Shown: positions 1-64,000 of the stretch, piece after piece
How the letters are laid out: every line of letters begins with the position of its first letter
How positions within the stretch are numbered: the stretch's first letter is position 1
From: Candidatus Bathyarchaeota archaeon
GTDB taxonomy: Archaea; Thermoproteota; Bathyarchaeia; Bathyarchaeales; Bathycorpusculaceae
NCBI GenBank assembly: GCA_963733095.1
Contig: CAVTBV010000002.1
Coordinates: 32,001-96,000 of the forward strand
Direction: 5' to 3'
Length of the DNA stretch: 64,000 bases
Position numbers and translations under genes: made by a program
The notes under the pieces: model-generated
What the model was told of the DNA's origin: nothing
Seen by the model: the letters and a program-made list of their open reading frames with translations, nothing else
Database searches by the model: none

Positions 1-267
1 TTCACCAAGTTTTATGCCTCTTGATGGAGCTTCTAGGGGACCTCTACCCGTGCAGTATAATCTTGGATCGTAGCCCAAAACTGAGCATATGGCTGCATCG
101 GAACCTGGTGTGCACTCGTCTGGAACAGTCTTAATTAAGCCGCTTCTGCCTCGGGCTGCTATGCTGTCCATGTTTGGTTTGTTGGCAACTTGAAGCGGGG
201 TTTTGTTTCCCAGTTCTGGAACGGTGTAATCCGCCATTCCGTCTCCGACGATGAGTAAATACTTCAT
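1..267 (-). CDS. apgM: 2,3-bisphosphoglycerate-independent phosphoglycerate mutase family (ApgM), N-terminal part, runs off window start
   Basis: Manual translation from ATG at 267: MKYLLIVGDGMADYTVPELGNKTPLQVANKPNMD...PGSDAA...LGYDP...GRGPLEA, the ApgM family motifs. Confidence 0.85.
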   Translation of the reverse strand, partial: MKYLLIVGDGMADYTVPELGNKTPLQVANKPNMDSIAARGRSGLIKTVPDECTPGSDAAICSVLGYDPRLYCTGRGPLEAPSRGIKLGE

Positions 268-703
268 TTGATTGGCTCCTTGTTAATTGAGGGTTTGACA
301 GTTCTTTTCAAGATAATACAACCGTGTATTTATCTACTTACGTGCAGTGTCAAATAATTTGTCTACCTTAAAAAATTGGCTTTAATTCAACAACAAAGCG
401 ATTGTGTGATTGTTTGGGATACCAACAAATCTATTTAAGAAAACAGCAATCCTATAATTAATCTAGTTAACGAAGGAGAAGTTACTGAACTTTTTACTGC
501 TACTTCCTGGCAATGGTTTACGTATATGCTCTTTTGTTTTATGAAGCCTTAACCTCAAGACTGAATCAAAATGAACTCAAAAGTTTGAACCTTCGGAAAT
601 CAGTGGTAACTGTTTGCTTTTGTTGCGTACTTTTGATTTTGGATTAATAATCTTTAATTCAACCCATCGTATATATTGTGTATTTACTGATAATATTCGC
701 TAA

Positions 704-2695
704 GTGTTTGTCGGGAGAAAACTGAAAAGTAAAATGATTAAGCAACAAGAGCAAAAAACCTTTGATGGTGCAATAATAGACAGTTCCACCAAGGAACCCA
801 TATGTAGAGAAGACCTGCTTGACCTTCTAAAATTACACCACGTGAAAACTTTATCGGTAGAAAACTCAAAAACATCCTTAGAAGACATCATCCCCACTTT
901 GAGAAAATCCAAGATAAAAATACCTGAAGCTTTCTTCAAAGTTTTAGCATCAAAATTAGGATTATCATGCTTGGACTACTCCACGGTAAAAAAAATATAT
1001 CAAGAGGAGCAACAACGCAAACTTATTACAATTCTGCCCTACTCAATCATAAGCAAATACAAAATCATTCCCTTGGAAATAAGAGGTTCAGTTATAGATT
1101 TAGCTGTCGATAACCCCATTGACACCAGAGTTCTCATTACTGTTCAATATTTGTTTAGCTCTTGGAAAATTAATCTGCGGGTAGTCTCTTCAAAATCCAT
1201 CGAATGGGCAATCGAAAACATATACCGTGAAATCCACAAGAACAAAGCAATGCTTGACCTCTACAACCGTACACCTGACCAGTCCGCCTACAGAGTGCTC
1301 TACCCCAAACAAAAATACTTTATAATATCCGTAATCGCCGCCATAACCATTTGCACTGCTATAAGCTCAGCGGTAACTTTCATGGTTTTATTTGCAATAA
1401 TTAGCGTCGGATACTTCATAGTTAATCCCATTAAAATCTACATTTCTCTGCGAGGCTTTAAAGGTGCAAGAACACCTACACGAATCACAAAGGGCGAACT
1501 ACAATGGGTACAAGACGAAGACCTCCCAGTCTACACTGTCCTGATTCCAATATTCCGTGAAGCAAAAATCCTACCTCAAATCCTGCGAAACATTTACCGT
1601 CTCAATTATCCAAAGAACAAACTGGACATCAAAATACTAATCGAAGAAAAAGACACTGAAACCATTGACGAAGCCAAACTGTTAGGGTTGTTTGGGTCAC
1701 CCAAGAAAAGAGTTGAAGGCATTCCAAGCAAGGAATATACCGAGTTTCTGGAGCTTTTTGATACGATTGTAATTCCTGCAGCAAAAGTAACCACTAAACC
1801 GCGGGCATGTAACTATGGTTTGCTGCGGGCAAAAGGTGAACTAGTCGTTATTTATGATGCTGAAGACCAACCTGAACCCGACCAGTTAAAGAAGGCCGCC
1901 ATTGTTTTTCTTCGTTCTGGCAACGATGTCGTGTGTCTGCAGTCTAAGCTTAACTTTTACAATGCAGATGAAAACGTATTGACGAAGTGGTTTTCGATTG
2001 AGTATGCGAACTGGTATGAGTTTTATCTGCAGGGTTTAGATTGGATTGAGGCGCCTATTCCGTTGGGCGGTACAAGTAACCATTTTAGAAAACAAGGTCT
2101 AGATGAGCTTGGACGGTGGGACCCATACAATGTTACTGAAGATGCTGATTTAGGCCTAAGGTTAGCTCGTCAGAAGCAGAAGACTGAATTGATAGAATCT
2201 CATACCTACGAAGAAGCTACCATAACAGCCAAAAGTTGGATTCGTCAGCGTTCTCGTTGGTACAAGGGACACCTTCAAACTTACCTTGTTCATATGCGGC
2301 ATCCAAGACAGCTCCTCAAGGATTTTGGGGTAGAAAAATTCCTCAAATTCCAGTTTACCTTCGGAACATCGATCTTTATTCCTCTTATAAACCCAATACT
2401 TTGGATACTTACTGCTGCAAGTTTTCTGTTACCTGTAAATTTAAGCTGGCTCAGCCCTGGTTTCCTGCAAGTAATCTGTCTCTTCAACTTGATAGCTGGC
2501 AACATTTCTTATCTATCCATATATGTCGTAGCATGCATAAAATTGAAAAAATACCGTTATACACCTAATGCTTTGCTTATGCCCCTGTATTGGGTGCTTC
2601 ACAGCATAGCAAGCTGGCGAGGCCTAATTCAACTGATACGAAACCCCTTTTACTGGGACAAAACCAGCCACGGCGTATCAAAAGTCACAAAATAA
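704..2695 (+). CDS. Membrane GT2 glycosyltransferase with N-terminal T2SSE_N/MshEN-like domain
   Basis: LPVYTVLIP, TKPRACNYG, IYDAED, GGTSNHF, VTEDADLG and QRSRW motifs; C-terminal TM helices; N-terminal KYKIIPL...LAVDNP resembles GspE N-domain. Start may be ATG 734. Confidence 0.85.
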   Translation: MFVGRKLKSKMIKQQEQKTFDGAIIDSSTKEPICREDLLDLLKLHHVKTLSVENSKTSLEDIIPTLRKSKIKIPEAFFKVLASKLGLSCLDYSTVKKIYQEEQQRKLITILPYSIISKYKIIPLEIRGSVIDLAVDNPIDTRVLITVQYLFSSWKINLRVVSSKSIEWAIENIYREIHKNKAMLDLYNRTPDQSAYRVLYPKQKYFIISVIAAITICTAISSAVTFMVLFAIISVGYFIVNPIKIYISLRGFKGARTPTRITKGELQWVQDEDLPVYTVLIPIFREAKILPQILRNIYRLNYPKNKLDIKILIEEKDTETIDEAKLLGLFGSPKKRVEGIPSKEYTEFLELFDTIVIPAAKVTTKPRACNYGLLRAKGELVVIYDAEDQPEPDQLKKAAIVFLRSGNDVVCLQSKLNFYNADENVLTKWFSIEYANWYEFYLQGLDWIEAPIPLGGTSNHFRKQGLDELGRWDPYNVTEDADLGLRLARQKQKTELIESHTYEEATITAKSWIRQRSRWYKGHLQTYLVHMRHPRQLLKDFGVEKFLKFQFTFGTSIFIPLINPILWILTAASFLLPVNLSWLSPGFLQVICLFNLIAGNISYLSIYVVACIKLKKYRYTPNALLMPLYWVLHSIASWRGLIQLIRNPFYWDKTSHGVSKVTK

Positions 2696-2784
2696 GATTT
2701 TTTGGGCTTGCTTCTTTAGGATTGTGCGAGTTACGGCAAACTTTTATTGTTGTTTATCTTAGTCTGTGGTAGGTGTAAAGCTAC

Positions 2785-3012
2785 ATGTGTATTCCTTTTT
2801 ACATGCTTCTTCGAACTAGAATTGGGCAGTCCGTTGCCGTTGTCCATGCAGTCCAAAAAATTGAAGGCGTAAAAGTGGTACATTCTGTCATGGGAAACTA
2901 TGATGTTGTACTCTACGCTGAGGGAAAAGATCTTCAAGACGTTCGGCGTATCCGCGAAGCAGTACATCAACTAGCCGATGTAACGATAACGGAAACAGCA
3001 GTTCACGCCTAA
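2785..3012 (+). CDS. Stand-alone Lrp/AsnC ligand-binding (RAM) domain protein
   Basis: KIEGV...VMGNYDV...V..TET pattern; no HTH. Confidence 0.8.
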   Translation: MCIPFYMLLRTRIGQSVAVVHAVQKIEGVKVVHSVMGNYDVVLYAEGKDLQDVRRIREAVHQLADVTITETAVHA

Positions 3013-3150
3013 TATTTTGATAAGTTGAGGAATAGTTTGACAGATTCTCAGTCAAATGTTTTCCTAAGTTTACTTAAAATCCAATTCTGACAGAAAAGTT
3101 CAGACTTATAGTAAACTTTAATTGCTCTTTACTCTTCAATTAAAGTATAG

Positions 3151-3387
3151 GTGAAATCGATGTCAATCCCTTTTTACATGCTTCTTCGAACAAGAACTGG
3201 GCAGTCACGTGATGTAGTCCATGCAACACTTAAGATTGATGGCGTTAAAGTTTCACATTCTGTCATGGGAAACTATGATGTAATCCTCTATGCTGAAGCA
3301 AAAAATCTCGAAGACCTAAGAAGCATTCGAGTAGCTGTCGAGCACATCAATGGCGTAAATTTAACTGAAACACTAATTCACGCCTAA
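3151..3387 (+). CDS. Stand-alone Lrp/AsnC ligand-binding domain protein, tandem paralog (likely start ATG 3160)
   Basis: Highly similar to upstream copy (IPFYMLLRTR.GQS, HSVMGNYDV). Confidence 0.8.
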   Translation: MKSMSIPFYMLLRTRTGQSRDVVHATLKIDGVKVSHSVMGNYDVILYAEAKNLEDLRSIRVAVEHINGVNLTETLIHA

Positions 3388-3575
3388 ACTTCTTAGAATT
3401 CAGTTAAGATTAGACTAACCCACAAGGTTTTTGGCTTTTGACCTTTTATGTTAACCTTCTGAAGCTAACAATGGGCGGCTCAATCAATGCATTCTTATCT
3501 AATTTCATATAGAAGAGGCGCTGAATGCTTTTTGGTTTAAACAGAAACTAAATACAAATAAAGTCGTTCAATTTC

Positions 3576-3601
3576 CTACAACTTTGGACGATGAGAAAAT
3601 C
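3576..3601 (+). repeat. Recombination-site-like repeat, 25/26 identical to 4696-4721
   Basis: CTACAACTTTGGACGATGAGAAAATC vs CTATAACTTTGGACGATGAGAAAATC. Confidence 0.75.
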
Positions 3602-3802
3602 TCTAAACTCCACTTAACTCTTTCTCCCCCAAAACATCCCCTTTTTCTCAGTACACTTCGTGACAAACATATCAAACAAGTAGATTGATAATAGCTGAAT
3701 GTTATCTCAGGCTAACAGAAGATTAAGGGGAAGTATTATAACAACTAGAAAATGTACGGAAGGAAATTAAAAAAAGAAAAAATTGGGTTGAATTTTGTCT
3801 TG

Positions 3803-4450
3803 TTAGCTGGGTGTAAACAGCGAGTCTGGAAGCGATGGATTAACGCTGATACCGGAAATTGTCACTGAGTCTCCGCCACCTGAGTAAGTGTAGTCTCCTA
3901 ATCCTGTCCATGCGCCAAGATAGTTTACATATCCTTGCCATAATGTGTTCCATGTGTCGTATTGCATTGTGTACGATGCTGAGACGTCAGTCCATGTTCC
4001 ATCTGAGTACGACCAGGCCTTCTGTTGTGCCGAATTTATTATGAATGCACCTTGAGTTCCTGAAGAGTCTGTGTAATCGATACGCATCATAAAGTTTGCT
4101 GTACCCGCATTTTTGCCATAGTATGTGTATGATCCCTGTGAAACTCCGCCAGAGGTTACTGCAACACTGTATTGTAGACTGCTTGCTCCTGCAATGTCTG
4201 CACCTGTAACACTGCTAGATGGTGCTGGCGTTGAGGATGTTCCAGGAGTAGGTGTTGGAGTTGGTGTTGGTGTTGTTGTAGAATTATTGTTGCTCAAGCC
4301 GCCCATCGCTATGAAGGCTCCCACTACTATAATAACAATCAATATGAGAGCTAGAAGGATTAGCATTAGAGTTTTACGAGATTTCTTTTTGGTTGGTGCT
4401 GGCGGAGGAGAAGGCATTGCCCTAAAATTATTTGAGAACTCCTTTTTCAT
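3803..4450 (-). CDS. N-terminally anchored extracellular protein with Pro/Thr linker
   Basis: Single N-terminal TM helix, TPTPTPTP linker, S/T/G/Y-rich ectodomain. Confidence 0.75.
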   Translation of the reverse strand: MKKEFSNNFRAMPSPPPAPTKKKSRKTLMLILLALILIVIIVVGAFIAMGGLSNNNSTTTPTPTPTPTPGTSSTPAPSSSVTGADIAGASSLQYSVAVTSGGVSQGSYTYYGKNAGTANFMMRIDYTDSSGTQGAFIINSAQQKAWSYSDGTWTDVSASYTMQYDTWNTLWQGYVNYLGAWTGLGDYTYSGGGDSVTISGISVNPSLPDSLFTPS

Positions 4451-4682
4451 ACATTTCCCTAGGTTTTAGTGGATTTGATCGTCGAATAAACCTTTCGGAA
4501 AAAACCGTTGATGATCCTATAGCAAGCGTTAAGTTGATTTTGGGTTAAACCCAAACTTTACCATACCATCAAAGAGGATAAAGAGCGAAAATACTTGGTT
4601 ATCTATAACCCAGAGCTAAGCAAGTAGTCTTTGAGCCTTCAGTTTGATGCAAGATGTGCAATTGTTACGAAAACGTAAATAG

Positions 4683-4727
4683 TTTGGACGATACGCTATA
4701 ACTTTGGACGATGAGAAAATCGAGGTA
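4683..4727 (+). repeat. Tandem recombination-site-like arms and left 17-bp direct repeat (attL candidate)
   Basis: TTTGGACGAT at 4683 and 4703; ATGAGAAAATCGAGGTA (4711-4727) recurs exactly at 10786-10802. Confidence 0.7.
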
Positions 4728-4790
4728 GTATCACTTTATAGTGAGCTTTTTAAGTGTGAAGGGCTAATAATACAGTAAGGAGCCACGAAA

Positions 4791-6203
4791 TTGAATCAAA
4801 AATACGAGCTTTGGCTTAACCAAATTTGTGGAACTGCTGCCTCTGAAAAAAGGTACAAGGAAGACATTGGAAACTTTGAAGAGTGGGCTAAATTAAATCA
4901 CGCTTTAGAAGTTTCAGATATTCCTAAAATGTGGAGAGAAGCCAAATACTCAGACAAGCAAGCTGATAGAGAGCGCTTTCTTGATGAGTTAAAGGACGTT
5001 GTTAGCAACTATTTTGTTTATCTCAAAAAATATGGTTATACTTCTCTTAGTATCAATCGCGCTATGGCAACTGTAATGAGTTTTCTGCATTATTTCGACA
5101 TCCCGTTAAAACCAATCAGAATTCGGCATCCTTTTGTTCAATACCATAATCGGGACATTACTAAGGATGAGATTAGAACTATTTTGAAGAATTCGGGAGT
5201 GAGAAACAGAGCAATTTATCTGGTTCTTTATGAAACGGGTATGAGACCCGCGACTGCTGTTAGTTTACGTTGGAAACATATCAAAGAAGACTTTTTAGCG
5301 AAAAAAGTTCCTATGAAAATTAAGCTAACAAGTGACATTATGAAGTGTGGCGTTAGTGAACGCTTTGTTTTCATTGGGCAGGACGGGTATGATGCTCTTA
5401 GTCTCTATATTAGAAGGCGAGGTTTGCCCTCGGATGATGAGGATTTTGTTTTTGTTACTGAGAAACCTTTCGGTAACGCAATAGGACTTAATTCAATTAG
5501 TCAAGCCTTCAATGTTATTGTTCAAAGGTTGAAGCTTGCAGAGCCAAGAGGACAACTGACTAAGGATGGTAGGAAGAATAAGCCTAAGGAGTTAAGGCTC
5601 TATACTTTGCGGAAGGCTTTTTCGAAGTTTATGGCTGTTAACATTGATAGAACCTTAGTTGAGTATTGGCTTGGGCATACCTCAACTGCAACTCATTATG
5701 TTTCTGAAGATGTGGAGTTTCATAGAGCGCAATATGCTAAGGGCTATTCTGGACTACAATTAGACATTTCTCCATTACCCACAACCATTATGGATGACTT
5801 GAAGAAAAAAGACCAAGAAATCCAATTATCAGCGAGACAAATTCAAGAACTAAAACAAGAATTGTCCAGCCAACAAAAACACATAGCCAAACTCACTACT
5901 TTACTCTATAAAATCGTTGACCCATACGACGAAGATGGAAAACGTCAATTTGAAGAAGAAGCTGAAAGGCAAGCAAACTTAACAAAAGAAGAAAGGAAAA
6001 CGCAAGAAGAAATCGCTGAAAGAACTGAAAAAGCCCTTAATGAATTTAGAGTCCTCTCCGAGGAGGAGAAGGAAAAACGCCGCAAAAGTAATTCACAGAT
6101 AGCACATTTAGATTGGGAAGGGGTTTTTGAATCGTTATCTGAAAGAATTGAACAATTAAAAAAGCTCTATGAAGAAGAAAAGCAAAAAAAGCCGATAAAT
6201 TGA
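4791..6203 (+). CDS. Tyrosine recombinase/integrase with C-terminal coiled coil
   Basis: LYETGMRP (R), LYTLRK (H replaced by Y in HxxR), WLGH, THY catalytic Tyr. Confidence 0.88.
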   Translation: MNQKYELWLNQICGTAASEKRYKEDIGNFEEWAKLNHALEVSDIPKMWREAKYSDKQADRERFLDELKDVVSNYFVYLKKYGYTSLSINRAMATVMSFLHYFDIPLKPIRIRHPFVQYHNRDITKDEIRTILKNSGVRNRAIYLVLYETGMRPATAVSLRWKHIKEDFLAKKVPMKIKLTSDIMKCGVSERFVFIGQDGYDALSLYIRRRGLPSDDEDFVFVTEKPFGNAIGLNSISQAFNVIVQRLKLAEPRGQLTKDGRKNKPKELRLYTLRKAFSKFMAVNIDRTLVEYWLGHTSTATHYVSEDVEFHRAQYAKGYSGLQLDISPLPTTIMDDLKKKDQEIQLSARQIQELKQELSSQQKHIAKLTTLLYKIVDPYDEDGKRQFEEEAERQANLTKEERKTQEEIAERTEKALNEFRVLSEEEKEKRRKSNSQIAHLDWEGVFESLSERIEQLKKLYEEEKQKKPIN

Positions 6204-6574
6204 GGGATGAAATGTTAATTGTAAAATTATGTGAAAAAAATAAGCCTTGCAAACTCTGTTCAGGAGAAAAAAGTGAAATATTGAGGTGCAAGGGCAATGG
6301 AAAGTATTATTTGAATAACTCAGACGAATACCCGATTCAACAAGGGCTGTTTAGAAAACTAAAGAAAAGTCATCATATCTATTTTTGGTACACTTACTTT
6401 TCTGGGCATTCAATTACTGGATTTTGTTTAGACAATGAAGCCCTAAAAATAGTGCAAGAAGAAGGCTACTCTATTGAAGTTGACAAGAAATTAACTCAAG
6501 GTGCAACATATGAACCTAAATTTCAACAACTAAGCTTGAAGGAACGTTGCTTAAGGAGTGAACATTATCTATGA
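6200..6574 (+). CDS. Hypothetical protein, Cys-containing
   Basis: Overlaps both neighbours by 4 nt (translational coupling). Confidence 0.55.
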   Translation: MRDEMLIVKLCEKNKPCKLCSGEKSEILRCKGNGKYYLNNSDEYPIQQGLFRKLKKSHHIYFWYTYFSGHSITGFCLDNEALKIVQEEGYSIEVDKKLTQGATYEPKFQQLSLKERCLRSEHYL

Positions 6575-7104
6575 GTAACCCACAAAGCTCGCAGAAATCA
6601 ATGAGACAATTAGATGCAACTAAACAAAAAATTGAGCACGCGATGATGAATATAGAAAGCGCTGAACAAGAACAGGATGAATATATTTCAAAATTACCCG
6701 ACCATTTTGCGGAAATTTTAAAGAATTACATGAAAGAAAGAGATTTTGATTACGAAAGCACATTTCTTATCCCATTGGCGAGACTAATCGAGGATGAAGG
6801 CAAAATGAGCTTAAACGATGTCATTAGAGAATCTGGTCTTGCAAGACAGACTGTTTATACCAATTTAAAGAATTTAGTTAGGAGTGGTTTTCTATCAAGA
6901 AAAAGTATTGTAACTGGGCGAGGAAGACCAACAATCCTTTACTATAGAACACAGAAACCAATCAATTCCATCAAAGTTGAAAACGCAGTAACAATAACCT
7001 TTCAAAAGCTAAAACATGCGTGCAGATTTGAAAAGGGAGGCTTTTGTAAAGAGAAAAAATGCCATTGCTCCCCAACATTATGTCCAATAATTATAAAGAA
7101 GTGA
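6571..7104 (+). CDS. Winged-HTH transcription regulator with Cys-rich C-terminus
   Basis: SLNDVIRESGLARQTVYTNLKNLVRSGFL...GRGRPTILY; C-terminal CRFEKGGFCKEKKCHCSPTLCP. Confidence 0.75.
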   Translation: MSNPQSSQKSMRQLDATKQKIEHAMMNIESAEQEQDEYISKLPDHFAEILKNYMKERDFDYESTFLIPLARLIEDEGKMSLNDVIRESGLARQTVYTNLKNLVRSGFLSRKSIVTGRGRPTILYYRTQKPINSIKVENAVTITFQKLKHACRFEKGGFCKEKKCHCSPTLCPIIIKK

Positions 7105-7178
7105 TTTAAAAAGAATAATGAATTAAATCTATTTGATTACATCTAAACGGCAATTTTTGAATAACATAAATAAACAAG

Positions 7179-7558
7179 GGGCAGCCTCGCTTCGCTCGGC
7201 TGCCCACGACTTTCTTAATGTATCTTTGAAAGGGGATTACAAAGAACCATGTGTAGTGGTAAGCGAAGAAGCGCGGTCTTGCGAGTCCGCTCTTTTCATT
7301 CTTGCTCGTTGCCCTGTTAGGTGAGGGCAACGCAGTCGAGAACCGCATTGTAAAAAAAATGCTAATCCCCATTGACGACTGCTAATGTTTGTTTTTGAGG
7401 CGTGTTAAAGTCAAAAAGCGGCCAGACAAAAGGTTTATCGTTAGCGCTGTTCAGCTCATCGCCAATCGTAAACCTTTTGCCCTTCTGGTGCTTCGCATCT
7501 GGCGCTTTTTGACACGACTACGGTATGTGAGGGGCGCATATCAGCCCCGCATTGTAAA
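7179..7558. other. Highly structured non-coding element (ncRNA or folded ssDNA origin)
   Basis: Perfect stems at 7179-86/7198-205, 7232-39/7363-70, 7307-15/7324-32, 7410-20/7503-13, 7427-37/7469-79 and 7531-35/7544-48. Confidence 0.6.
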
Positions 7559-7582
7559 CAGACTCTACACTTCACAAAAAAC

Positions 7583-7590
7583 TTATAAAT
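7583..7590 (+). promoter_or_regulatory. TATA box candidate for tupABC
   Basis: A-rich BRE-like run followed by TTATAAAT, about 50 nt upstream of the tupA start; AAGGAG precedes the start. Confidence 0.5.
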
Positions 7591-7636
7591 AGTAACACGA
7601 TAGGAATGACCACGCACAACGACAAGGAGAAATAAC

Positions 7637-8626
7637 GTGAAAGCATGGCAGACTATCTTAATAGTAGCGGTAATAGCCACAATAATGGTAATCGCAGGGA
7701 CTTTTGCATACTACAACTCTCTCCCTACACCAAACCTAAGAATATCCTCAACCACGAGCCTCTGGGATACAGGACTACTGACAGAAATCAAAAACCAATA
7801 TGAATCAAACCACAAAATTGACATCTCAATTCTTCCCCAAGGAACAGGACTCGCATTAGCAAGTGCATCAGCAGGTGACGCCGATGTTGTCCTTGTACAT
7901 GCGCCATCATCAGAATACCCTTACCTATCTAATGGTACTCTAGTTTGCAGGAAAATCGTTGCATGGAATTACTTCACAATAGTTGGACCAAGCTCCGACC
8001 CAGCTCAAATCTCGGGCAAAAATGCCACAGAAGCCCTAAAAAGCATAGTAGCTTACGCCAATAGCCAAACATCGCAGTCAACAATTTGGATTTCCCGTAA
8101 CGATGCCTCAGGAACGTTCTCAAAAGAGCAAAGCCTCTGGAAAAGTGCAGGATTCAATTGGACCCAGATATCCAAAGAACCATGGTATTCAAGCACAGGA
8201 CAAGGCATGGGCGCAACATTAGTAATAACTGACCAAAAAAACGCATACACAGTCTCAGACCTAGGAACATTCCTTCAGTTTTCTAAAAACGGAGCAGTCT
8301 CTTCATCACAAGTTTCACTGGTGCAAGCAGACTACTCTCTACTGAACGTCTATAGCGTTTACGCAGTCAATCCACAAAAAATAAGCGACACTAGCTACAA
8401 TGAAGCCATTAACTTCATAAAATGGTTAGTTTCAGACACAGGACAACAGGTAATAAGCAACTACGGAGCAGGCAACTATACACAAACTCTATTCTCTGGT
8501 GCAGTCCAACCGCTCATAACAGGCAGTCCTCAACCAGATGTCAACTGGATAAAACAGTACGCCTACTTCAATGGTACCGAATGCCCAACACAATTCCAAG
8601 ATGACCACCCCGAACTTTATCCCTAG
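7637..8626 (+). CDS. tupA: Tungstate ABC transporter substrate-binding protein
   Basis: STTSLWDTGLL, GTGLAL, VHAP, SRNDASGT and GQGMGATL motifs of TupA. Confidence 0.9.
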   Translation: MKAWQTILIVAVIATIMVIAGTFAYYNSLPTPNLRISSTTSLWDTGLLTEIKNQYESNHKIDISILPQGTGLALASASAGDADVVLVHAPSSEYPYLSNGTLVCRKIVAWNYFTIVGPSSDPAQISGKNATEALKSIVAYANSQTSQSTIWISRNDASGTFSKEQSLWKSAGFNWTQISKEPWYSSTGQGMGATLVITDQKNAYTVSDLGTFLQFSKNGAVSSSQVSLVQADYSLLNVYSVYAVNPQKISDTSYNEAINFIKWLVSDTGQQVISNYGAGNYTQTLFSGAVQPLITGSPQPDVNWIKQYAYFNGTECPTQFQDDHPELYP

Positions 8627-8637
8627 AGGAAAATCTG

Positions 8638-9369
8638 TTGAATCAAATACTGGACGGAATAATCCAAGCCTTTCAGCTAATATTCGCAGGCGACCCAACA
8701 GTATATGGCGCTGTTTACCGCACCCTCCTTTTTTCTGGTGTAGCAACTATACTTGCAGTATTATGGTCAATGCCAATAGCGATGTTGTTAACTCTGAAGG
8801 ACTTTACTGGTAAATCAATAGTAAAAGGTTTTTTCACAGCAATGATAGGTCTGCCTACTGTAGCCTTAGGCTTAATCCTGTTTCTCACGTTTTCGAAGGC
8901 TGGACCGTTAGGCTTTTTTGGGCTTCTTTATACTCCAGGAGCAATAATGCTTGGTGAAGCCATACTAATCACTCCTTTGATTGTTAGCATAGGAGTTAGC
9001 GCCATTGAAGCTGTCGATCCTGAAATGTTTAATCTTGCAAAAACTCTTGGCGCCAATAGTTCACAAGCGTCAGTAACTATTATGAGAGAAGCCTTGAGTG
9101 GCATTTTATTTTCAAATATAGCTGGTTTCAACCGTGCAATCGCTGAACTCGGTGTAGCTTTGATGGTTGGAGGAAACATTGTAGGTGCAGGTGTACACTC
9201 AACTGATGTCCTGACAACAGATATTTCGACTCTTACTGCTCGAGGTGAGTTTGCGACCGCCATCGCACTTACGGTAATTTTACTCTTGCTAGTTTTTGGC
9301 ATAAATCTGATAGTGTACCTAGCTAGAAATCCAAAAATACTCACATTGTGGGGAAGGATGCCCCAATAA
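8638..9369 (+). CDS. tupB: Tungstate ABC transporter permease
   Basis: GLPTVALGL, GPLG..GLLYT, RAIAELG...VGGNI, VLTT motifs. Confidence 0.88.
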   Translation: MNQILDGIIQAFQLIFAGDPTVYGAVYRTLLFSGVATILAVLWSMPIAMLLTLKDFTGKSIVKGFFTAMIGLPTVALGLILFLTFSKAGPLGFFGLLYTPGAIMLGEAILITPLIVSIGVSAIEAVDPEMFNLAKTLGANSSQASVTIMREALSGILFSNIAGFNRAIAELGVALMVGGNIVGAGVHSTDVLTTDISTLTARGEFATAIALTVILLLLVFGINLIVYLARNPKILTLWGRMPQ

Positions 9370-9373
9370 AACC

Positions 9374-10450
9374 ATGGAATTGCAGAAAATGACGGCACTT
9401 GTAGAATTAACCAATGTAAGTAAACGCTTCAAAGACAGATGTGCACTTGACAACATAAATCTGCAGGTTCAAGAAGGAGAAATTCTTGCTTTGCTTGGAC
9501 CTAACGGTTCAGGAAAAAGTACATTACTTAAAGTTCTTGCTCTTCTGTTGCCGTATGATGGTGGAGAAATAAAATTCCACGGTGTTAAGGTTACGGGAAA
9601 AAATTTGGAACTCTTGCGACTGCAAAGTACTCTCGTCTTCCAAAAGACGTTGCTCCTTAATACCAGCGTGTTCAACAACATAGCTTATGGACTAAAAATT
9701 AGAAAAATGCCTAAAGACAAAATAGCTCAAGAAGTTCACCGAGCCTTGAAACTTGTGAAGTTGGAAGGTTTCGAAAAGCGTCCAGCCAAAAAACTTTCAG
9801 GAGGTGAACAGCAAAGAGTGTCTATGGCAAGGGCATTAGTGCTGCAAACAAAACTGTTGCTACTTGATGAACCCACCGCAAACTTGGATCCAAAAAACGT
9901 AGCGATTATTGAAGAAGTGATTTCTGCAGTTAACCAGCAACTCAAAATAACCGTAGTCATGGCAACACATAACATGTTCCAAGCAGAAAGTTTGCCTACT
10001 CGAATAGCCCTAATAAATGAAGGGAGGATTACAGAAGTCGGTACCCCTAGGAAGGTTTTCGGTAAAATTTCAAAGAACCTTGCAAGTTTTGCTGCTGTTG
10101 ATAACACATTTAGCGGAATAGCGAAAAATTCAAGCGAGGGCATAGCAATTATTGATTTAGGTAATGAGATACTTCTTGAGGCTGCCACCGATAGATGCGG
10201 CGAAATTAAATTTTTTATAAGTCCGCATGACATAATTTTATCTAAAAAGAAAGTGATTTCCAGCGCAAGAAATGTCCTTCAAGGAAAAATTTCCTCGATA
10301 AGCGACTTAAATTCTCTCGTTAAGCTCATTGTGGATGTTGGCAAGCCGTTTACTGTTCAGATAACAAAAAAATCTTTTGCTGAAATGAGCCTAAATCTGG
10401 GGACAGAAATTTACATAACATTTAAAGCTTCAAGCGTACAAATCCTTTAG
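9374..10450 (+). CDS. tupC: Tungstate ABC transporter ATPase with C-terminal TOBE domain
   Basis: GPNGSGKST, LSGGEQQR, LLDEPT; C-terminal SARN...FKASSV TOBE. Confidence 0.88.
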   Translation: MELQKMTALVELTNVSKRFKDRCALDNINLQVQEGEILALLGPNGSGKSTLLKVLALLLPYDGGEIKFHGVKVTGKNLELLRLQSTLVFQKTLLLNTSVFNNIAYGLKIRKMPKDKIAQEVHRALKLVKLEGFEKRPAKKLSGGEQQRVSMARALVLQTKLLLLDEPTANLDPKNVAIIEEVISAVNQQLKITVVMATHNMFQAESLPTRIALINEGRITEVGTPRKVFGKISKNLASFAAVDNTFSGIAKNSSEGIAIIDLGNEILLEAATDRCGEIKFFISPHDIILSKKKVISSARNVLQGKISSISDLNSLVKLIVDVGKPFTVQITKKSFAEMSLNLGTEIYITFKASSVQIL

Positions 10451-10719
10451 AAAACTATTTGATGCTCTCGGACCAACGCAACATATTTATTTTTAGATTA
10501 CTTCTTCCAAAGTTGGTATATCTGGTTAATCAAAAAAGCTATTAATAGTTAAGTCTTCGGGTGATTTCCCCTTTAAAGAAATTTAATAATCAACCGAAAG
10601 CAACACATTTTAACCCTAAAGTCTTGAGCTTAAACCGGTCAAATCTTCAATCTCTCTAAAATGCGTGTTTAAAAATATTTTCCCAATATAGATAATTTAA
10701 ATTCTACTATGTAAGAATC

Positions 10720-10802
10720 AATCAAGTTTATTGTCAAATAATACCCAAACATTGAAATTTGCAGTTTTCAATCTAAGATTGGGCTATGAGAAAATCGAGG
10801 TA
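10720..10802 (+). repeat. Composite site (inverted arm, spacer, right arm), attR candidate; homologous to 20964-21029
   Basis: TTTATTGTCAAATA 10727-40; ATTGGGCTATGAGAAAATCGAGGTA 10778-10802. Confidence 0.65.
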
Positions 10803-11103
10803 CGATGAAGCTGAAAGTGGGGAATAAAAACGCTGGAGGCTTGTGAATACTTTTTCCGCTATTGAGCCCAAAACTAATAATTTCATCACTATATTGTTAG
10901 TGTATCGAGGTACGATGAAGCTGAAAGTGGGGAATAAAAACGCTGGAGGCTTGTGAATACTTTTTCCGCTATTGAGCCCAAAACTAATAATTTCATCACT
11001 ATATTGTTAGTGTATCGAGGTACGATGAAGCGGAAGGCGGGGAATTAGTGCTGGACGCTTGTGAATACTTTTTCCGCTATTGAGTCCACAACTAAGAAAT
11101 TTC
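10794..11103 (+). repeat. 110-bp tandem repeat: two identical copies plus one diverged partial copy
   Basis: ATCGAGGTACGATGAAGC begins at 10794, 10904 and 11014. Confidence 0.92.
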
Positions 11104-11221
11104 TTAACATTTTACAGATTATCCAGGCAAAAAGTGTCGGGCGGAGAATGATTTGAACCCTGTCCAGAGTTGAGATTTAACCCAACCCAACTTTTTTTTC
11201 AATATTATTTGTTTTAAATAA

Positions 11222-11443
11222 TTGAAGCCTTATAGATATTATGGGGATATGTGTTGGAAGTACAACGGGAGTGCTTCAGAGTTCCCCAATCAATGCAATG
11301 GTTGTCCGGAATATCGGGAATCTTGGCAAGACAATACTGAGCAGCTCATTATGTTGACCGGAATGACTTTTGCTTATCCGCAACAACTGAAAAAACTCGT
11401 TAAAGAGTGCAAAGTGTTCCACAAGCGTGTGGTTGAGTACTAA
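11222..11443 (+). CDS. Small hypothetical Cys-containing protein
   Basis: 73-aa ORF with C...CNGC...C pattern, preceded by TTTTAAATA. Confidence 0.4.
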   Translation: MKPYRYYGDMCWKYNGSASEFPNQCNGCPEYRESWQDNTEQLIMLTGMTFAYPQQLKKLVKECKVFHKRVVEY

Positions 11444-11721
11444 AAGTAAGTTGCTGTTTATCACCGAAAAATTCTGCCCTAAAATAAATCCCAGCCAAGA
11501 AATGGGGAAACTTGGGTTCTTTTCAGTTCTCACTCTACTTCTTGCATTATTCCAAGCTATAGCTTGAAACTTACAGGTTGATACTTATCTTGCCTGGGAA
11601 TCGAAATGAACCATATGTGATTCATTTCAGAACTCTAACTGACCTATTGTTCTGAGCAAGGCACCAATAACTACTTTAGCGTTAGTATAGGCCTTGTCGA
11701 AAGAAAAAAAAATGCAATTAC

Positions 11722-12177
11722 TCACCAAGCTCCTTCTGTTCCATGTATCTCAAAATGCCCAATACCCGATGCGTAAGGTTTGAATGTAAATGTCATCTGT
11801 ACAGAGTTGTACGTACCATTATTGGATAATGAGTAACGATCCGGACTTTGTTCGTAGTATTTCCAGATTAGTGAGATGTTTCCCCACAATAAGTCGGTTG
11901 GAATAGTTATTTTAAATAACACAGTTTTTTCACACGATCCAAAGAAGTCAACCGAAACATACTTCAAATTAGTCAAGGATGAGTTAGATAAGTCAACCTT
12001 CGGCGCAGAATTCCAGTTGGTTACAATAGTTATAATGTAGATTTTCTCTCCAACTGAAATAGGGTAAGTGTATGATTTGCTACCTGCTATTTCAAACCAT
12101 AGAAGCCCAGCTACCAATGATGAAATTAGGATTACTGCTATAACGGTTATCTTTAATGTCCTTCTCTTCATAAGCAT
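11722..12177 (-). CDS. Hypothetical membrane-anchored secreted protein
   Basis: N-terminal basic residues plus TM helix; beta-rich ectodomain. Confidence 0.65.
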   Translation of the reverse strand: MLMKRRTLKITVIAVILISSLVAGLLWFEIAGSKSYTYPISVGEKIYIITIVTNWNSAPKVDLSNSSLTNLKYVSVDFFGSCEKTVLFKITIPTDLLWGNISLIWKYYEQSPDRYSLSNNGTYNSVQMTFTFKPYASGIGHFEIHGTEGAW

Positions 12178-12282
12178 CCATTAGTTTATAAATAGCATGT
12201 AAAATCAGGGTGGATTTAATTTAAAAAATTAAGAAATATTAGGTTATGGTTGGGAGGGAAAGAAAGAGGGGGTTAGCTCTTT

Positions 12283-12507
12283 TTAGTAGGGCTCTTTCTT
12301 GCCGGTCATGTATGCCCATGCGCCGACGATTGCGACGGTTAGGACTGCACCTGCAAATCCCGCAACCATGAAGCTTGTTAAGCTGGCAAGTGATGGCAAT
12401 ACTATGATGAGCCAGGGAATAAAGTATGTTGCTGTGACTTGTGCGATGACGCCTGCTACGAAGCCTAAAAGAGCTATTAAACCGAATACTTTTAATCTGC
12501 TATTCAT
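12283..12507 (-). CDS. Small two-TM membrane protein
   Basis: GGTGA RBS, two hydrophobic helices; divergent from cdv operon. Confidence 0.7.
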   Translation of the reverse strand: MNSRLKVFGLIALLGFVAGVIAQVTATYFIPWLIIVLPSLASLTSFMVAGFAGAVLTVAIVGAWAYMTGKKEPY

Positions 12508-12733
12508 TCATTTCACCTTTTTATTTTAGGAGTTAGTTGGCGCTTCTTTTTAGTCTAACTTACACGTTTCTGTCTAATCTTGTGTGTGCCGCTATCTTGT
12601 TTAACGTTTCTAGTTAAAGGGTTAGCGCAATTTTGCCATGACGTATAGCTGTACATATATACGTGCATATTTCCATCATATTAACAATGTATAAGATTAT
12701 TTTCTGCATCTTGTGCTTGCAGAGGTAATCAAA

Positions 12734-13393
12734 TTGTCAGAAAGATTCGCTAAAAAGTGGGAAAGTAAACGGGACGATGAGCCCTTCGCAAACCGCATTA
12801 AAGACGCAGTTAAACCACCAGGACCACTAAAACCGCGCCTTGACTTCGCCGTCAGACGCATAGAGCTTCAAGTACAGAAGCTAGACCAAGCAACAGACCG
12901 TTTTGGCCAAAGAGACAAAGCAATTTTCGCAAGAATCGTCGATGCTTACACCAAACACGACAGTGCACGCGCAAACGTATTCGCAAACGAGCTAGCTGAA
13001 GTTAGGAAAATGTCAAAGTTAATTATGAACGCTAAACTTGCTCTCGAGCAAATCACTTTAAGATTACGAACAGTATCCGAACTAGGCGACGTTGTTTCAA
13101 CTCTCGGGCCAGCCGTGGGTGTTCTACGCTCAGTCAAAGCAGGCTTAGTCAGCGTATTTCCAGAAGCAGAAAGTGAACTAGGCGAAATCGGCAATATGCT
13201 AAGCGGAATCATGATTGAAGCAGGCCAAGGAAGCGGAATGACACTTAACTTCGATACAGTCAACGAGGACGCATCAAAGATTCTAACAGAAGCAGCCACA
13301 GTTGCAGAACAAAAGATCAAAGACAAGTTCCCAGATCTGCCCCCCGGAATGCCATCATCCCCAGCTTCTCAAGCAGAGAAAACAACATTCTAA
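12734..13393 (+). CDS. cdvB: ESCRT-III/Snf7 (CdvB-family) protein
   Basis: Snf7 core (ANELAEVRK...LALEQITLRLRTVSELGDV...ILTEA); likely TTG start 12734 after GAGGT. Confidence 0.9.
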   Translation: MSERFAKKWESKRDDEPFANRIKDAVKPPGPLKPRLDFAVRRIELQVQKLDQATDRFGQRDKAIFARIVDAYTKHDSARANVFANELAEVRKMSKLIMNAKLALEQITLRLRTVSELGDVVSTLGPAVGVLRSVKAGLVSVFPEAESELGEIGNMLSGIMIEAGQGSGMTLNFDTVNEDASKILTEAATVAEQKIKDKFPDLPPGMPSSPASQAEKTTF

Positions 13394-13415
13394 AAGAGGA
13401 GGATAAAACACAAAA

Positions 13416-14132
13416 ATGTCTAACTCCAATCTTTTTCTTTCTATTGGTAAGCCAATAAAGAATGAATATGGACGAATAATTGGTAAAGTTGCCTCTTTTG
13501 CATTAACTCCAAACGGAAAATTCGAAGCCGTATACGTAGAGTTTGGCGATGGCCAATTCACAAAGCAACCCATGGAAAGCCTGCGGTTTAACGGCGCCGA
13601 AGTCACATTCATTTCCAAAATCAAAAACCAAGCCAGCGTACTTTGCGACCACATCCCCTTAATCTGGCGCAAAGACGAAGCCTTAAAAGACCTAGTAGAC
13701 AAAAAGAAAATCACATCTGATGTCTACCAAGACCTCCACAACAGCTTCACAAGCGTATTAACCCAACTTAAAAAAGACGCCCAAATCATCATCGACGAGT
13801 CCTCAGTAGAAATAGACCGTTGCGCAGAAGAAATAACCTCCCTAAGCTACGCCATCGCAAACCTAGAAATTGAACATGAAATTGGAAAAATCGACGATGA
13901 AAACTACCGCCAAGCATTCGCACTACTCCAAGAAACCCTCAGACGCGCAACCACAGAAAAAACTGACTTCGAACTCACAAAAAGCAAACTCTCAAGTGTT
14001 CTGTTAGGCGACCAATCACAGAATCAGGTGAAAACCAACAAAGTCTACGCTGAACAAGTATCTAACGCTACAAAGCTCCCCGAGCCCCCAGTGGTTGTTT
14101 ACGTTAAAGAAATAGGAAAAGCTGGAATTTAA
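13416..14132 (+). CDS. cdvA: CdvA-like cell division protein
   Basis: N-terminal PRC-barrel-like IGKPIKNEYGRIIGKV, coiled coil with EHEIGKIDDENY, C-terminal PVVVYV ESCRT-III-binding-like peptide; operon context. Confidence 0.82.
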   Translation: MSNSNLFLSIGKPIKNEYGRIIGKVASFALTPNGKFEAVYVEFGDGQFTKQPMESLRFNGAEVTFISKIKNQASVLCDHIPLIWRKDEALKDLVDKKKITSDVYQDLHNSFTSVLTQLKKDAQIIIDESSVEIDRCAEEITSLSYAIANLEIEHEIGKIDDENYRQAFALLQETLRRATTEKTDFELTKSKLSSVLLGDQSQNQVKTNKVYAEQVSNATKLPEPPVVVYVKEIGKAGI

Positions 14133-14174
14133 TCAGTCTAAACTGTGAAGTGTATAGGTGTGGAGGGCTAAAAA

Positions 14175-15080
14175 ATCAAAAGCTTCACTAACCCAACCCC
14201 TCCCCCTATACGTGAAGTTGCAACAAAATCTATTTGTACCTTAAAAGTCCAGCAGAACAAGCTGGAACAGGCGAGTTTTCGCTTAAAGGAGCGAGACCGC
14301 ACTCTTTTTGAAACCTGCATGTTTGCTTTGAAGAAGAATAACAAAGAAAAAGCCGCAATGTGCGCCACAGAGATTGCGGAAGTTCGAAAACTTGTAAAAT
14401 TTCTCTACAACGTCCAACTAGCAATTGAACGTGTGGTTTTGCGCCTTGAAACCATAAAGGAACTCGGCGATATCGTTGCGGACCTCAAACCCGCGTTAAA
14501 GCTGCTTCAAGGTGTTTCTCAAGAGCTATTCCAAGTATTGCCTGATGTTAGCTCAGAACTAAATACTGTTAACCAAACTATCCAAGATACTCTTCACGCC
14601 ACCAAGCTGACTGCCGATGAGTCGGTTATTCCAGTTGGCAAGAAGACAGAGGCTGGAGAAGAAATCCTAAAAGAAGTCTCCTGTTTTATGGAGCAGAAAC
14701 TGACTGAGACGCTTCCTGAACCGCCTGTAACTGAGTCTGTACAGAAACCAGTGAAGGAGAAAACCCCGATAAGAGAGCTGGTTGCTCTAACCGCGAGTTC
14801 TTCACAGGTATTCTCGAAGAAAACCGTGGAAGAAACCGGTTTTGACCCTGAGAAAACTCTGTTAACCTACAGGAAATCTGAAGTTAAAGAGTTCTCACTT
14901 AAAGTCGAGAAACCCTGTTTGGAAGATGTGTTGATGGAGTATGTTCGTAAAACTAATGGCGAAATTGATTTAAGTCAATGTAGCAATGAACTTCAGACTT
15001 CAAACGAAGAGATTGAACGTGCCCTTGAGAATTTGGGAACCAAAGGCAAAATAAAGATTGAGTTACGTTCGCCTGAATAA
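14175..15080 (+). CDS. cdvB: ESCRT-III/Snf7 (CdvB) protein with C-terminal winged-helix domain
   Basis: Snf7 core; C-terminal LMEYVRKTNGEIDL...IERALENLGTKGKIKI wH; frame open and homologous from 14172 though first ATG is 14319. Confidence 0.85.
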   Translation: MKSFTNPTPPPIREVATKSICTLKVQQNKLEQASFRLKERDRTLFETCMFALKKNNKEKAAMCATEIAEVRKLVKFLYNVQLAIERVVLRLETIKELGDIVADLKPALKLLQGVSQELFQVLPDVSSELNTVNQTIQDTLHATKLTADESVIPVGKKTEAGEEILKEVSCFMEQKLTETLPEPPVTESVQKPVKEKTPIRELVALTASSSQVFSKKTVEETGFDPEKTLLTYRKSEVKEFSLKVEKPCLEDVLMEYVRKTNGEIDLSQCSNELQTSNEEIERALENLGTKGKIKIELRSPE

Positions 15081-15100
15081 GAGAAGGAGAGAGAAAATCG

Positions 15101-16291
15101 ATGAGTGCATCAAACGAACTTGAAAGATCAGCAACAGCTTATGCCCTAGACGCTGTACGCTTGGATAAGCAAGGGCAAAAAGGAAGAGCCATTACCCTCT
15201 ATCAAAAAGCAATAGAAAGCCTCCTGCAACTTGTGCAGCTATACCCCGAGTACGGCTTAAACAAAGTCTACGTGCAACGGGCAATAGCGTATCAAGAGCG
15301 GATTAAAGCGCTTCAGGGAACAGTTTCATCTATTGAAATGAATGAAGCAGCTAACAGCAATGAGGGCGGAGGTGGAGCAACCATGGAGGGAAATGGAAAC
15401 GGCAATGGCACGGGTGGAAAACCAAATGAGGAGCTTGTAATGACGGAGAAGCCGAAGGTTAGTTGGGCCGAAGTAGTTGGGTTGGATACCGCAAAGAAAG
15501 CAGTTAAAGAAGCCATAGTTTACCCTGTGCAACGCCCCGATCTGTTCCCGCTCGGGTGGCCTCGCGGCATCTTGCTGTTTGGTCCGCCTGGATGCGGCAA
15601 AACCCTGCTGGCGGCAGCGGTTGCTACAGAAATTGATGCGAACTTTTACAGTATAGACGCTGCTTCGATTATGTCAAAGTGGCTTGGGGAAGCTGAACAG
15701 AACGTTGCAAAACTGTTCGGGTCAGCACGCAAGTCAGCGACAGATGGTAAACCCGCAATTGTCTTCGTTGACGAGTTGGATTCACTTATGGGTAATCACT
15801 CAAACGAGGTCGGCGGTGAAATCCGCGTTAAAAACCAGTTCCTAAAAGAGATGGATGGAATAGTCGACAAAGGCAAAGCATTGCATGTTTACGTGATTGG
15901 CGCAACAAACAAACCGTGGGATTTGGACTGGGCATTTATCAGAAGGTTCCAGAAACGTATTTTGGTTCCGTTAGCAGACCATAAGACACGGCTGAACATG
16001 TTGAAGCTTTATTCGAGTAACCTGCAAATTGATTCAAACGTGGACTTGCAAGAGTTAGCGCGTCTTGCAGAAGGTTTCTCAGGTAGCGACATACGCGACG
16101 TGTGCCAATCGGCGCAGTTGAGCTTAATCGGGGAATTCTTCGAGTCAGGCCAAGCGATGAATAAAGAAGCCAAACCGCGCGCTTTAACGATGGCTGATTT
16201 CCGGCAAATCTTCGAGGAACGCAAACCATCAGTCTCCCTCGACATGCTCTCGCAATACAACCGATGGTTCGAAGCATTTAAAGCACTATAG
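15101..16291 (+). CDS. cdvC: Vps4/CdvC AAA+ ATPase with MIT domain
   Basis: MIT (AVRLDKQG...AITLYQKAIE), GPPGCGKT, IVFVDELD, ATNKPWDLD, RRFQKR. Confidence 0.93.
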   Translation: MSASNELERSATAYALDAVRLDKQGQKGRAITLYQKAIESLLQLVQLYPEYGLNKVYVQRAIAYQERIKALQGTVSSIEMNEAANSNEGGGGATMEGNGNGNGTGGKPNEELVMTEKPKVSWAEVVGLDTAKKAVKEAIVYPVQRPDLFPLGWPRGILLFGPPGCGKTLLAAAVATEIDANFYSIDAASIMSKWLGEAEQNVAKLFGSARKSATDGKPAIVFVDELDSLMGNHSNEVGGEIRVKNQFLKEMDGIVDKGKALHVYVIGATNKPWDLDWAFIRRFQKRILVPLADHKTRLNMLKLYSSNLQIDSNVDLQELARLAEGFSGSDIRDVCQSAQLSLIGEFFESGQAMNKEAKPRALTMADFRQIFEERKPSVSLDMLSQYNRWFEAFKAL

Positions 16292-16731
16292 GAGGAAAAA
16301 AGAAAAGAAACCGTAAATGGATGGGTAATGTGGAAAGGCTTGGAGAACATTAATTTTTAATCGCTCTCCCTTCTCCCCCTCAAACAATATCTCTAAACCC
16401 CACAAAACAACCCATCCCAAAACATTTTCCTCCGCTCTTTTTTCAGCTTAAGCACTGATTTTCAGCATGTTAATGCACTTGTTTTTAGTTAAACCGACCC
16501 TATCCCTCTTAGAGATAGACCCCTCAATAGTTTCTGCAAAGAAAAAATATTTGGATCTTGATAAGTCCCTAATATGAACACCAAAGCCTTCTGTCTTGCT
16601 TCAAAAACCCCCTAAAATCAGAGCCTAACAACAGCGACGCAAAAAGCAAGACCGTAAAGAAAAATCAAAACTTCCACAACGAAAATTTAAATCCAAGCTT
16701 AACCTATTCGCTAAAAGGTTGACAATTAGCA

Positions 16732-17283
16732 ATGAACTTTTGGAAAGACCTCCCAGCAGGAGATAATCCCCCTGAACTTCTAAATATGGTCATTGAAGTT
16801 ATAAGTGGCTCTCGAGATAAGTATGAGTACAACCTAAAATGGGAAGCCTTCGAACTGGACAGAATTATTCCTTCATCGGTAGTTTTCCCTGTTGAATACG
16901 GGTTTGTTCCTCAGACATGGTTTGACGATGATGACCCCTTAGATATTATGGTTATCAGCCACGCGCCCCTCACGGTAGGTTGCATAGTTAAGGTCTTTGT
17001 CATAGGCGCTCTGATAATCGAAGACGAAGGAGGCTTAGATGCGAAGATTCTTTCTGTGTTAGTCAACGATGCTCGGTCCGAAGGTTACCGCAACATAACC
17101 GACATTCACAGGCACAGATTAATAGAGATTCAAGAGTTCTTTGAAACTTACAAAAGGCTTGAACCCCACAAGTGGGTAAAGGTTAGAGCTTGGAAAAACG
17201 CTGAGGAAGCCTGGGAAATCGTAAGGTATGCCATGGAAAAGTACCGTGAACTAAACGAAAAGCCACCTGCAAACCATAAATGA
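16732..17283 (+). CDS. ppa: Family I inorganic pyrophosphatase
   Basis: KYEY, LDR, YGFVPQT, DDDPLD, FFETYK motifs. Confidence 0.93.
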   Translation: MNFWKDLPAGDNPPELLNMVIEVISGSRDKYEYNLKWEAFELDRIIPSSVVFPVEYGFVPQTWFDDDDPLDIMVISHAPLTVGCIVKVFVIGALIIEDEGGLDAKILSVLVNDARSEGYRNITDIHRHRLIEIQEFFETYKRLEPHKWVKVRAWKNAEEAWEIVRYAMEKYRELNEKPPANHK

Positions 17284-17367
17284 ACATTTTTGTGTTTCAC
17301 CTTTTTTTTAAGATACCTTCAAATCACTCTTTTGTTCGTACTATGCCGAACCATGTTCTTAACTTAG

Positions 17368-17655
17368 CTTTTTCTTTTTTTAGCTGAGCGCGCTGGAAAT
17401 GAAGTCCACTTCTACCTAAACGGCGTTGAACCATTATTCGTTACAGGCTTAACTTACGACAACAACACAAGCATTGATCATGTTTTGGTAAGAGGTGGAA
17501 TAACGCTTATAGAGCAATTTCGTGATACTGGTGCAAGCGAAGCTACTTCAACTGAATATATCGGACCCGTACAGCCTTCAATGGCCGACGCACTATATTT
17601 GACTCCTCAATTAGCGGAAAAACCGCTGAAACCAGCTGGTTTACCAAATACATAG
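17368..17655 (+). pseudogene. Start-less gene fragment
   Basis: Stop-free frame of about 95 codons (AGNEVHFYLNGVEPLFVTG...KPAGLPNT*) with no 5' start codon. Confidence 0.35.
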
Positions 17656-18160
17656 TTAATTATCCTTTTTTATTTTTTTTGCGAAATTTTTTGTCTTTTT
17701 ACCTGGCTTGTATCTTTTCTTAGTCCAAAACGTTTCCGCATTCATTTTGCATTATTTCTATTCTTCCCCTTTCTTTTCACTCGTTTGAGGTGGGTTCATG
17801 GGGCGATTTTAGTTGTTTTCGTATAATCAGAAAGAGCGCTGAACGGACTGCAGCGGCTATTGCTACGGTTGTGCCGATGATGAGTTACGCTTTCGAGGCA
17901 AGCATGGAGGTTTCCAGAAACGGAAGTGAGCCGATAAGGCTGAATAATGCACAGCTGATCCAGCTAACGATATGCCTATCGACAACAAAATAGTGTCGAC
18001 TATGCCTAACTATGAGAAGCTTTTTGATGCGTTTCTTTGGGGCTGTTTCCGCTTCATTCGCGTATTCTTTGATTGTCGCTTTAATTTCATTTAGGATTGG
18101 GGATTATTTCTCTAAGGGACATTTTATCGATATCTTGTTTTGTCTTCACTTGGGTTATTT

Positions 18161-18760
18161 TTAGGGTGCGCTTTTCATTTCTTCCCTAAACGTTTCTTCG
18201 AGCATCTTTTTGTTTATGCCAATTTCCTCTGCTAGACGTTTAACTTGTTTTACGTAGGTGCGGAAGAGGCTTTGGAGGATATCGGCTTTTTCTGTTTCGT
18301 TAAGTTCTTTTTCTTGAGCCATGAGTAGGGCGAACCATTTACCCAGGTTGGTAAGTTGGTAGGTTTTGATCCAGATGGTGCGACCTTCTTTTTCGTTTTT
18401 TTCCATGGATTCATTTAGGACGCCCAGTGCGGTTAGGGTTTTGAGGTTTCCTATGATAGTTTTGTTGCTGTAGTTGAGAGTGTTAACCAGATCTTTTTGG
18501 TAGATGTTCTTGGCGATGCCTTGTTTTAGGCTGAAGCGAAGTATGTCGACGCCTGCTTTGCTGCCGAAGATCGCGGAAAGGATTTTATCTTTTTTTTCTG
18601 TCTTTGGAAGAAATACTACATAGGGATGTAACTTCTCGATCAATGCGCATCCATCTACTTTCTTATCCGCCGACTTTACATTTAAAAATATCCCCCAACC
18701 TCTATACGCCATATAGAATTCGCTGTTGCTCCACATTAAAATCCGTGAATTTAGGCTCAA
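18161..18760 (-). CDS. Winged-HTH domain protein (true start probably downstream)
   Basis: IYQKDLVNTLNYSNKTIIGNLKTLTALGVL...YQLTNLGK. Confidence 0.75.
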   Translation of the reverse strand: MSLNSRILMWSNSEFYMAYRGWGIFLNVKSADKKVDGCALIEKLHPYVVFLPKTEKKDKILSAIFGSKAGVDILRFSLKQGIAKNIYQKDLVNTLNYSNKTIIGNLKTLTALGVLNESMEKNEKEGRTIWIKTYQLTNLGKWFALLMAQEKELNETEKADILQSLFRTYVKQVKRLAEEIGINKKMLEETFREEMKSAP

Positions 18761-18826
18761 TTTTGAAAAAGTGTTTTATACCACAACAACACTCTGAAAA
18801 GTCCACAGAAGACAGAGGGCAATTAC

Positions 18827-19837
18827 ATGAAAAAAATCATAGCTTACATTCTTATTTTTCTCACTGCCTGCTCGATGAGTGCTATTTTGGTTCCTAGCGC
18901 CCACAGCCAAACCGACAACGTCAAAATCGTGAGCTACAGCTACTACCTCGACTCAAGCTATTTCCTCAACGTAGTCGGCGAAGTTCAAAATGTGGGCACC
19001 AACACGGTTGACCCTGTGTTTTTAACAGGTGTCGTAACTACACCGGGTGGTCAGACGCAGAATTCTTATACGCAGGTTTGGGTTTCGGACTTGGTTCCTG
19101 GTCAAAAGGCACCTTTTGATATGATATTTTATCCTTTGCAAAACACTAATGGTTGGTTCCTCGACGAAGTTGGAGACATCAGCTTAACGGTTGCCATAGC
19201 AAACGCAACTTCTAATTATCAATACCCTGACTTAGCCATAACAAGCAGCTCCGGCGCAGTCGGCGACAGCGGCAATTACAGCGGCGCCTACGTCGTTAAC
19301 GGCGTCATAACGAACACGGGTACACAAGCCGCGACCAACTTAACAGTAGTTGGAGCCTTCTTTAACTCAACCGGCGCCGTGGTTGCGGTAGGATACACAA
19401 ATTACCTAACGCCCACCGTTCTTGAGCCTTCTGCGACCCTGCCCTTCCAGATTGCAGCCTTTGACATAAACCAAACAAACGTGCCGGCAGCCATGAAAAT
19501 CACAAGCTACTCACTGTTGGTGCAAACGGAGGAGCCGATTTTGAAGGGGACCGCTCCGCAGGCTACACCATACACGGGTTCGGGCAGCGGAGAGCATAAT
19601 CCAACACCCACCCTTGCACCAGGACAAACTTCACAGAACAGTTCAGGTTCCAATATCCTGGGTGGATCCCAAACAAACACGTTCATCTACGCGGCAGTGC
19701 TTGCAGTAATCATTGTAGTGATTGCGACGGCTTTCCTAGTCTTTAGAAAAAAACGCGGCACCTCCGAATCAGCCGCCCCAGCTGAGAAACCTGCACCTGT
19801 CTATAAGCCAAAGCCTACCCGAAGAAACCGAAAGTAG
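18827..19837 (+). CDS. Surface protein with two FxLYD-like Ig-fold domains and C-terminal TM anchor
   Basis: Signal peptide; VVGEVQNVG...LVPGQKAPF and VNGVITNTG...AFFNSTG repeats; TM followed by RKKR. Confidence 0.75.
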   Translation: MKKIIAYILIFLTACSMSAILVPSAHSQTDNVKIVSYSYYLDSSYFLNVVGEVQNVGTNTVDPVFLTGVVTTPGGQTQNSYTQVWVSDLVPGQKAPFDMIFYPLQNTNGWFLDEVGDISLTVAIANATSNYQYPDLAITSSSGAVGDSGNYSGAYVVNGVITNTGTQAATNLTVVGAFFNSTGAVVAVGYTNYLTPTVLEPSATLPFQIAAFDINQTNVPAAMKITSYSLLVQTEEPILKGTAPQATPYTGSGSGEHNPTPTLAPGQTSQNSSGSNILGGSQTNTFIYAAVLAVIIVVIATAFLVFRKKRGTSESAAPAEKPAPVYKPKPTRRNRK

Positions 19838-19950
19838 CCACCAACCTTCTTTTCAGATTTTTTAATTTTTAAAAAAAACCTTGAAATTGCAGTTAACGAT
19901 TCAGCTCTAATCTTGGTCGATTGCAGAATAGTTAATTATGCTTTAGTTAA

Positions 19951-20847
19951 GTGTGCCAGACTTTAAATATTTCCAGTATACAATGCATAACTATGAGTTT
20001 CAGACCGCAAACAGGTTCACGCCGAGGTGCAGCAGGCAAACAATTCTCTAAAACTGAGCATGCCAAAAAAACAAAGGAAAAAAAGCAACGGACAGGCGCC
20101 AAGTACCTGCGAGAAGAAACCCCGCAGGTTTCTGCACAAGAGGAAGCTGAGAAGACCCTTAATAGCTTGGGCAAGTTGGGGAACCAAATTTTTGCGCTCT
20201 CTCCATTTAGCCAATACTTTGATGATTGGCTTGTTAACCTGCGGCAGGTAGTTTCAGAGTTTGAATCCAACTCAGCCATAATGGCTGATGAACAATTTGT
20301 AAAAGAGCGTGTCCAGATTTTTCTGGATGTTGAAGGAGCGCTTGCCGAGAATAGGCTTGCTGAATCAAACATTACTGCAGAAGCAAAAGCCTTAGCTGAC
20401 AATAACCACCTCATTGTTGAAGCGGACAAAGAATATGCTGAAACAACAAGGGACCGCAGCAATAAGCGGAATTCGGAAGTCCAACGGTTATCCAATAAAA
20501 TCCGTGAACTCGAAGAACTACTATCGGCACAGCAGGAAGTGAAAATCAGCTTCTACAAGTTCAGTGCAAAACGAAAAGCAGCCGAACAGTTGGCTCAGAC
20601 AACCCAGGACCTCAAATCAGCAAAAAATGAGTTAGAAGTAACACTGCAAACCTTTACAGCTGAGCAAGAAAAACTCCATGATAACTACCAGAAACGCAAG
20701 CAGGAACTTAACGAAAACTCTGACCGCCTCCACAAAGAACTTGAGAAACTTGAAACTGACACCTCTACCGAGGCAAGGCAAGCAGCATGCAATGCGTTGG
20801 TTTGTGCCATAAACGCTTTGCTCAAGAGGATGCCACCGACGAGCTGA
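19951..20847 (+). CDS. Coiled-coil hypothetical protein (likely start ATG 19993)
   Basis: Long E/K/Q/L-rich helical ORF. Confidence 0.65.
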   Translation: MCQTLNISSIQCITMSFRPQTGSRRGAAGKQFSKTEHAKKTKEKKQRTGAKYLREETPQVSAQEEAEKTLNSLGKLGNQIFALSPFSQYFDDWLVNLRQVVSEFESNSAIMADEQFVKERVQIFLDVEGALAENRLAESNITAEAKALADNNHLIVEADKEYAETTRDRSNKRNSEVQRLSNKIRELEELLSAQQEVKISFYKFSAKRKAAEQLAQTTQDLKSAKNELEVTLQTFTAEQEKLHDNYQKRKQELNENSDRLHKELEKLETDTSTEARQAACNALVCAINALLKRMPPTS

Positions 20848-20963
20848 GCTTTAAGTGTTTTTGAAACTATATTCTTAGTTAAAAAAAAGACTTAAAATCT
20901 AAAAAATTGAATTGTAATTTGTTTAGATAAAAGTAAACAACTTTCTTGATTTTTTCTAAAAAG

Positions 20964-21029
20964 CAATCGATTTATTGTCAAATAGACATAGTTATTGACA
21001 CATTCCAGATTTCATTTGGGATACGAGAA
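20964..21029 (+). repeat. Composite site homologous to 10720-10792, at left edge of island 2
   Basis: TTTATTGTCAAATA 20971-84; similar spacer ATTGAC...CAGATTTCA; TTTGGGATACGAGAA 21015-29. Confidence 0.6.
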
Positions 21030-21282
21030 GTTTCAAATAAAAGTTATATTAAGGTTATGAAAAAAATTGTAATTTACGGCAAACGTTTTAAGGATTTACG
21101 GTTGGTTTGTATCTGTTAGATATCTTTTTTCTTTATTTCACCAATAGAAAAAAAGTTCTTTCACCGCAAATTAAATGGGTGTTGACTTGTGATAGATGCA
21201 GTTTTATATAGAAAATTTATTCGTTGGTGATTTCTCCACTCCGCACCCAACCCCTTTTTTTCTTTTTTTGGAGGCTTCTTAG

Positions 21283-21477
21283 TTGACTAGCGAAGCCGAG
21301 TTTACGGTTTCGGGCTTTAAAAGCCGCAAGCGTGAACACCGAGCCGACAAAGGCAAAAAACACAACTATCCAGAGGTCCGAGAAGCGCCTTATACCTACT
21401 GCAAAAAGCGGCGCTTAGGGAAAGCAAAGAATGTCAGAGGCTACCAGTTACCCATGACTGTTTTTGTTCGCAATTAA
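21283..21477 (+). CDS. Small basic hypothetical protein
   Basis: GGAGG RBS upstream of TTG; K/R-rich (RKREHRADKGKKH). Confidence 0.45.
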   Translation: MTSEAEFTVSGFKSRKREHRADKGKKHNYPEVREAPYTYCKKRRLGKAKNVRGYQLPMTVFVRN

Positions 21478-21820
21478 CGCGAAAGCTTTGGCGATGGATT
21501 AAAATTTAATCCAACCAACCAACCATATGAATGTTAACGATGGTTGCCTATGTTTTGTAAAAAACAGATGGTTAGGTTATGGGTGTATACTGGATTCTGT
21601 AGGTATAGGATATGGATATAGATAGTAGATAGATAGTATCGAAATCGAGTATACACTTACGCTAAGTGAAAATAAGCCGTTCTAAACCTAAAGACAAGTG
21701 TTAAAAGTACTAGCATCTCAATAAAAACTACTCTCAAAATAATCAAAGCTAATTAGCTCAAGAAAGTTTGACTAATCCCAGTAAAGAAACTTTTACGAAT
21801 AGCCTTATATTTCAAACGAT

Positions 21821-22906
21821 TTGAAATTGGTTATGGTAATAGCCGTGATTAAGAAATTAATCATTGTATTGTTGTGCCTTCTAATGCTCTGCGTTTATGG
21901 GTTTTCTAATCCTGCAAGAGCACAGTCTGAATATGTTGGAGTTCTAACGATTAATCCTGACGGCAGCATGAGCCCCGTTATACCTCAGATTAAGCAAACT
22001 GGCAACAACTATGAACTAACAACGGATGTTAAGGCACAAATTCAAATCTTCATCCACAAAAGTGACATAGTTTTCGACGGACACGGTCACGTTTTAGGTG
22101 ACGGCAAAACTGGAAACATAATGATTGGAAATTATGAAGGACCGGTGTGCTCTAATGTGACTATTAAGAACTCCATCCTTAATCAGACAGTTACAAATCC
22201 CATTTCAATTTATAATTCAGTTAATGTAACTATTGAAAACAATACGGTAACTGGAAGTTACATTATTTTTGGGCAGACAACTGGAATTTTTCTTAGGAAC
22301 AGCAATTCATCAAAAATAATTGGAAACACTATACAGGGCACTATGTGTGGCATCGATTTGATAAATAGCCGAGATAATTCAATTGTAGGGAACACTGTTC
22401 ACGCTATTAGTGATTGGACATGGAATCATTTTCCAGCCGCAATAATGCTTGACATATACTATGCTGAAATCGATACTTATGCGTCTGGATCGTCAAATAA
22501 CCTGATTTATGGCAACGCTTTTTCAAGTAACAGAAATTTGACAGCGATAAATGGTTATCCAAACAATTTGTGGGATAATGGCAGTATCGGAAACTATTGG
22601 AGTGACTATTCAATAAGGTATCCAAACGCAACCGAAGTTGATTCTACAGGGATAGGAAATACACCGTACGTTATTAATGAAAGCAACGTTGACCACTACC
22701 CCCTCACTCAACCCGAAGATATTAACTCAGTAATTCCAACCCCAACTCCTTCTGTTCCAGAATTTTCTTGGTTGATGATTACACCCCTATTCCTTTCAAT
22801 ACTCTCCGTTGTAGTGCTATTAAGAAAGAGAATGTTTGGCGGTTCACACAACAATATAGCTAACCTTCCATCATTTTCAAATAACAAATTAGTTGAACCA
22901 AAATGA
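21821..22906 (+). CDS. NosD/parallel beta-helix surface protein with PEF-CTERM anchor
   Basis: TINPDGS, FDGHGH, N-rich PbH repeats, GNYWSDY, GIGNTPY, DHYPL, VPEF+TM+RKR. Confidence 0.85.
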   Translation: MKLVMVIAVIKKLIIVLLCLLMLCVYGFSNPARAQSEYVGVLTINPDGSMSPVIPQIKQTGNNYELTTDVKAQIQIFIHKSDIVFDGHGHVLGDGKTGNIMIGNYEGPVCSNVTIKNSILNQTVTNPISIYNSVNVTIENNTVTGSYIIFGQTTGIFLRNSNSSKIIGNTIQGTMCGIDLINSRDNSIVGNTVHAISDWTWNHFPAAIMLDIYYAEIDTYASGSSNNLIYGNAFSSNRNLTAINGYPNNLWDNGSIGNYWSDYSIRYPNATEVDSTGIGNTPYVINESNVDHYPLTQPEDINSVIPTPTPSVPEFSWLMITPLFLSILSVVVLLRKRMFGGSHNNIANLPSFSNNKLVEPK

Positions 22907-23724
22907 AGAAAACAGTAAGCATCGTCCTGATTTTGATTTCACTCATAATGGTAAGTCTATTTTGCAATCTACCTATTGAGGCTCAAACTCAAAATGTAGA
23001 ACCATTGTTTTCAAAAAACCTATTTAATGTTGAATTGTTATACGCTTATGTTCAATCTGGTGCTAAGACTGCAGTTGCCATCGTCAACTTCACCAAAGCT
23101 CTCGATGCCACTCTATCGAATTATTCAGGTGTGACCGAAATCTATACTGTCCATGTTTTTTCAGAAGGTAACCTTGTAAGTGGAAATACGAAAATTGGGG
23201 GAATAGTTGGTAACAGCTCAGTACCAGGGAATATTCTTTTAGATTTAGGTATGGATGGGAGTTTCTCTTCCAGATTCAATGTTGGTTTGGAGACTTTTAC
23301 AATTTACTACAGGTTTACCGATTACCCCGTTTTGAATGAACCTATCTCGGTAAGTCTGATTAGACTTGGTTGGATTACTTCTCAGGGCAACAATTCTGAA
23401 GTTCACATTTCAAGCCAAGACCAAGAAACGATTAAGCAAGTAGAACTTTCAAAGTACGAACATGGCTTCCTATACAACACTCTACTCTCACAAGAACAGC
23501 TTACAAGACTCGACCCTTTCAAGCCCTTAGCTTCTTACAATACGACACCTCTACCAAGTCCAACTCCTTCTGTTCCAGAATTTTCTTGGTTGATTATTCT
23601 ACAACTATTCCTTGCCATACTCTCTATTGTTGTCCTAATTAGAAAGAGCAAGTATCTTGGCTTAAGTCAGAACAACTATTCACTGAGAAAGTGGAAATGT
23701 TTGAGGTTTCTCAATACAATTTAG
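22903..23724 (+). CDS. Secreted protein with PEF-CTERM anchor
   Basis: Signal peptide; PTPSVPEFSWL+TM+RKSK. Confidence 0.75.
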   Translation: MKKTVSIVLILISLIMVSLFCNLPIEAQTQNVEPLFSKNLFNVELLYAYVQSGAKTAVAIVNFTKALDATLSNYSGVTEIYTVHVFSEGNLVSGNTKIGGIVGNSSVPGNILLDLGMDGSFSSRFNVGLETFTIYYRFTDYPVLNEPISVSLIRLGWITSQGNNSEVHISSQDQETIKQVELSKYEHGFLYNTLLSQEQLTRLDPFKPLASYNTTPLPSPTPSVPEFSWLIILQLFLAILSIVVLIRKSKYLGLSQNNYSLRKWKCLRFLNTI

Positions 23725-23839
23725 TTAAAGAAACTTTAACTATTATTGTGTTCCAGTTTGGAACAACCCACTGTTTGCTTGTTCTTTGAATAGAACTATA
23801 AGCTGTTGCCTCTGTTAATTATTTAGATGAAGTAAGAAA

Positions 23840-24532
23840 ATGCAAAAAATAAGACTTGCCTTTGCTATACTAACTTCTGTTTTAGTGATAATTTTCTTAA
23901 TGCAAACCATAGCTCAAGTGACAGTGGTGGACGCTAATCCTATCCCTTATCCCGCTACCCCAAGTACCGAGCTACCTGATTTAACTGTTCAAAATCCAGA
24001 CGCCACTTCACTCCTATACGCTAACAACACTTTGGAACTCCACTTTAACGTCACTAAACCCCAATCTTGGAACTCATACTACCATAATGTGGCTCCCCTT
24101 GTTGGAGTAGCATGGGTCTACCTCTATCTCGACGGCGTAATTAATCAAACCTATCCAGCGAAATATGACACCCTCGACCAATACACTACTGTCTTAGCAA
24201 ACTTAACCCAACAACAGCACACCGTTTGGATAGACGTCTACTGTTTACTATACTCCCAACTCGGATTTTCAAACGCGAGTGTCAGCCAAACATTAACCTT
24301 TACAATTAATGCTCAAAAACAAACGATTGCCTTTCATGAAGACCCCATTGTGACATCCCGACCAGCTATAGATTCAACAGTAGCTCCCAGCCCTCCACCG
24401 CCAACACCAACCCCGACAACCACGCCAACATCGACCGTTCCAGAGTTTTCTTGGCTGATAATTATACCACTATTCCTTTCAACATTTTTTATTGTAGTCT
24501 TATTTACAAAGAGAAAGTTGAGTAATAACTAA
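23840..24532 (+). CDS. Secreted Ig-like protein with PEF-CTERM anchor
   Basis: Signal peptide; FNVTKP, YLDG, QHTV; Pro/Thr linker; VPEFSWL+TM+KRK. Confidence 0.78.
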   Translation: MQKIRLAFAILTSVLVIIFLMQTIAQVTVVDANPIPYPATPSTELPDLTVQNPDATSLLYANNTLELHFNVTKPQSWNSYYHNVAPLVGVAWVYLYLDGVINQTYPAKYDTLDQYTTVLANLTQQQHTVWIDVYCLLYSQLGFSNASVSQTLTFTINAQKQTIAFHEDPIVTSRPAIDSTVAPSPPPPTPTPTTTPTSTVPEFSWLIIIPLFLSTFFIVVLFTKRKLSNN

Positions 24533-24919
24533 TCTTCCTATTCTTTTGTTCGTCTGTCTGTTTGTTTGATAGATTGATTGATTGTTTTAGGGGGGGAGTA
24601 AGAGAGAGAGAGTAAGAATAAAGTAGTGGTAGTCGTAGCGTTTGGGTTTGGGTTTGGGGATTAAAATTTAGTCTTTCTCTCTCTAACTCATACGCTTACG
24701 AATACAAACGTACTCTCTCACTCACGCACCCGCGTGCGCGCCTAACGTGTCTGTCTATCACTGCACTGACTGTCTCTAAATTCCTAATTAAACAATCTCC
24801 CTTTCTCAGAAAAAACAAAGATAGCAAGTCTTAAGAGTTAATTTGGCTGATTAAAAACTATGGCAGAAATGATTATAGCTCTATCGACAGGTTCTTTTAC
24901 TGTTAGGTGAGTTAACTAA

Positions 24920-25765
24920 TTGGATTCCAAGAAACCCAACATTGTAACAAAAAAAATCAAAACTGTCAGTGCTGAAGAAGTAGCTGATTTGTTTAAACGA
25001 AAACAAATGGTTACAACATCTCGCTGGATCACTTTTTCTTTAGAGAATACGTTACCAACGGAACAAGATTTGTTTGATTTGCTTGATACTCTGAAAATAG
25101 AGGTCCGAACATACAGACAAGAATACTGCCAAGACTCAGATTTCAAGGAGAGTTGCTATCAGTTTATTTGGGAAACAATAATAGGTGCGCTTACTAGTGA
25201 CGTTAAAAAATTCAATAAATTAACTGGAGAATTAATCCCAATTATAAGTAGAATTATTCAAACAAATATGGTATTGGAAGATATTGTAAAAGTGGCTGAG
25301 AAACTCGAAATGAAACCCAAGTATTACATGATTTGTTTTTATTTCTTAATATTGATGGAAGGTAGTTTCAAGAATGTCTTGAAGAATCTTCGAGCAATGA
25401 AGGGAATTTCCTCTGGAAAAGACGTCTCAATAACTGAGACTCTGGGAGTGCAATTCGAAAAAACTATTGAAGGAGAAAATGACTTCAAAAATGCCTTGCC
25501 AAACAGATTAAAAAATGGAATCCATAATAATTTAAGGAATTCAATTGCACATGGAAATTTCCAATATAGTGATGAAGAGAATAAAATCGAATTTTGGGAT
25601 TTGCTCCCTAGGACACATCAATATACTCTAAAACCTACAAAACTCACATTTGAGGAATTCTCGAGATATATAGTGGAAATAAACCTCTTTTGTGAGATCT
25701 TCGGTTTCATAATCTTGTCTTTACTAGCTGTAGAAGATATTAGAATACGTCGTCGCATTAAATGA
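24920..25765 (+). CDS. Hypothetical protein with HEPN-like RxxxxH motif
   Basis: NLRNSIAHGN in a helical C-terminal domain. Confidence 0.55.
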   Translation: MDSKKPNIVTKKIKTVSAEEVADLFKRKQMVTTSRWITFSLENTLPTEQDLFDLLDTLKIEVRTYRQEYCQDSDFKESCYQFIWETIIGALTSDVKKFNKLTGELIPIISRIIQTNMVLEDIVKVAEKLEMKPKYYMICFYFLILMEGSFKNVLKNLRAMKGISSGKDVSITETLGVQFEKTIEGENDFKNALPNRLKNGIHNNLRNSIAHGNFQYSDEENKIEFWDLLPRTHQYTLKPTKLTFEEFSRYIVEINLFCEIFGFIILSLLAVEDIRIRRRIK

Positions 25766-25862
25766 TCGGTTGGAATTTGTGTGTGTTTTATATTTTTGTT
25801 TTTGTTGAGAGAGTGTTAGATAGAGAGGTTTCTTAATCTCAAACTTTTTCATCTCTCAAAGC

Positions 25863-26573
25863 TTACCATAAGAACAAAATCAGAAGAAAAGCTACGACTA
25901 ATGACGAGGCGAAAACAACAAAATGCCCAACGTTTTTATTGCACGGATATTTGGGGTCTGAAAAAGAAATAAACCATGTTATTGGCAACCAGAGAACCTT
26001 GCTCTCATGAGACAATCTTGAAGCGGCTATTTCTATAACCCACATGGCTCTATTTCTGTATGCCTTTAAATCGTCTTCATCTTTCGCATAGTCAACGACC
26101 ACTTGCCTTGCATCTTTTGTTGTTATATAGGCAGCCTCACTACTCAGAGTTCCAAAAACAGCAAATCTAAAAATTGCCCGAAGGATAAGAAAAATAATGA
26201 TTGATACACCCATAAACAAGAAAATAACTTTTAAAAAATCCCATAGCTGAGGACTATTGCCGAACACTATTATTGTTGGAAAGTTAGCGAATATTTCACT
26301 CAATTTTGAAACCTTAGATGCTTGAGCTAATCCCAAAAGAGTAAAGAGACCAGTAACAAAACCAATTAACCGAATAGCCTGAGAGTTCTGCAGTGTAGTA
26401 TAATGTTCAAAAAGACTCTTTTTCAAATCTTCCAAGGGGTCTTTGCCATCGTTGTCTTTCCATAGCGCTTGTATCTTGTCATCTGTTAGTTTAAAATGGT
26501 CTACCAACATCTCCACCGATTGACCGTATATGTTGATGAGCGCTTTTATGCTTTTATTATGGAAGTGATTCAA
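25863..26573 (-). CDS. Hypothetical multi-TM membrane protein
   Basis: Three or more hydrophobic segments. Confidence 0.6.
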   Translation of the reverse strand: MNHFHNKSIKALINIYGQSVEMLVDHFKLTDDKIQALWKDNDGKDPLEDLKKSLFEHYTTLQNSQAIRLIGFVTGLFTLLGLAQASKVSKLSEIFANFPTIIVFGNSPQLWDFLKVIFLFMGVSIIIFLILRAIFRFAVFGTLSSEAAYITTKDARQVVVDYAKDEDDLKAYRNRAMWVIEIAASRLSHESKVLWLPITWFISFSDPKYPCNKNVGHFVVFASSLVVAFLLILFLW

Positions 26574-26912
26574 AAATAGAAGTTTAGAAAACAGGTGCCC
26601 CTTGAAGGAAAAAAGCTATCTAATTACCTGACTATTTTAAAATTTGGGAGTCTTGGAACCCAGTCTTTTCGTTCATTTCTTAGAAATTTTGCAAACAAAA
26701 GAGCCTCTTCGCAAATAAGAGTATCAATTGTTTGTCTTTTTCCAACTTGATTCTTTCAACATCAACCATGCGCCCAAAGAAAGCGTATGTTTAGAAAAAG
26801 CAGACCAACCAAAGGAAAACAAATAGGCTATTGTTTAGATTAACAACTGCTATGGGAATTTATCCTTAAACCCTACAAGCGGTAAAATGGCTTCAAGACT
26901 GGGGAGTGAAGA

Positions 26913-27089
26913 ATGAAGCCAAAAGTCACAAAGAAAAAACGCGCTAAAATCTTAATGACTGAATTGGAATTGGCAAACAGCGCCTTACTAAATGAACAAC
27001 TCTACAAGGAAATAGGTGCTTACAAGGAACATAAGAAACTTCGAAAACAAATTCATTGCCGCCAAAGCTGGAAGGAGTACACAAGATAA
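26913..27089 (+). CDS. Small basic protein (58 aa; below ORF-track cutoff)
   Basis: GGAGTGA RBS; MKPKVTKKKRAKILMTELEL...WKEYTR*. Confidence 0.45.
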   Translation: MKPKVTKKKRAKILMTELELANSALLNEQLYKEIGAYKEHKKLRKQIHCRQSWKEYTR

Positions 27090-27091
27090 TA

Positions 27092-27251
27092 ATGAAACGC
27101 ACTTATGTTATGCGGCAAGCAAAAGTAACCCGGTGCAACAACCCAGAATGCCCAGTTTGCCATGTTTTAATCAAAAAAAGGCGACATAGTTTTTGTTTCT
27201 GCAACCGGAAAAATCAAGCACCAAAACTGTGATGAGAGGTGCCTAATATAA
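27092..27251 (+). pseudogene. Frameshifted small Zn-finger protein
   Basis: CNNPECPVCHVLIKK continues as GDIVFVSATGKIKHQNC if one A is removed from the A7 run near 27173. Confidence 0.45.
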
Positions 27252-27547
27252 CAAACCAAGCTAACAAATGGGCAAAACACCGCAAACCCGCTTTAATCCG
27301 TAAAGTTTCCCCTAGCAAACATGGCTGTCAACACCGAGGATGCAAAGAAAAACGCGCAAGTAAACTGCAATTTGCACACATCAAACAAACCCCAATTAGC
27401 CGCACAGGTCCACGCGGCAGAAAAGAAAAATGGGCAGACATCAACAAGCACCCACAAGCCTATCGTGTCGAATGCCACAAACACCATTTAACTGATAAAG
27501 CCCCAGCTAAGCATGATGAAAGAATGCGGAGACTTGGACACCACTAA
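27239..27547 (+). CDS. HNH-like small nuclease/Zn-binding protein
   Basis: CQHRGC...LQFAHI...YRVECHKHH...D pattern typical of viral HNH-type proteins. Confidence 0.55.
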   Translation: MPNITNQANKWAKHRKPALIRKVSPSKHGCQHRGCKEKRASKLQFAHIKQTPISRTGPRGRKEKWADINKHPQAYRVECHKHHLTDKAPAKHDERMRRLGHH

Positions 27548-27766
27548 TTTTGTTTAGGGATATGCCGAATTATATATGTTACTTATACAACGGTAAATAA
27601 GGCTTATCCTGCCTCCTTTTCCCAAAAACCTCTTTTTCCGAACCATTAATTACCCTATACTCTAATAATGGGTAAAAGGGTTTAATTTTCGGGTTCTTTC
27701 TAATCTTTAGTTGGTTGAATATCAAACGGAGAAGCATAAAGTAATATCTGAAAGGATGGCACCATA

Positions 27767-28432
27767 CTAACTCAACTTATCCCATTCAACCTTAAACGAT
27801 TGTAGTTCTTTAAACGCAGCTTCTTTTTTAACCATTTCCATCTTGAGGCACTTATCAAGGAAGGTATTAAGCTCTGGATCATGCTTACAAATATTCAACA
27901 AAATTTCGCTTTCACTTACATGCAACGTAAGCACTTTCATAAGAATAAATGCGTCAATTGAATCCCAATCAAGAACCAGAAGACTAGCTTCTTGATCTTT
28001 TTCTACAGGTTTCATATATTCGACAAAAGGATGCAAACGACCATTATTGAAATTGTTGATTGCCATTGTTAATATTCTTAGCAAACATTCGTCTATCTTG
28101 GCTTGTTTAAACAGATACCACTTTTTGAAAAGCAGCGCCTTATCCTGGTATTTGACCATAACGAGCTCAATATCAGTAAGTCTAATCTGACCGAGAACAA
28201 AGAACAAACCTTCAGAGGTTAAACTTAGAATCCTTTTATCTTTACCGCCTTTTTGTGATCGTTCTTCACGAAAAGAAATCAATCCTTCTTTAATGAGGCA
28301 GTGAACATGCTTAACTATTGTCGGATAAGCTAATTTTGTTTCTTTTTTCATATCACTCTGTTTAAATTCTACATGGGTCAAGAAGGGCTTTAGTATTCTT
28401 GTTACTGAATCTTCTTCTGATTTTCGGCTCAT
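27767..28432 (-). CDS. Winged-HTH repressor-like protein
   Basis: QSDMKKETKLAYPTIVKHVHCLIKEGLI...LSLTSEG. Confidence 0.7.
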   Translation of the reverse strand: MSRKSEEDSVTRILKPFLTHVEFKQSDMKKETKLAYPTIVKHVHCLIKEGLISFREERSQKGGKDKRILSLTSEGLFFVLGQIRLTDIELVMVKYQDKALLFKKWYLFKQAKIDECLLRILTMAINNFNNGRLHPFVEYMKPVEKDQEASLLVLDWDSIDAFILMKVLTLHVSESEILLNICKHDPELNTFLDKCLKMEMVKKEAAFKELQSFKVEWDKLS

Positions 28433-28517
28433 ATCAATATCACGATTAATTTAATGATATTTACGTTAGTGTTAATATTATTCAGGTATATAGTCATTAT
28501 GTAAGGTATATGTAAAA

Positions 28518-28703
28518 ATGACGGAAAAAGAAAAAATCAAATGGTGCATTCCAGTTACAAAAACCTTAGATCATGCGCTAGAGCAAGCCGTTACTTTCGA
28601 CAGCCATAGTAGCAAGAGCGAATTTGTCAGGGACGCCGTTAGACGGCGACTTGAACAAATGGGCTTCAATCCTCAAGTTTTTGAACAGAAAAAAGAGGTG
28701 TAA
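28518..28703 (+). CDS. Ribbon-helix-helix (CopG-like) protein
   Basis: WCIPVTKTLDHALEQAV...SKSEFVRDAVRRRLE. Confidence 0.8.
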   Translation: MTEKEKIKWCIPVTKTLDHALEQAVTFDSHSSKSEFVRDAVRRRLEQMGFNPQVFEQKKEV

Positions 28704-28705
28704 GG

Positions 28706-28951
28706 ATGGTAAGAAATGATGGAATAGAAACTAGAAAGAACAGATTAAGAGAAATCCAAAAAATTGTCAATGCTATGCTTTATGAATATAAAGACCAGAA
28801 TTACGCGCCGCTAAAAAAGACCTTAGCCAAAATAATGTGGGAAGGCTACACTAAACCCAAAGCTATGGAATATCTCAACGTTCTAGTTGAAAACGAGATT
28901 TTTGAAATAGACGAAACCTTAGACCAAATAAAAAGACCTGCGATGGTTTGA
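28706..28951 (+). CDS. Small wHTH-like protein
   Basis: GAGGTG RBS; TKPKAMEYLNVLVENEIFEID. Confidence 0.55.
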   Translation: MVRNDGIETRKNRLREIQKIVNAMLYEYKDQNYAPLKKTLAKIMWEGYTKPKAMEYLNVLVENEIFEIDETLDQIKRPAMV

Positions 28952-29080
28952 GTGTATGTGTGTATGCGAATCTGTATTTGTATTAAGCTCTCGGACAGAT
29001 TGTCTTAAGGAAATCTTCTCTAGAGTTATGATATTCCGTTTCTTGAGTGTGCATGTGTGTTAGTGAGTGTGTAGTAGTGT

Positions 29081-30304
29081 ATGAGTGTATGGAGTGAAAA
29101 GAAGAAAGAAGAAACAAAGAACAATCACATACACTCACTCATACATATACACACTAACGCCCTTCAATGCCCCAAATGTTGCAGCACAAGAGTTTTCCAT
29201 GATGGTTTTAGACCCGCACCTTTAAACGCGGTTTCAAATGAGCCTATTCAACGCTACCGATGTGCAGATTATGGTCACCGCTGGAGTGAACACATTGTTT
29301 TAAATACTGTCAAAGACCATAAGGGAACCGACCAAATAAGCGCAAACATAGGTGCGAAAAATTTGGTATCTACACAGAAAATAAAAATCTGTGCGGAGAA
29401 GGAAAGAACACCAACTGAGAACGAGATAAAAGCTGTTCCGCAAATTGAGAAGCTGATTGATTCCTTAGAAGCCGATGGAAGAAAACAGGTAACTATAACC
29501 AATTATCGCAAGGCACTAAAACGGATGCTAAAGTCCGGTGCTGACCTATACGATCCAGAAAACACAAAAGCAGTCTTAGCAAAGTTGCCGTTAAAAGGTA
29601 CAAGCAAAAAGAGTATGACTGGCATTCTTTCAATATGGTTTGAATTTAATGGTATTAGCTGGAAACCGCCAACCTATACAGACACAGCAGAAACCCCATA
29701 TATCCCCGCAGAAGCAGAGATCGATCAACTCATAGCAGCATTAGGAAAAAAGACATCTACTTTTTGCCAAATTCTAAAAGACACTGGTGCAAGATGTGGC
29801 GAAATAACAAGGCTAAAATGGACTGACATAGACTTTGGGCAACGCAACGTAAGGATCAAAGCAGAAAAAGGCTCTAACTCAAGGACTCTGATATTATCAG
29901 TTAAAACCATAGAGATGCTTTGTAACTTGCCGAGAAAAGACGTTAGAATTTTTGCAGGAGATATGCATACAAACTTTTCATTGCAGCGTAACCGTATAGC
30001 TCAGAAATTAGCAAATCCGCAAATTAGACTAATCCACTTTCACACCTTCAGGCATTGGAAAGCTACGACACTGCAACATTCAACACACGATCCATGGCAC
30101 GTTAAAATGATTCTGGGACACAAAAGCATACAATCAACAGAAAATTATATCCACTTGGAAAAAATGCTGTATCAAAGCGAAGCTAACGATCAGTTTATCA
30201 TTAAAGTTGCAGACACATTGGACGAGGCTATAAAACTTGGCGAAGTAGGTTTTGAGCCTTACCTTAGAATAGAAGGGCATCAGCTTTTTAGGAAGCGAAA
30301 ATAG
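29081..30304 (+). CDS. Tyrosine integrase with N-terminal Zn-ribbon
   Basis: CPKC...QRYRCADYG Zn ribbon; DTGARCGE, AEKGS, FHTFRH, ILGHK, TENY; C-terminal GFE...FRKRK. Confidence 0.92.
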   Translation: MSVWSEKKKEETKNNHIHSLIHIHTNALQCPKCCSTRVFHDGFRPAPLNAVSNEPIQRYRCADYGHRWSEHIVLNTVKDHKGTDQISANIGAKNLVSTQKIKICAEKERTPTENEIKAVPQIEKLIDSLEADGRKQVTITNYRKALKRMLKSGADLYDPENTKAVLAKLPLKGTSKKSMTGILSIWFEFNGISWKPPTYTDTAETPYIPAEAEIDQLIAALGKKTSTFCQILKDTGARCGEITRLKWTDIDFGQRNVRIKAEKGSNSRTLILSVKTIEMLCNLPRKDVRIFAGDMHTNFSLQRNRIAQKLANPQIRLIHFHTFRHWKATTLQHSTHDPWHVKMILGHKSIQSTENYIHLEKMLYQSEANDQFIIKVADTLDEAIKLGEVGFEPYLRIEGHQLFRKRK

Positions 30305-30406
30305 ATAATGCGGACAGTTGTAGTTTTTTATAAAAAAGAACTGTTTTATATAGGTATTAGCAAATTAATGTTGATAATTTAGTTCGTATTGTTGGATTGT
30401 GTCTAA

Positions 30407-31753
30407 ATGAGGAAGACCATCTTCAAAAAGCTCGAAGCGCAGGGACTGATTGCCAATTATAACCGTTTACGAAAGAATCTGCCGCCTAAGCTTCCCGACA
30501 AGGTGTTTATCTGGGATGAAACTTTTAGGGAAGGCATCAAGGCGCCGACGGTTTACTTAACGTATGTTGAGCAGGTTAGGCTTGCCAAGTTGATGGATGA
30601 AGCAGGCGTTGCCATAATTAACGTGGGTTTCCCCGCTTTATCGGAAGAAGAAAAACGTACAGTCAAGCGTATCGTTAACGAAACATTCACTTACTCTAAG
30701 CTTACCGCTTCAGCTGAAGCTACAAAGAACAGTGTTAACGCCTGTTTAGAATGCGGCATAAAGGACATAACTATCGAGTCGCCAATCAACGGATTAAACC
30801 TGCAATACAAGCTGAAACTTACCAAAGAGCAGGCGCTGCAGAGAATCGTTGAAAGCATCGAACACGCCAAAAAACACGGAACAAATGTGAACTTTATCCT
30901 CATGGATGCAACCCGCACCACCATTGAAGATATACTGCAGGTTTTTGAAGCAGCCGCTACCGCGGGTGCAACCAGATTGGGTGTGGCTGATAGCGTTGGT
31001 TTCATAAGGCCCCTCTCAATGCGTTATCTTATGTCACATATCCGTGATGGGTTGCCAGACGTTATAAGAAAGAAAGCCTCGCTTTCCATTCATTGCCACA
31101 ACGACTTCGGCTTAGCCTCAGCAAACACTTTAGCCGCCATGGAAGAAGGCGTACCTTACCTGCACACATGCATCGCGGGCTTTGGCGAACGCGCAGGTAT
31201 CGCACCATTCGAAGAAGTTGTCACCTCAGCCGAACTCCTCTACAACATCGACACAGGAATAGACCTTGGAAAAATCTATCGCCTTGCCCAATCCGCCGAA
31301 AAAGCATTCGCCCTGCCAATACAATTCCATAAACCCATAATCGGTGAAAACATCTTCACCCACGAAGTCGAAAATGAAGTCGAAGAAATGATGTCTCAAC
31401 CCCTCGTATTCGAACCGTTCCCTCCAGAAATCGTGGGCAGAGAAACCATGATATTCATCGGCAGAAACACTGGACAAACCCTAATCCAGAAACTCCTCGA
31501 AAATGCGGGTGTTCGCGCTTCCCCAAGACAAATGGACGAGCTCTTCCGACGCATCAAAGGACCCCAAGAAAGCCTCGACAAAGGCGAAGCTCAAATGACC
31601 TATTACCAAGTCAAAAAACTCATGAAAGAACTGCTCAAAGGCTACACGATGGATGAATTCTGGCGGCTAGTAGAGCTGGTAACAAGGCAAAAACCCAAAC
31701 TGCCACGAAACAACAAAAAGCCTGGGCAAACAGCTGACCAACTGTTATCTTAG
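30407..31753 (+). CDS. Homocitrate/isopropylmalate synthase-like DRE-TIM protein
   Basis: DETFREG, ADSVG, HCHNDFGLASAN, GFGERAG, HKPIIGENIFTHE. Confidence 0.82.
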   Translation: MRKTIFKKLEAQGLIANYNRLRKNLPPKLPDKVFIWDETFREGIKAPTVYLTYVEQVRLAKLMDEAGVAIINVGFPALSEEEKRTVKRIVNETFTYSKLTASAEATKNSVNACLECGIKDITIESPINGLNLQYKLKLTKEQALQRIVESIEHAKKHGTNVNFILMDATRTTIEDILQVFEAAATAGATRLGVADSVGFIRPLSMRYLMSHIRDGLPDVIRKKASLSIHCHNDFGLASANTLAAMEEGVPYLHTCIAGFGERAGIAPFEEVVTSAELLYNIDTGIDLGKIYRLAQSAEKAFALPIQFHKPIIGENIFTHEVENEVEEMMSQPLVFEPFPPEIVGRETMIFIGRNTGQTLIQKLLENAGVRASPRQMDELFRRIKGPQESLDKGEAQMTYYQVKKLMKELLKGYTMDEFWRLVELVTRQKPKLPRNNKKPGQTADQLLS

Positions 31754-32773
31754 TTGTTTTTTTATTTTTTCTATTTCTTCACGGCTTGGTTTCTTTGGGT
31801 AATTGTATAGGGGTCCGCTTGGTTTTTCGTTGTAGAAGGGGCGGTTGCAGTCGGGGCAGCCTGAAGTTTGGAAAGGCAAGCCACTTTCAACCTCGGCATT
31901 TAACGCTTCGTTTGTGAGTCCGTAGCCTGCGATTTTGCCTTCGCCGTCAAACCGCATGTCTGCATGTTTTGTCTTGCCATTAACTATTAAGTATCGTGCA
32001 AGTTGAACCCGTCTGTAGGATTCAAGATTTGGTGGCGATTTAGCTTCCAAAGCTGTTCCGCGGATGGGTGTGAAAGCGAAAAGTGCAGGCAAAACCCCCA
32101 TATCAACGCACTTCTGAACCACATCAACCGTCTGCTTCTCTGTTTCGCCTAGCCCAACAATTACATGGGTGCTCACGTTTCCCTCGCCAAAAACATCCAA
32201 TGCCTGGCTTAGCTGACGGAATTGGTTTTGCCAAGTGTAGGCTACGCCTGCATCTTTGCCCTTGACCTTATTGAATATCTCTTCTGTTGCGGCGTCCAAA
32301 GCGATACCTATCCTGTCTACACCGGCGTTTGATAGGCGGACAATATTTTCTCTGTTAAGGGGTTGGCACGAAACCGAAACTGTGACTGTTGAGCGCTTTT
32401 TTATCTCTTTCACAACCGTTTCGAGTTGGATGAAGACTTCTGGGTAGTTTAGGGCTTGGATGCAGACACGCTTGATTTTGCCCTTTTTCACCGATTTAGC
32501 CAATGCAGTTAGAAGCTGCAGAGTTTGGAAAGTTGGCCAAGAAACCCGAGAGAGAAGGTCGGTGTTGCTTTTGCTAGCGCGTGCTTGAGGACAGAAACCA
32601 CAGTTTGCCGTGCACTTGCCTGTTCTGTACGTCATCAAGTAAGCTGTTGTCGGTTCAGCATCCAGTTTGCCTTCTAAGAGCCCGAGAACAATGGCGGTGC
32701 CTAAGGAAACGCGAATCTGCTCGGGCAAGCCCGAAGGATTTGAACATGTCTGTTTTTGCAATGAAGGCACCAC
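31745..32773 (-). CDS. lipS2: Radical SAM protein, archaeal lipoyl synthase subunit LipS2-like
   Basis: CTANCGFC; LSRVSWP; C-terminal TSGCPDCNRP matches the TxGCPxC(N/D)RP LipS2 motif. Confidence 0.72.
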   Translation of the reverse strand: MVPSLQKQTCSNPSGLPEQIRVSLGTAIVLGLLEGKLDAEPTTAYLMTYRTGKCTANCGFCPQARASKSNTDLLSRVSWPTFQTLQLLTALAKSVKKGKIKRVCIQALNYPEVFIQLETVVKEIKKRSTVTVSVSCQPLNRENIVRLSNAGVDRIGIALDAATEEIFNKVKGKDAGVAYTWQNQFRQLSQALDVFGEGNVSTHVIVGLGETEKQTVDVVQKCVDMGVLPALFAFTPIRGTALEAKSPPNLESYRRVQLARYLIVNGKTKHADMRFDGEGKIAGYGLTNEALNAEVESGLPFQTSGCPDCNRPFYNEKPSGPLYNYPKKPSREEIEKIKKQLR

Positions 32774-32801
32774 AATTGTTGAGAAATAGTCTATTTTGGG
32801 G

Positions 32802-33317
32802 CTATTTTAGTATAGTGTGATTTTTTCTAGTCAGGCATACTATACGGCTTGTTATTGAAATCAGAAAGAAACCCACAAATGCATACTGAACAAAAGTGAA
32901 CACTGCCAGAATGGGCCAAAGCAAAGTCAACACGATGGCTATGTAGAGGGCGCTTCCGAGATAGCGTCCTACTGGGTCGTAGAATTTTTTGGCATATAAG
33001 CTTGTGATTAAGAACTGAATGAATGCAGCCACGATGAGTAGCAGCAGCCAAAGCGGATAGTTTCCGACAGAGTAAAAAATTATGAAAATTCCAATCATGA
33101 GGATGAAGTCAGTTGTGGCATCGAAGTATCCGCCAAACCTTGTGGTTGCTCTAAATTTTCTGGCGAGGTAGCCGTCGAAGAAGTCTGTGGCTGCACAAAA
33201 AGTAAGCAAACCCAAACATGCGGCTTCGTTTCCCAAGTTGTAGAGGTAAAAGAAAAGGGGTAAAGCTACGATTCGCAGAGAACTTATGAATGTGGGAAGG
33301 GCACTTTGTTTTTTCAT
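32802..33317 (-). CDS. CDP-alcohol phosphatidyltransferase
   Basis: TDFFDGYLAR...G...DATTD signature. Confidence 0.85.
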   Translation of the reverse strand: MKKQSALPTFISSLRIVALPLFFYLYNLGNEAACLGLLTFCAATDFFDGYLARKFRATTRFGGYFDATTDFILMIGIFIIFYSVGNYPLWLLLLIVAAFIQFLITSLYAKKFYDPVGRYLGSALYIAIVLTLLWPILAVFTFVQYAFVGFFLISITSRIVCLTRKNHTILK

Positions 33318-33423
33318 GGTTGCACTTTATCAGGTTTTCTTTTTCTGACTCTTCTTTCCCATGAGACTATGGTTGCATTGCACGCAGTTAGGATATTTAA
33401 AATAGCCCTTGTTAACCACTTGC

Positions 33424-34812
33424 TTACCGCATACACTCAAACGCAAAATCAGTCAAGCGCTCAAAAGGCCAACCCAACACTCCATAAACTGTCTTCCCCA
33501 AGTATTTTCGCCCATGAAATTGCACCTGCGCCTTCCCAATCGCAAACTTTAATTTTCCCTCACTAAAACCCGACGCATACAGCAGCTTGTGACGGATTAA
33601 GCGGTAGTTTTTGGGTTCCTCCCAATCCTCAATCGAAACGCCATGGTCCTTTACTCGTTCGTAGAGTGGGGTTCCTGGAATTGGGTAAGGCAGGGTGAAG
33701 GATAAATAGTCAAGCGGCAAATGCGACGCAAAACGTAGAGTATCGAGGACTGTTTTGTTGTTCTCGCCGGGATATCCGACTATGAAGAAGGCACCGACAT
33801 TTAGTCCCGCCGCTTTAGCTGCGTTGACGGCTCGTTGAGCTTGCGCGGTCGTGATTTTTTTCTTCATTAGACCCAAGATTGAATCGTTGCCCGATTCGAT
33901 TCCGAAGAAAACCCCGATGCAACATGCGCGTTTCATGCCCTCCGCAACTTCAGTATCCATCGTGTCAACACGCGACAAGCACTCCCAACCAATATCCAAA
34001 CGGCGCCGGACAATTTCATTGCACACATCCAAAACGTGATTGCGGTTCAATGTAAAGCAGTCATCTGCAAACCAAACACGGTCATATCCTAACGCCGCAA
34101 TTTGCTCCACTTCATCAACTATGTTGGTGACAGAACGGGTTCGCATGTCGGCGCCGAAGATGGGTCTGCTGCAGAAATCGCAGGAGAAGGGACACCCGCG
34201 CGAAGTAATCATTGATGTGATTGAGTAGCCAAAGCGGTCGCGGTAGTACTTTTGGTAGGCTTTATTATCAAACAGGTCGCGGGTTGGAAAATCTAAGTTG
34301 TTGAGGTTTTCGATAAATTGTCTGGGAGCATTTTTGATAGTGCGTTCGCCATCTTTGAAGACCAAGCCCTTGACGCCCGACAAACCTTTGTGCTGATCAA
34401 CACAGTCCGCCATCTCTAACATGGTTTGTTCACCTTCGCCCACCGCAACCACATCAAAAACACCCAGAAAACCTTCAGGCTCCCAAGAGGGCAAAGGACC
34501 ACCAACCACAAACAAAGAATCCCTCAAACCCTCATCCCTAAGAACTTGAGCTAATTCTAAAGTAGTTTTTTTCATCGAAAACATCGAATAGAACCCTACA
34601 ATGTGCGGTTTGGCGTGTTTTACGCGTTCTACGGCTTCCCTGAACTGCATAAAGGTGCAGTCGACTAACTCAACTTCAGTACCTTGTTTTTTTAGCGCGG
34701 CAGCTATATATCCTAATCCTAAGGGTGGAAAACGAAAAATAGAATTATCGTTTCCCGGATGAAAATAAGGATAAACTAAAGCAACTTTAACGGTCATTTG
34801 TTTTTTAGCCAC
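33424..34812 (-). CDS. Cobalamin-binding radical SAM protein
   Basis: PPLGLGYIAA, VGGP, GEGE, TSRGCPFSCDFC, FFGIESG, PIPGTPLY. Confidence 0.88.
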   Translation of the reverse strand: MAKKQMTVKVALVYPYFHPGNDNSIFRFPPLGLGYIAAALKKQGTEVELVDCTFMQFREAVERVKHAKPHIVGFYSMFSMKKTTLELAQVLRDEGLRDSLFVVGGPLPSWEPEGFLGVFDVVAVGEGEQTMLEMADCVDQHKGLSGVKGLVFKDGERTIKNAPRQFIENLNNLDFPTRDLFDNKAYQKYYRDRFGYSITSMITSRGCPFSCDFCSRPIFGADMRTRSVTNIVDEVEQIAALGYDRVWFADDCFTLNRNHVLDVCNEIVRRRLDIGWECLSRVDTMDTEVAEGMKRACCIGVFFGIESGNDSILGLMKKKITTAQAQRAVNAAKAAGLNVGAFFIVGYPGENNKTVLDTLRFASHLPLDYLSFTLPYPIPGTPLYERVKDHGVSIEDWEEPKNYRLIRHKLLYASGFSEGKLKFAIGKAQVQFHGRKYLGKTVYGVLGWPFERLTDFAFECMR

Positions 34813-35022
34813 CGAAAAACATCGGGTATTCCAAAGGGGTCCTTAAAACTTGTCTTATTGAATAATCGTTTGTTTGCTTAAAAACCTTCTACAACTTGTC
34901 AACTGAGAGAATATTTTATTTTGCTAGAAGGTTTGTTTGGCAAAACTTTATTATTCGACTGTGAAAATTTACATTCGGTTGAAAAAAGGTGTTCATGACC
35001 TTCTAACGTACCTTGGGTTGGT

Positions 35023-35676
35023 TTGATGGTTGACTTAACCGATTTGGGTTTCTTGAAAGGTAAAATTTTTGAGGTCATAGTCTCAACCTACAACATGGAT
35101 TGGACTCCAAACGCAGCACCCATGGGCACCACAATGCAAAACCCCCAAACCATCAGCCTAAACATCTTCAATTCCTCACAAACAAGCCGCAACCTGAAAA
35201 CAAACAAATGCGGCATCATCAACTTGACAAATAATATAGAATTTTTCTATAAAGCCGCCTTCAAAGAAGCAAACCCTGATATGAAGCCACCGCAAGACTG
35301 GTTCGAGGAGGCAGAAACGGTAAACGCACCAAAACTAAGGTTGGCAGATGCAACCCTCGAAGTTACAGTAGCCGAATTAGAGCCGATTGGGACAGAGAAA
35401 ACCCGATTCTCCTGCAACGTCGAGCAAATAAATGCACGCAAGATGCTTCCGCAGGTTTACTGCCGTGCCATGCCTGCAGCCCTTGAAGCTATCCTCCACG
35501 CAACCCGATTAAAAGTCTTCGCCAAACAAGAAAAGAAGATGCAACAGGTCAGCCAGCTTTTAGGATTGATTGAAAACTGCAACGAAGTAGTAAACCGCAC
35601 GGCTCCAGATTCTGTATACTCTGCGGTTATGGCTGATTTAAGGAAAAGAACCGATTCGTGGAGCAACAGGCTTTGA
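35023..35676 (+). CDS. DUF447 family protein
   Basis: EVIVST...PNAAPMG...ALEAILHATR; adjacent to DHPS-like gene. Confidence 0.8.
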   Translation: MMVDLTDLGFLKGKIFEVIVSTYNMDWTPNAAPMGTTMQNPQTISLNIFNSSQTSRNLKTNKCGIINLTNNIEFFYKAAFKEANPDMKPPQDWFEEAETVNAPKLRLADATLEVTVAELEPIGTEKTRFSCNVEQINARKMLPQVYCRAMPAALEAILHATRLKVFAKQEKKMQQVSQLLGLIENCNEVVNRTAPDSVYSAVMADLRKRTDSWSNRL

Positions 35677-37235
35677 AAGTACTCTTGGTTACAGGCACGC
35701 TTGCAGAGGACACCGTTAAAGGTTACGCCAAAGAAAGTATCGTCGAAACAGAAACGTTGGCGCTCAAGATGGCCGTAGCCGCCCTTTTAACTCCACAAAA
35801 CATCACAAACGCCCTCAAAAGCGCAAAATTATCTGATTTTAACATGATTTTAATTCCTGGTTTAGTTAGGGGTGATGCCACTGTAATCTCAAAAGCGGTT
35901 GGTGTTCCAGCTTTTAAGGGTCCAAGGTATGCGGCTGACTTGCCGACTGTTCTAGATTCACTTTGCGAAATTCAACTTTCACCCCTTGTGCCAGCTGACG
36001 ATTTGTTGAGGGAAAAACTCCAGCAAAAAGCATTGGCGGAAATCAAGAAAGTAGAACAAAAACGTGAGGAACTCATCAAGAAACCTGGCAACATGGTGAT
36101 TGGAACTCTGGCAGTTGGCAAAGACTTTCCTATGAGGGTACTTGCGGAAATTGTCGATGCAGCAACGATGGATAAAGAAGCAATCCAGCAAACCGCAAAA
36201 CGCTTTGTCGCTGCAGGCGCAGACATCATCGACGTCGGCATGGTTGCAGGCGAATCTCAACCTGAAAAAGCCAAGCGTATGGTTAAGTGGGTTAAACAGG
36301 TTGTAGCCGTGCCTGTGAGCATAGATACGCTTGACCCAGCCGAAATAAAAGCAGCCGTAGAGGCAGGAGCAGACCTCGTTTTAAGCGGCGATTCAGGAAA
36401 CATTGAAGAAATAGCACCTTTCGTTTCCAAAGTAACAGTGGTCGTTATACCCACTAACCAGCAGCAAGGTTACTTCCCAAAAAAAGCTCAAAAACGTGTC
36501 ACATACCTTGAAGAAACAATAGAAAAAGCAAAAAAGTTGGGCGTGGCAAGGTGTATTGCGGATCTAATTCTTGATCCATGTGACGTTCTGGAATCTTTTG
36601 TTGCTTTCAAGGAGTTTGCGGCAAGAAATCCCGCGGTACCGCTCTTTGTAGGCGTTTCCAACGTCACTGAACTCATTGATGCAGACTCGGTGGGCGTTAA
36701 TGCTGTTCTTGCCAAATTATCCTCGGAGGCGGGTGCATGTATGCTTTTGGCTACTGAGAAAAGCGACAAAGCAAAGGGCACGGTCGCTGAAGAGGTTGCA
36801 GCCTCCAAAATGATGTTTCTTGCCAAGAAACGTGGGTCAGTTCCAAAAGACCTCGGAATAGACCTTCTTGTCCTGAAGGATAAGCGCAATCGCGAAGAGC
36901 CATACGAAAAAACTTTGGAGCAGAAAACCCGTGTTTTGCAGGCTGGGGGCAAAGAGAAGTATGCTGAATTGGATAAGGCAGGGTCTTTTAGGCTTTTTAT
37001 CGACCGCCAAGAACAAAATCTTGTGGCTGAACATTTCGCCTTAACGGATGCTGCGACTCCGACAATGATTGTTAAGGGCAAAACAGCGGAGCAGGTTTAC
37101 AGTCAGATTGTTGAGCGTGGTTTACTTTCAAAGCTTGACCATGCGGCTTACTTGGGCAGTGAGTTGGCGAAAGCCGAAATCGCCTTGCGAACAGGAAAAG
37201 AATACGTCCAAGATAAGAGTATGTTTAAGGAATAA
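35658..37235 (+). CDS. Archaeal dihydropteroate synthase-like protein with C-terminal DUF4346-like domain
   Basis: LLVTGTLA, KGP..AADLP, AEIVDA, GADIIDVG, VSIDT, NVTELIDADSVG, HAAYLGSELAKAE. Confidence 0.85.
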   Translation: MEQQALKVLLVTGTLAEDTVKGYAKESIVETETLALKMAVAALLTPQNITNALKSAKLSDFNMILIPGLVRGDATVISKAVGVPAFKGPRYAADLPTVLDSLCEIQLSPLVPADDLLREKLQQKALAEIKKVEQKREELIKKPGNMVIGTLAVGKDFPMRVLAEIVDAATMDKEAIQQTAKRFVAAGADIIDVGMVAGESQPEKAKRMVKWVKQVVAVPVSIDTLDPAEIKAAVEAGADLVLSGDSGNIEEIAPFVSKVTVVVIPTNQQQGYFPKKAQKRVTYLEETIEKAKKLGVARCIADLILDPCDVLESFVAFKEFAARNPAVPLFVGVSNVTELIDADSVGVNAVLAKLSSEAGACMLLATEKSDKAKGTVAEEVAASKMMFLAKKRGSVPKDLGIDLLVLKDKRNREEPYEKTLEQKTRVLQAGGKEKYAELDKAGSFRLFIDRQEQNLVAEHFALTDAATPTMIVKGKTAEQVYSQIVERGLLSKLDHAAYLGSELAKAEIALRTGKEYVQDKSMFKE

Positions 37236-37289
37236 TCAACATCCAAGTCGTCTAAAAGCTATTAAACAATTAAAGGTAAATGCCAAGTT

Positions 37290-37608
37290 ATGTCTCGGTT
37301 ATCAAAATGGCTTGGAATAATAGTCGCTTTGAATACTGTTTTGATTTTGTTTTTTGTTTTTAACTGAATATGGAATCGGGTATGAATTGAATCGTTATCC
37401 TGGCGATTTACATTATATTTGTTGGAGTCCTTTTTTGATTCAAGATTCGCATGCTGTTATTTTTTTAAATGGTAATTGGGTGGGCGTAGGCGCCGACGTT
37501 TTAATGTTAAACCTTCCTTTCTGGTTATTCTTTGCATCAACTGCACTGAACTTGTTCTTTATCATAAAACTCTTAAGAGATAAAGAAAAACAGAAGCCTA
37601 AAAAATAG
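37290..37608 (+). pseudogene. Small membrane protein split by a +1 frameshift (or sequencing indel)
   Basis: MSRLSKWLGIIVALNTVLILF from 37290 joins ORF 37354-37608 across a T-run near 37350. Confidence 0.5.
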
Positions 37609-37640
37609 GCTTAGATTAAGCCGCAAAAGGCGAAGCGTTG

Positions 37641-38792
37641 TTATAGTTTTTTGAACTGGCTCAATCCTTCAGTGACCTTCTCTCCAAGGTAAAGGTTGCT
37701 AAAGACTGTTCCCTCACTTTCTCCGAGTCGCATAGCGTCTATGAGTTGTTTGTATTTGCCTCCAGCTAAACCATTAGCGAACACCGCGGCGCCCTCCGCT
37801 GCCTGCTTAGTTACAGCTGCTTTGCTCTCAAGAACAATAATATCCACTTTCAAACCCATTTCAGAAAAGAAACCTGAAAGCGCACCCTTCATTGCTGCCA
37901 AAAACTCAGGTATCCGCGTGAATCTTCCGCTGAGCACTATTTCCTTTGGTTTAACATTTGGCAACAGTGAGCCTACATCTTTGACTATGGCTTCCAGCAT
38001 CATGTCGTAGCCTTGTTTGGCTTGCTGTTCGGTTTTTGCCTCTTTGAGAAATTCCTCCAAAGGCTTAGAGGCATCGATTCCTGCAAAAGATGCTACTCCA
38101 CCAGCGAAGAGAAGTTGCTTGGAAAAATCGTCGGTGGCGTTGGCTACGGCGTAAGCTACTTCTGAATCCCAAAAGCCGCTGCCAAGAAACGACGGAAACC
38201 CGGCAGTACCAGCCATGGCATCGATTATTTGTCCGTTTTTAACGGCGATTGCTGAGGTGTATCCGAATCCGACTTCAACAAGAATCAAAGAAGTTTTATC
38301 ATAAGGAATTTTTAACCTTTCAGCTTGATCCTTCACTGCCAAAACAACACTTAAAACCTTGTCCGAGGTTCCCATATCAATTCTATTCGCTTTTCGATAT
38401 TTCGGCACGGTCTTTAGGTGGATGACTCCCTGAGTAAAATGCGTGTTCAAATCATCCGCGTTTCGGAGCAGTTGCATGAGTTCTCTTAGCCCGATGATTC
38501 TTAGTCGTCTTTTAATGTCAGCAACTGTAACAAAGGTTGCCGACGCAATATCCTCATCGGATGCATCCTTGGCTTTTTTGAGGTGCATTCCATAACCCGA
38601 CGGTCCCACGATGGCGTCGATTTTTCCAAATTGTTCTTGGGCTTCCCGAATTTTTTCAACCACGAGTCTAGCGCTTTTAGTTATCTCGTCTCTAGGAATA
38701 GCCACGTCAATTATGATGCTTCCGTCTTTGTCGTCGAAGCCAAAAATATCCATAGTTTTTGTTCCAGAGTCAATCCCTATGGATTTAACCAA
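37641..38792 (-). CDS. DUF1464 family (ASKHA/butyrate kinase-like) protein
   Basis: GIDSGT, GPSGYG, VIHL.TVP.YRK.NRIDMGT.DK, EVGFGYT, KQAAEGAA. Confidence 0.82.
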   Translation of the reverse strand: MVKSIGIDSGTKTMDIFGFDDKDGSIIIDVAIPRDEITKSARLVVEKIREAQEQFGKIDAIVGPSGYGMHLKKAKDASDEDIASATFVTVADIKRRLRIIGLRELMQLLRNADDLNTHFTQGVIHLKTVPKYRKANRIDMGTSDKVLSVVLAVKDQAERLKIPYDKTSLILVEVGFGYTSAIAVKNGQIIDAMAGTAGFPSFLGSGFWDSEVAYAVANATDDFSKQLLFAGGVASFAGIDASKPLEEFLKEAKTEQQAKQGYDMMLEAIVKDVGSLLPNVKPKEIVLSGRFTRIPEFLAAMKGALSGFFSEMGLKVDIIVLESKAAVTKQAAEGAAVFANGLAGGKYKQLIDAMRLGESEGTVFSNLYLGEKVTEGLSQFKKL

Positions 38793-38794
38793 GA

Positions 38795-39772
38795 CTACTT
38801 GCCCCCGATGACTGCTCCAACATTGTTAGCTTTAGTGACGAAGACTTCTCCTCCGCCATTCTTCGCCAAGTATGTGCTAAGTTCCTTTGAGAGAGTTTCA
38901 GCTTCGCTTTGGTGGTCCATTATGCCATAGATTGTTGGTCCCCAAGAAGTCTGGCAAGCACAAGTGCTTCTGTGCAGCATAATTTTTATAGCCTCTTCAA
39001 CGACGGGGTGGCAGTATGTTCTGCCACATTGGTATTCATTCCAGAATTTGCCCAATTCAGAATTGAACGCTGTTAAGCCTTCTCCGAAGGATTTGAGGTC
39101 GCATTCAACAATGGAGGGTATGATTTTGACCAGTACGATTCGTGAGAGCATGTCTGAGGTTTCTTTAGGCATCAGCTTGAGGTTTCGCAGGATGTGGTCC
39201 TCGTTTTCCCTCATTTTAACGATTTTCTCTTGAGGCTCGTTTGCAATGGCGATGACAAAGTGCCAGTTGTTCGGAACGTCCTGATGGAAGATTAATGGAG
39301 GAATCATCTTTTCTCTTTCTTTAACTCGAAAACCACCTTCAACAATGAATCCGCCGACTTTGAAAGCATGAACGCCAAGGCTCGTGATGGCTCCCCGCTT
39401 CATAGCCAAGGCGATTTCTTCAGTGGTTAACTTTAATCCATACAATTTAGCTAAAGCACTCCCGATCGAAAGCGCAAGAGTTGTGTGGTATCCCATGCCC
39501 ACAAACTTTGGAATACTCTTCTTAACCTTGACTTCTGCGCCTGCTAAATCAAAAGTTTCTGCAAAACGTTTAGTGAAAATGTATGCCGCATCATCTTCCG
39601 CTTTAACTTCATCAGCTTTGGCAACTTCAATTTCAAGACACCTATCGACTGCGAAACCGACGGTTCCATACAGTCTTCCAAGGTCTCCGGTCATGTCAAA
39701 ATTTCCAGTGTGAAGATGAGCAGGGGCAACTACTTTCACTTTGTTAGTTTCTTGCATTAAGTTCCACTGCAT
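38795..39772 (-). CDS. Beta-ribofuranosylaminobenzene 5'-phosphate synthase family (GHMP), diverged paralog
   Basis: PAHLHTG, GMGYHT, GGFIVEGG, CQTSWGPT. Confidence 0.78.
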   Translation of the reverse strand: MQWNLMQETNKVKVVAPAHLHTGNFDMTGDLGRLYGTVGFAVDRCLEIEVAKADEVKAEDDAAYIFTKRFAETFDLAGAEVKVKKSIPKFVGMGYHTTLALSIGSALAKLYGLKLTTEEIALAMKRGAITSLGVHAFKVGGFIVEGGFRVKEREKMIPPLIFHQDVPNNWHFVIAIANEPQEKIVKMRENEDHILRNLKLMPKETSDMLSRIVLVKIIPSIVECDLKSFGEGLTAFNSELGKFWNEYQCGRTYCHPVVEEAIKIMLHRSTCACQTSWGPTIYGIMDHQSEAETLSKELSTYLAKNGGGEVFVTKANNVGAVIGGK

Positions 39773-39807
39773 CGCAGTGCCGTTTGCAGAATTATAAGTT
39801 TTTCGTT

Positions 39808-40779
39808 TCAGTTTTTGTAGACTCTTATTACTGCTCCCCGATTACGGACCTTGGCAACAAACACGTTCCCGCCAACGTCCCCATCGAGGAAAGCCTGAGT
39901 TTTAGCCCGAACCCCTTCAGATTCGTTGCTTTTCACTATGCCATAAACCGCAGGTCCCCAAGAACTCTGCCCAGCTCCGCAAGCTCTATTTTCAAGCATA
40001 AACCCAATAGTCTGGGCTGCTGGAGAACTTGAGAATCGTCCACCTTGGGCCTTTGCAAAACTGTCGCCCACAATGTTCTGAATCTGCGTCACGGCTGCTC
40101 CAAAATTTTCTATCTCTTTTTCAGCTAGGGCTGGTAGAAGCTTCATCATTATCAACCTGCAGATTTTGCCCACCTCTTGGGCTGGCATCGGCGGAAGTCT
40201 TTTGAACGCTACAGTTTCAGCTTCTTTTGCTAACCCCTTTTTTGTATTGGGAATTGCAACTACAAATCGCCATTCATTGGGGAAAGGTTGACGACAGATA
40301 AGTGGGGTAATCTTGTGGTTGGGATTTTGTGTGTTCTTTCCAGATTCAACAACCAATCCCCCCTGCGCGAACACAGCGGTGCCCACGCCAGACTGCGTAG
40401 TTCTCCCCAAAACGGCAGCCCATTCATGTGGCGAAGCCTTTACATCAAACAAACGTGAAATTGAAGCTGCAACAGCTAAAGCCAACTGAGTTCCAGACCC
40501 TAATCCTGCATGCTCAGGAATTACCTGTTTCACTTCAATCGCCACGTTTTCTTTTATTTTGTAGGCTTCCAAGAATCTGGCAGCTAGGTTTTGGGTTAAT
40601 TCAGCCTTTTCTCCTTTGACAGTTAACGTTTGCGACTTTTGGGCTTCGAGAATCACGTTGGGGTGATCAATGGCTACGCCTAAACCACCATAAATCCTGC
40701 CTAAATCACCGTTCAAATCTATAAGTCCCAAATGTAATCTTGCTGGAGTTTTCACGTAGATTTTAATGTTTTTTCTCAT
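39808..40779 (-). CDS. mptG: Beta-ribofuranosylaminobenzene 5'-phosphate (RFA-P) synthase
   Basis: TPARLHLGLID, HAGLGSGTQ, SGVG...F.QGG, GQSSWGP, RNRGA. Confidence 0.82.
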   Translation of the reverse strand: MRKNIKIYVKTPARLHLGLIDLNGDLGRIYGGLGVAIDHPNVILEAQKSQTLTVKGEKAELTQNLAARFLEAYKIKENVAIEVKQVIPEHAGLGSGTQLALAVAASISRLFDVKASPHEWAAVLGRTTQSGVGTAVFAQGGLVVESGKNTQNPNHKITPLICRQPFPNEWRFVVAIPNTKKGLAKEAETVAFKRLPPMPAQEVGKICRLIMMKLLPALAEKEIENFGAAVTQIQNIVGDSFAKAQGGRFSSSPAAQTIGFMLENRACGAGQSSWGPAVYGIVKSNESEGVRAKTQAFLDGDVGGNVFVAKVRNRGAVIRVYKN

Positions 40780-40794
40780 GCCCTAACACCGAAA

Positions 40795-41298
40795 TTATGA
40801 CTTGGGTTTGATTTCTGATTTATCGTACTTTAGTTCAGAGAGAAGGTGAGAAACGGTTTTTTTGTAGGTAGGGTGGATGAAGTCTGGCTCAATTTCAGCC
40901 AAAGGAACCAAAACGAAGGCTCTTTCCTGAATTTTCGGATGTGGTATGTGCAAATCGTTCTCATCTACAATCTGGTCTCCGTAGAATAGGATGTCCAGGT
41001 CAATTATTCTAGGTCCGTTTCTTCCCCCTTCTTTTCTGCCCATTTTCTTTTCCGTACTTTTTAAAAAGTCAAGAAGTTCTCTTGGTTTCAATTCTGTTTC
41101 TACTTTAGCGGACCCGTTCAAGAACCAATCTTGATTTTCCAAATACATCGGCTTAGTTTCATAGAACGAGGATGTCTTGATTAGTTTTATTTTTTGTTTT
41201 AAAATTCCTAGTGCCCTGTTTATGTTTGCTTTTCTGTCTCCGATGTTGGACCCAAATGCGATGTATGCCTCAACCATTTCGGTCCCTTGTAATCTCAA
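40795..41298 (-). CDS. folK: 6-hydroxymethyl-7,8-dihydropterin pyrophosphokinase (bacterial type)
   Basis: GSNIGDR, YETKP, FLN, GPRIIDLDIL, PHP, RAFVLVPL. Confidence 0.92.
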   Translation of the reverse strand: MRLQGTEMVEAYIAFGSNIGDRKANINRALGILKQKIKLIKTSSFYETKPMYLENQDWFLNGSAKVETELKPRELLDFLKSTEKKMGRKEGGRNGPRIIDLDILFYGDQIVDENDLHIPHPKIQERAFVLVPLAEIEPDFIHPTYKKTVSHLLSELKYDKSEIKPKS

Positions 41299-41626
41299 TT
41301 CCCATTTCTGGAGTTTTCCCGTATTTCTCTTTTTTTACGGCTACTGTTACTTTAAAGGTGAGGGAATTATTCAAGATGAGGGATGCAATGGTTTGTGCGA
41401 GGCTTTCTAAGAGTCTGAATTCGCCCTTTGTGACTGCGATGGTTACTTGTTCTTTGACTTGAGCGTAGTCTATGGATTTAGTTAGGTCGTCTGTTGTTCC
41501 TGCTTGGCTTAGGTCACAAAAAATTTCGATGTCTATTATTACGTTTTGTTTTTTTTCCCGTTCCTCTTTAGTAACGCCGATTGTGCAGGGTAAAACTAAA
41601 TTTTTGATTAAGACCTTATCCTTCAA
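41270..41626 (-). CDS. folB: Dihydroneopterin aldolase (bacterial type)
   Basis: IGV..EER..Q, DDLTKSIDY, LLESLA. Confidence 0.9.
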   Translation of the reverse strand: MKDKVLIKNLVLPCTIGVTKEEREKKQNVIIDIEIFCDLSQAGTTDDLTKSIDYAQVKEQVTIAVTKGEFRLLESLAQTIASLILNNSLTFKVTVAVKKEKYGKTPEMGIEITRDRNG

Positions 41627-41978
41627 AATATTCGCACCAACTTTTGGGGGTCTCCCAAACTCTGGTCTTCTCTAAGGTGACTTCATTAGGCAAATTATCT
41701 TTCATGTTTTTATAAATATACCTAGAAATGTTCTCCACGGATGGATTGCCCAATTCTTTGATATCATTAAGAAAACTGTGGTCAAGCCGTTCAGTTATCT
41801 GCCGAAGTTTTTCTTTCAGTAATCTGAGGTCAAATGAAATTCCAATCGAACCCAACTCTTTTGTAACCACGAAAACCTCAACTTTGTAGCTGTGACCATG
41901 AAGCCGCGCGCATTTTCCCTCGTAACCCTCTATTTTGTGGGCAGCGTCGAATTCTGATTCGATTCTTAGTCTGTACAT
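41616..41978 (-). CDS. queD: 6-carboxytetrahydropterin synthase
   Basis: FDAAH, CARLHGHSY, LDHSFLN, NPSVEN, VWET. Confidence 0.9.
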   Translation of the reverse strand: MYRLRIESEFDAAHKIEGYEGKCARLHGHSYKVEVFVVTKELGSIGISFDLRLLKEKLRQITERLDHSFLNDIKELGNPSVENISRYIYKNMKDNLPNEVTLEKTRVWETPKSWCEYFEG

Positions 41979-41990
41979 TTTGATCGCCGT

Positions 41991-42755
41991 CTAAAGAGTT
42001 CCTCGCCATTCAGAGTAAGCATTATGGTCGTGGATAGACTCGAAACTGACACATTTAACTGCGCAATACCTGTTGGGGTACTTTTCTCTTAGAGACTTGA
42101 CGCATTTTCTGACGACGTCTTCAACAAACCTAGCATTGTGGTGCATCTGTTCGACCAACTTCTTTTCTTCGGGACGCTTCAGGATTGAATATGTTGGGGA
42201 GCTAAAACTTTCGCTGCAAACGTTGGTTATATCTGAGAGTTCGATGCCACCTTTTGAAACATCTATCTCAACGCTTAGGTTTCCTCTTTGGTTATGAGTC
42301 AAACCGCCGCACATTTCTTTTGAACAGGGGCAGGCGAGTGCGCCATTGATAGAGATGCCAAGGGACTTGTGTTTGGTGTGCGTCGAGTATTTTGCGAACA
42401 TTTGGCCTATTCCGTTTTCTTTTTCGCCGTTTGGTCGGGTTCGCTCGAATGGAAATTCACAGAACACTTTGGTGCAACAGTCAAAATGATGTTTAGCAAG
42501 GGAGGTTTCAGAGATTTTTTCCGCCAAGTCCTGAATTGATTTTGTTTCCTCGGGAATTTCGTCGATAGACTCTGCAAACCTGCTCATATGTACTCCACGG
42601 CGATCTGAAGGCAATTTGATGTAACTGTTTATTGTAACTATGGTATGATAGCTTGTCGTGGGGCTTTTAACTACAACATATTTTCTTAAGCCTTCCACTC
42701 CAACTTTGTTTAGTTCAATCTCGTTTTCAGGCTTTTCATTTTGGACGTCTTTCAA
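41991..42755 (-). CDS. folE2: GTP cyclohydrolase, FolE2/MptA family
   Basis: DVQ, VGV, RGVHMSRF, ACPCS, HNQR, LKRPEE, FVEDVVR, ESIHDHNA. Confidence 0.88.
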   Translation of the reverse strand: MKDVQNEKPENEIELNKVGVEGLRKYVVVKSPTTSYHTIVTINSYIKLPSDRRGVHMSRFAESIDEIPEETKSIQDLAEKISETSLAKHHFDCCTKVFCEFPFERTRPNGEKENGIGQMFAKYSTHTKHKSLGISINGALACPCSKEMCGGLTHNQRGNLSVEIDVSKGGIELSDITNVCSESFSSPTYSILKRPEEKKLVEQMHHNARFVEDVVRKCVKSLREKYPNRYCAVKCVSFESIHDHNAYSEWRGTL

Positions 42756-43172
42756 CTTTTTTACCTCGTTGTCCGAAAGGGATGCCTTTTTGTGTGAGAA
42801 ACATTGGTTTGTGGCAAAACTTGTGCTTTATTTCAAGCTTCAGTTTTGCGATTAGAGTAATCTATTGCTTCAATGCTTCGCTGTTGGTTTGAATATTTTT
42901 TCAAGGCTGTGTAATTTTTTACAATGCGCGGCTATAAAAGACTTTCCGCAAAAGAACAAAGTCTGAAACAAGCCCTCGCTATTAACAAATAAATGTAAAA
43001 AATGTATTGCTGCAAAAACATCTCGAAAACAGGTTAAGTATTTATCCATTTTTAGGCTTATTTTCATTATAGCACCCGTTTTTGGGTCGTTTTAACAGTT
43101 GAGGCAGGCACTTTAGGCATTAGTAAATTTTAAATACAAAATGAAGCCAATTGTACCTTTGAGGTTATTAGC

Positions 43173-43223
43173 GTGGCTAAGACTGCCAAAAAGGTAACTA
43201 AAAAGGTTAAAAAGAAAAAATAG
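43173..43223 (+). CDS. 16-aa lysine-rich micropeptide MAKTAKKVTKKVKKKK
   Basis: TTTTAAATA at 43128, GAGGT at 43161, GTG start, then AGGG/CCCT hairpin and T-tract. Confidence 0.55.
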   Translation: MAKTAKKVTKKVKKKK

Positions 43224-43395
43224 GGCTTTTTCAAGTTCGCCCAAACCCTCATTTTTCTTTTTTCACTAAGCGAAACTCCCAATATACCTGCTTCACAAAT
43301 TGACATAAAAGCGCTCACTTCCAACTCTTTTCTTAATGCCCACAAAATGTGCTAAAAAACCTTTATCTTACTAAAGTGTTAACCTAGATTGTACG

Positions 43396-44325
43396 GTGAA
43401 TTATTTGGAAAGCAATCCGTTAAGCATAAGTTTTGCCGGTTTGAAATTGGCGAACCCGACGATTCTGGCTTCAGGAATCTTGGGGTACTCTACTGCATCA
43501 CTTAGTCGCATGGCGAAGGGCGGTGCTGGAGCGGTAGTTACAAAATCCGTAGGCATCGAACCCCGAGTGGGTTATTCTAACCCAACGGTGGTTCAAGCTG
43601 AAGCTGGGTTGATTAACGCGATGGGTTTGCCCAATCCGGGTATCGACGTTTACGCTGAAGAAATAAAGTTTTCCAAGACCATCCTACATGTGCCCGTTAT
43701 CGTGAGTGTTTTCGGTTATTCGGCAGAAGAATATGCCACGGTCGCGAAAAAAGCGGTTAATGCAGGCGCCGATGCAATTGAACTCAACGTTTCCTGTCCG
43801 CATGTTCGCCAGACAGGTGCTGAAATCGGTCAGAGCCCAAAATTCCTCTCTGAGGTTGTGTTACAGGTTAAGGCAGCCATCAACAAACCATTGATAGTAA
43901 AGTTGTCACCAAACGTTTCAGATATTGCTGCGTTGGCTCGGACGGCTGTTGAGTCGGGGGCTGATGCGTTGACCGCAGTGAATACGCTTAAGGCAATGGC
44001 GATTGACTCTGAAACAACGCTTCCACTCCTCAGCAACGTAAAAGGCGGATTGTCGGGACCAGCAGTTAAGCCAGTCGCTTTGCGGTGCGTTTACGATATA
44101 CATGAAGCATTGAATGATATCCCCATTATCGGCTGCGGAGGAATATCAAGTTGGCAGGATGCCGTCGAGTTTTTCTTGGCGGGTGCATCTGCGGTTCAGA
44201 TTGGCACAGCAGTTGCCGTTGACGCGGAAGTTTTCCAAACCATAAATAAAGGCGTAGAAGTATATTTGAGACGAAAGCATTTTAGGAGTGTAAAAGAAAT
44301 TGTCGGCCTTGCACACCACAAATAA
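43396..44325 (+). CDS. pyrD: Dihydroorotate dehydrogenase (family 1B) catalytic subunit
   Basis: LASG, VTKS, NAMGLPNPG, ELNVSCP, VKLSPN, GGLSG, GASAVQIGT. Confidence 0.95.
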   Translation: MNYLESNPLSISFAGLKLANPTILASGILGYSTASLSRMAKGGAGAVVTKSVGIEPRVGYSNPTVVQAEAGLINAMGLPNPGIDVYAEEIKFSKTILHVPVIVSVFGYSAEEYATVAKKAVNAGADAIELNVSCPHVRQTGAEIGQSPKFLSEVVLQVKAAINKPLIVKLSPNVSDIAALARTAVESGADALTAVNTLKAMAIDSETTLPLLSNVKGGLSGPAVKPVALRCVYDIHEALNDIPIIGCGGISSWQDAVEFFLAGASAVQIGTAVAVDAEVFQTINKGVEVYLRRKHFRSVKEIVGLAHHK

Positions 44326-45118
44326 TTCTCTGCGAACAACGCAGATTGTTCGAATTCAAAATGAGAGTCCAACAGTTAAAACCTTCACGTTTACCGATAA
44401 ACTGTGCAGCAAAGCCAAGCCAGGGCAATTTTTGATGCTGTGGATTCCGGGTATAGATGAGATTCCTCTGAGCATTCTGGATGCAGGCGACAATTTGGTC
44501 TCGGTCTCTGTTAAAGCCGTTGGAGATGCAACACGGCACCTTCACAACTTGGACGCAGGGGCAACCATCGGAGTCCGTGGACCATTCGGAAATAACTTCA
44601 CGGAAAGCCGCGGTAGAGTCCTCTTAGTTGGCGGCGGAACAGGCACAGCCCCCTTGCTGTTCTTAGCAAAACAACTGGAAGCAAAAACAGAGCGGCTCTC
44701 GTTTGTAGAGGGCGCTAAAACCAAAGAAGAACTGCTCTTTGTGCATGAATTAGGCGGAATTTGTAGAGAGAAAAATCTAATCACAACAACTGAGGATGGC
44801 ACCGCGGGTTTGCAGTGCCTTGTCACCCAGCCGCTTGCCGAGCTTTTGGACAAAGAACACCTTGACATGATTTACACATGTGGTCCCGAAGTTATGGTCA
44901 AGAAAATCTTTGAAATGACTGAGCAGCGCAAGTTGCCGTTGGAAGCAAGTTTGGAGCGGCTGATGCGATGCGGGATTGGTTTGTGCGGAAGCTGCGTCAT
45001 CGGTAAGTACCGGGTTTGCAGGGATGGCCCAGTTTTTACTGCAGCGCAACTGCGCGAAGTCAAAGGAGAGTTGGGCGTTTCAAAGATTGGCTTTGACGGT
45101 TCACGCATCCCCTTTTAA
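44300..45118 (+). CDS. pyrK: Dihydroorotate dehydrogenase electron transfer subunit
   Basis: PGQF, RGPFG, GGGTG, TCGPE, MRCGIGLCGSC...VCRDGPVF. Confidence 0.93.
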   Translation: MSALHTTNNSLRTTQIVRIQNESPTVKTFTFTDKLCSKAKPGQFLMLWIPGIDEIPLSILDAGDNLVSVSVKAVGDATRHLHNLDAGATIGVRGPFGNNFTESRGRVLLVGGGTGTAPLLFLAKQLEAKTERLSFVEGAKTKEELLFVHELGGICREKNLITTTEDGTAGLQCLVTQPLAELLDKEHLDMIYTCGPEVMVKKIFEMTEQRKLPLEASLERLMRCGIGLCGSCVIGKYRVCRDGPVFTAAQLREVKGELGVSKIGFDGSRIPF

Positions 45119-45162
45119 CCACCCTTTATTTCCATTTAGTTAGACTTTCTTATTGGCGGAAA

Positions 45163-46182
45163 GTGGCTAAGAAAAAAGATTGTGAGGAAAGTACAATGGA
45201 AAATTTGGCAATTGAAAGCAAAGATGTTTCTTGGACTGTTGACGGTATCAGTGTTTATGGAACAATTACGGCTCCTGCAAATTTAGCGTCTAGTTGTGGG
45301 GCTGTTTTTGTAGCTGGGAGTGGCCCAACTGACCGCGATTGGTGTTCTCCCCTTTTGCCTGGAACTAACGGAAGCGGGAAATTGTTGGCTGAGTTGTTGG
45401 CTCAAGAGGGGTTTGTTACTCTGCGTTATGATAAGCGTGCTTCTGGACCTCATGTCATGGAGAACATATCTAAGTTAATCGGCAAAATTAGCATGCAAAG
45501 CCACATAGACGAATTGTCAGGAGCTGTGGAAACACTGATTTCCGAGGGGCATGTTAGGGACGATTGTGTTTTTGCCATTACAAACAGCGAAGGAGCAATT
45601 CATGCCTTGAACTATCAGATGCAGTCTAAGAGTCGTCATTTCAAGGGGTTGGTGCTTACGGGTGCTCCCGGAAGGTCCATTGGAGCAGTCGGTCGGAGCC
45701 AGATTTTAGCGCAGGTTAAGGCTTTACCAAACGGCGACGACATCATGAAGCGTTATGATGAGGCAATCGTGGCGTTTGTGGCTGGCAAGCCTGTGGTACC
45801 CGAAGTTGGTTTTCCCGAGGACATTCGTCAGTTGCTTTTGAGTTTGGTAAGCCCCGCCAATTTGCCGTTTGCCCGGGAACTCTGGTTATATGACCCTTCT
45901 GAAGTCATCGCAAAAGTGAACGAGCCCATCTTGGTAGTTATTGGAAAGAAAGATAACCAAGTTGACTGGCAAGCCGACGGCAAAGTCCTCCAGAAGGCAA
46001 CCGCCCAAAAAACCAACATAGCTTTCGTTTACCCAGAAAACGCCAACCACGTCCTAAAACACGACAAGACACCAAGAGAACAACTCACTGCACAAGCATC
46101 GTTAAACTATAACGCGCCAGATACGAAACTTGACCAAGAAACTGCCGAAACGATAATTAACTGGCTTAAAAAACAAACCTAA
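45163..46182 (+). CDS. Alpha/beta hydrolase
   Basis: AGSGPTDRD, LRYDKR, NSEG nucleophile elbow, D.QV, NHVLK. Confidence 0.85.
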   Translation: MAKKKDCEESTMENLAIESKDVSWTVDGISVYGTITAPANLASSCGAVFVAGSGPTDRDWCSPLLPGTNGSGKLLAELLAQEGFVTLRYDKRASGPHVMENISKLIGKISMQSHIDELSGAVETLISEGHVRDDCVFAITNSEGAIHALNYQMQSKSRHFKGLVLTGAPGRSIGAVGRSQILAQVKALPNGDDIMKRYDEAIVAFVAGKPVVPEVGFPEDIRQLLLSLVSPANLPFARELWLYDPSEVIAKVNEPILVVIGKKDNQVDWQADGKVLQKATAQKTNIAFVYPENANHVLKHDKTPREQLTAQASLNYNAPDTKLDQETAETIINWLKKQT

Positions 46183-46305
46183 TGTCTCAAGCGGTAGAGT
46201 AGTAAAAAAATTAGGGGCTATTCTGAGAAGTATTCAACCGTTTCCTATTAGTATGTTCAGGCAAAACAGGCTTGGTTTTAGCTAAAGAGTTAAACCACTC
46301 ATTCT

Positions 46306-49218
46306 ATGAGTATTTTAGGCAGGAAAATGCAAATAGAAAGTATCAATTCCGTTTTCGAATTACTCGCCAAACCCGTCCGGAAAGCCTTAGCCCAGCTTGG
46401 ATTCACCGCGCCAACCCTGCCCCAGACATTGTCTTTTCCGCCAATTCTCAAGGGCAAAAACGTGCTTTTGATAGCGCCCACTGGAACAGGAAAGACAGAG
46501 GCGGTTCTCTTGCCAATTTTTTCTAAGCTAATCGAACAGAAAAACCAGGACCAGAGCGGCATCCAAGTAATCTACATCACGCCATTAAGAGCACTCAACC
46601 GTGATATGTTCAAGCGCTTGACGTTTTGGAGCCAACAACTAGACATAACCGTTGAGGTTCGCCATGGAGACACTGAAATGAAAATCCGCCGAAAACAAGC
46701 ACTAAAACCGCCTCAAATCCTCGTCACCACACCAGAGACTTTGCAGGCGATTTTGCCCGGTTCACAGATGCGCCGACACCTCAGCAACATGCAATGCGTA
46801 ATAATCGATGAGGTGCATGATTTGGCAGAGAGCAAACGGGGTGCACAACTGACTATTGCACTTGAACGTATGGTTGAGGCAACTGGGAAAGATTTTCAGA
46901 GGATTGGCTTATCTGCTACTGTTGGCAATCCCGAGGAAGTTGGACGTTTCATTGTTGGTGCAAGCCGAGAAATCAGCGTTGTGCAGGCGGTTTTGGCTAA
47001 GAATTACCGTTACCGTGTTGAGTTTTTAATGCCCTCTGAGAAGGATTATGAGTTGGCGGCTAAACTGGAAACTTCGCCTGAAGCGTCGGCGAGAATTCGT
47101 CGATTGTCTGAATTGATTGATTCGCACAAATCGACTTTGGTTTTCGTGAATAGCCGTACTATCGCTGAACTTTTGGGACACCGCTTTGACCAACTTAACC
47201 TGACAGATATAGCGGTGCATCATGGTTCGTTATCTCGCGAAGAACGTGTGCTGACCGAGGATGCTTTCAAAGCAGGAACCCTGAAAGCAATTATTTGCAC
47301 CAGTACGCTAGAGTTGGGCATAGACATAGGCAATGTGGACTTGGTTATTCAGTATATGTCTCCGCGGCAAGTAAGCAGCCTCATTCAAAGGGTAGGTCGA
47401 AGCGGCCACAGTTTGGAGAGGCTTTCAGAAGGCATTATCGTTACGGCTTTCCCAGATGACACTTTGGAATCCATGGCGGCAGTCGCAAACGCCAAAGCCA
47501 ACAAGATTGAACCAGTAATCTTCCATAAGAACGCCTTAGATGTTTTGGCGCATCAAATCGCAGGTATCCTCATGGATAAAGAAAGTATCACCCAACAAGA
47601 ACTCTTAACGCTGATTCAAAGGGCTTACCCATACAGCACGCTAACTGAAGAAAAACTTCGGGATGTAGTGCAGTTTTTGGAAAGCCTCCGCAAACTAAGA
47701 ACCGAACAAGAGGGGAAAGTTTTGAAGAAAACTGGACGAACACGTGAATACTACTACAGCAACCTGTCTATGATTCCCGACGAGAAACGTTATCCCGTCA
47801 TAAACATAATCAGCGACCGAAAAATCGGCACCTTAGGCGACGAATTCATGACCCTGCATGCACGCGTGGGTCTGCATTTTGTTATGCGTGGAAAGGTTTG
47901 GCGCATCGTCCAAATTGAGGATGAAACGGGAACCGTGCATGTTTTGCCTGCGGAAGACCCTTCAGCGGCTATTCCAGGGTGGGATGGCGAGATTTTGCCT
48001 GTGCCATTTGATCTTGCACAGCAGACTGGCGTAATGCGTGAAAAAGTTGCGAATTTACTCAAAGAGGGCAAAAAGCCTGAGGTAGCGGCTGAAGAGTTAG
48101 CGTTGGAGATGAAGACTGACAAGGGAACGCTCGTTGATACGGCTTTGGAGATTGCTGAGCAACTTAAAGAGGGAGCTCCGTTGCCTACGCAGAACCGCAT
48201 AGTCATAGAGGTTTTAGACCGCTACATCGTCGTTCACGCGTGTTTTGGCGAGTTGGTCAACCGTACATTCGGTGGAATCTTTGATTCGGTTCTCTCAGAA
48301 CGTGAAGCAATTACTGGTTGGTGGACAGATGGCTACAGAATCCTAATCGAGACCAGCCATAAACCATCAATGCAAGAAGTTGGCGGCTTGGCGAAAGAGC
48401 TTTTTGATTTATCGGATGAGAGGGTAGCTGAGGCTTTCTTGAATCATGTGAACTCAAAATTCCCGTTCGTTAGCCGAATGAAGGCTATTGCGGAACGCTT
48501 TGGAGCTTTGCCACGGGGAAAAACCTTAGCTCACTCCGACCGCGCCGAAAAGCTCAAAGCCGCCTTCGAAGGCACACCCATTTACGATGAAACTCTGCGG
48601 GAAGTCATGATGGATAAAGTCGACTTGCCCCAAGTTAGAAGAATAATTCACGACATAAAAGAAGGAAAAATCACGGTCAACACCGTTACCCGCGAAAAAC
48701 CGTCGCCACTGGCTTACCACATCCTGATGCAGTATGCAGACACCGCCGAACTCATGGCTCCCGAACGCCTGCTCTTAACCAACATCGACCGCATGAAACA
48801 CTCCATCGAGGCCCGAGTCGCCAAACTGCTCTGCATGAATTGCGGCGCTTGGACCAAACAAATCCGAATAAAAGACTTAGCTCAGGAACCTGAATGCGAA
48901 AACTGCTACTCTCATCTCATAACGCTGCTGTACTTCAGCCAAGATGCGGATAAGCTGGTAGAGGATTTGCAGAAGCGTCGGGAAGGCAAAGAACTAACGC
49001 CCGAAGAACTCAAAGAACTCAGCAACGCCAGACGCAAGGCTGATTTGATTTTGAGTTATGGAAAACAGGCGGTTCGTGCCTTGCAGGTGAAGGGTGTTGG
49101 TCCAGAGACAGCTTCAAGGATTCTGGGCAGGATGCATCCTGACGAAGACACATTCTATATGGATTTGCTTAAAGCCAAGGTTCAGTATTTGCGCACAAGA
49201 GAATTCTGGGACAAGTAA
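46306..49218 (+). CDS. lhr: Lhr-family DEAD/H helicase
   Basis: APTGTGKT, ITPLRALNRD, TTPETL, DEVH, GLSAT, QRVGRSGH, SMIPD, C-terminal Zn finger. Confidence 0.92.
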   Translation: MSILGRKMQIESINSVFELLAKPVRKALAQLGFTAPTLPQTLSFPPILKGKNVLLIAPTGTGKTEAVLLPIFSKLIEQKNQDQSGIQVIYITPLRALNRDMFKRLTFWSQQLDITVEVRHGDTEMKIRRKQALKPPQILVTTPETLQAILPGSQMRRHLSNMQCVIIDEVHDLAESKRGAQLTIALERMVEATGKDFQRIGLSATVGNPEEVGRFIVGASREISVVQAVLAKNYRYRVEFLMPSEKDYELAAKLETSPEASARIRRLSELIDSHKSTLVFVNSRTIAELLGHRFDQLNLTDIAVHHGSLSREERVLTEDAFKAGTLKAIICTSTLELGIDIGNVDLVIQYMSPRQVSSLIQRVGRSGHSLERLSEGIIVTAFPDDTLESMAAVANAKANKIEPVIFHKNALDVLAHQIAGILMDKESITQQELLTLIQRAYPYSTLTEEKLRDVVQFLESLRKLRTEQEGKVLKKTGRTREYYYSNLSMIPDEKRYPVINIISDRKIGTLGDEFMTLHARVGLHFVMRGKVWRIVQIEDETGTVHVLPAEDPSAAIPGWDGEILPVPFDLAQQTGVMREKVANLLKEGKKPEVAAEELALEMKTDKGTLVDTALEIAEQLKEGAPLPTQNRIVIEVLDRYIVVHACFGELVNRTFGGIFDSVLSEREAITGWWTDGYRILIETSHKPSMQEVGGLAKELFDLSDERVAEAFLNHVNSKFPFVSRMKAIAERFGALPRGKTLAHSDRAEKLKAAFEGTPIYDETLREVMMDKVDLPQVRRIIHDIKEGKITVNTVTREKPSPLAYHILMQYADTAELMAPERLLLTNIDRMKHSIEARVAKLLCMNCGAWTKQIRIKDLAQEPECENCYSHLITLLYFSQDADKLVEDLQKRREGKELTPEELKELSNARRKADLILSYGKQAVRALQVKGVGPETASRILGRMHPDEDTFYMDLLKAKVQYLRTREFWDK

Positions 49219-49373
49219 CAACTTGTGGATTGATCGACATTTCATAATGAAAATATAAAAATTTTTAAAATTTTTGTTTAAAACACGTTTGTTTTAGGCA
49301 ACTTACGGTTGAGCTTTATCGCTACAAATGTTGAGGCTACTAAAGTAATGAGCACCAAAAAGACTGTGGGGTA

Positions 49374-50058
49374 TTATTGAACGGTGCTGTAAACGTTTGA
49401 TTCCGCAAGTGCTACGTTAATTGATATGTCTGCGTTGACTTGGTCTGATCGAGTTACCATCGTATAAGACATTTCTAACAGGGAACCAGTCTGTTGATCC
49501 CAGTATGTGTTTTGCGTGTTGGGTTGTTGTAGAGGACCAGTTATCCCCAAACCTGCGAGTTCATCCTGAGTTACCTCGTAGTACATTGTGATGATTTCAT
49601 GGTTAACCTGTCTGTCCCCCGATGGGCAGGTTCTGGTTATTGTTTCGTTGATTACTTCGTTACCTTTTCCTTGGTAGATTTGGTCGTTTGGGTTAAGGTT
49701 AGCGGCAATGAGAAACATGGTGAGGTTGCCTTGTCCCGTTAATACGTCGGTTATGCCTGTGTCTAATTGTTGGGTGACGTTCTTGAATAAGGTTAGCATT
49801 TGTGCTGTCACTTCGGTTCCGGAGACTTGAGTGATTGTTTCTTGAACCCAATCGATGGGTGTAGCTTGGTTAATTAAGGGTTGAAGAAAGTCTGGAAGAG
49901 TAATGGGCATCCGTCGTGTTAATGTCGAGTGTGTATGTGTATTTGAAGCTGTTGCCTACTTCGACTCCGGGTACACGGGTTTGAGCGAGTGCTTTGCTTG
50001 AAATTACGCTAAGCATGATTGCGATTACAAGGATTCCGATGATTTTCAGATTTTTCAT
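49374..50058 (-). pseudogene. Secreted protein split by a single-base frameshift
   Basis: Signal peptide+PGVEVGNSFKY ORF (50058) joins ORF ending 49374 (YWDQQTG) if one base is removed near 49906 (DINTTDA/ITLPDF). Confidence 0.65.
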
Positions 50059-50288
50059 TTACGTAACTTGTGACATACTACAGGATATCGCTTAGTATTT
50101 ATTTCCTCTTAATCGCTGAAAAGTAAAATTAGAAGAAATTAAGGGACTGGACAAATTTAGAAGCTTAAATCCTGTTCAAGATGCGTTTTCTGATCGAGGA
50201 AAACATTTGAAATGCTCCAAACATAATTGGTGCTTACAAGCTTTTAATAAGCAATTCAATTGAATCTTTCAATCAACAGTGACAACCA

Positions 50289-51578
50289 ATGGAAAAGAAA
50301 GAACCCCAAAGACTGAAACGTTCGATTGGTTTATGGAGTGCCGTAGCCATCAATGTTGGCGCAATCATAGGAGGCGGAATCTTCGTTGTCACCGGCATCG
50401 TGGCAGGCTACGCTGGCTCAGCACTAGTCATATCCATGGTTATCGCTGGGGTCATCGCTTTCTTCACTGCATTGAGCTTTGCAAAACTAACCGCTTGGCA
50501 ACCTGTCGAAGGCAGCGTCTACGAGTACGGGCGCCAACTAGTTTCGCCTTATGCGGGGTTTTTGGCAGGTTGGATGTGGATTGTAGCGAACACGTTTACT
50601 GGAGCTGCGGTTTCATTGGGGTTTGCGTATTATTTGGCTGCGGCTTTTCCTGGTTTACCTGTAGGTTACGTTGCAGCTGCCCTCTGTTTGGCATTTACAG
50701 CCCTAAATCTAATCGGTGCAAGACAATCCGCAAGCGTAAACAATGTCCTTGTCACCATCAAACTTGCAATTCTCGGATTCTTCGTTGCGTTCGGCGTTTT
50801 CCACGTGAACACAGGCAATTTCATACCCTTCATTCCCTTATCAAACGGGGTACTCTACGGTACCTTCTTCATTTTCTTTGCTTATGGCGGGTTCGCACGT
50901 GTTGCGGTTGTTGCTGAGGAAATCAAAGATGCCAAACGAAATGTACCTCGCGCGATGCTTTTGTCGTTGGGGATTTCAATGGGGGTCTACGTTTTAGTTG
51001 GGCTGGTCGCCGTTGGTTTGCTGGGTCCCATTGGGCTTGCAGTTTCTCCTTCACCTTTAAGCACCGCCATGGGCACCACAGGTAATTATCTGGCTGTCCA
51101 AATCATCGCGGTTGGAGGTTTGGTGGCAACGGCAAGTGTTTTGTTGACTTCGATTTTAGGGGTTTCCCGTATGGCATATTCGATGGCACGGCGCAACGAC
51201 TTGCCCTTGCTGTTGTCTAGGTTACATAGCCGGTTTTTCACTCCATACTACGCGATTTTAGGCAGCGGTGTGTTGATGGCTGTTTTGGTACTGTTCGTAG
51301 ATTTGAATCGTGTAGTTGCTATTAGCACCTTTGCCCTTCTGTTTAATTATTCAATCACAAACTTTGCAGCTTTCAAACTCAAGAACGGAGGCGGCTGGAT
51401 GCGGTTTGTGCCTTTGATAGGGTTGGCTACCTGCTTTTTGTTGTTGGTGTTTATCCTTTTAGCTTCATTCGATGCATGGATTATTGGTGTTGTTTTCCTA
51501 ATTGCAGGAACCTCCTTCTACACAGCGCGTAGAAAACTGAAAGGACAAGATGTGAAAAATTCTTTTAGGCTGCGATAA
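50289..51578 (+). CDS. APC-family amino acid permease
   Basis: LKRSIGL, GAIIGGGIF, FFAYGGF, AEEIKD, multi-TM. Confidence 0.9.
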   Translation: MEKKEPQRLKRSIGLWSAVAINVGAIIGGGIFVVTGIVAGYAGSALVISMVIAGVIAFFTALSFAKLTAWQPVEGSVYEYGRQLVSPYAGFLAGWMWIVANTFTGAAVSLGFAYYLAAAFPGLPVGYVAAALCLAFTALNLIGARQSASVNNVLVTIKLAILGFFVAFGVFHVNTGNFIPFIPLSNGVLYGTFFIFFAYGGFARVAVVAEEIKDAKRNVPRAMLLSLGISMGVYVLVGLVAVGLLGPIGLAVSPSPLSTAMGTTGNYLAVQIIAVGGLVATASVLLTSILGVSRMAYSMARRNDLPLLLSRLHSRFFTPYYAILGSGVLMAVLVLFVDLNRVVAISTFALLFNYSITNFAAFKLKNGGGWMRFVPLIGLATCFLLLVFILLASFDAWIIGVVFLIAGTSFYTARRKLKGQDVKNSFRLR

Positions 51579-51614
51579 GAATTTTAAGCTTCAACAAACC
51601 TTAAAGTTAGGAAA

Positions 51615-52340
51615 ATGAAAATGCCCCTCAAAGCCGTCTTATTTGACATGTTCGATACCCTTATGCTTATAGAAAAAAACCATGAATTCTACAGTCCATC
51701 CTTGCTGAGAATGTACGGGTACCTAAACAAAAACGGCATAGATGTCACATTCGAAAAATTCAACACAGCATACATTGAAGCACGCGACTGCCTCTATGCC
51801 AAGGCAGATTTGAATTGGGAAGAACCACACTTCAACGTTCGCGTTTCTGAGGCTCTGAAAAGTTTAGGCTACAACTATGACGTTTCAAGCCCTCTCGTTG
51901 CAGATGCGACAAACGAGTTTTGTGAGGAGTTCATGAAGTACGTTCACATCGACAAGAACGCGGCGGCAATGCTGAAGGAGTTGCATGGAAAATACAAGTT
52001 AGGCGTTGTTTCCAACTTTGCCATTCCCGAATGTGTAGTTAAACTGCTCAGAGCAGACCATTTAGATGGTTTGTTTGATGTGGTTGTGGTTTCTGCTGCA
52101 ATTAACAAACGTAAGCCCAGCCCAGAAATCTTCCAAAACGCCCTTAAAGCTCTGGGAGTTTTGGCATCTGAGGCTGTTTTCGTTGGTGATACCATAGATG
52201 CAGACATAGAAGGTCCCAAAGCTATTGGCATGAAAACCATCTACATCGAGCGTCGCGTGCAGAAAGCTTCTAAGTGGTTTTGTCCCGACCAAATTATAAA
52301 AAGCCTCAGTGAATTATCGCTGGCGCTTACGCGCTGCTGA
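51615..52340 (+). CDS. HAD-superfamily hydrolase
   Basis: FDMFDTL, VVSN, KPSPEIF, VGDT..ADIEG. Confidence 0.88.
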   Translation: MKMPLKAVLFDMFDTLMLIEKNHEFYSPSLLRMYGYLNKNGIDVTFEKFNTAYIEARDCLYAKADLNWEEPHFNVRVSEALKSLGYNYDVSSPLVADATNEFCEEFMKYVHIDKNAAAMLKELHGKYKLGVVSNFAIPECVVKLLRADHLDGLFDVVVVSAAINKRKPSPEIFQNALKALGVLASEAVFVGDTIDADIEGPKAIGMKTIYIERRVQKASKWFCPDQIIKSLSELSLALTRC

Positions 52341-52667
52341 ATGGGTGTTAGAGCTTTTTAGACTTGTCTGGAGACAAACGTTGGTTTTTTTGATGTTGCC
52401 ATAATTTTTTAGCAACTGCAATAGTTCATTATGTTTTTGGAGAAAGTCTAAGCCTTGCGGTGTGACAACATAGCCTTCTCTGCCTTCTATGATTGTTTGG
52501 GTCATCAAGTTGTTGTTTAGCAAAAAATCTATGTAATTGTTTAGTTGTGTGAAGCTTAGGTTTGCTTTGTACATTATTTGGGTTTTGAGGGTGCCTTCTT
52601 TGGCTATTTCTATGATGTTTGCCGTTATGCTTAGTTTGTCTCTTCTGTTAGGTTTAGCGCTTGTTAT
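52314..52667 (-). CDS. Archaeal winged-HTH protein (HTH_45-like), probable ATA start
   Basis: RRDKLSI..NIIEIA...KTQIMYKANLSF...Y.VT..G motif; conserved N-terminus lies upstream of first ATG 52574. Confidence 0.8.
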   Translation of the reverse strand: MTSAKPNRRDKLSITANIIEIAKEGTLKTQIMYKANLSFTQLNNYIDFLLNNNLMTQTIIEGREGYVVTPQGLDFLQKHNELLQLLKNYGNIKKTNVCLQTSLKSSNTHSAARKRQR

Positions 52668-52851
52668 TGTTGTTCACTTCTGCTTTTCTCTTTAAAGCTG
52701 GTTTTCTTTTTAAGGTTTTAATTTTTGGTATGGTTGTTTTTCACGCGTTAAGGTTTTTGGAGTGCGGTGATTCAAATACTTAGTTTCGTATGAGACACTA
52801 AACACTAAACCTTTAATTCTATAGCTGAGAAAAAACAACGTGTGAGCAGAT

Positions 52852-53349
52852 ATGTTAATTGGTGCAATTTCAGATTCGCATGATAATTTGCCGCAAATAG
52901 AAAAAGCCGTAAAGATTCTAACTGAGCAAAAGGTGGGTTTGGTGATGCATGCTGGCGACTACGTCGCAGGTTTTGTAATCCCCAAATTCAAAGCATTAAA
53001 CTGCCAACTCATCGGCGTATTTGGCAACAACGATGGCGACCACGAACTCTTAAAAAAACGATTCAACGAAACCACCAACTGCACCATCCATGACCGCTTC
53101 ACCCAAATAACCGTTGAGGGCTACAGAATTGCCCTGCTCCATGGGCATGAAACTGAACTTTTGAGCGCCATAATCAACAGCGGATATTTTGATGCTGTAA
53201 TCCATGGGCACTCCCACAACTTGGGTATTGAGCGCAAGGGCAAAACTTTGGTCATTAATCCGGGTGAGCTTTGTGGGTATCTGACTGGAAAGTCTACTTT
53301 GGCGTTGTTGGATACCTTGAAGCGTGAGGCAAAAATTGTAGAAGTTTAA
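52852..53349 (+). CDS. YfcE/MJ0936-family metallophosphoesterase
   Basis: SDSHDN, HAGD, GNND, HGH, HGHSH, INPGE. Confidence 0.9.
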   Translation: MLIGAISDSHDNLPQIEKAVKILTEQKVGLVMHAGDYVAGFVIPKFKALNCQLIGVFGNNDGDHELLKKRFNETTNCTIHDRFTQITVEGYRIALLHGHETELLSAIINSGYFDAVIHGHSHNLGIERKGKTLVINPGELCGYLTGKSTLALLDTLKREAKIVEV

Positions 53350-53460
53350 GCGCTTTAGTTTGAGCTGCGTTTTGTGTCTGTTTCAAAGGCTTAACAGTGT
53401 TATAGGAAATATTTTAACAAAGCTTTTAAACAAATAACGCCGTTATCGCTTTTTAATAAC

Positions 53461-53685
53461 GTGACTTGTATGGAAAAACAAAAACAAAATAAAAAACAAA
53501 CAATGCTAGACAAAATAGACCTAAAAGTCATGAACCTACTCCAAAAAGAACGAAACGAACTAACCCTTCAGGAAATAGCCTGCAAAGTCGGCGAAACACC
53601 TCCAAAAATTGCAGTTTCACTACTAAGACTCTTCCTTCAAAACGAAAAATTGCAAAATGAAAGACTGCTTCAAATTTCACTCTAA
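53461..53685 (+). CDS. Small HTH-like protein
   Basis: LDKIDLKVMNLL...LTLQEIACKVG. Confidence 0.5.
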   Translation: MTCMEKQKQNKKQTMLDKIDLKVMNLLQKERNELTLQEIACKVGETPPKIAVSLLRLFLQNEKLQNERLLQISL

Positions 53686-53691
53686 AACATT

Positions 53692-54624
53692 TTACAGTTT
53701 GTTATATGGTTCTCTGAGTAAGTTGGCTTTCAGAAATAATTGTTTAAGTTCTTCGTCGTTTGCTCCTTCGCGGATAGGAGTAAGTATATCGGTTAGGTTG
53801 TCGTTTCTCATCAGGCAGGGTTTCAGTTTTCCATCGCTGGTAACACGCATCCTCGTACAGTGCATGCAGAAGTCCGTGTTCTCTATGGGTTTAACAACTT
53901 CGACTGTTGCGTTTGGAAGATGGTAGATTAAGCGGTTATGCATGTAAGGCCTTTTTTCGACGGAGACGGCTTGTTCGCGGAGCATCTGTTCCTGTTCTTC
54001 TAAGCTACGGTGATGTTCAGTGTAATATTTGTCGCCAACGTTTACTGGGTCCAACTCGATTAGCTGCAAAACAAGGTTGTTTCGTCCTGCGTAGGCTATC
54101 AGGTCGGGCACATCGCCAACGTTTACATCTTTTAGTACTACCGTGTTAAGTTTAACTGGGCAAAAATCTGCTTCAATCGCCGCCTTGATCCCTTCCAATG
54201 AAGCCTCCAGTTTTCCACCCGTCAATTCATGGTATGTTTTGGGGTTAAGGGAAGGCAAACTAATATTCACTCGTTTAAGACCGCAGTTACGCAGTTTTTT
54301 TGCCATACTCCCGCCAAGCAAAAGCCCGTTGGTGGTTAACGATAAATCCCTCAAGCCAGGCACTCTGGCAATGCCTGAAACGATTTCAGGCAGGTCCTCG
54401 CGCATCAACGGTTCGCCGCCAGTCAACTTTATCCGCACAATTCCCAAACTGACGGCTATTTTTGCGATCCGAACAATTTCTTCAACAGTCATGAACTCTG
54501 AGGAGCGATTAGCACGTTGCACTTCGCCTTCTTTGTGGCAGTAGGCACAGCGATAGTTGCACCGCTGGGTAATCGAAATCCTTAGGTTAAGTAGGGGTCT
54601 GCCGCAGTTGTCTGTTAAACTCAT
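53692..54624 (-). CDS. moaA: GTP 3',8-cyclase
   Basis: LRISITQRCNYRCAYC, LTGGEPL, FCMHC.RMRVTSDGKLKPCL. Confidence 0.95.
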   Translation of the reverse strand: MSLTDNCGRPLLNLRISITQRCNYRCAYCHKEGEVQRANRSSEFMTVEEIVRIAKIAVSLGIVRIKLTGGEPLMREDLPEIVSGIARVPGLRDLSLTTNGLLLGGSMAKKLRNCGLKRVNISLPSLNPKTYHELTGGKLEASLEGIKAAIEADFCPVKLNTVVLKDVNVGDVPDLIAYAGRNNLVLQLIELDPVNVGDKYYTEHHRSLEEQEQMLREQAVSVEKRPYMHNRLIYHLPNATVEVVKPIENTDFCMHCTRMRVTSDGKLKPCLMRNDNLTDILTPIREGANDEELKQLFLKANLLREPYNKL

Positions 54625-54626
54625 CG

Positions 54627-55160
54627 TTATTCACGTGCGTGCTTAACGATGTGAGGAGCCTCGGGCAAAATAAGCATTTCGAGCGCAGTTTTCACAGCGT
54701 CAGGGGAACCTGGAATGCAAAAGATAGCCTTACCCTTCGCTACTCCAGCAACAGCACGCGACAAAACCGCCGCGGAACCTACACGGTCAAAGCTAATTCT
54801 GCGGAAAAACTCGCCAAACCCCGGCAAGACTTTATCGAGGAAAGGTAAAACCGTCTCAATCGTAATATCCGAGGGCGTAATTCCTGTTCCACCTGAGAAA
54901 ATTGCAACATCCAAAGCTGACAAACCCATAACATACATTACGGCGTCTTGAATCATCGTTTCGTCGTCGGCAACGATTTTTTTGAAGAGAACTTTCTGGC
55001 CAGCTTTCTCGAGCAGGTTCACTATTGTTTCACCGCCGGTGTCGCCGACTTCTTTTTCGCCCGCCTCGATTTGTTCGTAGCGTGAGGTACTGCAGATGTA
55101 GACCCCAAAATTCAGGGTTTTGGGTGCTTTTGATTTGTGTACTTTGGAGGTTTCACTCAT
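54627..55160 (-). CDS. moaB: Molybdopterin adenylyltransferase MoaB/Mog
   Basis: GGTGITPSDIT.E, PGFGEFFR, LSRAVAG, IPGSP. Confidence 0.92.
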   Translation of the reverse strand: MSETSKVHKSKAPKTLNFGVYICSTSRYEQIEAGEKEVGDTGGETIVNLLEKAGQKVLFKKIVADDETMIQDAVMYVMGLSALDVAIFSGGTGITPSDITIETVLPFLDKVLPGFGEFFRRISFDRVGSAAVLSRAVAGVAKGKAIFCIPGSPDAVKTALEMLILPEAPHIVKHARE

Positions 55161-55162
55161 AA

Positions 55163-55600
55163 TTATGCCTGCTTAAATTTTTTGACTACATGAATGTTCT
55201 CGATTGCTGTAGAAGGGTATTGCCCTGCGGAGTCTTTTTCGTACTGTTTGGTCATGTCCCAAACCGTTAACAGTGCCACGGAGACAGCGGTTAGAGCTTC
55301 CATTTCCACGCCCGTCTGTGCTCTGGTTTTCACAGTAGCGGTTGCGGATACTATTCCTTGGACTGAGACTTTCACATCCACCTCTACGTTGGTTAACGGC
55401 AGAGGATGGCAAAGCGGGATTAGATCGCTTGTTCGTTTAGCTGCCAAAACGCCAGCAATCTTGGCGGTGTAGAGGGGGTCGCCTTTCGCGATTTTTCCGC
55501 TGTTAATCAAATCGATTGTTTGCGTCTTGAGCTTTATCGTTCCTGTCGCGGTTGCTTCCCTAAAAATCTCTGCTTTATCCGAAACATCAACCATAGCCAA
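55163..55600 (-). CDS. moaC: Cyclic pyranopterin monophosphate synthase
   Basis: MVDVSDK, KGD, LIPLCHP, TGVEMEAL, WDMTK. Confidence 0.95.
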   Translation of the reverse strand: MAMVDVSDKAEIFREATATGTIKLKTQTIDLINSGKIAKGDPLYTAKIAGVLAAKRTSDLIPLCHPLPLTNVEVDVKVSVQGIVSATATVKTRAQTGVEMEALTAVSVALLTVWDMTKQYEKDSAGQYPSTAIENIHVVKKFKQA

Positions 55601-55965
55601 ATTTTTTCCTTCCTCAGTGCTTGGTATAGTTTGTTTACCTTCTTTTATTTATTGATGCAAGTTGCTCTTCGGCAACACTATTGGGCTTATTTGGGTCTTA
55701 ATCTTCAACCCTTGCACTGCACCTATAGACAGGTAGGTGGCACCAACCATTTGATCTTGTTAGAAACTCTACGCAAAAACCAATATTGGGTTGGCAGTTC
55801 ACTAAGGGTAAATCCGTCCTTGAGGGCTGAAAAACAGGCGCGTTAGCAAGTTGAAATCAGCACGATCCCAGTCAAAAAGACGGGTAAACCAAAAATGCAT
55901 AAACCCTTTAAAACAGCAATCTACTAATCAACGCAGAAAAAGGGGAACATCTGGGGCTTACCAGT

Positions 55966-57168
55966 TTGAAGGCGTTTAGCTTTGTCCACGCAGCGGATTT
56001 GCATTTGGGGTATTCGCAGTATGGTTTAGAAGCAAGAAGGCAAGACTTTGATGATGCTTTCAAGGAACTGGTAGACAAGACAATCGAGTTGAGACCTAAT
56101 TTTATGATTATTGCAGGTGATGTCTTTCATCAGGCAAGGCCATCCAACCACACGTTAGAGAACACCATCAGAAGTTTTAAGAGGCTCAAGGACGCCGGCA
56201 TCCCTGTCTTAACAGTTGATGGTTCACACGACTCTGCCCCAAACACGATAACCAGCACCATCCTCTACCCTCTCGACAGCGCAGGGCTCATCATTCATCT
56301 GCCAAGGCACCAAGGTGCATGCTGGAGCAAACCAGATTGCTGCTACGTCTACGGTATTCCAACCTACCATAACCGCCATAAAACTCAAGAAGCATTGCCA
56401 AAATTCATGGAAGATAACCCACCAACACCCAAAGCCGATGTAGCCAACATTTTTGTTTTCCATGGTGCACTGGATTTGGCGGAGGTTAAAGGACCTTTTG
56501 AAGCAGAAATCTTGCCCGACGAGTTGCCAGCGGGCTTTTGTTATTATGCGGCTGGGCACTTGCATCAACGGTTTGTGGGAAAATTTAAAGAAGGCATTTT
56601 AGTTTACAGCGGTTGCACGGAAACGGTGAGTTATGATGAAGGCAAATTCACAAAAGGCTTCTACCACGTCAAAGTTAACGCGGCAGGACAGGTTAAACCG
56701 GAACTAATCGAGTTAACGACCCCGCGCAGGTTTGTTGTAGTGGAACAAGATTTCTCGGGTATGCAATCTGCCAAAATCACAGAGTTAGCTACTCAAATGG
56801 TGAGGGATGCCGATTCTGAAGGTGCATTAGTGATTCCCGTGTTGAAAGGAACGTTGCCGTCGGAAGCAAGCCGCACAGAAATCGATATAGCAAAAATTCG
56901 CTCTGCAGGGGAAAGAGCACTGCTTGTCCACCCTATAGTATTGCTTAAAGAAACCGTGGTTTCAGACGAAATCGTGCGTTCCATATTTGAGGGCGGCTTC
57001 AAGGACTTGAAAACCAAAGCCTTCGAGTACTTCCTCCAAATCTTCTCAGACCGCTATGGCAAAGAAGAAGCCGAAAAAATCGCAAGAGGTGCAATCAGCT
57101 TAATAGAACCCTTAACCCGAAAACAAGACGAAAAAGTCAAGCAAATTATCGAGGGACTCGCCAAATGA
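55966..57168 (+). CDS. mre11: Mre11/SbcD nuclease
   Basis: ADLHLG, AGDVF, GSHD, FHG, AGHLH, YSG. Confidence 0.9.
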   Translation: MKAFSFVHAADLHLGYSQYGLEARRQDFDDAFKELVDKTIELRPNFMIIAGDVFHQARPSNHTLENTIRSFKRLKDAGIPVLTVDGSHDSAPNTITSTILYPLDSAGLIIHLPRHQGACWSKPDCCYVYGIPTYHNRHKTQEALPKFMEDNPPTPKADVANIFVFHGALDLAEVKGPFEAEILPDELPAGFCYYAAGHLHQRFVGKFKEGILVYSGCTETVSYDEGKFTKGFYHVKVNAAGQVKPELIELTTPRRFVVVEQDFSGMQSAKITELATQMVRDADSEGALVIPVLKGTLPSEASRTEIDIAKIRSAGERALLVHPIVLLKETVVSDEIVRSIFEGGFKDLKTKAFEYFLQIFSDRYGKEEAEKIARGAISLIEPLTRKQDEKVKQIIEGLAK

Positions 57169-59255
57169 AGCTTGAAATTGTCCAGTTGGAAAACATCCGC
57201 AGCCACACCAAATCTACGGTACCTTTCACCCGCGGATTTAACTGTTTAGTTGGCGGCGTAGGTCGCGGTAAATCCAGCGTCTTATACGCAGTGGATTTTG
57301 TGTTGTTCGGTGACACGATTGGCAGTCGAAGTTTTGAGTATTTGATGCGGGAAGACGCTGACTGGTGCAGGGTTACACTGCAGTTTACGCATAATGGCAA
57401 AACCTACAAGCTAACACGGGGATTGAGGCGGAAAGGCAAAAACATCAACCAAGATTTTGAGCAGCTCAAGCTGTATGAAGATGAAAAGCTTATTGCCAGC
57501 ATGAAAACCGATGCCATCACTGAACAATTAAAGGCAGTCACAGGTTTAGACAGGGATCTTTACCGTGAAATCGTCTGGTTTAGGCAAGAACACCTCAAGG
57601 AGCTTTTGGATGCTAAACCACGCGATAGACAAACACGCTTAGACGGGCTGTTTGGTTTGTCAGATTATGAAGTTGCATGGAGCAACATTGCACAGTACCA
57701 ACGCGACTATGACACAGAGAAACGAATTTTCGAAAAAGATCCCGATGTTATAGGTTTAGAGAAACTCAGCAACGAGTACAACAGGGCAAGCGAAGAATTC
57801 ACCTTCTTGGAGATGGATTTAGAAACCTTAACTCAGAAACTGTCCGTTGCTAAGCGAGTGCTGGATGAAGCAAACGCAGAACTCAATCGACTCGAAGAGA
57901 AAAAATTGGCTGTAGAAGAGCTCAAGCTCAAAGAAACCCGAATAAACACTAACATAGCCAACATGACCAACACATTGGCGTCACTCACCCAACGTATAGA
58001 AGATAAAAAAACAGTAATTAACAATTTGAGGCTACGCCAGAGCTCTCTTGACGCTCAAACCAAAATTTGTTTGGGCAAACTTGATCAAGCAGGATTACCC
58101 ACCAACCAGTCCATGGACCAGTTGGGTTCTTGTTTGGCAGGGTTTGACGACAAAATCAGTAGTTTGAAAGCGGAACAGGAATCTACTTCGAGAAGCATGC
58201 AAACCGACAAGAAAAGAGCAGGCGAATTGGCTGAAGAAAGCAAGTGTCCGCTTTGTGTTCAACCTTTAACTGGCGAATACAAGACTGGTTTGATACAGAG
58301 GATTCAGCAAGAGAATATTGAACGGGAAAAAACAATTAACCAGCTTAGACTTGAAGTGGTGACTCTGCAAAAAACCAAAGCGGTCGCCCAAGAAGCATAT
58401 TCTAACCTGCAAACCTGCATTACTCGCAATGCCGATTTGAATGCGCGAATTCTTGAAGAAGAAAACAACCTCACTCGCCTTACATCCGAACTGGGCGAGA
58501 AACAAAAGATGGAGACCGATTTGCTGGCTCAATTAGAGGTGGTGGTGTTAGAAATTGCCAAATTCAACCTCTTAGACGTAGAAGAAGCCCGTGCTCAACG
58601 GGAACGCGCTTTCAAGCAATATTATGTTGTAGAATCAGATTTACGCACTAAAGAGAACCGCAAAAAGGACCTCGCCCAACGCTTAGATGACGCTAAAGAC
58701 CGCATCAACCTTGCACAGGAAAAACTAGAGCGAATAGAGAAAATTCGCAAGACTATCGAAGTTCTCGGTGCTATCCGAGATGCTTATCGCAGTATTCAGC
58801 CTAAACTGAGAAGCGAGTTTGTGAAAGTTCTACGTAACTTTGTCCAGCAGGTTCTCGACGGGTTAGTTGGAGGAGAGACACCGATGCTTAATGTTGTCAT
58901 CGATGAGACTTATACACCGTATGTGAAGAGTGAGACAGGAGTGGACCGGGAAGTCAGTAACCTCTCAGGCGGTGAACGCACGCTTTTGGCGTTTGCTTAC
59001 CGTTTAGGTTTGGGACAGTTGATTATGCAATCACGGACGGGGCATGGCTTGGGCATGCTGATGCTTGATGAACCCACGGAGAACTTGGGAAGCGAAGATG
59101 GCAGTATCGAGCGGTTAGCTGAAGCCATCAGCAGATTTAAAGCCATAGAACAAATAATCGCTGTTACTCATAGTGAAGCGTTTGCGGCAAAAGCCGACCA
59201 CGTAATTATCCTTGAGAAAGAGGCTGGAATTAGCAAAATCTCCATCGAACGCTAA
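57165..59255 (+). CDS. rad50: Rad50/SbcC SMC-family ATPase
   Basis: NIRSH, GRGKSS, CPLC zinc hook, LSGGE, LDEPT, VTH. Confidence 0.9.
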   Translation: MKLEIVQLENIRSHTKSTVPFTRGFNCLVGGVGRGKSSVLYAVDFVLFGDTIGSRSFEYLMREDADWCRVTLQFTHNGKTYKLTRGLRRKGKNINQDFEQLKLYEDEKLIASMKTDAITEQLKAVTGLDRDLYREIVWFRQEHLKELLDAKPRDRQTRLDGLFGLSDYEVAWSNIAQYQRDYDTEKRIFEKDPDVIGLEKLSNEYNRASEEFTFLEMDLETLTQKLSVAKRVLDEANAELNRLEEKKLAVEELKLKETRINTNIANMTNTLASLTQRIEDKKTVINNLRLRQSSLDAQTKICLGKLDQAGLPTNQSMDQLGSCLAGFDDKISSLKAEQESTSRSMQTDKKRAGELAEESKCPLCVQPLTGEYKTGLIQRIQQENIEREKTINQLRLEVVTLQKTKAVAQEAYSNLQTCITRNADLNARILEEENNLTRLTSELGEKQKMETDLLAQLEVVVLEIAKFNLLDVEEARAQRERAFKQYYVVESDLRTKENRKKDLAQRLDDAKDRINLAQEKLERIEKIRKTIEVLGAIRDAYRSIQPKLRSEFVKVLRNFVQQVLDGLVGGETPMLNVVIDETYTPYVKSETGVDREVSNLSGGERTLLAFAYRLGLGQLIMQSRTGHGLGMLMLDEPTENLGSEDGSIERLAEAISRFKAIEQIIAVTHSEAFAAKADHVIILEKEAGISKISIER

Positions 59256-59446
59256 AACGCACAATTAAGAATAGTCCTTCTTTTATTTCTTTTTCATGAT
59301 AATTGTCTATTTCTCAAAGCTACTTTCCAATTCTATTTGTTAAGTCAATTTAAAAACTTGAAATTTTATCGATTTCTAAAATAGACCTGATCATCTCTTG
59401 GAAAAGCTTATATCTTTTTTAATATTATGAGGTATTTGGTAATTCA

Positions 59447-60205
59447 ATGAAGACATCAAATAACTTTAAGTTTTTAGCTCTGTTTTTGATCTCGTCAATA
59501 ATTCTGGTAACTGCAGCAAGTACCACTACGTCTGTGAATGCGCAATCCCAAGCTTCCGTTTATGTCTACAACTCTCAAGGTGGAAACGTAAGTGCTAATG
59601 GAACACAACTAACGCCAGCCACTACCTCCGATTATGCCGACGGTGACACTGTCGTTTACACAGCAACTCCTGGGGCTGGGTTTGCTTTCTTATGTTGGAA
59701 TTGGATCAGCAGTTCAGCTCCAACGACTTCCATTGAAAGCACACTTACAGAGACACTCTCGGCATCAGACGCCTGCGCTATACAGGCATTATTCGTCCCA
59801 ATCACAAACGCAACTCAAATGCCATCAGGATCCGGATCAGCAACTGTCGTCATGCTACTTCCAGCAGGCGGAACCACAAGTCCTGAATCAGGGACTGCGA
59901 CAGAATCTTCAAGCTCATACACAAACTACACTATTGGAGAAGCTTCTACTTTTACAGCTACCCCAAGCACTGACTTTAAATTCTTATATTGGCTAGTCGT
60001 CAGCTCAGAAGGCAGTTCCTACTTTACTGATAGTACAATCTCCTTGTACGTCCCTGCCAGCGAAGTTGCAATGCAAGCGTTCTTTGTTCCAAGCAGCAGC
60101 ACCGTCGTAATAGATGAGTACTCAAACGTTGCAATAGCCATCCTCGCCGTAGTATTAGCTATAAGCGCATTCGGCGTCTTTGCGTTCAAAAGAAGAGCTA
60201 AATAA
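59447..60205 (+). CDS. Surface protein with two InlB B-repeat-like domains and C-terminal anchor
   Basis: Signal peptide; TATP..GF.F..W and TATP..DFKF..W repeats; IDEY+TM+KRRAK. Confidence 0.72.
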   Translation: MKTSNNFKFLALFLISSIILVTAASTTTSVNAQSQASVYVYNSQGGNVSANGTQLTPATTSDYADGDTVVYTATPGAGFAFLCWNWISSSAPTTSIESTLTETLSASDACAIQALFVPITNATQMPSGSGSATVVMLLPAGGTTSPESGTATESSSSYTNYTIGEASTFTATPSTDFKFLYWLVVSSEGSSYFTDSTISLYVPASEVAMQAFFVPSSSTVVIDEYSNVAIAILAVVLAISAFGVFAFKRRAK

Positions 60206-60230
60206 TAATTTAAATTCTCTTTTTCTTTTT

Positions 60231-61073
60231 TTATTTTTCTTCGACCATTTGTGCATCTTTTACTTCATAGGTTACTTCAGCGCTAGTTTTCATGTTAATT
60301 TGGTCTATTTCCTGTATCATTCGGTTCACCATTCTGCCAACTACCAGAACGAACACATTTAAGCCTCTTGAAGCAGCGATGGCAGCTGAACGGCTAATTC
60401 CGAATTCGATGTCTGCTTTAAGCTCCAGTTTGTTGAGGGCAGCTCTGCCCACTGCGCCCATGACGCCGATTCGGTCGGGTTTGAATTCGTCATAGAAACC
60501 TTTGACTTTTGCCAAGTCTGCAGCGCGTGAGCCGCCTTTGCGTATACTGGGTAGTCTAACGATGAGAATTTTTCCCTTTTTCACTTTGACCTTGCCATGC
60601 AAATCTCTCAACCCCAAGTCTTCACCCACCTTGGCATCAACGAGTGCTGTGCCCTTCGCTTCTGTTAGTTCGCTGTCTGGGCGAACGGTGTACATGACTC
60701 CTTCTTTCATAATCAAGCCGATTTCTTGTCCTGCTTTGATGGGTTGGGTAGCGATGGCTGGCCATGCGTGTTCGATTTTTATGTCGTGTTTTAATTCGGT
60801 GACATAGTTTTCGAGGTTTCGTATGTCTTCCCGTAGTTTAGTTACAGCTTTTGGGGTTAGGTGGTAGTCGGCTCTTTCGGACCCAGCTTCTATTAGACCT
60901 TCTTTTGCTAGTTTTTTGAAGTATTTAGATATGGCTTGGATAGTTATGCCTAGTTTGTTGCTTATGTCTTTTTGTTTGATGTGGGGTTGATTCCGCATGA
61001 TTTCGAGGAGGATTTGGAATTTGGTGAATTCACCTTTGTCACGTAAAAGGATGGTTTGCTGTTTTTTGTACAC
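60231..61073 (-). CDS. Archaeal wHTH transcription regulator (COG1497-like)
   Basis: TKFQILLEI...QKDI..KLGITIQAIS...P.I..GGSR...AASRGL. Confidence 0.8.
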   Translation of the reverse strand: MYKKQQTILLRDKGEFTKFQILLEIMRNQPHIKQKDISNKLGITIQAISKYFKKLAKEGLIEAGSERADYHLTPKAVTKLREDIRNLENYVTELKHDIKIEHAWPAIATQPIKAGQEIGLIMKEGVMYTVRPDSELTEAKGTALVDAKVGEDLGLRDLHGKVKVKKGKILIVRLPSIRKGGSRAADLAKVKGFYDEFKPDRIGVMGAVGRAALNKLELKADIEFGISRSAAIAASRGLNVFVLVVGRMVNRMIQEIDQINMKTSAEVTYEVKDAQMVEEK

Positions 61074-61156
61074 AGTTAATTCAACCTGACTTTAACTTTA
61101 GTTAAACAAATGTTAATAAGTATTCGGATGGGTAAGCCAACACAAGAGGGGTAGAA

Positions 61157-61804
61157 ATGCACATCTCAGACGGAATACTCACACCACAATGGTGCATAGC
61201 TTGGTACATTTTAGCAGCAATTTTCGTAGCAGTAGGAGCAAGAGAAATTTCCAAAAGACGCAAAATCAACCCAGCATTCATGTCTATGGTTGGTCTTATG
61301 GGCGCAGCAGTCTTTGTAATTTCAGTATGGCACATCCCCGTACCAGTCACAGGGTCATGTTCACACCCAGCAGGAACAGCTATGGCCGCAATGATAATTG
61401 GTCCATTCCCAACAGTAGTAATCTCCGCAATCGCTTTGTTCTTCCAAACATTCATTGGCCATGGCGGAATAACCACCATCGGCGCAAATACGATATCCAT
61501 GGGAATCGTTGGAACCTTCACAGGGTACTTCACCTTCCGAGGCATGAAAAAGGCCGGTGCCTCAATTTGGCTCTCAGCAGGCTTAGGTGGATTAGTCGGC
61601 GATTTAATGACTTATGTAACGGCAGCTTTTGAACTTGCAATTTCAATACATCCCTCAAACCTATTTACGTGGTGGGGGGTATTCACGCTGGGATATTTAC
61701 CAACTCAAATTCCCCTCGCAATCTTGGAGTTCGGGTTCACAGCGGCAGCAGTACAATACATTGCAAATCATAGACCCGAACTGTTGAAATGGTGGTTGAA
61801 ATAA
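61157..61804 (+). CDS. cbiM: ECF Co/Ni transporter substrate component
   Basis: MHISDG N-terminus, GSCSHP.G, HGGITT.GAN, TQIPLAILE. Confidence 0.92.
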   Translation: MHISDGILTPQWCIAWYILAAIFVAVGAREISKRRKINPAFMSMVGLMGAAVFVISVWHIPVPVTGSCSHPAGTAMAAMIIGPFPTVVISAIALFFQTFIGHGGITTIGANTISMGIVGTFTGYFTFRGMKKAGASIWLSAGLGGLVGDLMTYVTAAFELAISIHPSNLFTWWGVFTLGYLPTQIPLAILEFGFTAAAVQYIANHRPELLKWWLK

Positions 61805-62092
61805 ATGGATAAGTTCACAAAATACGCTTTATTGACTATGGTCTTGATTGTAGCAATCATGACTGTCAGCGCCTACATTGGTTTCATAGTAGGCGGAAAT
61901 GCAGCAACTGATGACAAAGTAAATAACATGGCAGGAGGAGGCACAGCCTATTCGCCATTAGACATTTCTAAATTGGGTTTAACAGGAGAATACGCTGGCT
62001 TCTTTACAGCGGCTGCCGTCGGCGGGTTAATAGTAGGCTACCTCTTTCCTTCGGTATTTAGTAATAATGTCGTTTCAAGGAGGGAAAACTAA
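61805..62092 (+). CDS. cbiN: CbiN-like two-TM accessory subunit
   Basis: TM-ATDD loop-GEY..F..AAVGG..VGY; operon position. Confidence 0.65.
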   Translation: MDKFTKYALLTMVLIVAIMTVSAYIGFIVGGNAATDDKVNNMAGGGTAYSPLDISKLGLTGEYAGFFTAAAVGGLIVGYLFPSVFSNNVVSRREN

Positions 62093-62208
62093 TGCTGGAA
62101 TGGCTATCAGGAGACCCTTTAGTTGGAATATTGATCACAATAGGTTTCTTTACTTTCCTCATTATCGGAAGAAGCATGAAACTTAGAAAAATGAATCGAA
62201 AAAGATGA
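62092..62208 (+). CDS. 38-aa single-TM micro-protein within cbi operon
   Basis: MLEWLSGDPLVGILITIGFFTFLIIGRSMKLRKMNRKR; GGAGG RBS; overlaps cbiN stop (TAATG) and cbiQ start (ATGA). Confidence 0.65.
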   Translation: MLEWLSGDPLVGILITIGFFTFLIIGRSMKLRKMNRKR

Positions 62209-62996
62209 ATGTAATGTATCACGTAAATCTTGAAGAATACACCGAAGGAAGCTCTGCACTGCACAGATTGGATGCTAGAATTAAGGTCATATGTGCAGTG
62301 ACCACGGTTTTCTGTATAGTATTTTTAGCTCATTGGTATGTTCCATTGCTTTTCTTTGCAACTTGTTTTGGACTAGTTCTTTACTCAAGAGCGTCGTTGA
62401 AAGTTTATTACCGAAGGCTTCTCATGCCAATTTCCCTCGTTGCATTCGTCGCTGTAATTATGCCCTTCACTTACGGGTCAATAGTGATTGCCAGAGTTCC
62501 AGGGCTAATGATTCCTATCTATTCAGACGGCATCTACTTTGGCGTCCTTGTGTTTATGCGTTGTATTGCAGCCGTTTCTGTTCTGAATTTGCTTATTCTT
62601 GTCACGCCCATCACAACGGTTATGGATTCACTAGCATGGTTCCGTGTTCCATCAGTAATTATAGATACGATGATGTTGATGTTTAGGTACATTGGCATTC
62701 TTTCCGAGGAGAGCACAAGAATGTATAGAGCGCAGCAGTCACGATGTGGGCATTCACGCTCCGTAAGTTACCTAAAAAAAGTAGCTAATTACGGCAACAT
62801 CGCAGGCGCACTTCTTTTAAGATCATTTGACAGAGCTATAAAAGTTGGCAACGCAATGACTTCAAGAGCATACACTGGAAAATATACGCTGTTTACCTAT
62901 GAGAAAAAGAAGCTTCCTAAGTGGGACATTCTTGTAGGTTCATTAGTCGTAATTGCTAGTGTAAGCGTAGTTCTCATTGATGCGTTTATTCTGTAA
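62205..62996 (+). CDS. cbiQ: ECF transporter transmembrane T component
   Basis: LHRLDARIK, MFRYI, AQQSR, RSFDRA..V..AM.SR. Confidence 0.9.
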   Translation: MNVMYHVNLEEYTEGSSALHRLDARIKVICAVTTVFCIVFLAHWYVPLLFFATCFGLVLYSRASLKVYYRRLLMPISLVAFVAVIMPFTYGSIVIARVPGLMIPIYSDGIYFGVLVFMRCIAAVSVLNLLILVTPITTVMDSLAWFRVPSVIIDTMMLMFRYIGILSEESTRMYRAQQSRCGHSRSVSYLKKVANYGNIAGALLLRSFDRAIKVGNAMTSRAYTGKYTLFTYEKKKLPKWDILVGSLVVIASVSVVLIDAFIL

Positions 62997-63886
62997 TGGA
63001 GCAAAGAATCTTGAAAGCAATTGAAACAATCGATTTAACCTACACATATCACGATGGAACAAAAGCCTTGAACAACATAAACTTCATGGTTGAAAAAGGC
63101 GAAAACATGGCCATTCTTGGACCAAATGGCGCTGGCAAATCAACGTTACTTCACCACTTTAACGGACTACTGATGCCTACCTCGGGAAAAGTCCTTGTTC
63201 TAGAAAAACAAGTTGCCACTTCAGACCTTGACTGGGTAAGACAAAAAGTCGGTTTAGTGTTTCAAGACCCAGATGACCAATTATTCGCTCGTACTGTGGG
63301 CTTAGATGTTGCCTTTGGACCAGTAAACTTGGGTTTTCCACCTGCAGAGGTAAAGGCTCGAGTGAAATGGGCTCTGGAAGCCACCGAAATAGCGGATTTA
63401 GAAAATAAATCCCCTCAAAATTTGAGCACTGGACAGAAGAAGCGTGCGGCGATAGCTGGTGTGTTAGCTATGAAACCTGAGATAATAGTTTTAGATGAAC
63501 CGATGGCTAACCTTGACCCTCGTACTGCGAGCAAAATTCTCAAGTTGCTTCTTCAGCTTAATCAGGAGTTAGGCTTAACATTGATTATAGCCACCCACGA
63601 CGTTGATTTGGTTCCGCTCTTCGCAAACAAGATATGCATCTTAAACAAGGGACAAATCGTTCTCCAAGGCCCCCCTCAAGCGGTCTTCTCTCAAGCGGAC
63701 GTTTTAAGAAGCATGGATTTGCGCCTTCCAAGAATAACTCACCTCTTTGAGATATTAGGCAAGAGGAATAGCTTATTTACCAGCAATAATTACCCGCTTA
63801 CTATCGGAGAAGCACGAAGAGAAATAATGGAGCGCATAAAACCAAAAATGGATACAGCATCCCCTGACAACACGAATACAGTGTAG
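62996..63886 (+). CDS. cbiO: ECF transporter ATPase
   Basis: [37 protein letters not shown]. Confidence 0.92.
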
Positions 63887-63897
63887 GATAGTTAATT

Positions 63898-64000
63898 ATG
63901 ACCCATCACTGGGGCTATGTCGGAGCAATCGCGTCTGCCCTCCTTTTCGGGAAAAGTACCACTTTAAACAAGATAGCCTCAACCAATGTTAATCCATCAA
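63898..64000 (+). CDS. Probable EamA/DMT transporter N-terminus (runs off window end)
   Basis: MTHHWGYVGAIASALLFGKSTTLNKIA...VNP. Confidence 0.45.
   Translation, partial: MTHHWGYVGAIASALLFGKSTTLNKIASTNVNPS

Follow-up and report, generated by a model that had tools for sequence, protein, structure and literature searches.

Can short repeats that bracket genes beside tyrosine recombinases be read as the attachment sites of an archaeal gene-capture system? This question is raised by a 64,000-nucleotide stretch of a Candidatus Bathyarchaeota genome, called the window hereafter, which carries two integrase genes and several copies of a short motif in the same orientation. In a preliminary description, these copies were taken for a dispersed family of recombination sites. 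The analysis below follows the motif to the gene from which it derives, then to the elements inserted around it.

A repeated motif confined to a single locus

Every string quoted in the preliminary description was found in its place. On the + strand and outside long ORFs, TTTGGACGATGAGAAAATC is present at 3583 and 4703 (sites A and B), a partial copy (TTTGGACGAT) at 4683, ATTGGGCTATGAGAAAATC at 10778 (site C) and TTTGGGATACGAGAA at 21015 (site D). Sites A and B have 26 nt in common with one mismatch, and sites B and C 17 nt exactly. Upstream, TTTATTGTCAAATA is exact at both 10727 and 20971, GTCGTTCAA is present at 3565 and TGATCGTCGAATA at 4476. The copies are real and non-random: a scan of the window with at most two mismatches to the consensus gave 7 matches against 1.02 expected, a count that none of 100 shuffles attained. 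They are not, however, a dispersed family. Over the 16 contigs (2.84 Mb) of the genome, ATGAGAAAATC is found in motif context at sites A, B and C only, and the covariance model introduced below matches 10776-11095 and the site B fragment, nowhere else. The left arms, thought to be inverted relative to the right arm, are instead fragments of upstream regions, of which there are two kinds, and no inverted left/right arm pair was found among the 25 longest of the 50 repeats listed by a repeat search of the window.

The motif belongs to a conserved box C/D-type sRNA gene

What was called the right arm comprises the terminal stem, the C box and the first part of the D' guide, at the 5' end of a conserved box C/D-type sRNA of about 92 nt, whose gene is normally single-copy and located upstream of the cdv cell-division cluster. 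The only complete copy of the window lies at site C:

10742-10778, + strand: type II block (ccaaacattgaaattt...) upstream of the element-borne sRNA, its presumed promoter
10779-10871, + strand: site C, complete element-borne box C/D-type sRNA (u1), covariance model 113.9 bits

In u1, the stem TTGGGC/GCCCAA is accompanied by a C box (10786-10792), a D' guide (10793-10804), a D' box (10805-10808), a C' box (about 10843-10846), a D guide (10850-10861) and a D box (10862-10865). The model matches 12 of 12 genomes in the genus, 29 of 31 in the family and 62 of 141 in the order, mostly with one copy each. Across the genus, the unit 10779-10920 is conserved at 80-95% identity between variable flanks. 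The predicted pairing is preserved as well: 89.4% of the cells are paired in 50 aligned copies, versus 26-42% when the 3' partners are slid, and 11 of the 16 pairs have changed on both sides; none of 500 shuffles equalled these values. An alignment of 17 sequences gave 88.2% versus 26-44%. Distant members of the family display canonical boxes with a 12-nt guide spacing, as in GAUGAUGA-12 nt-CUGA-loop-AUGAUU-guide-CUGA. The sRNA had no Rfam match at the gathering score, the best match by E-value being sR44 (E 3.2, 10.5 bits). Conserved AT-rich blocks about 25-40 nt upstream of the motif, of type I ('aaacgtaaataag') or type II ('aacattgaaatt'), are probably promoter elements of the sRNA, which is presumably transcribed at this locus; the type II block is kept upstream of the sRNA at six other loci.

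The sRNA probably guides 2'-O-methylation of ribosomal RNA. Complements of its guides are found in 23S rRNA near the peptidyl-transferase centre, in a comparison that used two complete relatives, the source assembly containing no 23S gene. The D' guide has a perfect 10-bp complement in both relatives, equalled by 17 of 1000 shuffled guides; the D guide forms 11 bp with one G-U, equalled by 61 of 1000 shuffles and not significant alone. In the alignment, E. coli C2498 corresponds to the nucleotide that pairs with guide position 5 upstream of D', and the predicted targets would be this position and a second one at about 2055.

A 6,295-bp element splits the host gene

The second copy of the sRNA gene, that of the host, is found in two pieces separated by an integrative element:

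4696-4727, + strand: site B, attL, severed 5' end of the host sRNA gene (by comparison with relatives and a metagenome contig)
4728-11013, + strand: inserted integrative element, 6,295 bp core to core (4719-11013, equivalently 4728-11022)
4737-4744, + strand: TATAGTGA in the left (P') arm of the element
4791-6203, + strand: tyrosine recombinase of the element, 470 aa, TTG start (Pfam Phage_integrase, E 3.8e-12)
6200-6574, + strand: element gene, 124 aa
6571-7104, + strand: winged-helix (wHTH) regulator of the element (HTH_24; weak Lrs14 match)
7106-7372, - strand: element gene, 88 aa
7637-10450, + strand: cargo tungstate/molybdate-type ABC transporter, TupA-like, TupB-like and WtpC-like (Pfam matches)
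10904-11013, + strand: u2, exact 110-bp tandem duplicate of 10794-10903 (100% identity; model 77.7 bits)
11014-11092, + strand: attR core ATCGAGGTA (11014-11022), then the orphaned host sRNA body (u3, 70.1 bits)

Site B consists of the stem strand TTTGGAC (4703-4709), the C box GATGAGAA and a 9-bp crossover core, ATCGAGGTA (4719-4727). In relatives the sequence continues as ...ATCGAGGTACGATGAAG, with the B side running straight into the RNA body, and the window differs from them after 4727. The corresponding body is u3, which lacks the stem and C box according to the covariance model. The 3' stem strand of u3, GTCCA (11084-11088), is complementary to TGGAC of site B, not to TGGGC of site C, the latter being the partner of GCCCA in u1. 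This pairing fits a partition between host (B and u3) and element (C and u1) sequences.

The empty site was observed directly. A 769-nt metagenome contig of run X1 fuses 4585-4718 (no mismatch) to 11014-11300 (one mismatch) and omits exactly 6,295 bp, with 9 letters common at the joint; run X1 provides contigs alone, and the joint fits integration and excision alike. The core occurs three times on the right side (10794, 10904 and 11014), and in run X2, position 4718 is fused to 10904 in a low-depth contig. The original junction could thus have been another core copy, and the exact positions of strand exchange given here are putative. With window 1-16300 as query, the element was absent from all 30 relatives searched. 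The integrase and tupABC unit, initially regarded as a cassette, is therefore a self-contained integrative element with its own integrase and an empty site in relatives and metagenome, and position 10778, regarded as a recombination junction, is the 5' end of a complete RNA gene located within this element.

Several features of the element deserve mention. The transporter scores of 173.8 (TupA), 161 (TupB) and 299.7 bits (WtpC) in NCBIfam are all below the equivalog cut-offs. Unit u2 comprises an sRNA body that lacks both the stem strand and the C box, and a spacer of 32 nt holding CACTATA at 10997-11003 (first copy at 10887-10893). The TATAGTGA of the left arm, 9 nt past the core, is the inverted partner of this right-arm CACTATA and a candidate integrase-binding site. 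In addition, the 150-nt upstream block of the right arm shares 80% identity with chromosomal DNA of the relative G001; the element may have captured host DNA, or its history may be more complex.

The integrase gene of the element begins 64 nt past the core. A single closer homologue was found, 53% identical over the alignment, on the metagenome contig L065. On this contig, a truncated sRNA 5' end (TTGGGACAATGAGGAAATCGAGG) lies about 45 nt upstream of the integrase start codon, the core starts 65 nt upstream of the same codon, and TATAGTGA occurs again 9 nt past the core. Residues R152, R274, H296 and Y303 are invariant between the two proteins. Moreover, CAnTATA was found 10 nt before the core in 8 of the 10 junctions read without a canonical C box. 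This integrase family is associated with the truncated sRNA end in one independent context, L065. The proposed link between the repeats and tyrosine recombinases is supported. Scans of genome contigs and of viral contigs revealed no further context with a close integrase, and the covariance model detected no sRNA at 19 loci of distant homologues (at most 34% identity).

Island 2 and older scars

The second integrase of the window belongs to a distinct island:

20964-21029, + strand: site D, possible decayed type II block, stem strand and C box (local alignment)
21201-21211, + strand: left copy of the island 2 direct repeat, 11 bp, GTTTTATATAG (island 21212-30342)
29081-30304, + strand: island 2 tyrosine recombinase at the right end of the island, 407 aa (Pfam Phage_integrase, E 2.5e-20)
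30343-30353, + strand: right copy of the repeat, 39 nt past the integrase stop and upstream of an HMGL-like gene

Site D and 10715-10800 give an alignment score of 25 (null 9.7 +/- 1.9), equalled by 1 of 6,000 random AT-rich segments, and the covariance model finds no sRNA body after site D. Site D is at most a weak relic. The island has its left edge at 21211/21212, about 190 bp to the right of 21015, where it was previously placed. In the 6 relatives read, the empty site (...gatagatgcaGTTTTATATAGgtattagc...) is uninterrupted, and at 8 of 8 loci the flank matches, which end at about 21209-21214 and start at 30343/30344, overlap by 9-13 nt. The 11-bp repeat is unrelated to the sRNA-derived motif. 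The idea that the sites delimit units holds for 3602-4695 and for the integrase and transporter unit, and fails for the edge of island 2.

Probable traces of earlier events lie to the left of site B:

3555-3601, + strand: site A, probable old scar: type I upstream sequence (about 21 nt), then the first 19 nt of the sRNA
3602-4695, no strand: relic unit between the 26-nt direct repeats A and B
3803-4450, - strand: ORF in the relic unit, 215 aa, without Pfam or NCBIfam family
4613-4682, + strand: broken 3' terminus of a gene for a 29081-type integrase ('cgaaaacgtaaatag' encodes ...RKRK-stop, conserved)

The sRNA part of site A is the 5' terminal-stem strand and the C box, cut after AAAATC, 6 nt earlier than in B and without recognisable element arm. 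The segment 3555-3601 is 79-83% identical to the type I upstream region and sRNA start of three relatives, which suggests that site A is the attL scar of an older event. The integrase remnant has a counterpart at the locus L001: 4613-4727 is 88% identical to L001:1298-1414, and L001:1250-1366, directly upstream of a type I sRNA, encodes 39 aa that match the C-terminus of the 29081 integrase at 56% identity (E 3e-11). The last codons of this remnant, or recognisable variants of them, lie upstream of all type I copies read.

Proposed mechanism and alternative explanations

Taken as a whole, these data are very probably explained by the site-specific integration of the 6,295-bp element into the sRNA gene, on top of earlier scars. 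The element would have recombined with the host gene by a crossover at the 9-bp core, inside the D' guide, the putative attP being …TTAGTGT-ATCGAGGTA-GTATCAC… and the putative attB …GAGAAA-ATCGAGGTA-CGATGAAG…. The products would be attL (site B), retaining the promoter, stem strand and C box of the host gene; attR (11014-11092) with the host RNA body, its C box lost; and, as a replacement, the complete sRNA copy of the element with its own upstream block (site C). The reaction was presumably catalysed by the 4791-6203 integrase. Site A and the integrase remnant upstream of B would be scars left in the same gene by earlier integrations, due to another integrase lineage, and such scars would make this locus an accretion hot spot.

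An integron-like or Xer/pdif-like system, in which a new site family lets two integrases capture and shuffle cassettes, would account for same-orientation repeats bracketing two units beside a tyrosine recombinase, as well as for the 1.5-1.9 kb intervals with one annotated gene found between repeated sRNA-derived copies in three relatives (one interval also holds a 114-aa ORF without family). It is already contradicted on its defining features and highly improbable. The strong copies occur at a single locus in 2.84 Mb, hence no site family exists: they amount to attL scars (A and B) and an element-borne gene copy (C), all derived from the 5' end of one single-copy, conserved and structured RNA gene. 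The large cassette is a complete element with a clean empty site, and island 2 uses its own unrelated repeat. Against the integron integrase model TIGR02249 (cut-off 265), the 29081 protein scores 60.5 bits and the 4791 protein has no match; against XerA_Arch (cut-off 220), they score 101 and 49 bits respectively. Pairs of attC-type cores are at background level (6 versus 3.9 +/- 3.1; 57 of 200 shuffles reach or exceed the observed count), with none at sites A-D, and no relative with single-gene units has an integrase more than 30% identical.

The chances are equally slight that the motif is a promoter or transcription-factor site recurring at fixed positions upstream of genes. The conserved type I and II blocks are compatible with such a role, but the motif pairs with a 3' partner 80 nt downstream through compensatory changes, which places it inside the transcribed RNA. 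Furthermore, A and B precede unrelated sequence with no gene in a fixed register, and the motif is not recurrent genome-wide. Somewhat less remote, though still unlikely, is an origin by homologous or illegitimate recombination between sRNA paralogues together with their tandem duplication, the integrase being a bystander. Several relatives do carry tandem or partial sRNA copies without a nearby integrase, u1/u2 is a perfect 110-bp tandem duplication, and the right arm of the element resembles G001 chromosomal sequence. Against this, the X1 joint coincides precisely with a 9-bp stretch of identity, a length insufficient for homologous recombination to be efficient, and the junction is abutted by an integrase gene. 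The 53%-identical integrase is found elsewhere at the same RNA truncation point with the same TATAGTGA arm motif, and the inverted CAnTATA/TATAGTG surround the core at fixed spacing.

Comparison with known systems

Like archaeal box C/D sRNAs (nearest Rfam family sR44, RF01129), the target RNA has a terminal stem, a C/D k-turn, an internal D'/C' pair, two guides of about 12 nt and rRNA complementarity near the peptidyl-transferase centre, and the genome encodes fibrillarin and Nop5. It differs from them by matching no Rfam family at threshold, by its degenerate boxes in this genus (C = RUGAGR, D = YYGA) and by a 25-30-nt hairpin between D' and C', which brings it to about 92 nt instead of about 55-75 nt. 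In E. coli, Cm2498 of 23S rRNA is made by RlmM, a bacterial enzyme consisting of protein only; the same nucleotide is aligned with the predicted D' target, whereas here a guide RNA would specify the modification site.

Mobile integrons (IntI, attI, attC) also associate a tyrosine recombinase with units in same-orientation repeats. In contrast, this locus has neither an IntI-type integrase nor attC-like folded sites, its units are not promoterless single-ORF cassettes, and the repeated site is an RNA gene fragment. The putative attP core, taken directly from the joined arms, recalls Xer/dif and pdif modules in that it looks like a pair of short inverted arms separated by a 6-bp spacer (AGTGTATC-GAGGTA-GTATCACT). 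Unlike in these modules, the integrases fall well short of the XerA cut-off, a gene fragment is repeated directly in place of alternating dif-like sites, and there is no chromosome-dimer context.

A further parallel is provided by the archaeal elements that target tRNA genes. In the survey of Krupovic et al. 2019 (PMC6563490), integrative elements of ammonia-oxidising and other archaea use tyrosine recombinases and tRNA-gene targets, with att direct repeats of median 17 bp, down to 8 bp. The targets given there are 39 tRNA, 15 intergenic (which may include this sRNA) and 14 protein-gene sites, and, for tRNA genes, use of the 5' end is much rarer than that of the 3' region. The terms 'sRNA', 'ncRNA' and 'non-coding RNA' are absent from the text of the review PMC8371274. 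Both systems have in common a tyrosine recombinase at the edge, short att repeats, a conserved small-RNA target, tandem stacking at one site and metabolic or transporter cargo. Here, by contrast, the target is a box C/D-type sRNA gene, the crossover is near its 5' end, and the junction does not rebuild the gene, the element bringing instead a whole second copy with its upstream block. The locus thus very probably represents site-specific integration with an unusual target, a putative guide-RNA gene, and not an integron.

Repeat copies and the RNA gene to which they belong

The repeats near the two integrase genes are real, and their explanation differs from the gene-capture system first proposed: the attachment site of an integrative element is provided by a new family of box C/D-type sRNA, and the element brings along a replacement copy of the gene. 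The strings quoted in the preliminary description were all recovered at their positions, on the + strand and outside long ORFs. The consensus TTTGGRCKAYGAGAA, searched with up to two mismatches, matches the window seven times against 1.02 expected, a count reached in none of 100 shuffles, and the strong signal is due to three copies, A, B and C. Sites A (3576-3601) and B (4696-4721) have 26 nt in common with a single mismatch, and ATGAGAAAATCGAGGTA is exact in both B and C (10786-10802). Three tandem units, each of about 110 nt, follow C directly (10794-11120), and the first two of them are identical. The motif had been described as a dispersed family; in the whole assembly (2.84 Mb, 16 contigs) it is found in context only at A, B and C, and is therefore local.

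Features of the locus
3583, + strand: motif site A
4703, + strand: motif site B (attL)
4791-6203: tyrosine recombinase of the element (4791 integrase)
10778, + strand: motif site C, in the sRNA copy borne by the element
10779-10871: sRNA unit u1
10904-11013: sRNA unit u2, a duplicate
11014-11092: sRNA unit u3, orphaned host body
21015, + strand: motif site D
29081-30304: tyrosine recombinase of island 2 (29081 integrase)

When positions 1-16300 of the window were compared by blastn with 30 relatives, the stretch 10779-10920 was found to be kept at 80-95% across the genus within variable surroundings, and the conserved unit usually stands beside the cdvABC cluster in these relatives. Copies from 18 fetched loci were aligned, and the layout of the conserved RNA is given below. 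It follows from this layout that the supposed right arm of a recombination site belongs to an sRNA gene, of which it covers the stem strand, the C box and the beginning of the D' guide.

Layout of the sRNA
Length and terminal stem: about 92 nt; TTGGAC/GTCCA or TTGGGC/GCCCA
Boxes in the genus: C-like RUGAGR, D'-like NYGA, C'-like RUGAR, D-like YYGA
Order 5' to 3': stem, C, invariant AAUCGAGGUACG, D', hairpin, C', invariant CUUUUUCCGCUA, D

The structure specified by the authors is paired in 88.2% of cells, against 26-44% when the partners are slid. In a covariance-model alignment of 50 copies from several families, these values become 89.4% and 26-42%, with two-sided changes in 11 of the 16 pairs, and the observed values were reached in 0 of 500 shuffles. 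In this alignment, the terminal-stem pair at columns 8/111 is A-U in 38 sequences and G-C in 7, and the pair flanking the k-turn (columns 16/106) is G-C in 32 and A-U in 13. The C and D boxes, which would form a k-turn, thus adjoin a terminal stem backed by covariation, as in a box C/D RNA. The internal D' and C' boxes are present as well, the distance from the C box to D' being 12 nt in all rows read. Distant members have the textbook box C/D form (RUGAUGA, CUGA, AUGAU and CUGA boxes, 12-nt spacing), with CUGA as D' and AUGAU or AUGAC as C'. The model matches 62 of the 141 genomes sampled from the order, mostly with a single copy per genome: 12/12 in the genus, 29/31 in the family and 25/31 in a second family. 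Genes for fibrillarin (PF01269, 321.5 bits) and Nop5 (PF01798, 237 bits) are adjacent on contig C5.

Other identities were considered. An H/ACA RNA was envisaged because an ANA comes after the 3' stem, and was ruled out by the canonical C, D, C' and D' boxes of the distant members. The whole window holds no Rfam match at gathering score; the best match of an intact copy from a relative is sR44 (E 3.2, 10.5 bits against a gathering score of 45), which like NsiR4 (E 6.5) and SNORA53 (E 7.5) is at chance level. Genes for tRNAs are the textbook targets of integration; a tRNA scan of the window returned 0 genes, so the target is not a tRNA. Judged from its sequences, the predicted sRNA is a new box C/D-type family without a match in Rfam. 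Elsewhere in the window, a weak covariance-model match with C/D-like ends (62641-62722, 16.1 bits, E 0.08) may be an unrelated box C/D-type sRNA candidate.

Since the assembly itself has no 23S gene, two complete relatives supplied the rRNA to which the guides were matched. For the D' guide, a perfect complement of 10 bp exists in the 23S rRNA of both, equalled by 17 of 1000 shuffled guides; for the D guide, there is one of 11 bp with one G-U, equalled by 61 of 1000. By alignment to rrlH, C2498 of E. coli corresponds to the nucleotide facing the fifth guide position upstream of D'; this C is 2'-O-methylated in E. coli by RlmM. The predicted target of the D guide is at about position 2055 in E. 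coli numbering. Both predicted targets sit at the peptidyl-transferase centre.

Insertion and anatomy of the element

A direct repeat, the 9-bp core ATCGAGGTA, is identical at both ends of the element (4719-4727 and 11014-11022). Site B consists of the first 25 nt of the sRNA and diverges after ...ATCGAGGTA (4727); the 4791 integrase gene starts 64 nt after the core. In five relatives (G011, G004, G016, G003 and G010) the B-type left flank runs unbroken into the RNA body. Four metagenome runs were also compared with 3400-11300, as assembled contigs; the runs cover small shares (0.06-0.10), in no case half of the stretch, and parts without contig cover carry no information. In one of these runs (X1), a contig of 769 nt contains 4585-4718 with 0 mismatches joined directly to 11014-11300 with 1 mismatch, skipping 6,295 bp with 9 letters in common at the joint. 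The empty site, thus seen in the metagenome and in the five relatives, is the left part of B followed by u3, and the inserted DNA is 4728-11022. It comprises the integrase, three small genes, a TupA/TupB/WtpC-like transporter, the type II form of the block upstream of the sRNA, u1 at C and the duplicate u2.

The stems agree with this partition: TGGAC of B is complementary to GTCCA of u3, and TGGGC of C to GCCCA of u1. The covariance model gives 113.9 bits for u1 at C and 70.1 for u3, which scores lower because it has neither the stem strand nor the C box. On this partition, integration breaks the host gene within the D' guide without rebuilding it, the element bringing a whole copy as a replacement. 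The circle junction predicted by this model is ...TTGTTAGTGT-ATCGAGGTA-GTATCACTTTATAGTGA...

A right attachment site at C itself had been the first model, drawn from the 17-nt identity between B and C, and was replaced once the X1 contig joined B to 11014. A contig of low depth from another run (X2) joins 4718 to 10904, and the core recurs at 10794, 10904 and 11014, so that the original junction is not beyond doubt. The 110-bp tandem duplication (10794-11013) is perfect and begins exactly at the core; recombination between neighbouring cores could have produced it as a side effect, and so could slippage.

Two observations concern other places of the sRNA or its upstream block. In G001, the sRNA (locus L007 on C3, positions 1072-1706 of the locus) is not beside cdv but 40 nt downstream of an AsnC-like gene; its 150 nt upstream are 80% identical to 10629-10778, the right arm of the element, and the cdv-adjacent site of this genome (L008) has no sRNA. 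In G000, positions 23081-23152 of contig C7 give a borderline blastn match to the type II block (70% over 74 nt, E 0.021), which may be another relic or chance.

The integrase and its arms

The 4791 protein, at the edge of the element, is a tyrosine recombinase (PF00589, E 3.8e-12). No close relative was found in two scans of genome_contigs and one of viral_contigs, and the best match among 301 genomes of the class has 34% identity. A single metagenome scan yielded one contig, L065, whose homologue shows 53% identity across the alignment and 55% in its best segment, with R152, R274, H296 and Y303 invariant. On L065, TTGGGACAATGAGGAAATCGAGG lies about 45 nt upstream of the integrase start codon, 65 nt counted from the start of the core, and is the same sRNA cut at the same place as in the window; TATAGTGA follows 9 nt after the cut end in both. 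On the other arm, 8 of the 10 junctions read without a canonical C box have CAnTATA 10 nt ahead of the core. When the arms are joined by eye, the attP core would read AGTGTATC-GAGGTA-GTATCACT, a putative 8-6-8 site.

A motif scan of viral_contigs gave 106 stretches; among the 80 listed, which were scanned with the model, only two match, both weakly (21 bits, L068 and L145). These are nearly identical, match in the seeded 5' part only and were judged to be chance. One distant homologue of the 4791 integrase, at 31% identity and with one in-frame TGA (L036, C29 69862-70962), is encoded in G024 at about 13 kb from the cdv cluster.

Traces of older events

The type I block, which precedes B, contains cgaaaacgtaaatag. 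In G011 this sequence closes a remnant of 39 aa (...RKRK-stop), which matches the C-terminus of the 29081 integrase at 56% identity (E 3e-11); the same end codons, or recognisable variants, stand before every type I copy read. Another type I fragment is site A (3555-3601), which breaks off after AAAATC. Site A, the 1.1-kb interval between A and B and the remnant would be scars of earlier integrations by another integrase lineage. In G010, a type I 5' end is placed on a body with the GCCCA stem strand, and the resulting mismatched stem is as expected from a swapping of 5' ends. The upstream intervals of the relatives differ by genome (isochorismatase, PIN, IS transposase, Tat, multicopper oxidase, a 1,879-aa PKD protein, ABC transporters), and none of the 61 ORFs scanned in them is an integrase. 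A search for further B-like scars in G016, G013, G007, G008 and G012 returned only the known copies. The locus shows scars of repeated use.

Intervals of 1.5-1.9 kb between sRNA-derived copies are seen in G016 (L003, 5572-7598), G010 (L009, 5029-7006) and G007 (L014, 8833-10552). They contain, respectively, a DUF4209 gene, a DUF998 gene with a 114-aa ORF without family, and a metallo-beta-lactamase-fold gene. On the left, G010 has a complete sRNA; the left copies of G016 and G007 consist of a CAnTATA-bearing spacer, the ATCGAGGTA core and a part of the body. G016 and G007 lack any integrase closer than 30% identity, and G010 yielded none. These intervals look like decayed insertions at the same core.

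Further left, within 270-4612, G011, G004 and G003 lack at this place the block from a GT2 glycosyltransferase (704-2695) to two small Lrp/AsnC ligand-domain genes (2785-3012 and 3151-3387), which in other relatives lies scattered over other contigs; the variable region thus reaches well to the left of site A.

Site D and island 2

Site D had been regarded as the left edge of island 2. At eight loci of relatives, the parts matching the flanks (ending at about 21209-21214 and starting at 30343/30344) overlap by 9-13 nt, and the 11-nt GTTTTATATAG is shared by all six of them that were read. Island 2 is therefore 21212-30342, with a direct repeat of its own and the 29081 integrase at its right end. 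D, some 190 bp outside the left end of the island, is rejected as its attL. Aligned with the upstream block, stem strand and C box of C, D scores 25 against a null of 9.7 +/- 1.9, a value reached by 1 of 6,000 random AT-rich segments; over the whole genome, however, chance alone should give a few matches of this kind. The covariance model finds no RNA body after D, which is possibly a relic only.

Island 2 (9.1 kb) is itself cleanly inserted, with its 11-bp direct repeat, in the region upstream of an HMGL-like gene (homocitrate/isopropylmalate-synthase-type). Besides the 29081 integrase, it carries three paralogous genes sharing a 100-nt 3' block (22736, 23554 and 24419) and genes for a NosD/beta-helix protein and a TFIIE-alpha-like wHTH protein.

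Possible replacement of the host gene

Elements of the 4791-integrase family may replace the gene rather than merely insert into it, the host coming to rely on the copy of the element; this proposal is a tentative one, which we consider quite possible without favouring it outright. A single-copy gene of the host for an rRNA-methylation guide would be cut inside the guide sequence, its old body would be left to decay, and the element would install its own allele and promoter. Repeated over time by at least two integrase lineages, such replacement would account for several traits of the genus: two upstream types that are interchangeable, the hybrid allele of G010 with its mismatched stem, the second copies that decay downstream of the sRNA in G016, G013, G007 and G008, and the 1.5-1.9-kb intervals bounded by sRNA-derived repeats in G016, G010 and G007. 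These archaea would then have, in the sRNA locus beside cdv, a natural landing pad for acquired genes.

What looked like a new family of recombination sites resolves in this way into two concrete objects that can be tested. One is a conserved guide RNA of the box C/D type in ammonia-oxidiser-type archaea, matched by no Rfam family; the other is an integrative element whose attachment site is the gene of this sRNA, of which it also carries a spare copy. Exact att sequences are now given for recombination assays, and a hot spot of variable content is indicated next to cell-division genes.

Comparison with known systems

The locus is not an integron-like system. Against the integron integrase model TIGR02249, the 29081 protein scores 60.5 bits for a cut-off of 265 and the 4791 protein has no match; NF011946 gives 32.7 against 435. 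Pairs of the attC type (RYYYAAC ... GTTRRRY) number 6 on both strands of 3000-22000, against 3.9 +/- 3.1 in 200 shuffles, of which 57 reach or pass this count, and no pair is at A, B, C or D. Integron cassettes are promoterless, mostly single-ORF and in one orientation downstream of attI/Pc, whereas the large unit here has at least seven genes including its own integrase, and the ORF of the small unit is on the opposite strand. The likeness to Xer/pdif modules is no closer: the two integrases score 49.2 and 101.1 bits with XerA_Arch (cut-off 220), and such modules are flanked by dif-like 11-6-11 sites, whereas the repeats here are direct copies of a fragment of an RNA gene. The idea of a capture system of either kind thus fails on integrase scores, attC cores and unit structure.

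In open-access literature on box C/D sRNAs with Nitrososphaera, Nitrosopumilus or integrases, neither this sRNA nor such a target is described, and no report of a methylation-guide sRNA gene as attB was found in open-access text. By term search, "sRNA", "ncRNA" and "non-coding RNA" are absent from a review on archaeal tyrosine recombinases (PMC8371274), and "Thaumarchae" and "Nitroso" from one on C/D RNAs (PMC7994747). Among known systems, the tyrosine-recombinase integrative elements of these archaea come closest. For such elements, a 2019 archaeal survey gives 39 tRNA, 15 intergenic and 14 protein-gene targets, a median att site of 17 bp, and tandem arrays (PMC6563490). As no report of a guide sRNA gene as attB was found in these searches, some of the sites classed as intergenic in archaeal surveys may hide unannotated RNA genes.

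Follow-up and report, generated by a model that had tools for sequence, protein, structure and literature searches.

Positions 7177-7555 of the analyzed DNA have a three-part layout: a structured small RNA, which we call RNA-1, a long bulged hairpin (domain 2), and a 27-nt putative recombination site (site B). The folded family to which they belong is carried on mobile DNA of soil Bathyarchaeia, is previously undescribed and is without an Rfam match. The DNA, here called the window, is a stretch of 64,000 nt from Candidatus Bathyarchaeota archaeon (GCA_963733095.1, CAVTBV010000002.1, 32,001 to 96,000 of the forward strand). Hardly anything is known of the mobile elements of Bathyarchaeia, an abundant group without cultured members. 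The family adds a new structured RNA with a covariance model able to find its members, and a defined 27-nt site for inserted, often defense, genes, by which islands and cassettes can be mapped.

The full explanation that we favor, with roughly half of our confidence behind it, is an RNA gene that travels on an element and is joined to two integron-like recombination sites. The locus would be the end-module of an integrative element family in one Bathyarchaeia genus, in which a promoter drives a structured RNA of five helices and the RNA gene ends in a site A. Sites A and B would be two related recombination sites with one common short core, here CCGCATTGT. Xer-like tyrosine integrases, mostly encoded just upstream, would recombine at B, and probably at A, so that cassettes of genes or entire elements are inserted or swapped on the downstream side of the RNA, in the manner of an integron platform. 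The inserted genes would often be defense genes, and in the window the insertion would have happened beside tupABC. The window copy has no T-run terminator, and its transcript probably runs on through domain 2 into site B. We infer that the RNA serves either recombination or expression of the inserted genes; the strong T-run that follows A in most copies speaks against expression of cassettes by read-through. The features of the locus, all on the + strand, are as follows.

4791..6203, +: tyrosine integrase ('type 2'), upstream of and co-oriented with RNA-1 (PF00589, E 3.8e-12)
6200-6574, +: ORF124, after the type 2 integrase
6571-7104, +: winged-helix protein with HTH family matches, after ORF124
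7140..7176, +: putative archaeal promoter of RNA-1, A/T-rich and TATA-like, assigned by homology to the upstream family block
7177..7363, +: RNA-1, structured small RNA with helices P1-P5 (covariance model R2)
7179..7205, +: P1 hairpin, followed by an ACGAC motif at 7206-7210; changes on both sides in 5/5 pairs
7265..7297, +: P4 hairpin, GCGCGG...CCGCTC with an A-U extension; changes on both sides in 8/11 pairs
7308..7331, +: P5 hairpin, stem of 7-8 bp and variable 8-nt loop
7324..7351, +: site A, the 3' end of RNA-1 and a relative of B, ending in core copy 1, CCGCATTGT, at 7343-7351
7352..7409, +: spacer, with A8 where most relatives have a T-run, a further ACGAC motif and a T5 run at about 7392-7396
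7410..7513, +: domain 2, a long bulged hairpin with an inner hairpin and a loop with GTTCAGCTC
7514..7528, +: linker with an ACGAC motif; CGAC-type motifs precede B in most copies
7529..7555, +: site B, putative 27-nt recombination (att) site with a 5-bp hairpin, an 8-nt loop and core copy 2, CCGCATTGT, at 7547-7555
7546..10571, +: tupABC block, common to the related genomes G107 and G128 (Pfam PBP_like_2, BPD_transp_1 and ABC_tran+TOBE)

Fold and distribution of RNA-1

The initial annotation of this region, made from the letters alone, described it as densely base-paired and as a candidate novel non-coding RNA. Both descriptions held. The interval 7170-7570 folds at -143.8 kcal/mol on the + strand (z -5.21) and at -141.5 kcal/mol on the - strand (z -5.81), and on neither strand was any of 100 shuffled sequences as stable. 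A search of Rfam 15 gave no match at the gathering score across the 64-kb window; at E ≤10, six sub-threshold matches fell within 6900-7800, the best at 16.6 bits (E 2.3). The stems and the direct repeat lie in the window where the annotation had placed them: GGGCAGCC (7179-7186) with GGCTGCCC (7198-7205), GTTGCCCT (7308-7315) with AGGGCAAC (7324-7331), a long stem (7410-7426 with 7498-7513) enclosing an inner stem CAAAAGGTTTA/TAAACCTTTTG, and a hairpin of GGGGC (7531-7535) with GCCCC (7544-7548). Homologs back the P1 hairpin, the CGTTGCCCT hairpin (P5), the long second domain, the GGGGC/GCCCC hairpin and the repeat. The annotated GGGGATTA/TAATCCCC and GCATT/AATGC stems are peculiar to the window copy, most relatives having a T-run there after the first repeat. 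The GC content had been called high relative to the flanks, which is true of the upstream side (0.455 at 7201-7600 against 0.345 at 6601-7000) and not of the downstream side (0.44). A coding reading was rejected: the 88-aa and 67-aa frames have no Pfam match and no frame is kept in 23 homologs, where the longest stop-free stretch falls on the + strand in 10 loci and on the - strand in 13, leaving no conserved open frame.

Covariance model R2 matches 7177..7363 from end to end (126.4 bits, E 8e-36). There are three copies of RNA-1 in the source genome. Within one Bathyarchaeia genus, 12 of 120 genomes carry the RNA (5 of the 73 of good quality), none of 150 genomes of a class-wide sample does, and its distinct loci number 37 in total. 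The metagenome and genome-collection scans were exact matches to 21-22-nt patterns, which miss divergent members. The pattern for site A had no match in IMG/VR. Viral origin was considered and rejected: the 16-nt pattern for B had 17 IMG/VR matches, none with the context of B, indicating chance matches.

The comparison of homologs that the annotation had proposed as a check, including the balance of G-U against A-C as a guide to the strand, came out in favor of an RNA. In a model-fitted alignment of 43 distinct sequences, which are related to one another, 92.1% of RNA-1 cells are paired, compared with 74.6% in shuffles and 42-48% when the partners are slid; 0 of 500 shuffles reached the observed value. 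Compensatory changes on both sides occur at 35 of 41 pairs and the covariation score is 0.215 versus 0.067, with all five measures beating 500 of 500 shuffles and every slid control. On the + strand, 50 cells are of G-U type versus 23 of A-C type. The stem of P1 changes in sequence among relatives while its CTTCG-type loop is kept, and P4, with 95% of its cells paired, has an apical extension that differs in length. The stem of P5 is almost invariant across relatives, and its loop is variable at 8-10 nt. Since P5, A and B are nearly invariant they yield no covariation, and could act purely as double-stranded DNA sites. Free energies favor the + strand in 9 of 32 loci when the 5' domain is folded (the - strand in the other 23), in 20 of 35 for P4-P5 and in 9 of 25 for domain 2 with B.

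Signals at both ends fit a transcript. A strongly conserved upstream block of the family stops about 20-27 nt before the first helix, and the putative promoter in the window has the same position and a partly similar sequence. A run of T6 or longer starts within 12 nt past the core in 25 of 37 loci, the window copy being without one. An element-encoded structured RNA, as the annotation had offered among its readings, is thus supported for 7177-7363 because a TATA-like promoter is conserved, five helices covary and a T-run follows the 3' end in 25/37 loci; these signals suggest that RNA-1 is transcribed.

Sites A and B and their common core

The 12-nt direct repeat picked out in the initial annotation is the key feature of the locus, since it is the common core of two related sites. 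The only exact copies of CCGCATTGT in the whole 64 kb are those at 7343 and 7547. Sites A and B are identical at 15 of 22 aligned positions in addition to the core. Across 28 loci their cores agree at 128 of 140 positions, while shuffled pairings agree at 94.6 +/- 4.8 and 0 of 10000 reach 128. The core occurs in four variants (CATTG, CTATG, CAAG and AGATG), in which the 5-6 nt after CCG change jointly at A and B. Judged by their letters, A and B are related sites whose cores change together. By eye, comparison of the P5 loop with the flanks of B gave no further guide-like correlation.

Site A is invariant across the family and is where the breakpoint of its mosaic members is located. Loci L019 and L055 are alike in the body and not downstream (identity 0.94 versus 0.35), and the reverse is seen in L016/L071 (0.03 versus 0.86) and L050/L067 (0.13 versus 0.93). 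Domain 2 of the window type is also found in L015, L017, L018 and G118. In other types the sequence differs and the fold persists; across domain 2 copies the median z is -3.05, and 14 of 27 score under -3. The domain 2 loop motif is present in 20 of 27 copies, and also sits on extended P4 helices in 10 of 37. A miniature element inserted in the RNA gene between A and B, supplying the T-run, was rejected as the main reading because none of 27 copies has a T-run directly after B, and L020, L055 and L079, the three loci with RNA-1 and no B within reach, keep the T-run. Such an insert may still apply should larger elements extend past the contig ends.

Site B is nearly invariant, with four copies in the source genome, and is found in 21 of 120 genomes of the genus; a reversed control gave 0 matches. 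It recurs as direct repeats. One pair in the source genome is 10.9 kb apart: in C9, the complete B is at 116703 and its repeat, with about 45 nt in common, at 105786. A pair 886 nt apart encloses a single NERD gene, and other pairs, elsewhere, are separated by 1289 nt, 531 nt and 11.4 kb. The G107 pair includes the 3' arm of domain 2, and lone B copies bring 18 to about 45 nt of that arm with them. The NERD gene is the one single-gene cassette clearly seen, and arrays of at least three B sites were not seen. B pairs are also present in three genomes where RNA-1 was not found (G012, G034 and G107), indicating that RNA-1 in cis is not required for every insertion. Five queries found no integrase in the 11.4-kb B-flanked segment of G107. 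We regard B as a recombination site: it is a repeated junction, on which integrases would act. The initial annotation had suggested a recombination substrate, and this fits the short GGGGC/GCCCC hairpin with CCGCATTGT rather than the bulged long hairpin that it had in mind.

Integrases, inserted genes and the insertion beside tupABC

A tyrosine integrase lies within 2 kb of the RNA in 9 of 36 distinct loci, upstream and co-oriented in seven and downstream and convergent in two. Xer-like recombinases are the best family match of these neighboring integrases, and four of them score 49-70 bits against NCBIfam NF040815 (XerA / integron integrase), for which the cut-off is 220. Among genomes with a type-1 integrase (≥67% identity), 4 of 5 have RNA-1, compared with 12/120 overall. 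The window integrase shares 30% identity with its counterpart upstream of the RNA in L021, and the HTH proteins of the window and of L018 share 37%. In 10 of 12 loci the genes that follow B point the same way as the RNA; AbiV, NERD, HamA with a helicase, and DUF4145 are among the genes beyond B.

In the window, the tupABC homology starts from 7546/7553, at 93% identity to G107 and 91% to G128, and ends near 10571. The homology to G107 begins at 7546, inside the core. On this comparison the DNA left of 7546 is foreign and that right of 7546 is common to the relatives. Both G107 and G128 have tupABC with its TATA-like box and are without the RNA element, consistent with the annotation's view that the element is unlikely to be a tupA riboswitch. 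No second B or core was found upstream of the window integrase, nor was the left end of the insertion found; the left-hand flanks seen in G107 and G128 lack a syntenic counterpart in the source genome. Action of the window integrase on B is uncertain. The island is bounded by a different repeat, with copies at 3583, 4703 and 10778 and with an empty site in G107, and this enzyme may act there. Around the relatives of the window integrase in G022, G020, G029 and G035, neither A nor B lies within 1.5 kb.

Comparison with known systems and rival readings

Integron attC sites are imperfect palindromes that span 57-141 nt, end in RYYYAAC / GTTRRRY and follow an R''/R' consensus. The likeness to attC-type sites proposed in the initial annotation failed, as this consensus is found neither in B nor at the ends of domain 2 (GTCAAAA... 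/ ...TTTTGAC in the window) and the integrases fall far below the XerA/integron cut-off. The bases after the core are GTTGA, GTTAG or GTTGG, and among the copies read only one fits GTTRRRY. Integrons, with their intI, attI, attC and Pc parts, have also been reported in Archaea, in a paper that does not mention 'Bathyarch' (PMC9668308). Like an integron, the locus has a tyrosine recombinase gene beside a primary site and a second, hairpin-forming site type that bounds recombinase-less inserts; the inserts are mostly co-oriented, both kinds of site have a common short core, and the platform promoter faces the inserts. Unlike an integron, it has distant Xer-like integrases, a B of 27 nt with a 5-bp stem, an integrase co-oriented with the inserts where that of integrons is divergent, a structured RNA gene in place of attI, and arrays that, where seen, are short with one insert.

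Genes for tRNA and tmRNA are integration targets of phages and islands. As with those targets, the 3' end of a structured RNA gene would here be the att site, an integrase gene adjoins the site, and partial 3' copies stand as direct repeats around the insert (the C9 and G107 pairs). In contrast to those genes, the RNA is accessory and travels on mobile DNA, and B is a separate relative of the RNA 3' end, 130-270 nt downstream, in which the same core is kept. The recombinases of IS110/IS1111 elements are of the DEDD/serine type, and their RNAs have two internal loops complementary to target and donor, as described in a 2026 review of RNA-guided recombination, which covers tyrosine recombinases only as conventional enzymes (PMC13604230). 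The phrase 'RNA-guided tyrosine recombinase' did not occur in the literature searched. Both systems place a structured non-coding RNA in a non-coding element end beside a recombinase gene, with a copy of the site core. The recombinases here, however, match PF00589 (phage integrase) and Xer models rather than DEDD. Two internal guide loops were not found; only the 3' tail of RNA-1, a single stretch of about 9 nt in the same sense, matches and tracks the site, and any function of the RNA is putative.

Two readings rival the one that we favor. It is unlikely, in our judgment, that RNA-1, domain 2 and B are an accessory RNA gene used as a landing site in the way of tRNA/tmRNA genes, with lone B sites as partial 3' duplicates on incoming elements and an RNA function unrelated to recombination. 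Such a landing site would fit C13 and C9, where the order is RNA, B, then cargo with a convergent integrase, and a partial B copy follows 10.9 kb on. It would also fit the stretches of domain 2 arm on lone B copies, as well as a variant RNA, alike in promoter and P1 and different in its 3' body, that also abuts a type-1 integrase. A conserved host gene would behave otherwise, however: the RNA is sporadic (12/120 genomes, 5/73 good ones), is missing at the unoccupied tupA site in both G107 and G128, and entered the window together with the island. Of the 9 linked loci, 7 have the integrase upstream of the RNA and not past its 3' end, and the same core at the internal site A is left unexplained. 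The locus poses a puzzle, an RNA gene that ends in a copy of the recombination core varying in step with the site. The second rival is a guide-like RNA. The RNA-1 tail, which has the top-strand sequence of the att core, would pair with the opposite, bottom strand of both donor and target cores and help the integrase to choose or align sites, functionally like the bridge and seek RNAs of IS110/IS1111 with a tyrosine recombinase instead; we consider this quite unlikely. In its favor, the four variants alter tail and att core jointly, whereas elsewhere A and B remain unlike each other, three integrase types that are mutually 20-30% identical accompany an almost identical RNA end and B, the window junction has 9 nt in common with the relatives, which is little for protein-only recognition, and in 7 loci the integrase gene and the site have the RNA gene between them. 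On the other side, the pairing would span no more than about 9 nt, some genomes have B pairs and no detectable RNA-1, a second recombination site needing the same crossover sequence accounts equally for the joint change, and neither a second covarying guide segment nor an RNA-binding domain was identified. There is a slim chance that RNA-1 is a recombination cofactor of tyrosine integrases whose tail, by pairing with donor and target cores, sets or checks the choice of site. If so, it would be the first RNA-assisted tyrosine recombinase, with retargeting by about 6-9 nt changed together in RNA and site. Any role of the RNA in recombination would mean that RNA assistance is not confined to the IS110 family and reaches the largest family of recombinases; without such a role, the locus is still an integron-like platform of different parts.

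Two further readings do without a recombination role for the RNA or without an RNA at all. We think it very unlikely that promoter, RNA-1 and domain 2 form a long cis-acting 5' leader that regulates the downstream gene (tupA in the window) through a T-run at which termination is conditional. The orientation of the genes that follow agrees with this in 10 of 12 loci, and a structured RNA followed by a T-run has the look of a terminator-type switch, but the downstream genes are mutually unrelated (transporter, AbiV, NERD, Hachiman, secreted proteins), tupA has its own TATA-like box that is kept in relatives without the element, and three loci lack a co-oriented gene or B. A single-stranded DNA structure in place of an RNA, either a replication origin, a reading of the annotation that gained no support, or a folded recombination substrate like attC or the CTX phage attP, seems highly improbable. 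Helices that are almost all Watson-Crick, strands that fold about equally well, conserved bulges in domain 2 and ACGAC-type motifs that recur like iterons would suit such a structure. Against it stand the promoter and T-run bracketing RNA-1 on one strand and the excess of G-U-type over A-C-type cells (50 versus 23); additionally, no replication initiator or rolling-circle gene is consistently nearby, and junctions map to B, not to the long hairpin.

The RNA gene with an integron-like pair of sites, which we favor, also resembles Xer/dif systems. Xer/dif-type sites and dif modules are short sites, with inverted arms around a center, that flank small gene modules. The present loci similarly combine Xer-like recombinases with a B of about 24-28 bp, with putative inverted arms around an 8-nt center, flanking small modules. 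B differs from a chromosomal dif in occurring in only 21/120 genomes, as direct repeats and beside an RNA gene.

Structure and distribution of the candidate RNA

The stems and direct repeat described in the initial annotation are present in the window sequence at the positions it named, and its proposal of an exceptionally folded region was borne out: the folding energy of 7170–7570 is −143.8 kcal/mol for the + strand (z −5.21) and −141.5 kcal/mol for the − strand (z −5.81), with none of 100 shuffled sequences as low on either. A search of the entire 64-kb window against Rfam 15 gave no match at gathering score, and the only matches below threshold within 6900–7800 were six of ≤16.6 bits (E ≥2.3). 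The element lies outside every Rfam family. The window as a whole also lacks any Rfam RNA gene at gathering score, tRNA included. Neither of the two frames that cross the region (88 and 67 aa) has a Pfam match, and the longest stop-free stretch switches strand (+ in 10, − in 13) and frame among 23 homologues; the region is therefore non-coding.

Features of the element (5' to 3', + strand)
TATA-like block, ~20–27 nt upstream: A/T-rich, conserved in the family
RNA-1, 7177–7363: predicted structured RNA with helices P1–P5, as follows
P1, after the TATA-like block: GC hairpin, CTTCG-type loop kept, stem sequence changing
ACGAC motif, after P1: one or more copies
P2, then P3, after ACGAC: P3 variable
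P4, after P3: GCGCGG...CCGCTC plus A-U extension; apical extension of variable length
U-rich linker: P4 to P5
P5, after the linker: invariant 7–8-bp stem, variable 8–10-nt loop
3' of P5: invariant 16 nt with terminal CCG, then X (variable 5–6 nt)
Site A, 7324–7351: 3' end of RNA-1; module A is the P5 hairpin with the following nucleotides
Domain 2, 7410–7513: second folded domain, between X and B
Site B, 7529–7555: hairpin of 5 bp with an 8-nt loop, then CCG and X' (variable 5–6 nt)

A full-length covariance model, R2 (195 positions, 41 pairs), matches window 7177–7363 end to end (126.4 bits, E 8e-36). The 50 aligned matches comprise 43 distinct sequences, with four weak antisense or partial rows kept in. 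Among them 92.1% of cells are paired, against 74.6 ± 0.8% when shuffled (reached by 0 of 500 shuffles) and 42–48% with partners slid, both sides change at 35 of 41 pairs, and the covariation score is 0.215 against 0.067 shuffled and ≤0.059 slid; these figures lean towards structure, being drawn from related sequences in a model-fitted alignment. On the + strand there are 50 G-U-type cells to 23 of the A-C type, and a free-energy comparison of the two strands over homologous loci favours neither clearly; assignment to the + strand therefore depends mainly on the promoter block upstream, on the T-run and on the surplus of G-U-type cells. By these comparisons RNA-1 is a covarying structure with a putative promoter upstream.

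Oligo-T is the archaeal termination signal. A T-run of at least six begins ≤12 nt after the CCG in 25 of 37 distinct loci and ≤26 nt after it in 28 of 37. The window copy lacks this run, having A8 instead, with only a T5 run 46 nt further on.

Domain 2 retains a closing stem and inner hairpin while its sequence varies across at least three types, some copies having additional inserted hairpins. Its folding has a median z of −3.05 (14 of 27 copies below −3), and its stems change in a compensatory manner: GACATAAACC/GGTTTATTGTC in some copies is GACATAAAGT/ACTTTATTGTC in others, and a second stem pair is GGTCG/CGAC, GATTG/CAATC or GCTTG/CAAGC. The inner loop reads GTTT(A/C)AGCC or GTTCAGCTC in 20 of 27 copies. 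In 10 of 37 sequences the extended P4 of RNA-1 is capped by this motif too, which suggests a common RNA-binding partner for the two domains. Domain 2 of the window is of the same type as in L015, L017, L018 and G118; since no T-run directly adjoins X in this type, a single ~380-nt transcript from RNA-1 to B is plausible in the window.

BLAST against the assembly of the window located pieces of the element on two further contigs, C13 and C9, plus a fourth, partial copy; this genome has three full copies.

Modules found in the window's own assembly
Module A (CGTTGCCCT hairpin and next 20 nt): C13:15553, C9:116919
Module B (as window 7529–7555): C13:15686, C9:116703, C9:105786

Exact-pattern scans returned 28 metagenome loci and 9 in the genome collection, 8 of the latter titled Bathyarchaeota or Bathyarchaeia. 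The ninth, L019, is a full copy on a 2.4-kb contig (CAZIAN010000733.1) binned as a Pirellulales bacterium; given the taxonomy of the rest of the family, a binning error is more likely than a bacterial copy. R1, a covariance model of module A, had matches in 12 of the genus's 120 genomes (the window's own counted), in 5 of its 73 good-quality genomes, and in none of 150 other genomes sampled class-wide. A plain BLAST search was negative for all 24 genomes from the order's other families, and IMG/VR held no match to module A. The family is therefore an accessory one of sporadic occurrence and, within this sampling, restricted to a single genus. At least 8 of the 28 metagenome contigs break off within ~100 nt of module A (L053, L054, L059, L060, L061, L062, L064 and L078), as an invariant, assembly-breaking repeat would be expected to cause.

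Site B as a junction and block exchange at site A

Of 120 genomes of the genus, 21 contain a 19-nt pattern for B (≤1 mismatch allowed), more than the 12 that carry RNA-1; the reversed pattern used as control was found in none. B occurs in direct-repeat pairs 10.9 kb apart in C9 (~45 nt common), 1289 nt apart in G012, 531 nt apart in G034 and 11.4 kb apart in G107, where five integrase queries found no match in the flanked segment. At L017 the pair is 886 nt apart, a NERD-domain gene is the sole gene between, and the second B consists of the 27-mer alone. Two relatives, G107 and G128, have tupABC without the element, at 93% and 91% identity to the window over the longer aligned block. In both, homology to the window begins inside the core, the short shared sequence that ends A and B (at 7546 and 7553, respectively); the G107 site is CCCGCATTG, and leftward of it there is no similarity to the window. 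From the repeat pairs and the homology that starts in the core, B is a recombination site and, with its core, a junction where foreign DNA is joined.

Aligned with a single 2-nt gap, the 3' half of module A and B are identical at 15 of 22 positions, and the core continues both. X and X' are equal at 128 of 140 positions (28 loci with both, 5 nt each) against 94.6 ± 4.8 for random pairing, and none of 10000 shuffles reaches the observed value, which is not a probability since the sequences are related. Agreement is at 5 or 6 of 6 positions in 23 of 28 loci; in two low rows (L063, L074) the pattern was placed at the wrong spot, and the true B of L063 reads CATTGT vs CATTAT at A.

The core has four variants (CATTG, CTATG, CAAG and AGATG) and switches between near-same RNA bodies, as in L057/L071 (body identity 0.81, downstream 0.27). 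Other pairs are mosaic in either direction.

Identity on the two sides of module A
L019/L055: RNA body 0.94, downstream 0.35
L016/L071: RNA body 0.03, downstream 0.86
L050/L067: RNA body 0.13, downstream 0.93

By these identities the family is mosaic around an invariant module A, and the block from X to B is swapped as one unit. Inside each block both cores are alike and the remainder of A and B is distinct, a pattern that plain gene conversion would not give.

Integrases, neighbouring genes and a proposed mechanism

A tyrosine integrase lies near RNA-1 in 9 of 36 distinct loci, with ≤2 kb of flank examined and many contigs short. It is upstream and co-oriented in the window, L017 (a pseudogene), L018, L021, L053, L060 and L075, and downstream and convergent in C13 and C9. 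These integrases are of at least three types with mutual identity of only 20–30%, and all are distant Xer-like proteins far under NCBIfam cut-offs. Seven places in the genus have an integrase ≥67% identical to type 1: four adjoin RNA-1, one (G134:C2) adjoins a variant RNA, and two have neither RNA within 1.5 kb. The variant (L128, G134:C2 ~301200–301480) shares the promoter, P1 and the CGACGACG (CGACGAC) motif and has an unrelated GC-rich 3' body, which also lies upstream of a B-like site in G094 (L151). The RNA family may thus be wider than R1 and R2 detect. About 440 nt upstream of the RNA are conserved at 83–88% identity among C13 (15040–15315), C9 (~117350–117590) and G134:C2, including a possibly coding 77–91-aa frame of odd composition; beyond lie Pro/Thr-rich membrane-anchored proteins.

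In the window and in L018 a winged-helix protein is encoded between the integrase gene and the RNA (the two proteins are 37% identical). In 10 of 12 loci the first genes past B point the same way as the RNA. They are tupABC in the window and often anti-phage defence genes elsewhere: NERD, HamA with a DEAD/ResIII helicase, DUF4145 and HEPN_AbiV (L017 2327–3088; L022; L018; C9 116134–116682, AbiV; C13 15822–16340). The C13 gene resembles an AbiV relative by eye, without a Pfam match.

At the level of sequence, the comparisons show that B recurs as a junction, that A and B are related sites whose cores match, that blocks are exchanged at A, and that the family is linked to integrases. We propose that the integrases would recombine sites having a common core: recombination at B would insert cassettes and elements, recombination at A would swap the X-to-B block, and the RNA of this platform would be made from the conserved promoter, which points towards the inserts. 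As a whole, we hold this integron-like reading to be evenly balanced. Against it, B pairs also occur in genomes without RNA-1, most copies have a strong T-run between RNA and inserts, no B is within reach of RNA-1 at three loci, and there is only a single clean one-gene cassette. That the RNA is merely a gene used as a landing site is unlikely, and that its tail serves as a guide-like cofactor slightly more so; a role as a cis leader is improbable, and we give least credence of all to the structure acting as single-stranded DNA.

The element differs from a canonical integron, whose integrase model its integrases do not reach and whose attC consensus its site does not resemble. Nor is it a bridge-RNA system, because its recombinase is of another class and it has no paired guide loops, and it behaves differently from a conserved host tRNA-type target. 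Functionally its closest parallels would be an integron platform or a tRNA-type att region, here with a gene for a structured RNA forming part of the site. In the excerpted text of a report on archaeal integrons, canonical IntI and attC are described and Bathyarchaeia go unmentioned (PMC9668308); in that of a 2026 review, the RNA-guided recombinases are IS110/IS1111 systems only (PMC13604230). Phrase searches of a paper library found no RNA-guided tyrosine recombinase.

The island in the window

In G107, one copy of another repeat stands immediately after a 663-aa gene (window 704–2695), and homologues of 12281 onward come next. The window has copies of this repeat at 3583, 4703 and 10778, the last opening 2.8 tandem 110-nt units.

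Copies of this repeat in the window
10794–11103: tandem repeat, 2.8 copies of a 110-nt unit, 93% matches
4696–4721: 19–26-nt piece of the unit, just upstream of the integrase
3576–3601: the same piece, 1.1 kb further left

Given the single repeat copy at the corresponding empty site of G107, ~4703 to ~10800 looks like one insertion. It contains the integrase (4791–6203, +; type 2), ORF124, the HTH protein, the RNA, B and tupABC. The window integrase may act on the 110-nt-unit repeat rather than B; probably the repeat supplies this integrase with an att site or with a small RNA gene. Within the island, the RNA module was joined to tupABC at the B core earlier than this insertion; the left partner of that join was looked for and not found. 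To the left, two 239-nt direct repeats at 2785–3023 and 3160–3398 (73% identical) each cover a short frame resembling a small ligand-binding protein of the Lrp/AsnC type.
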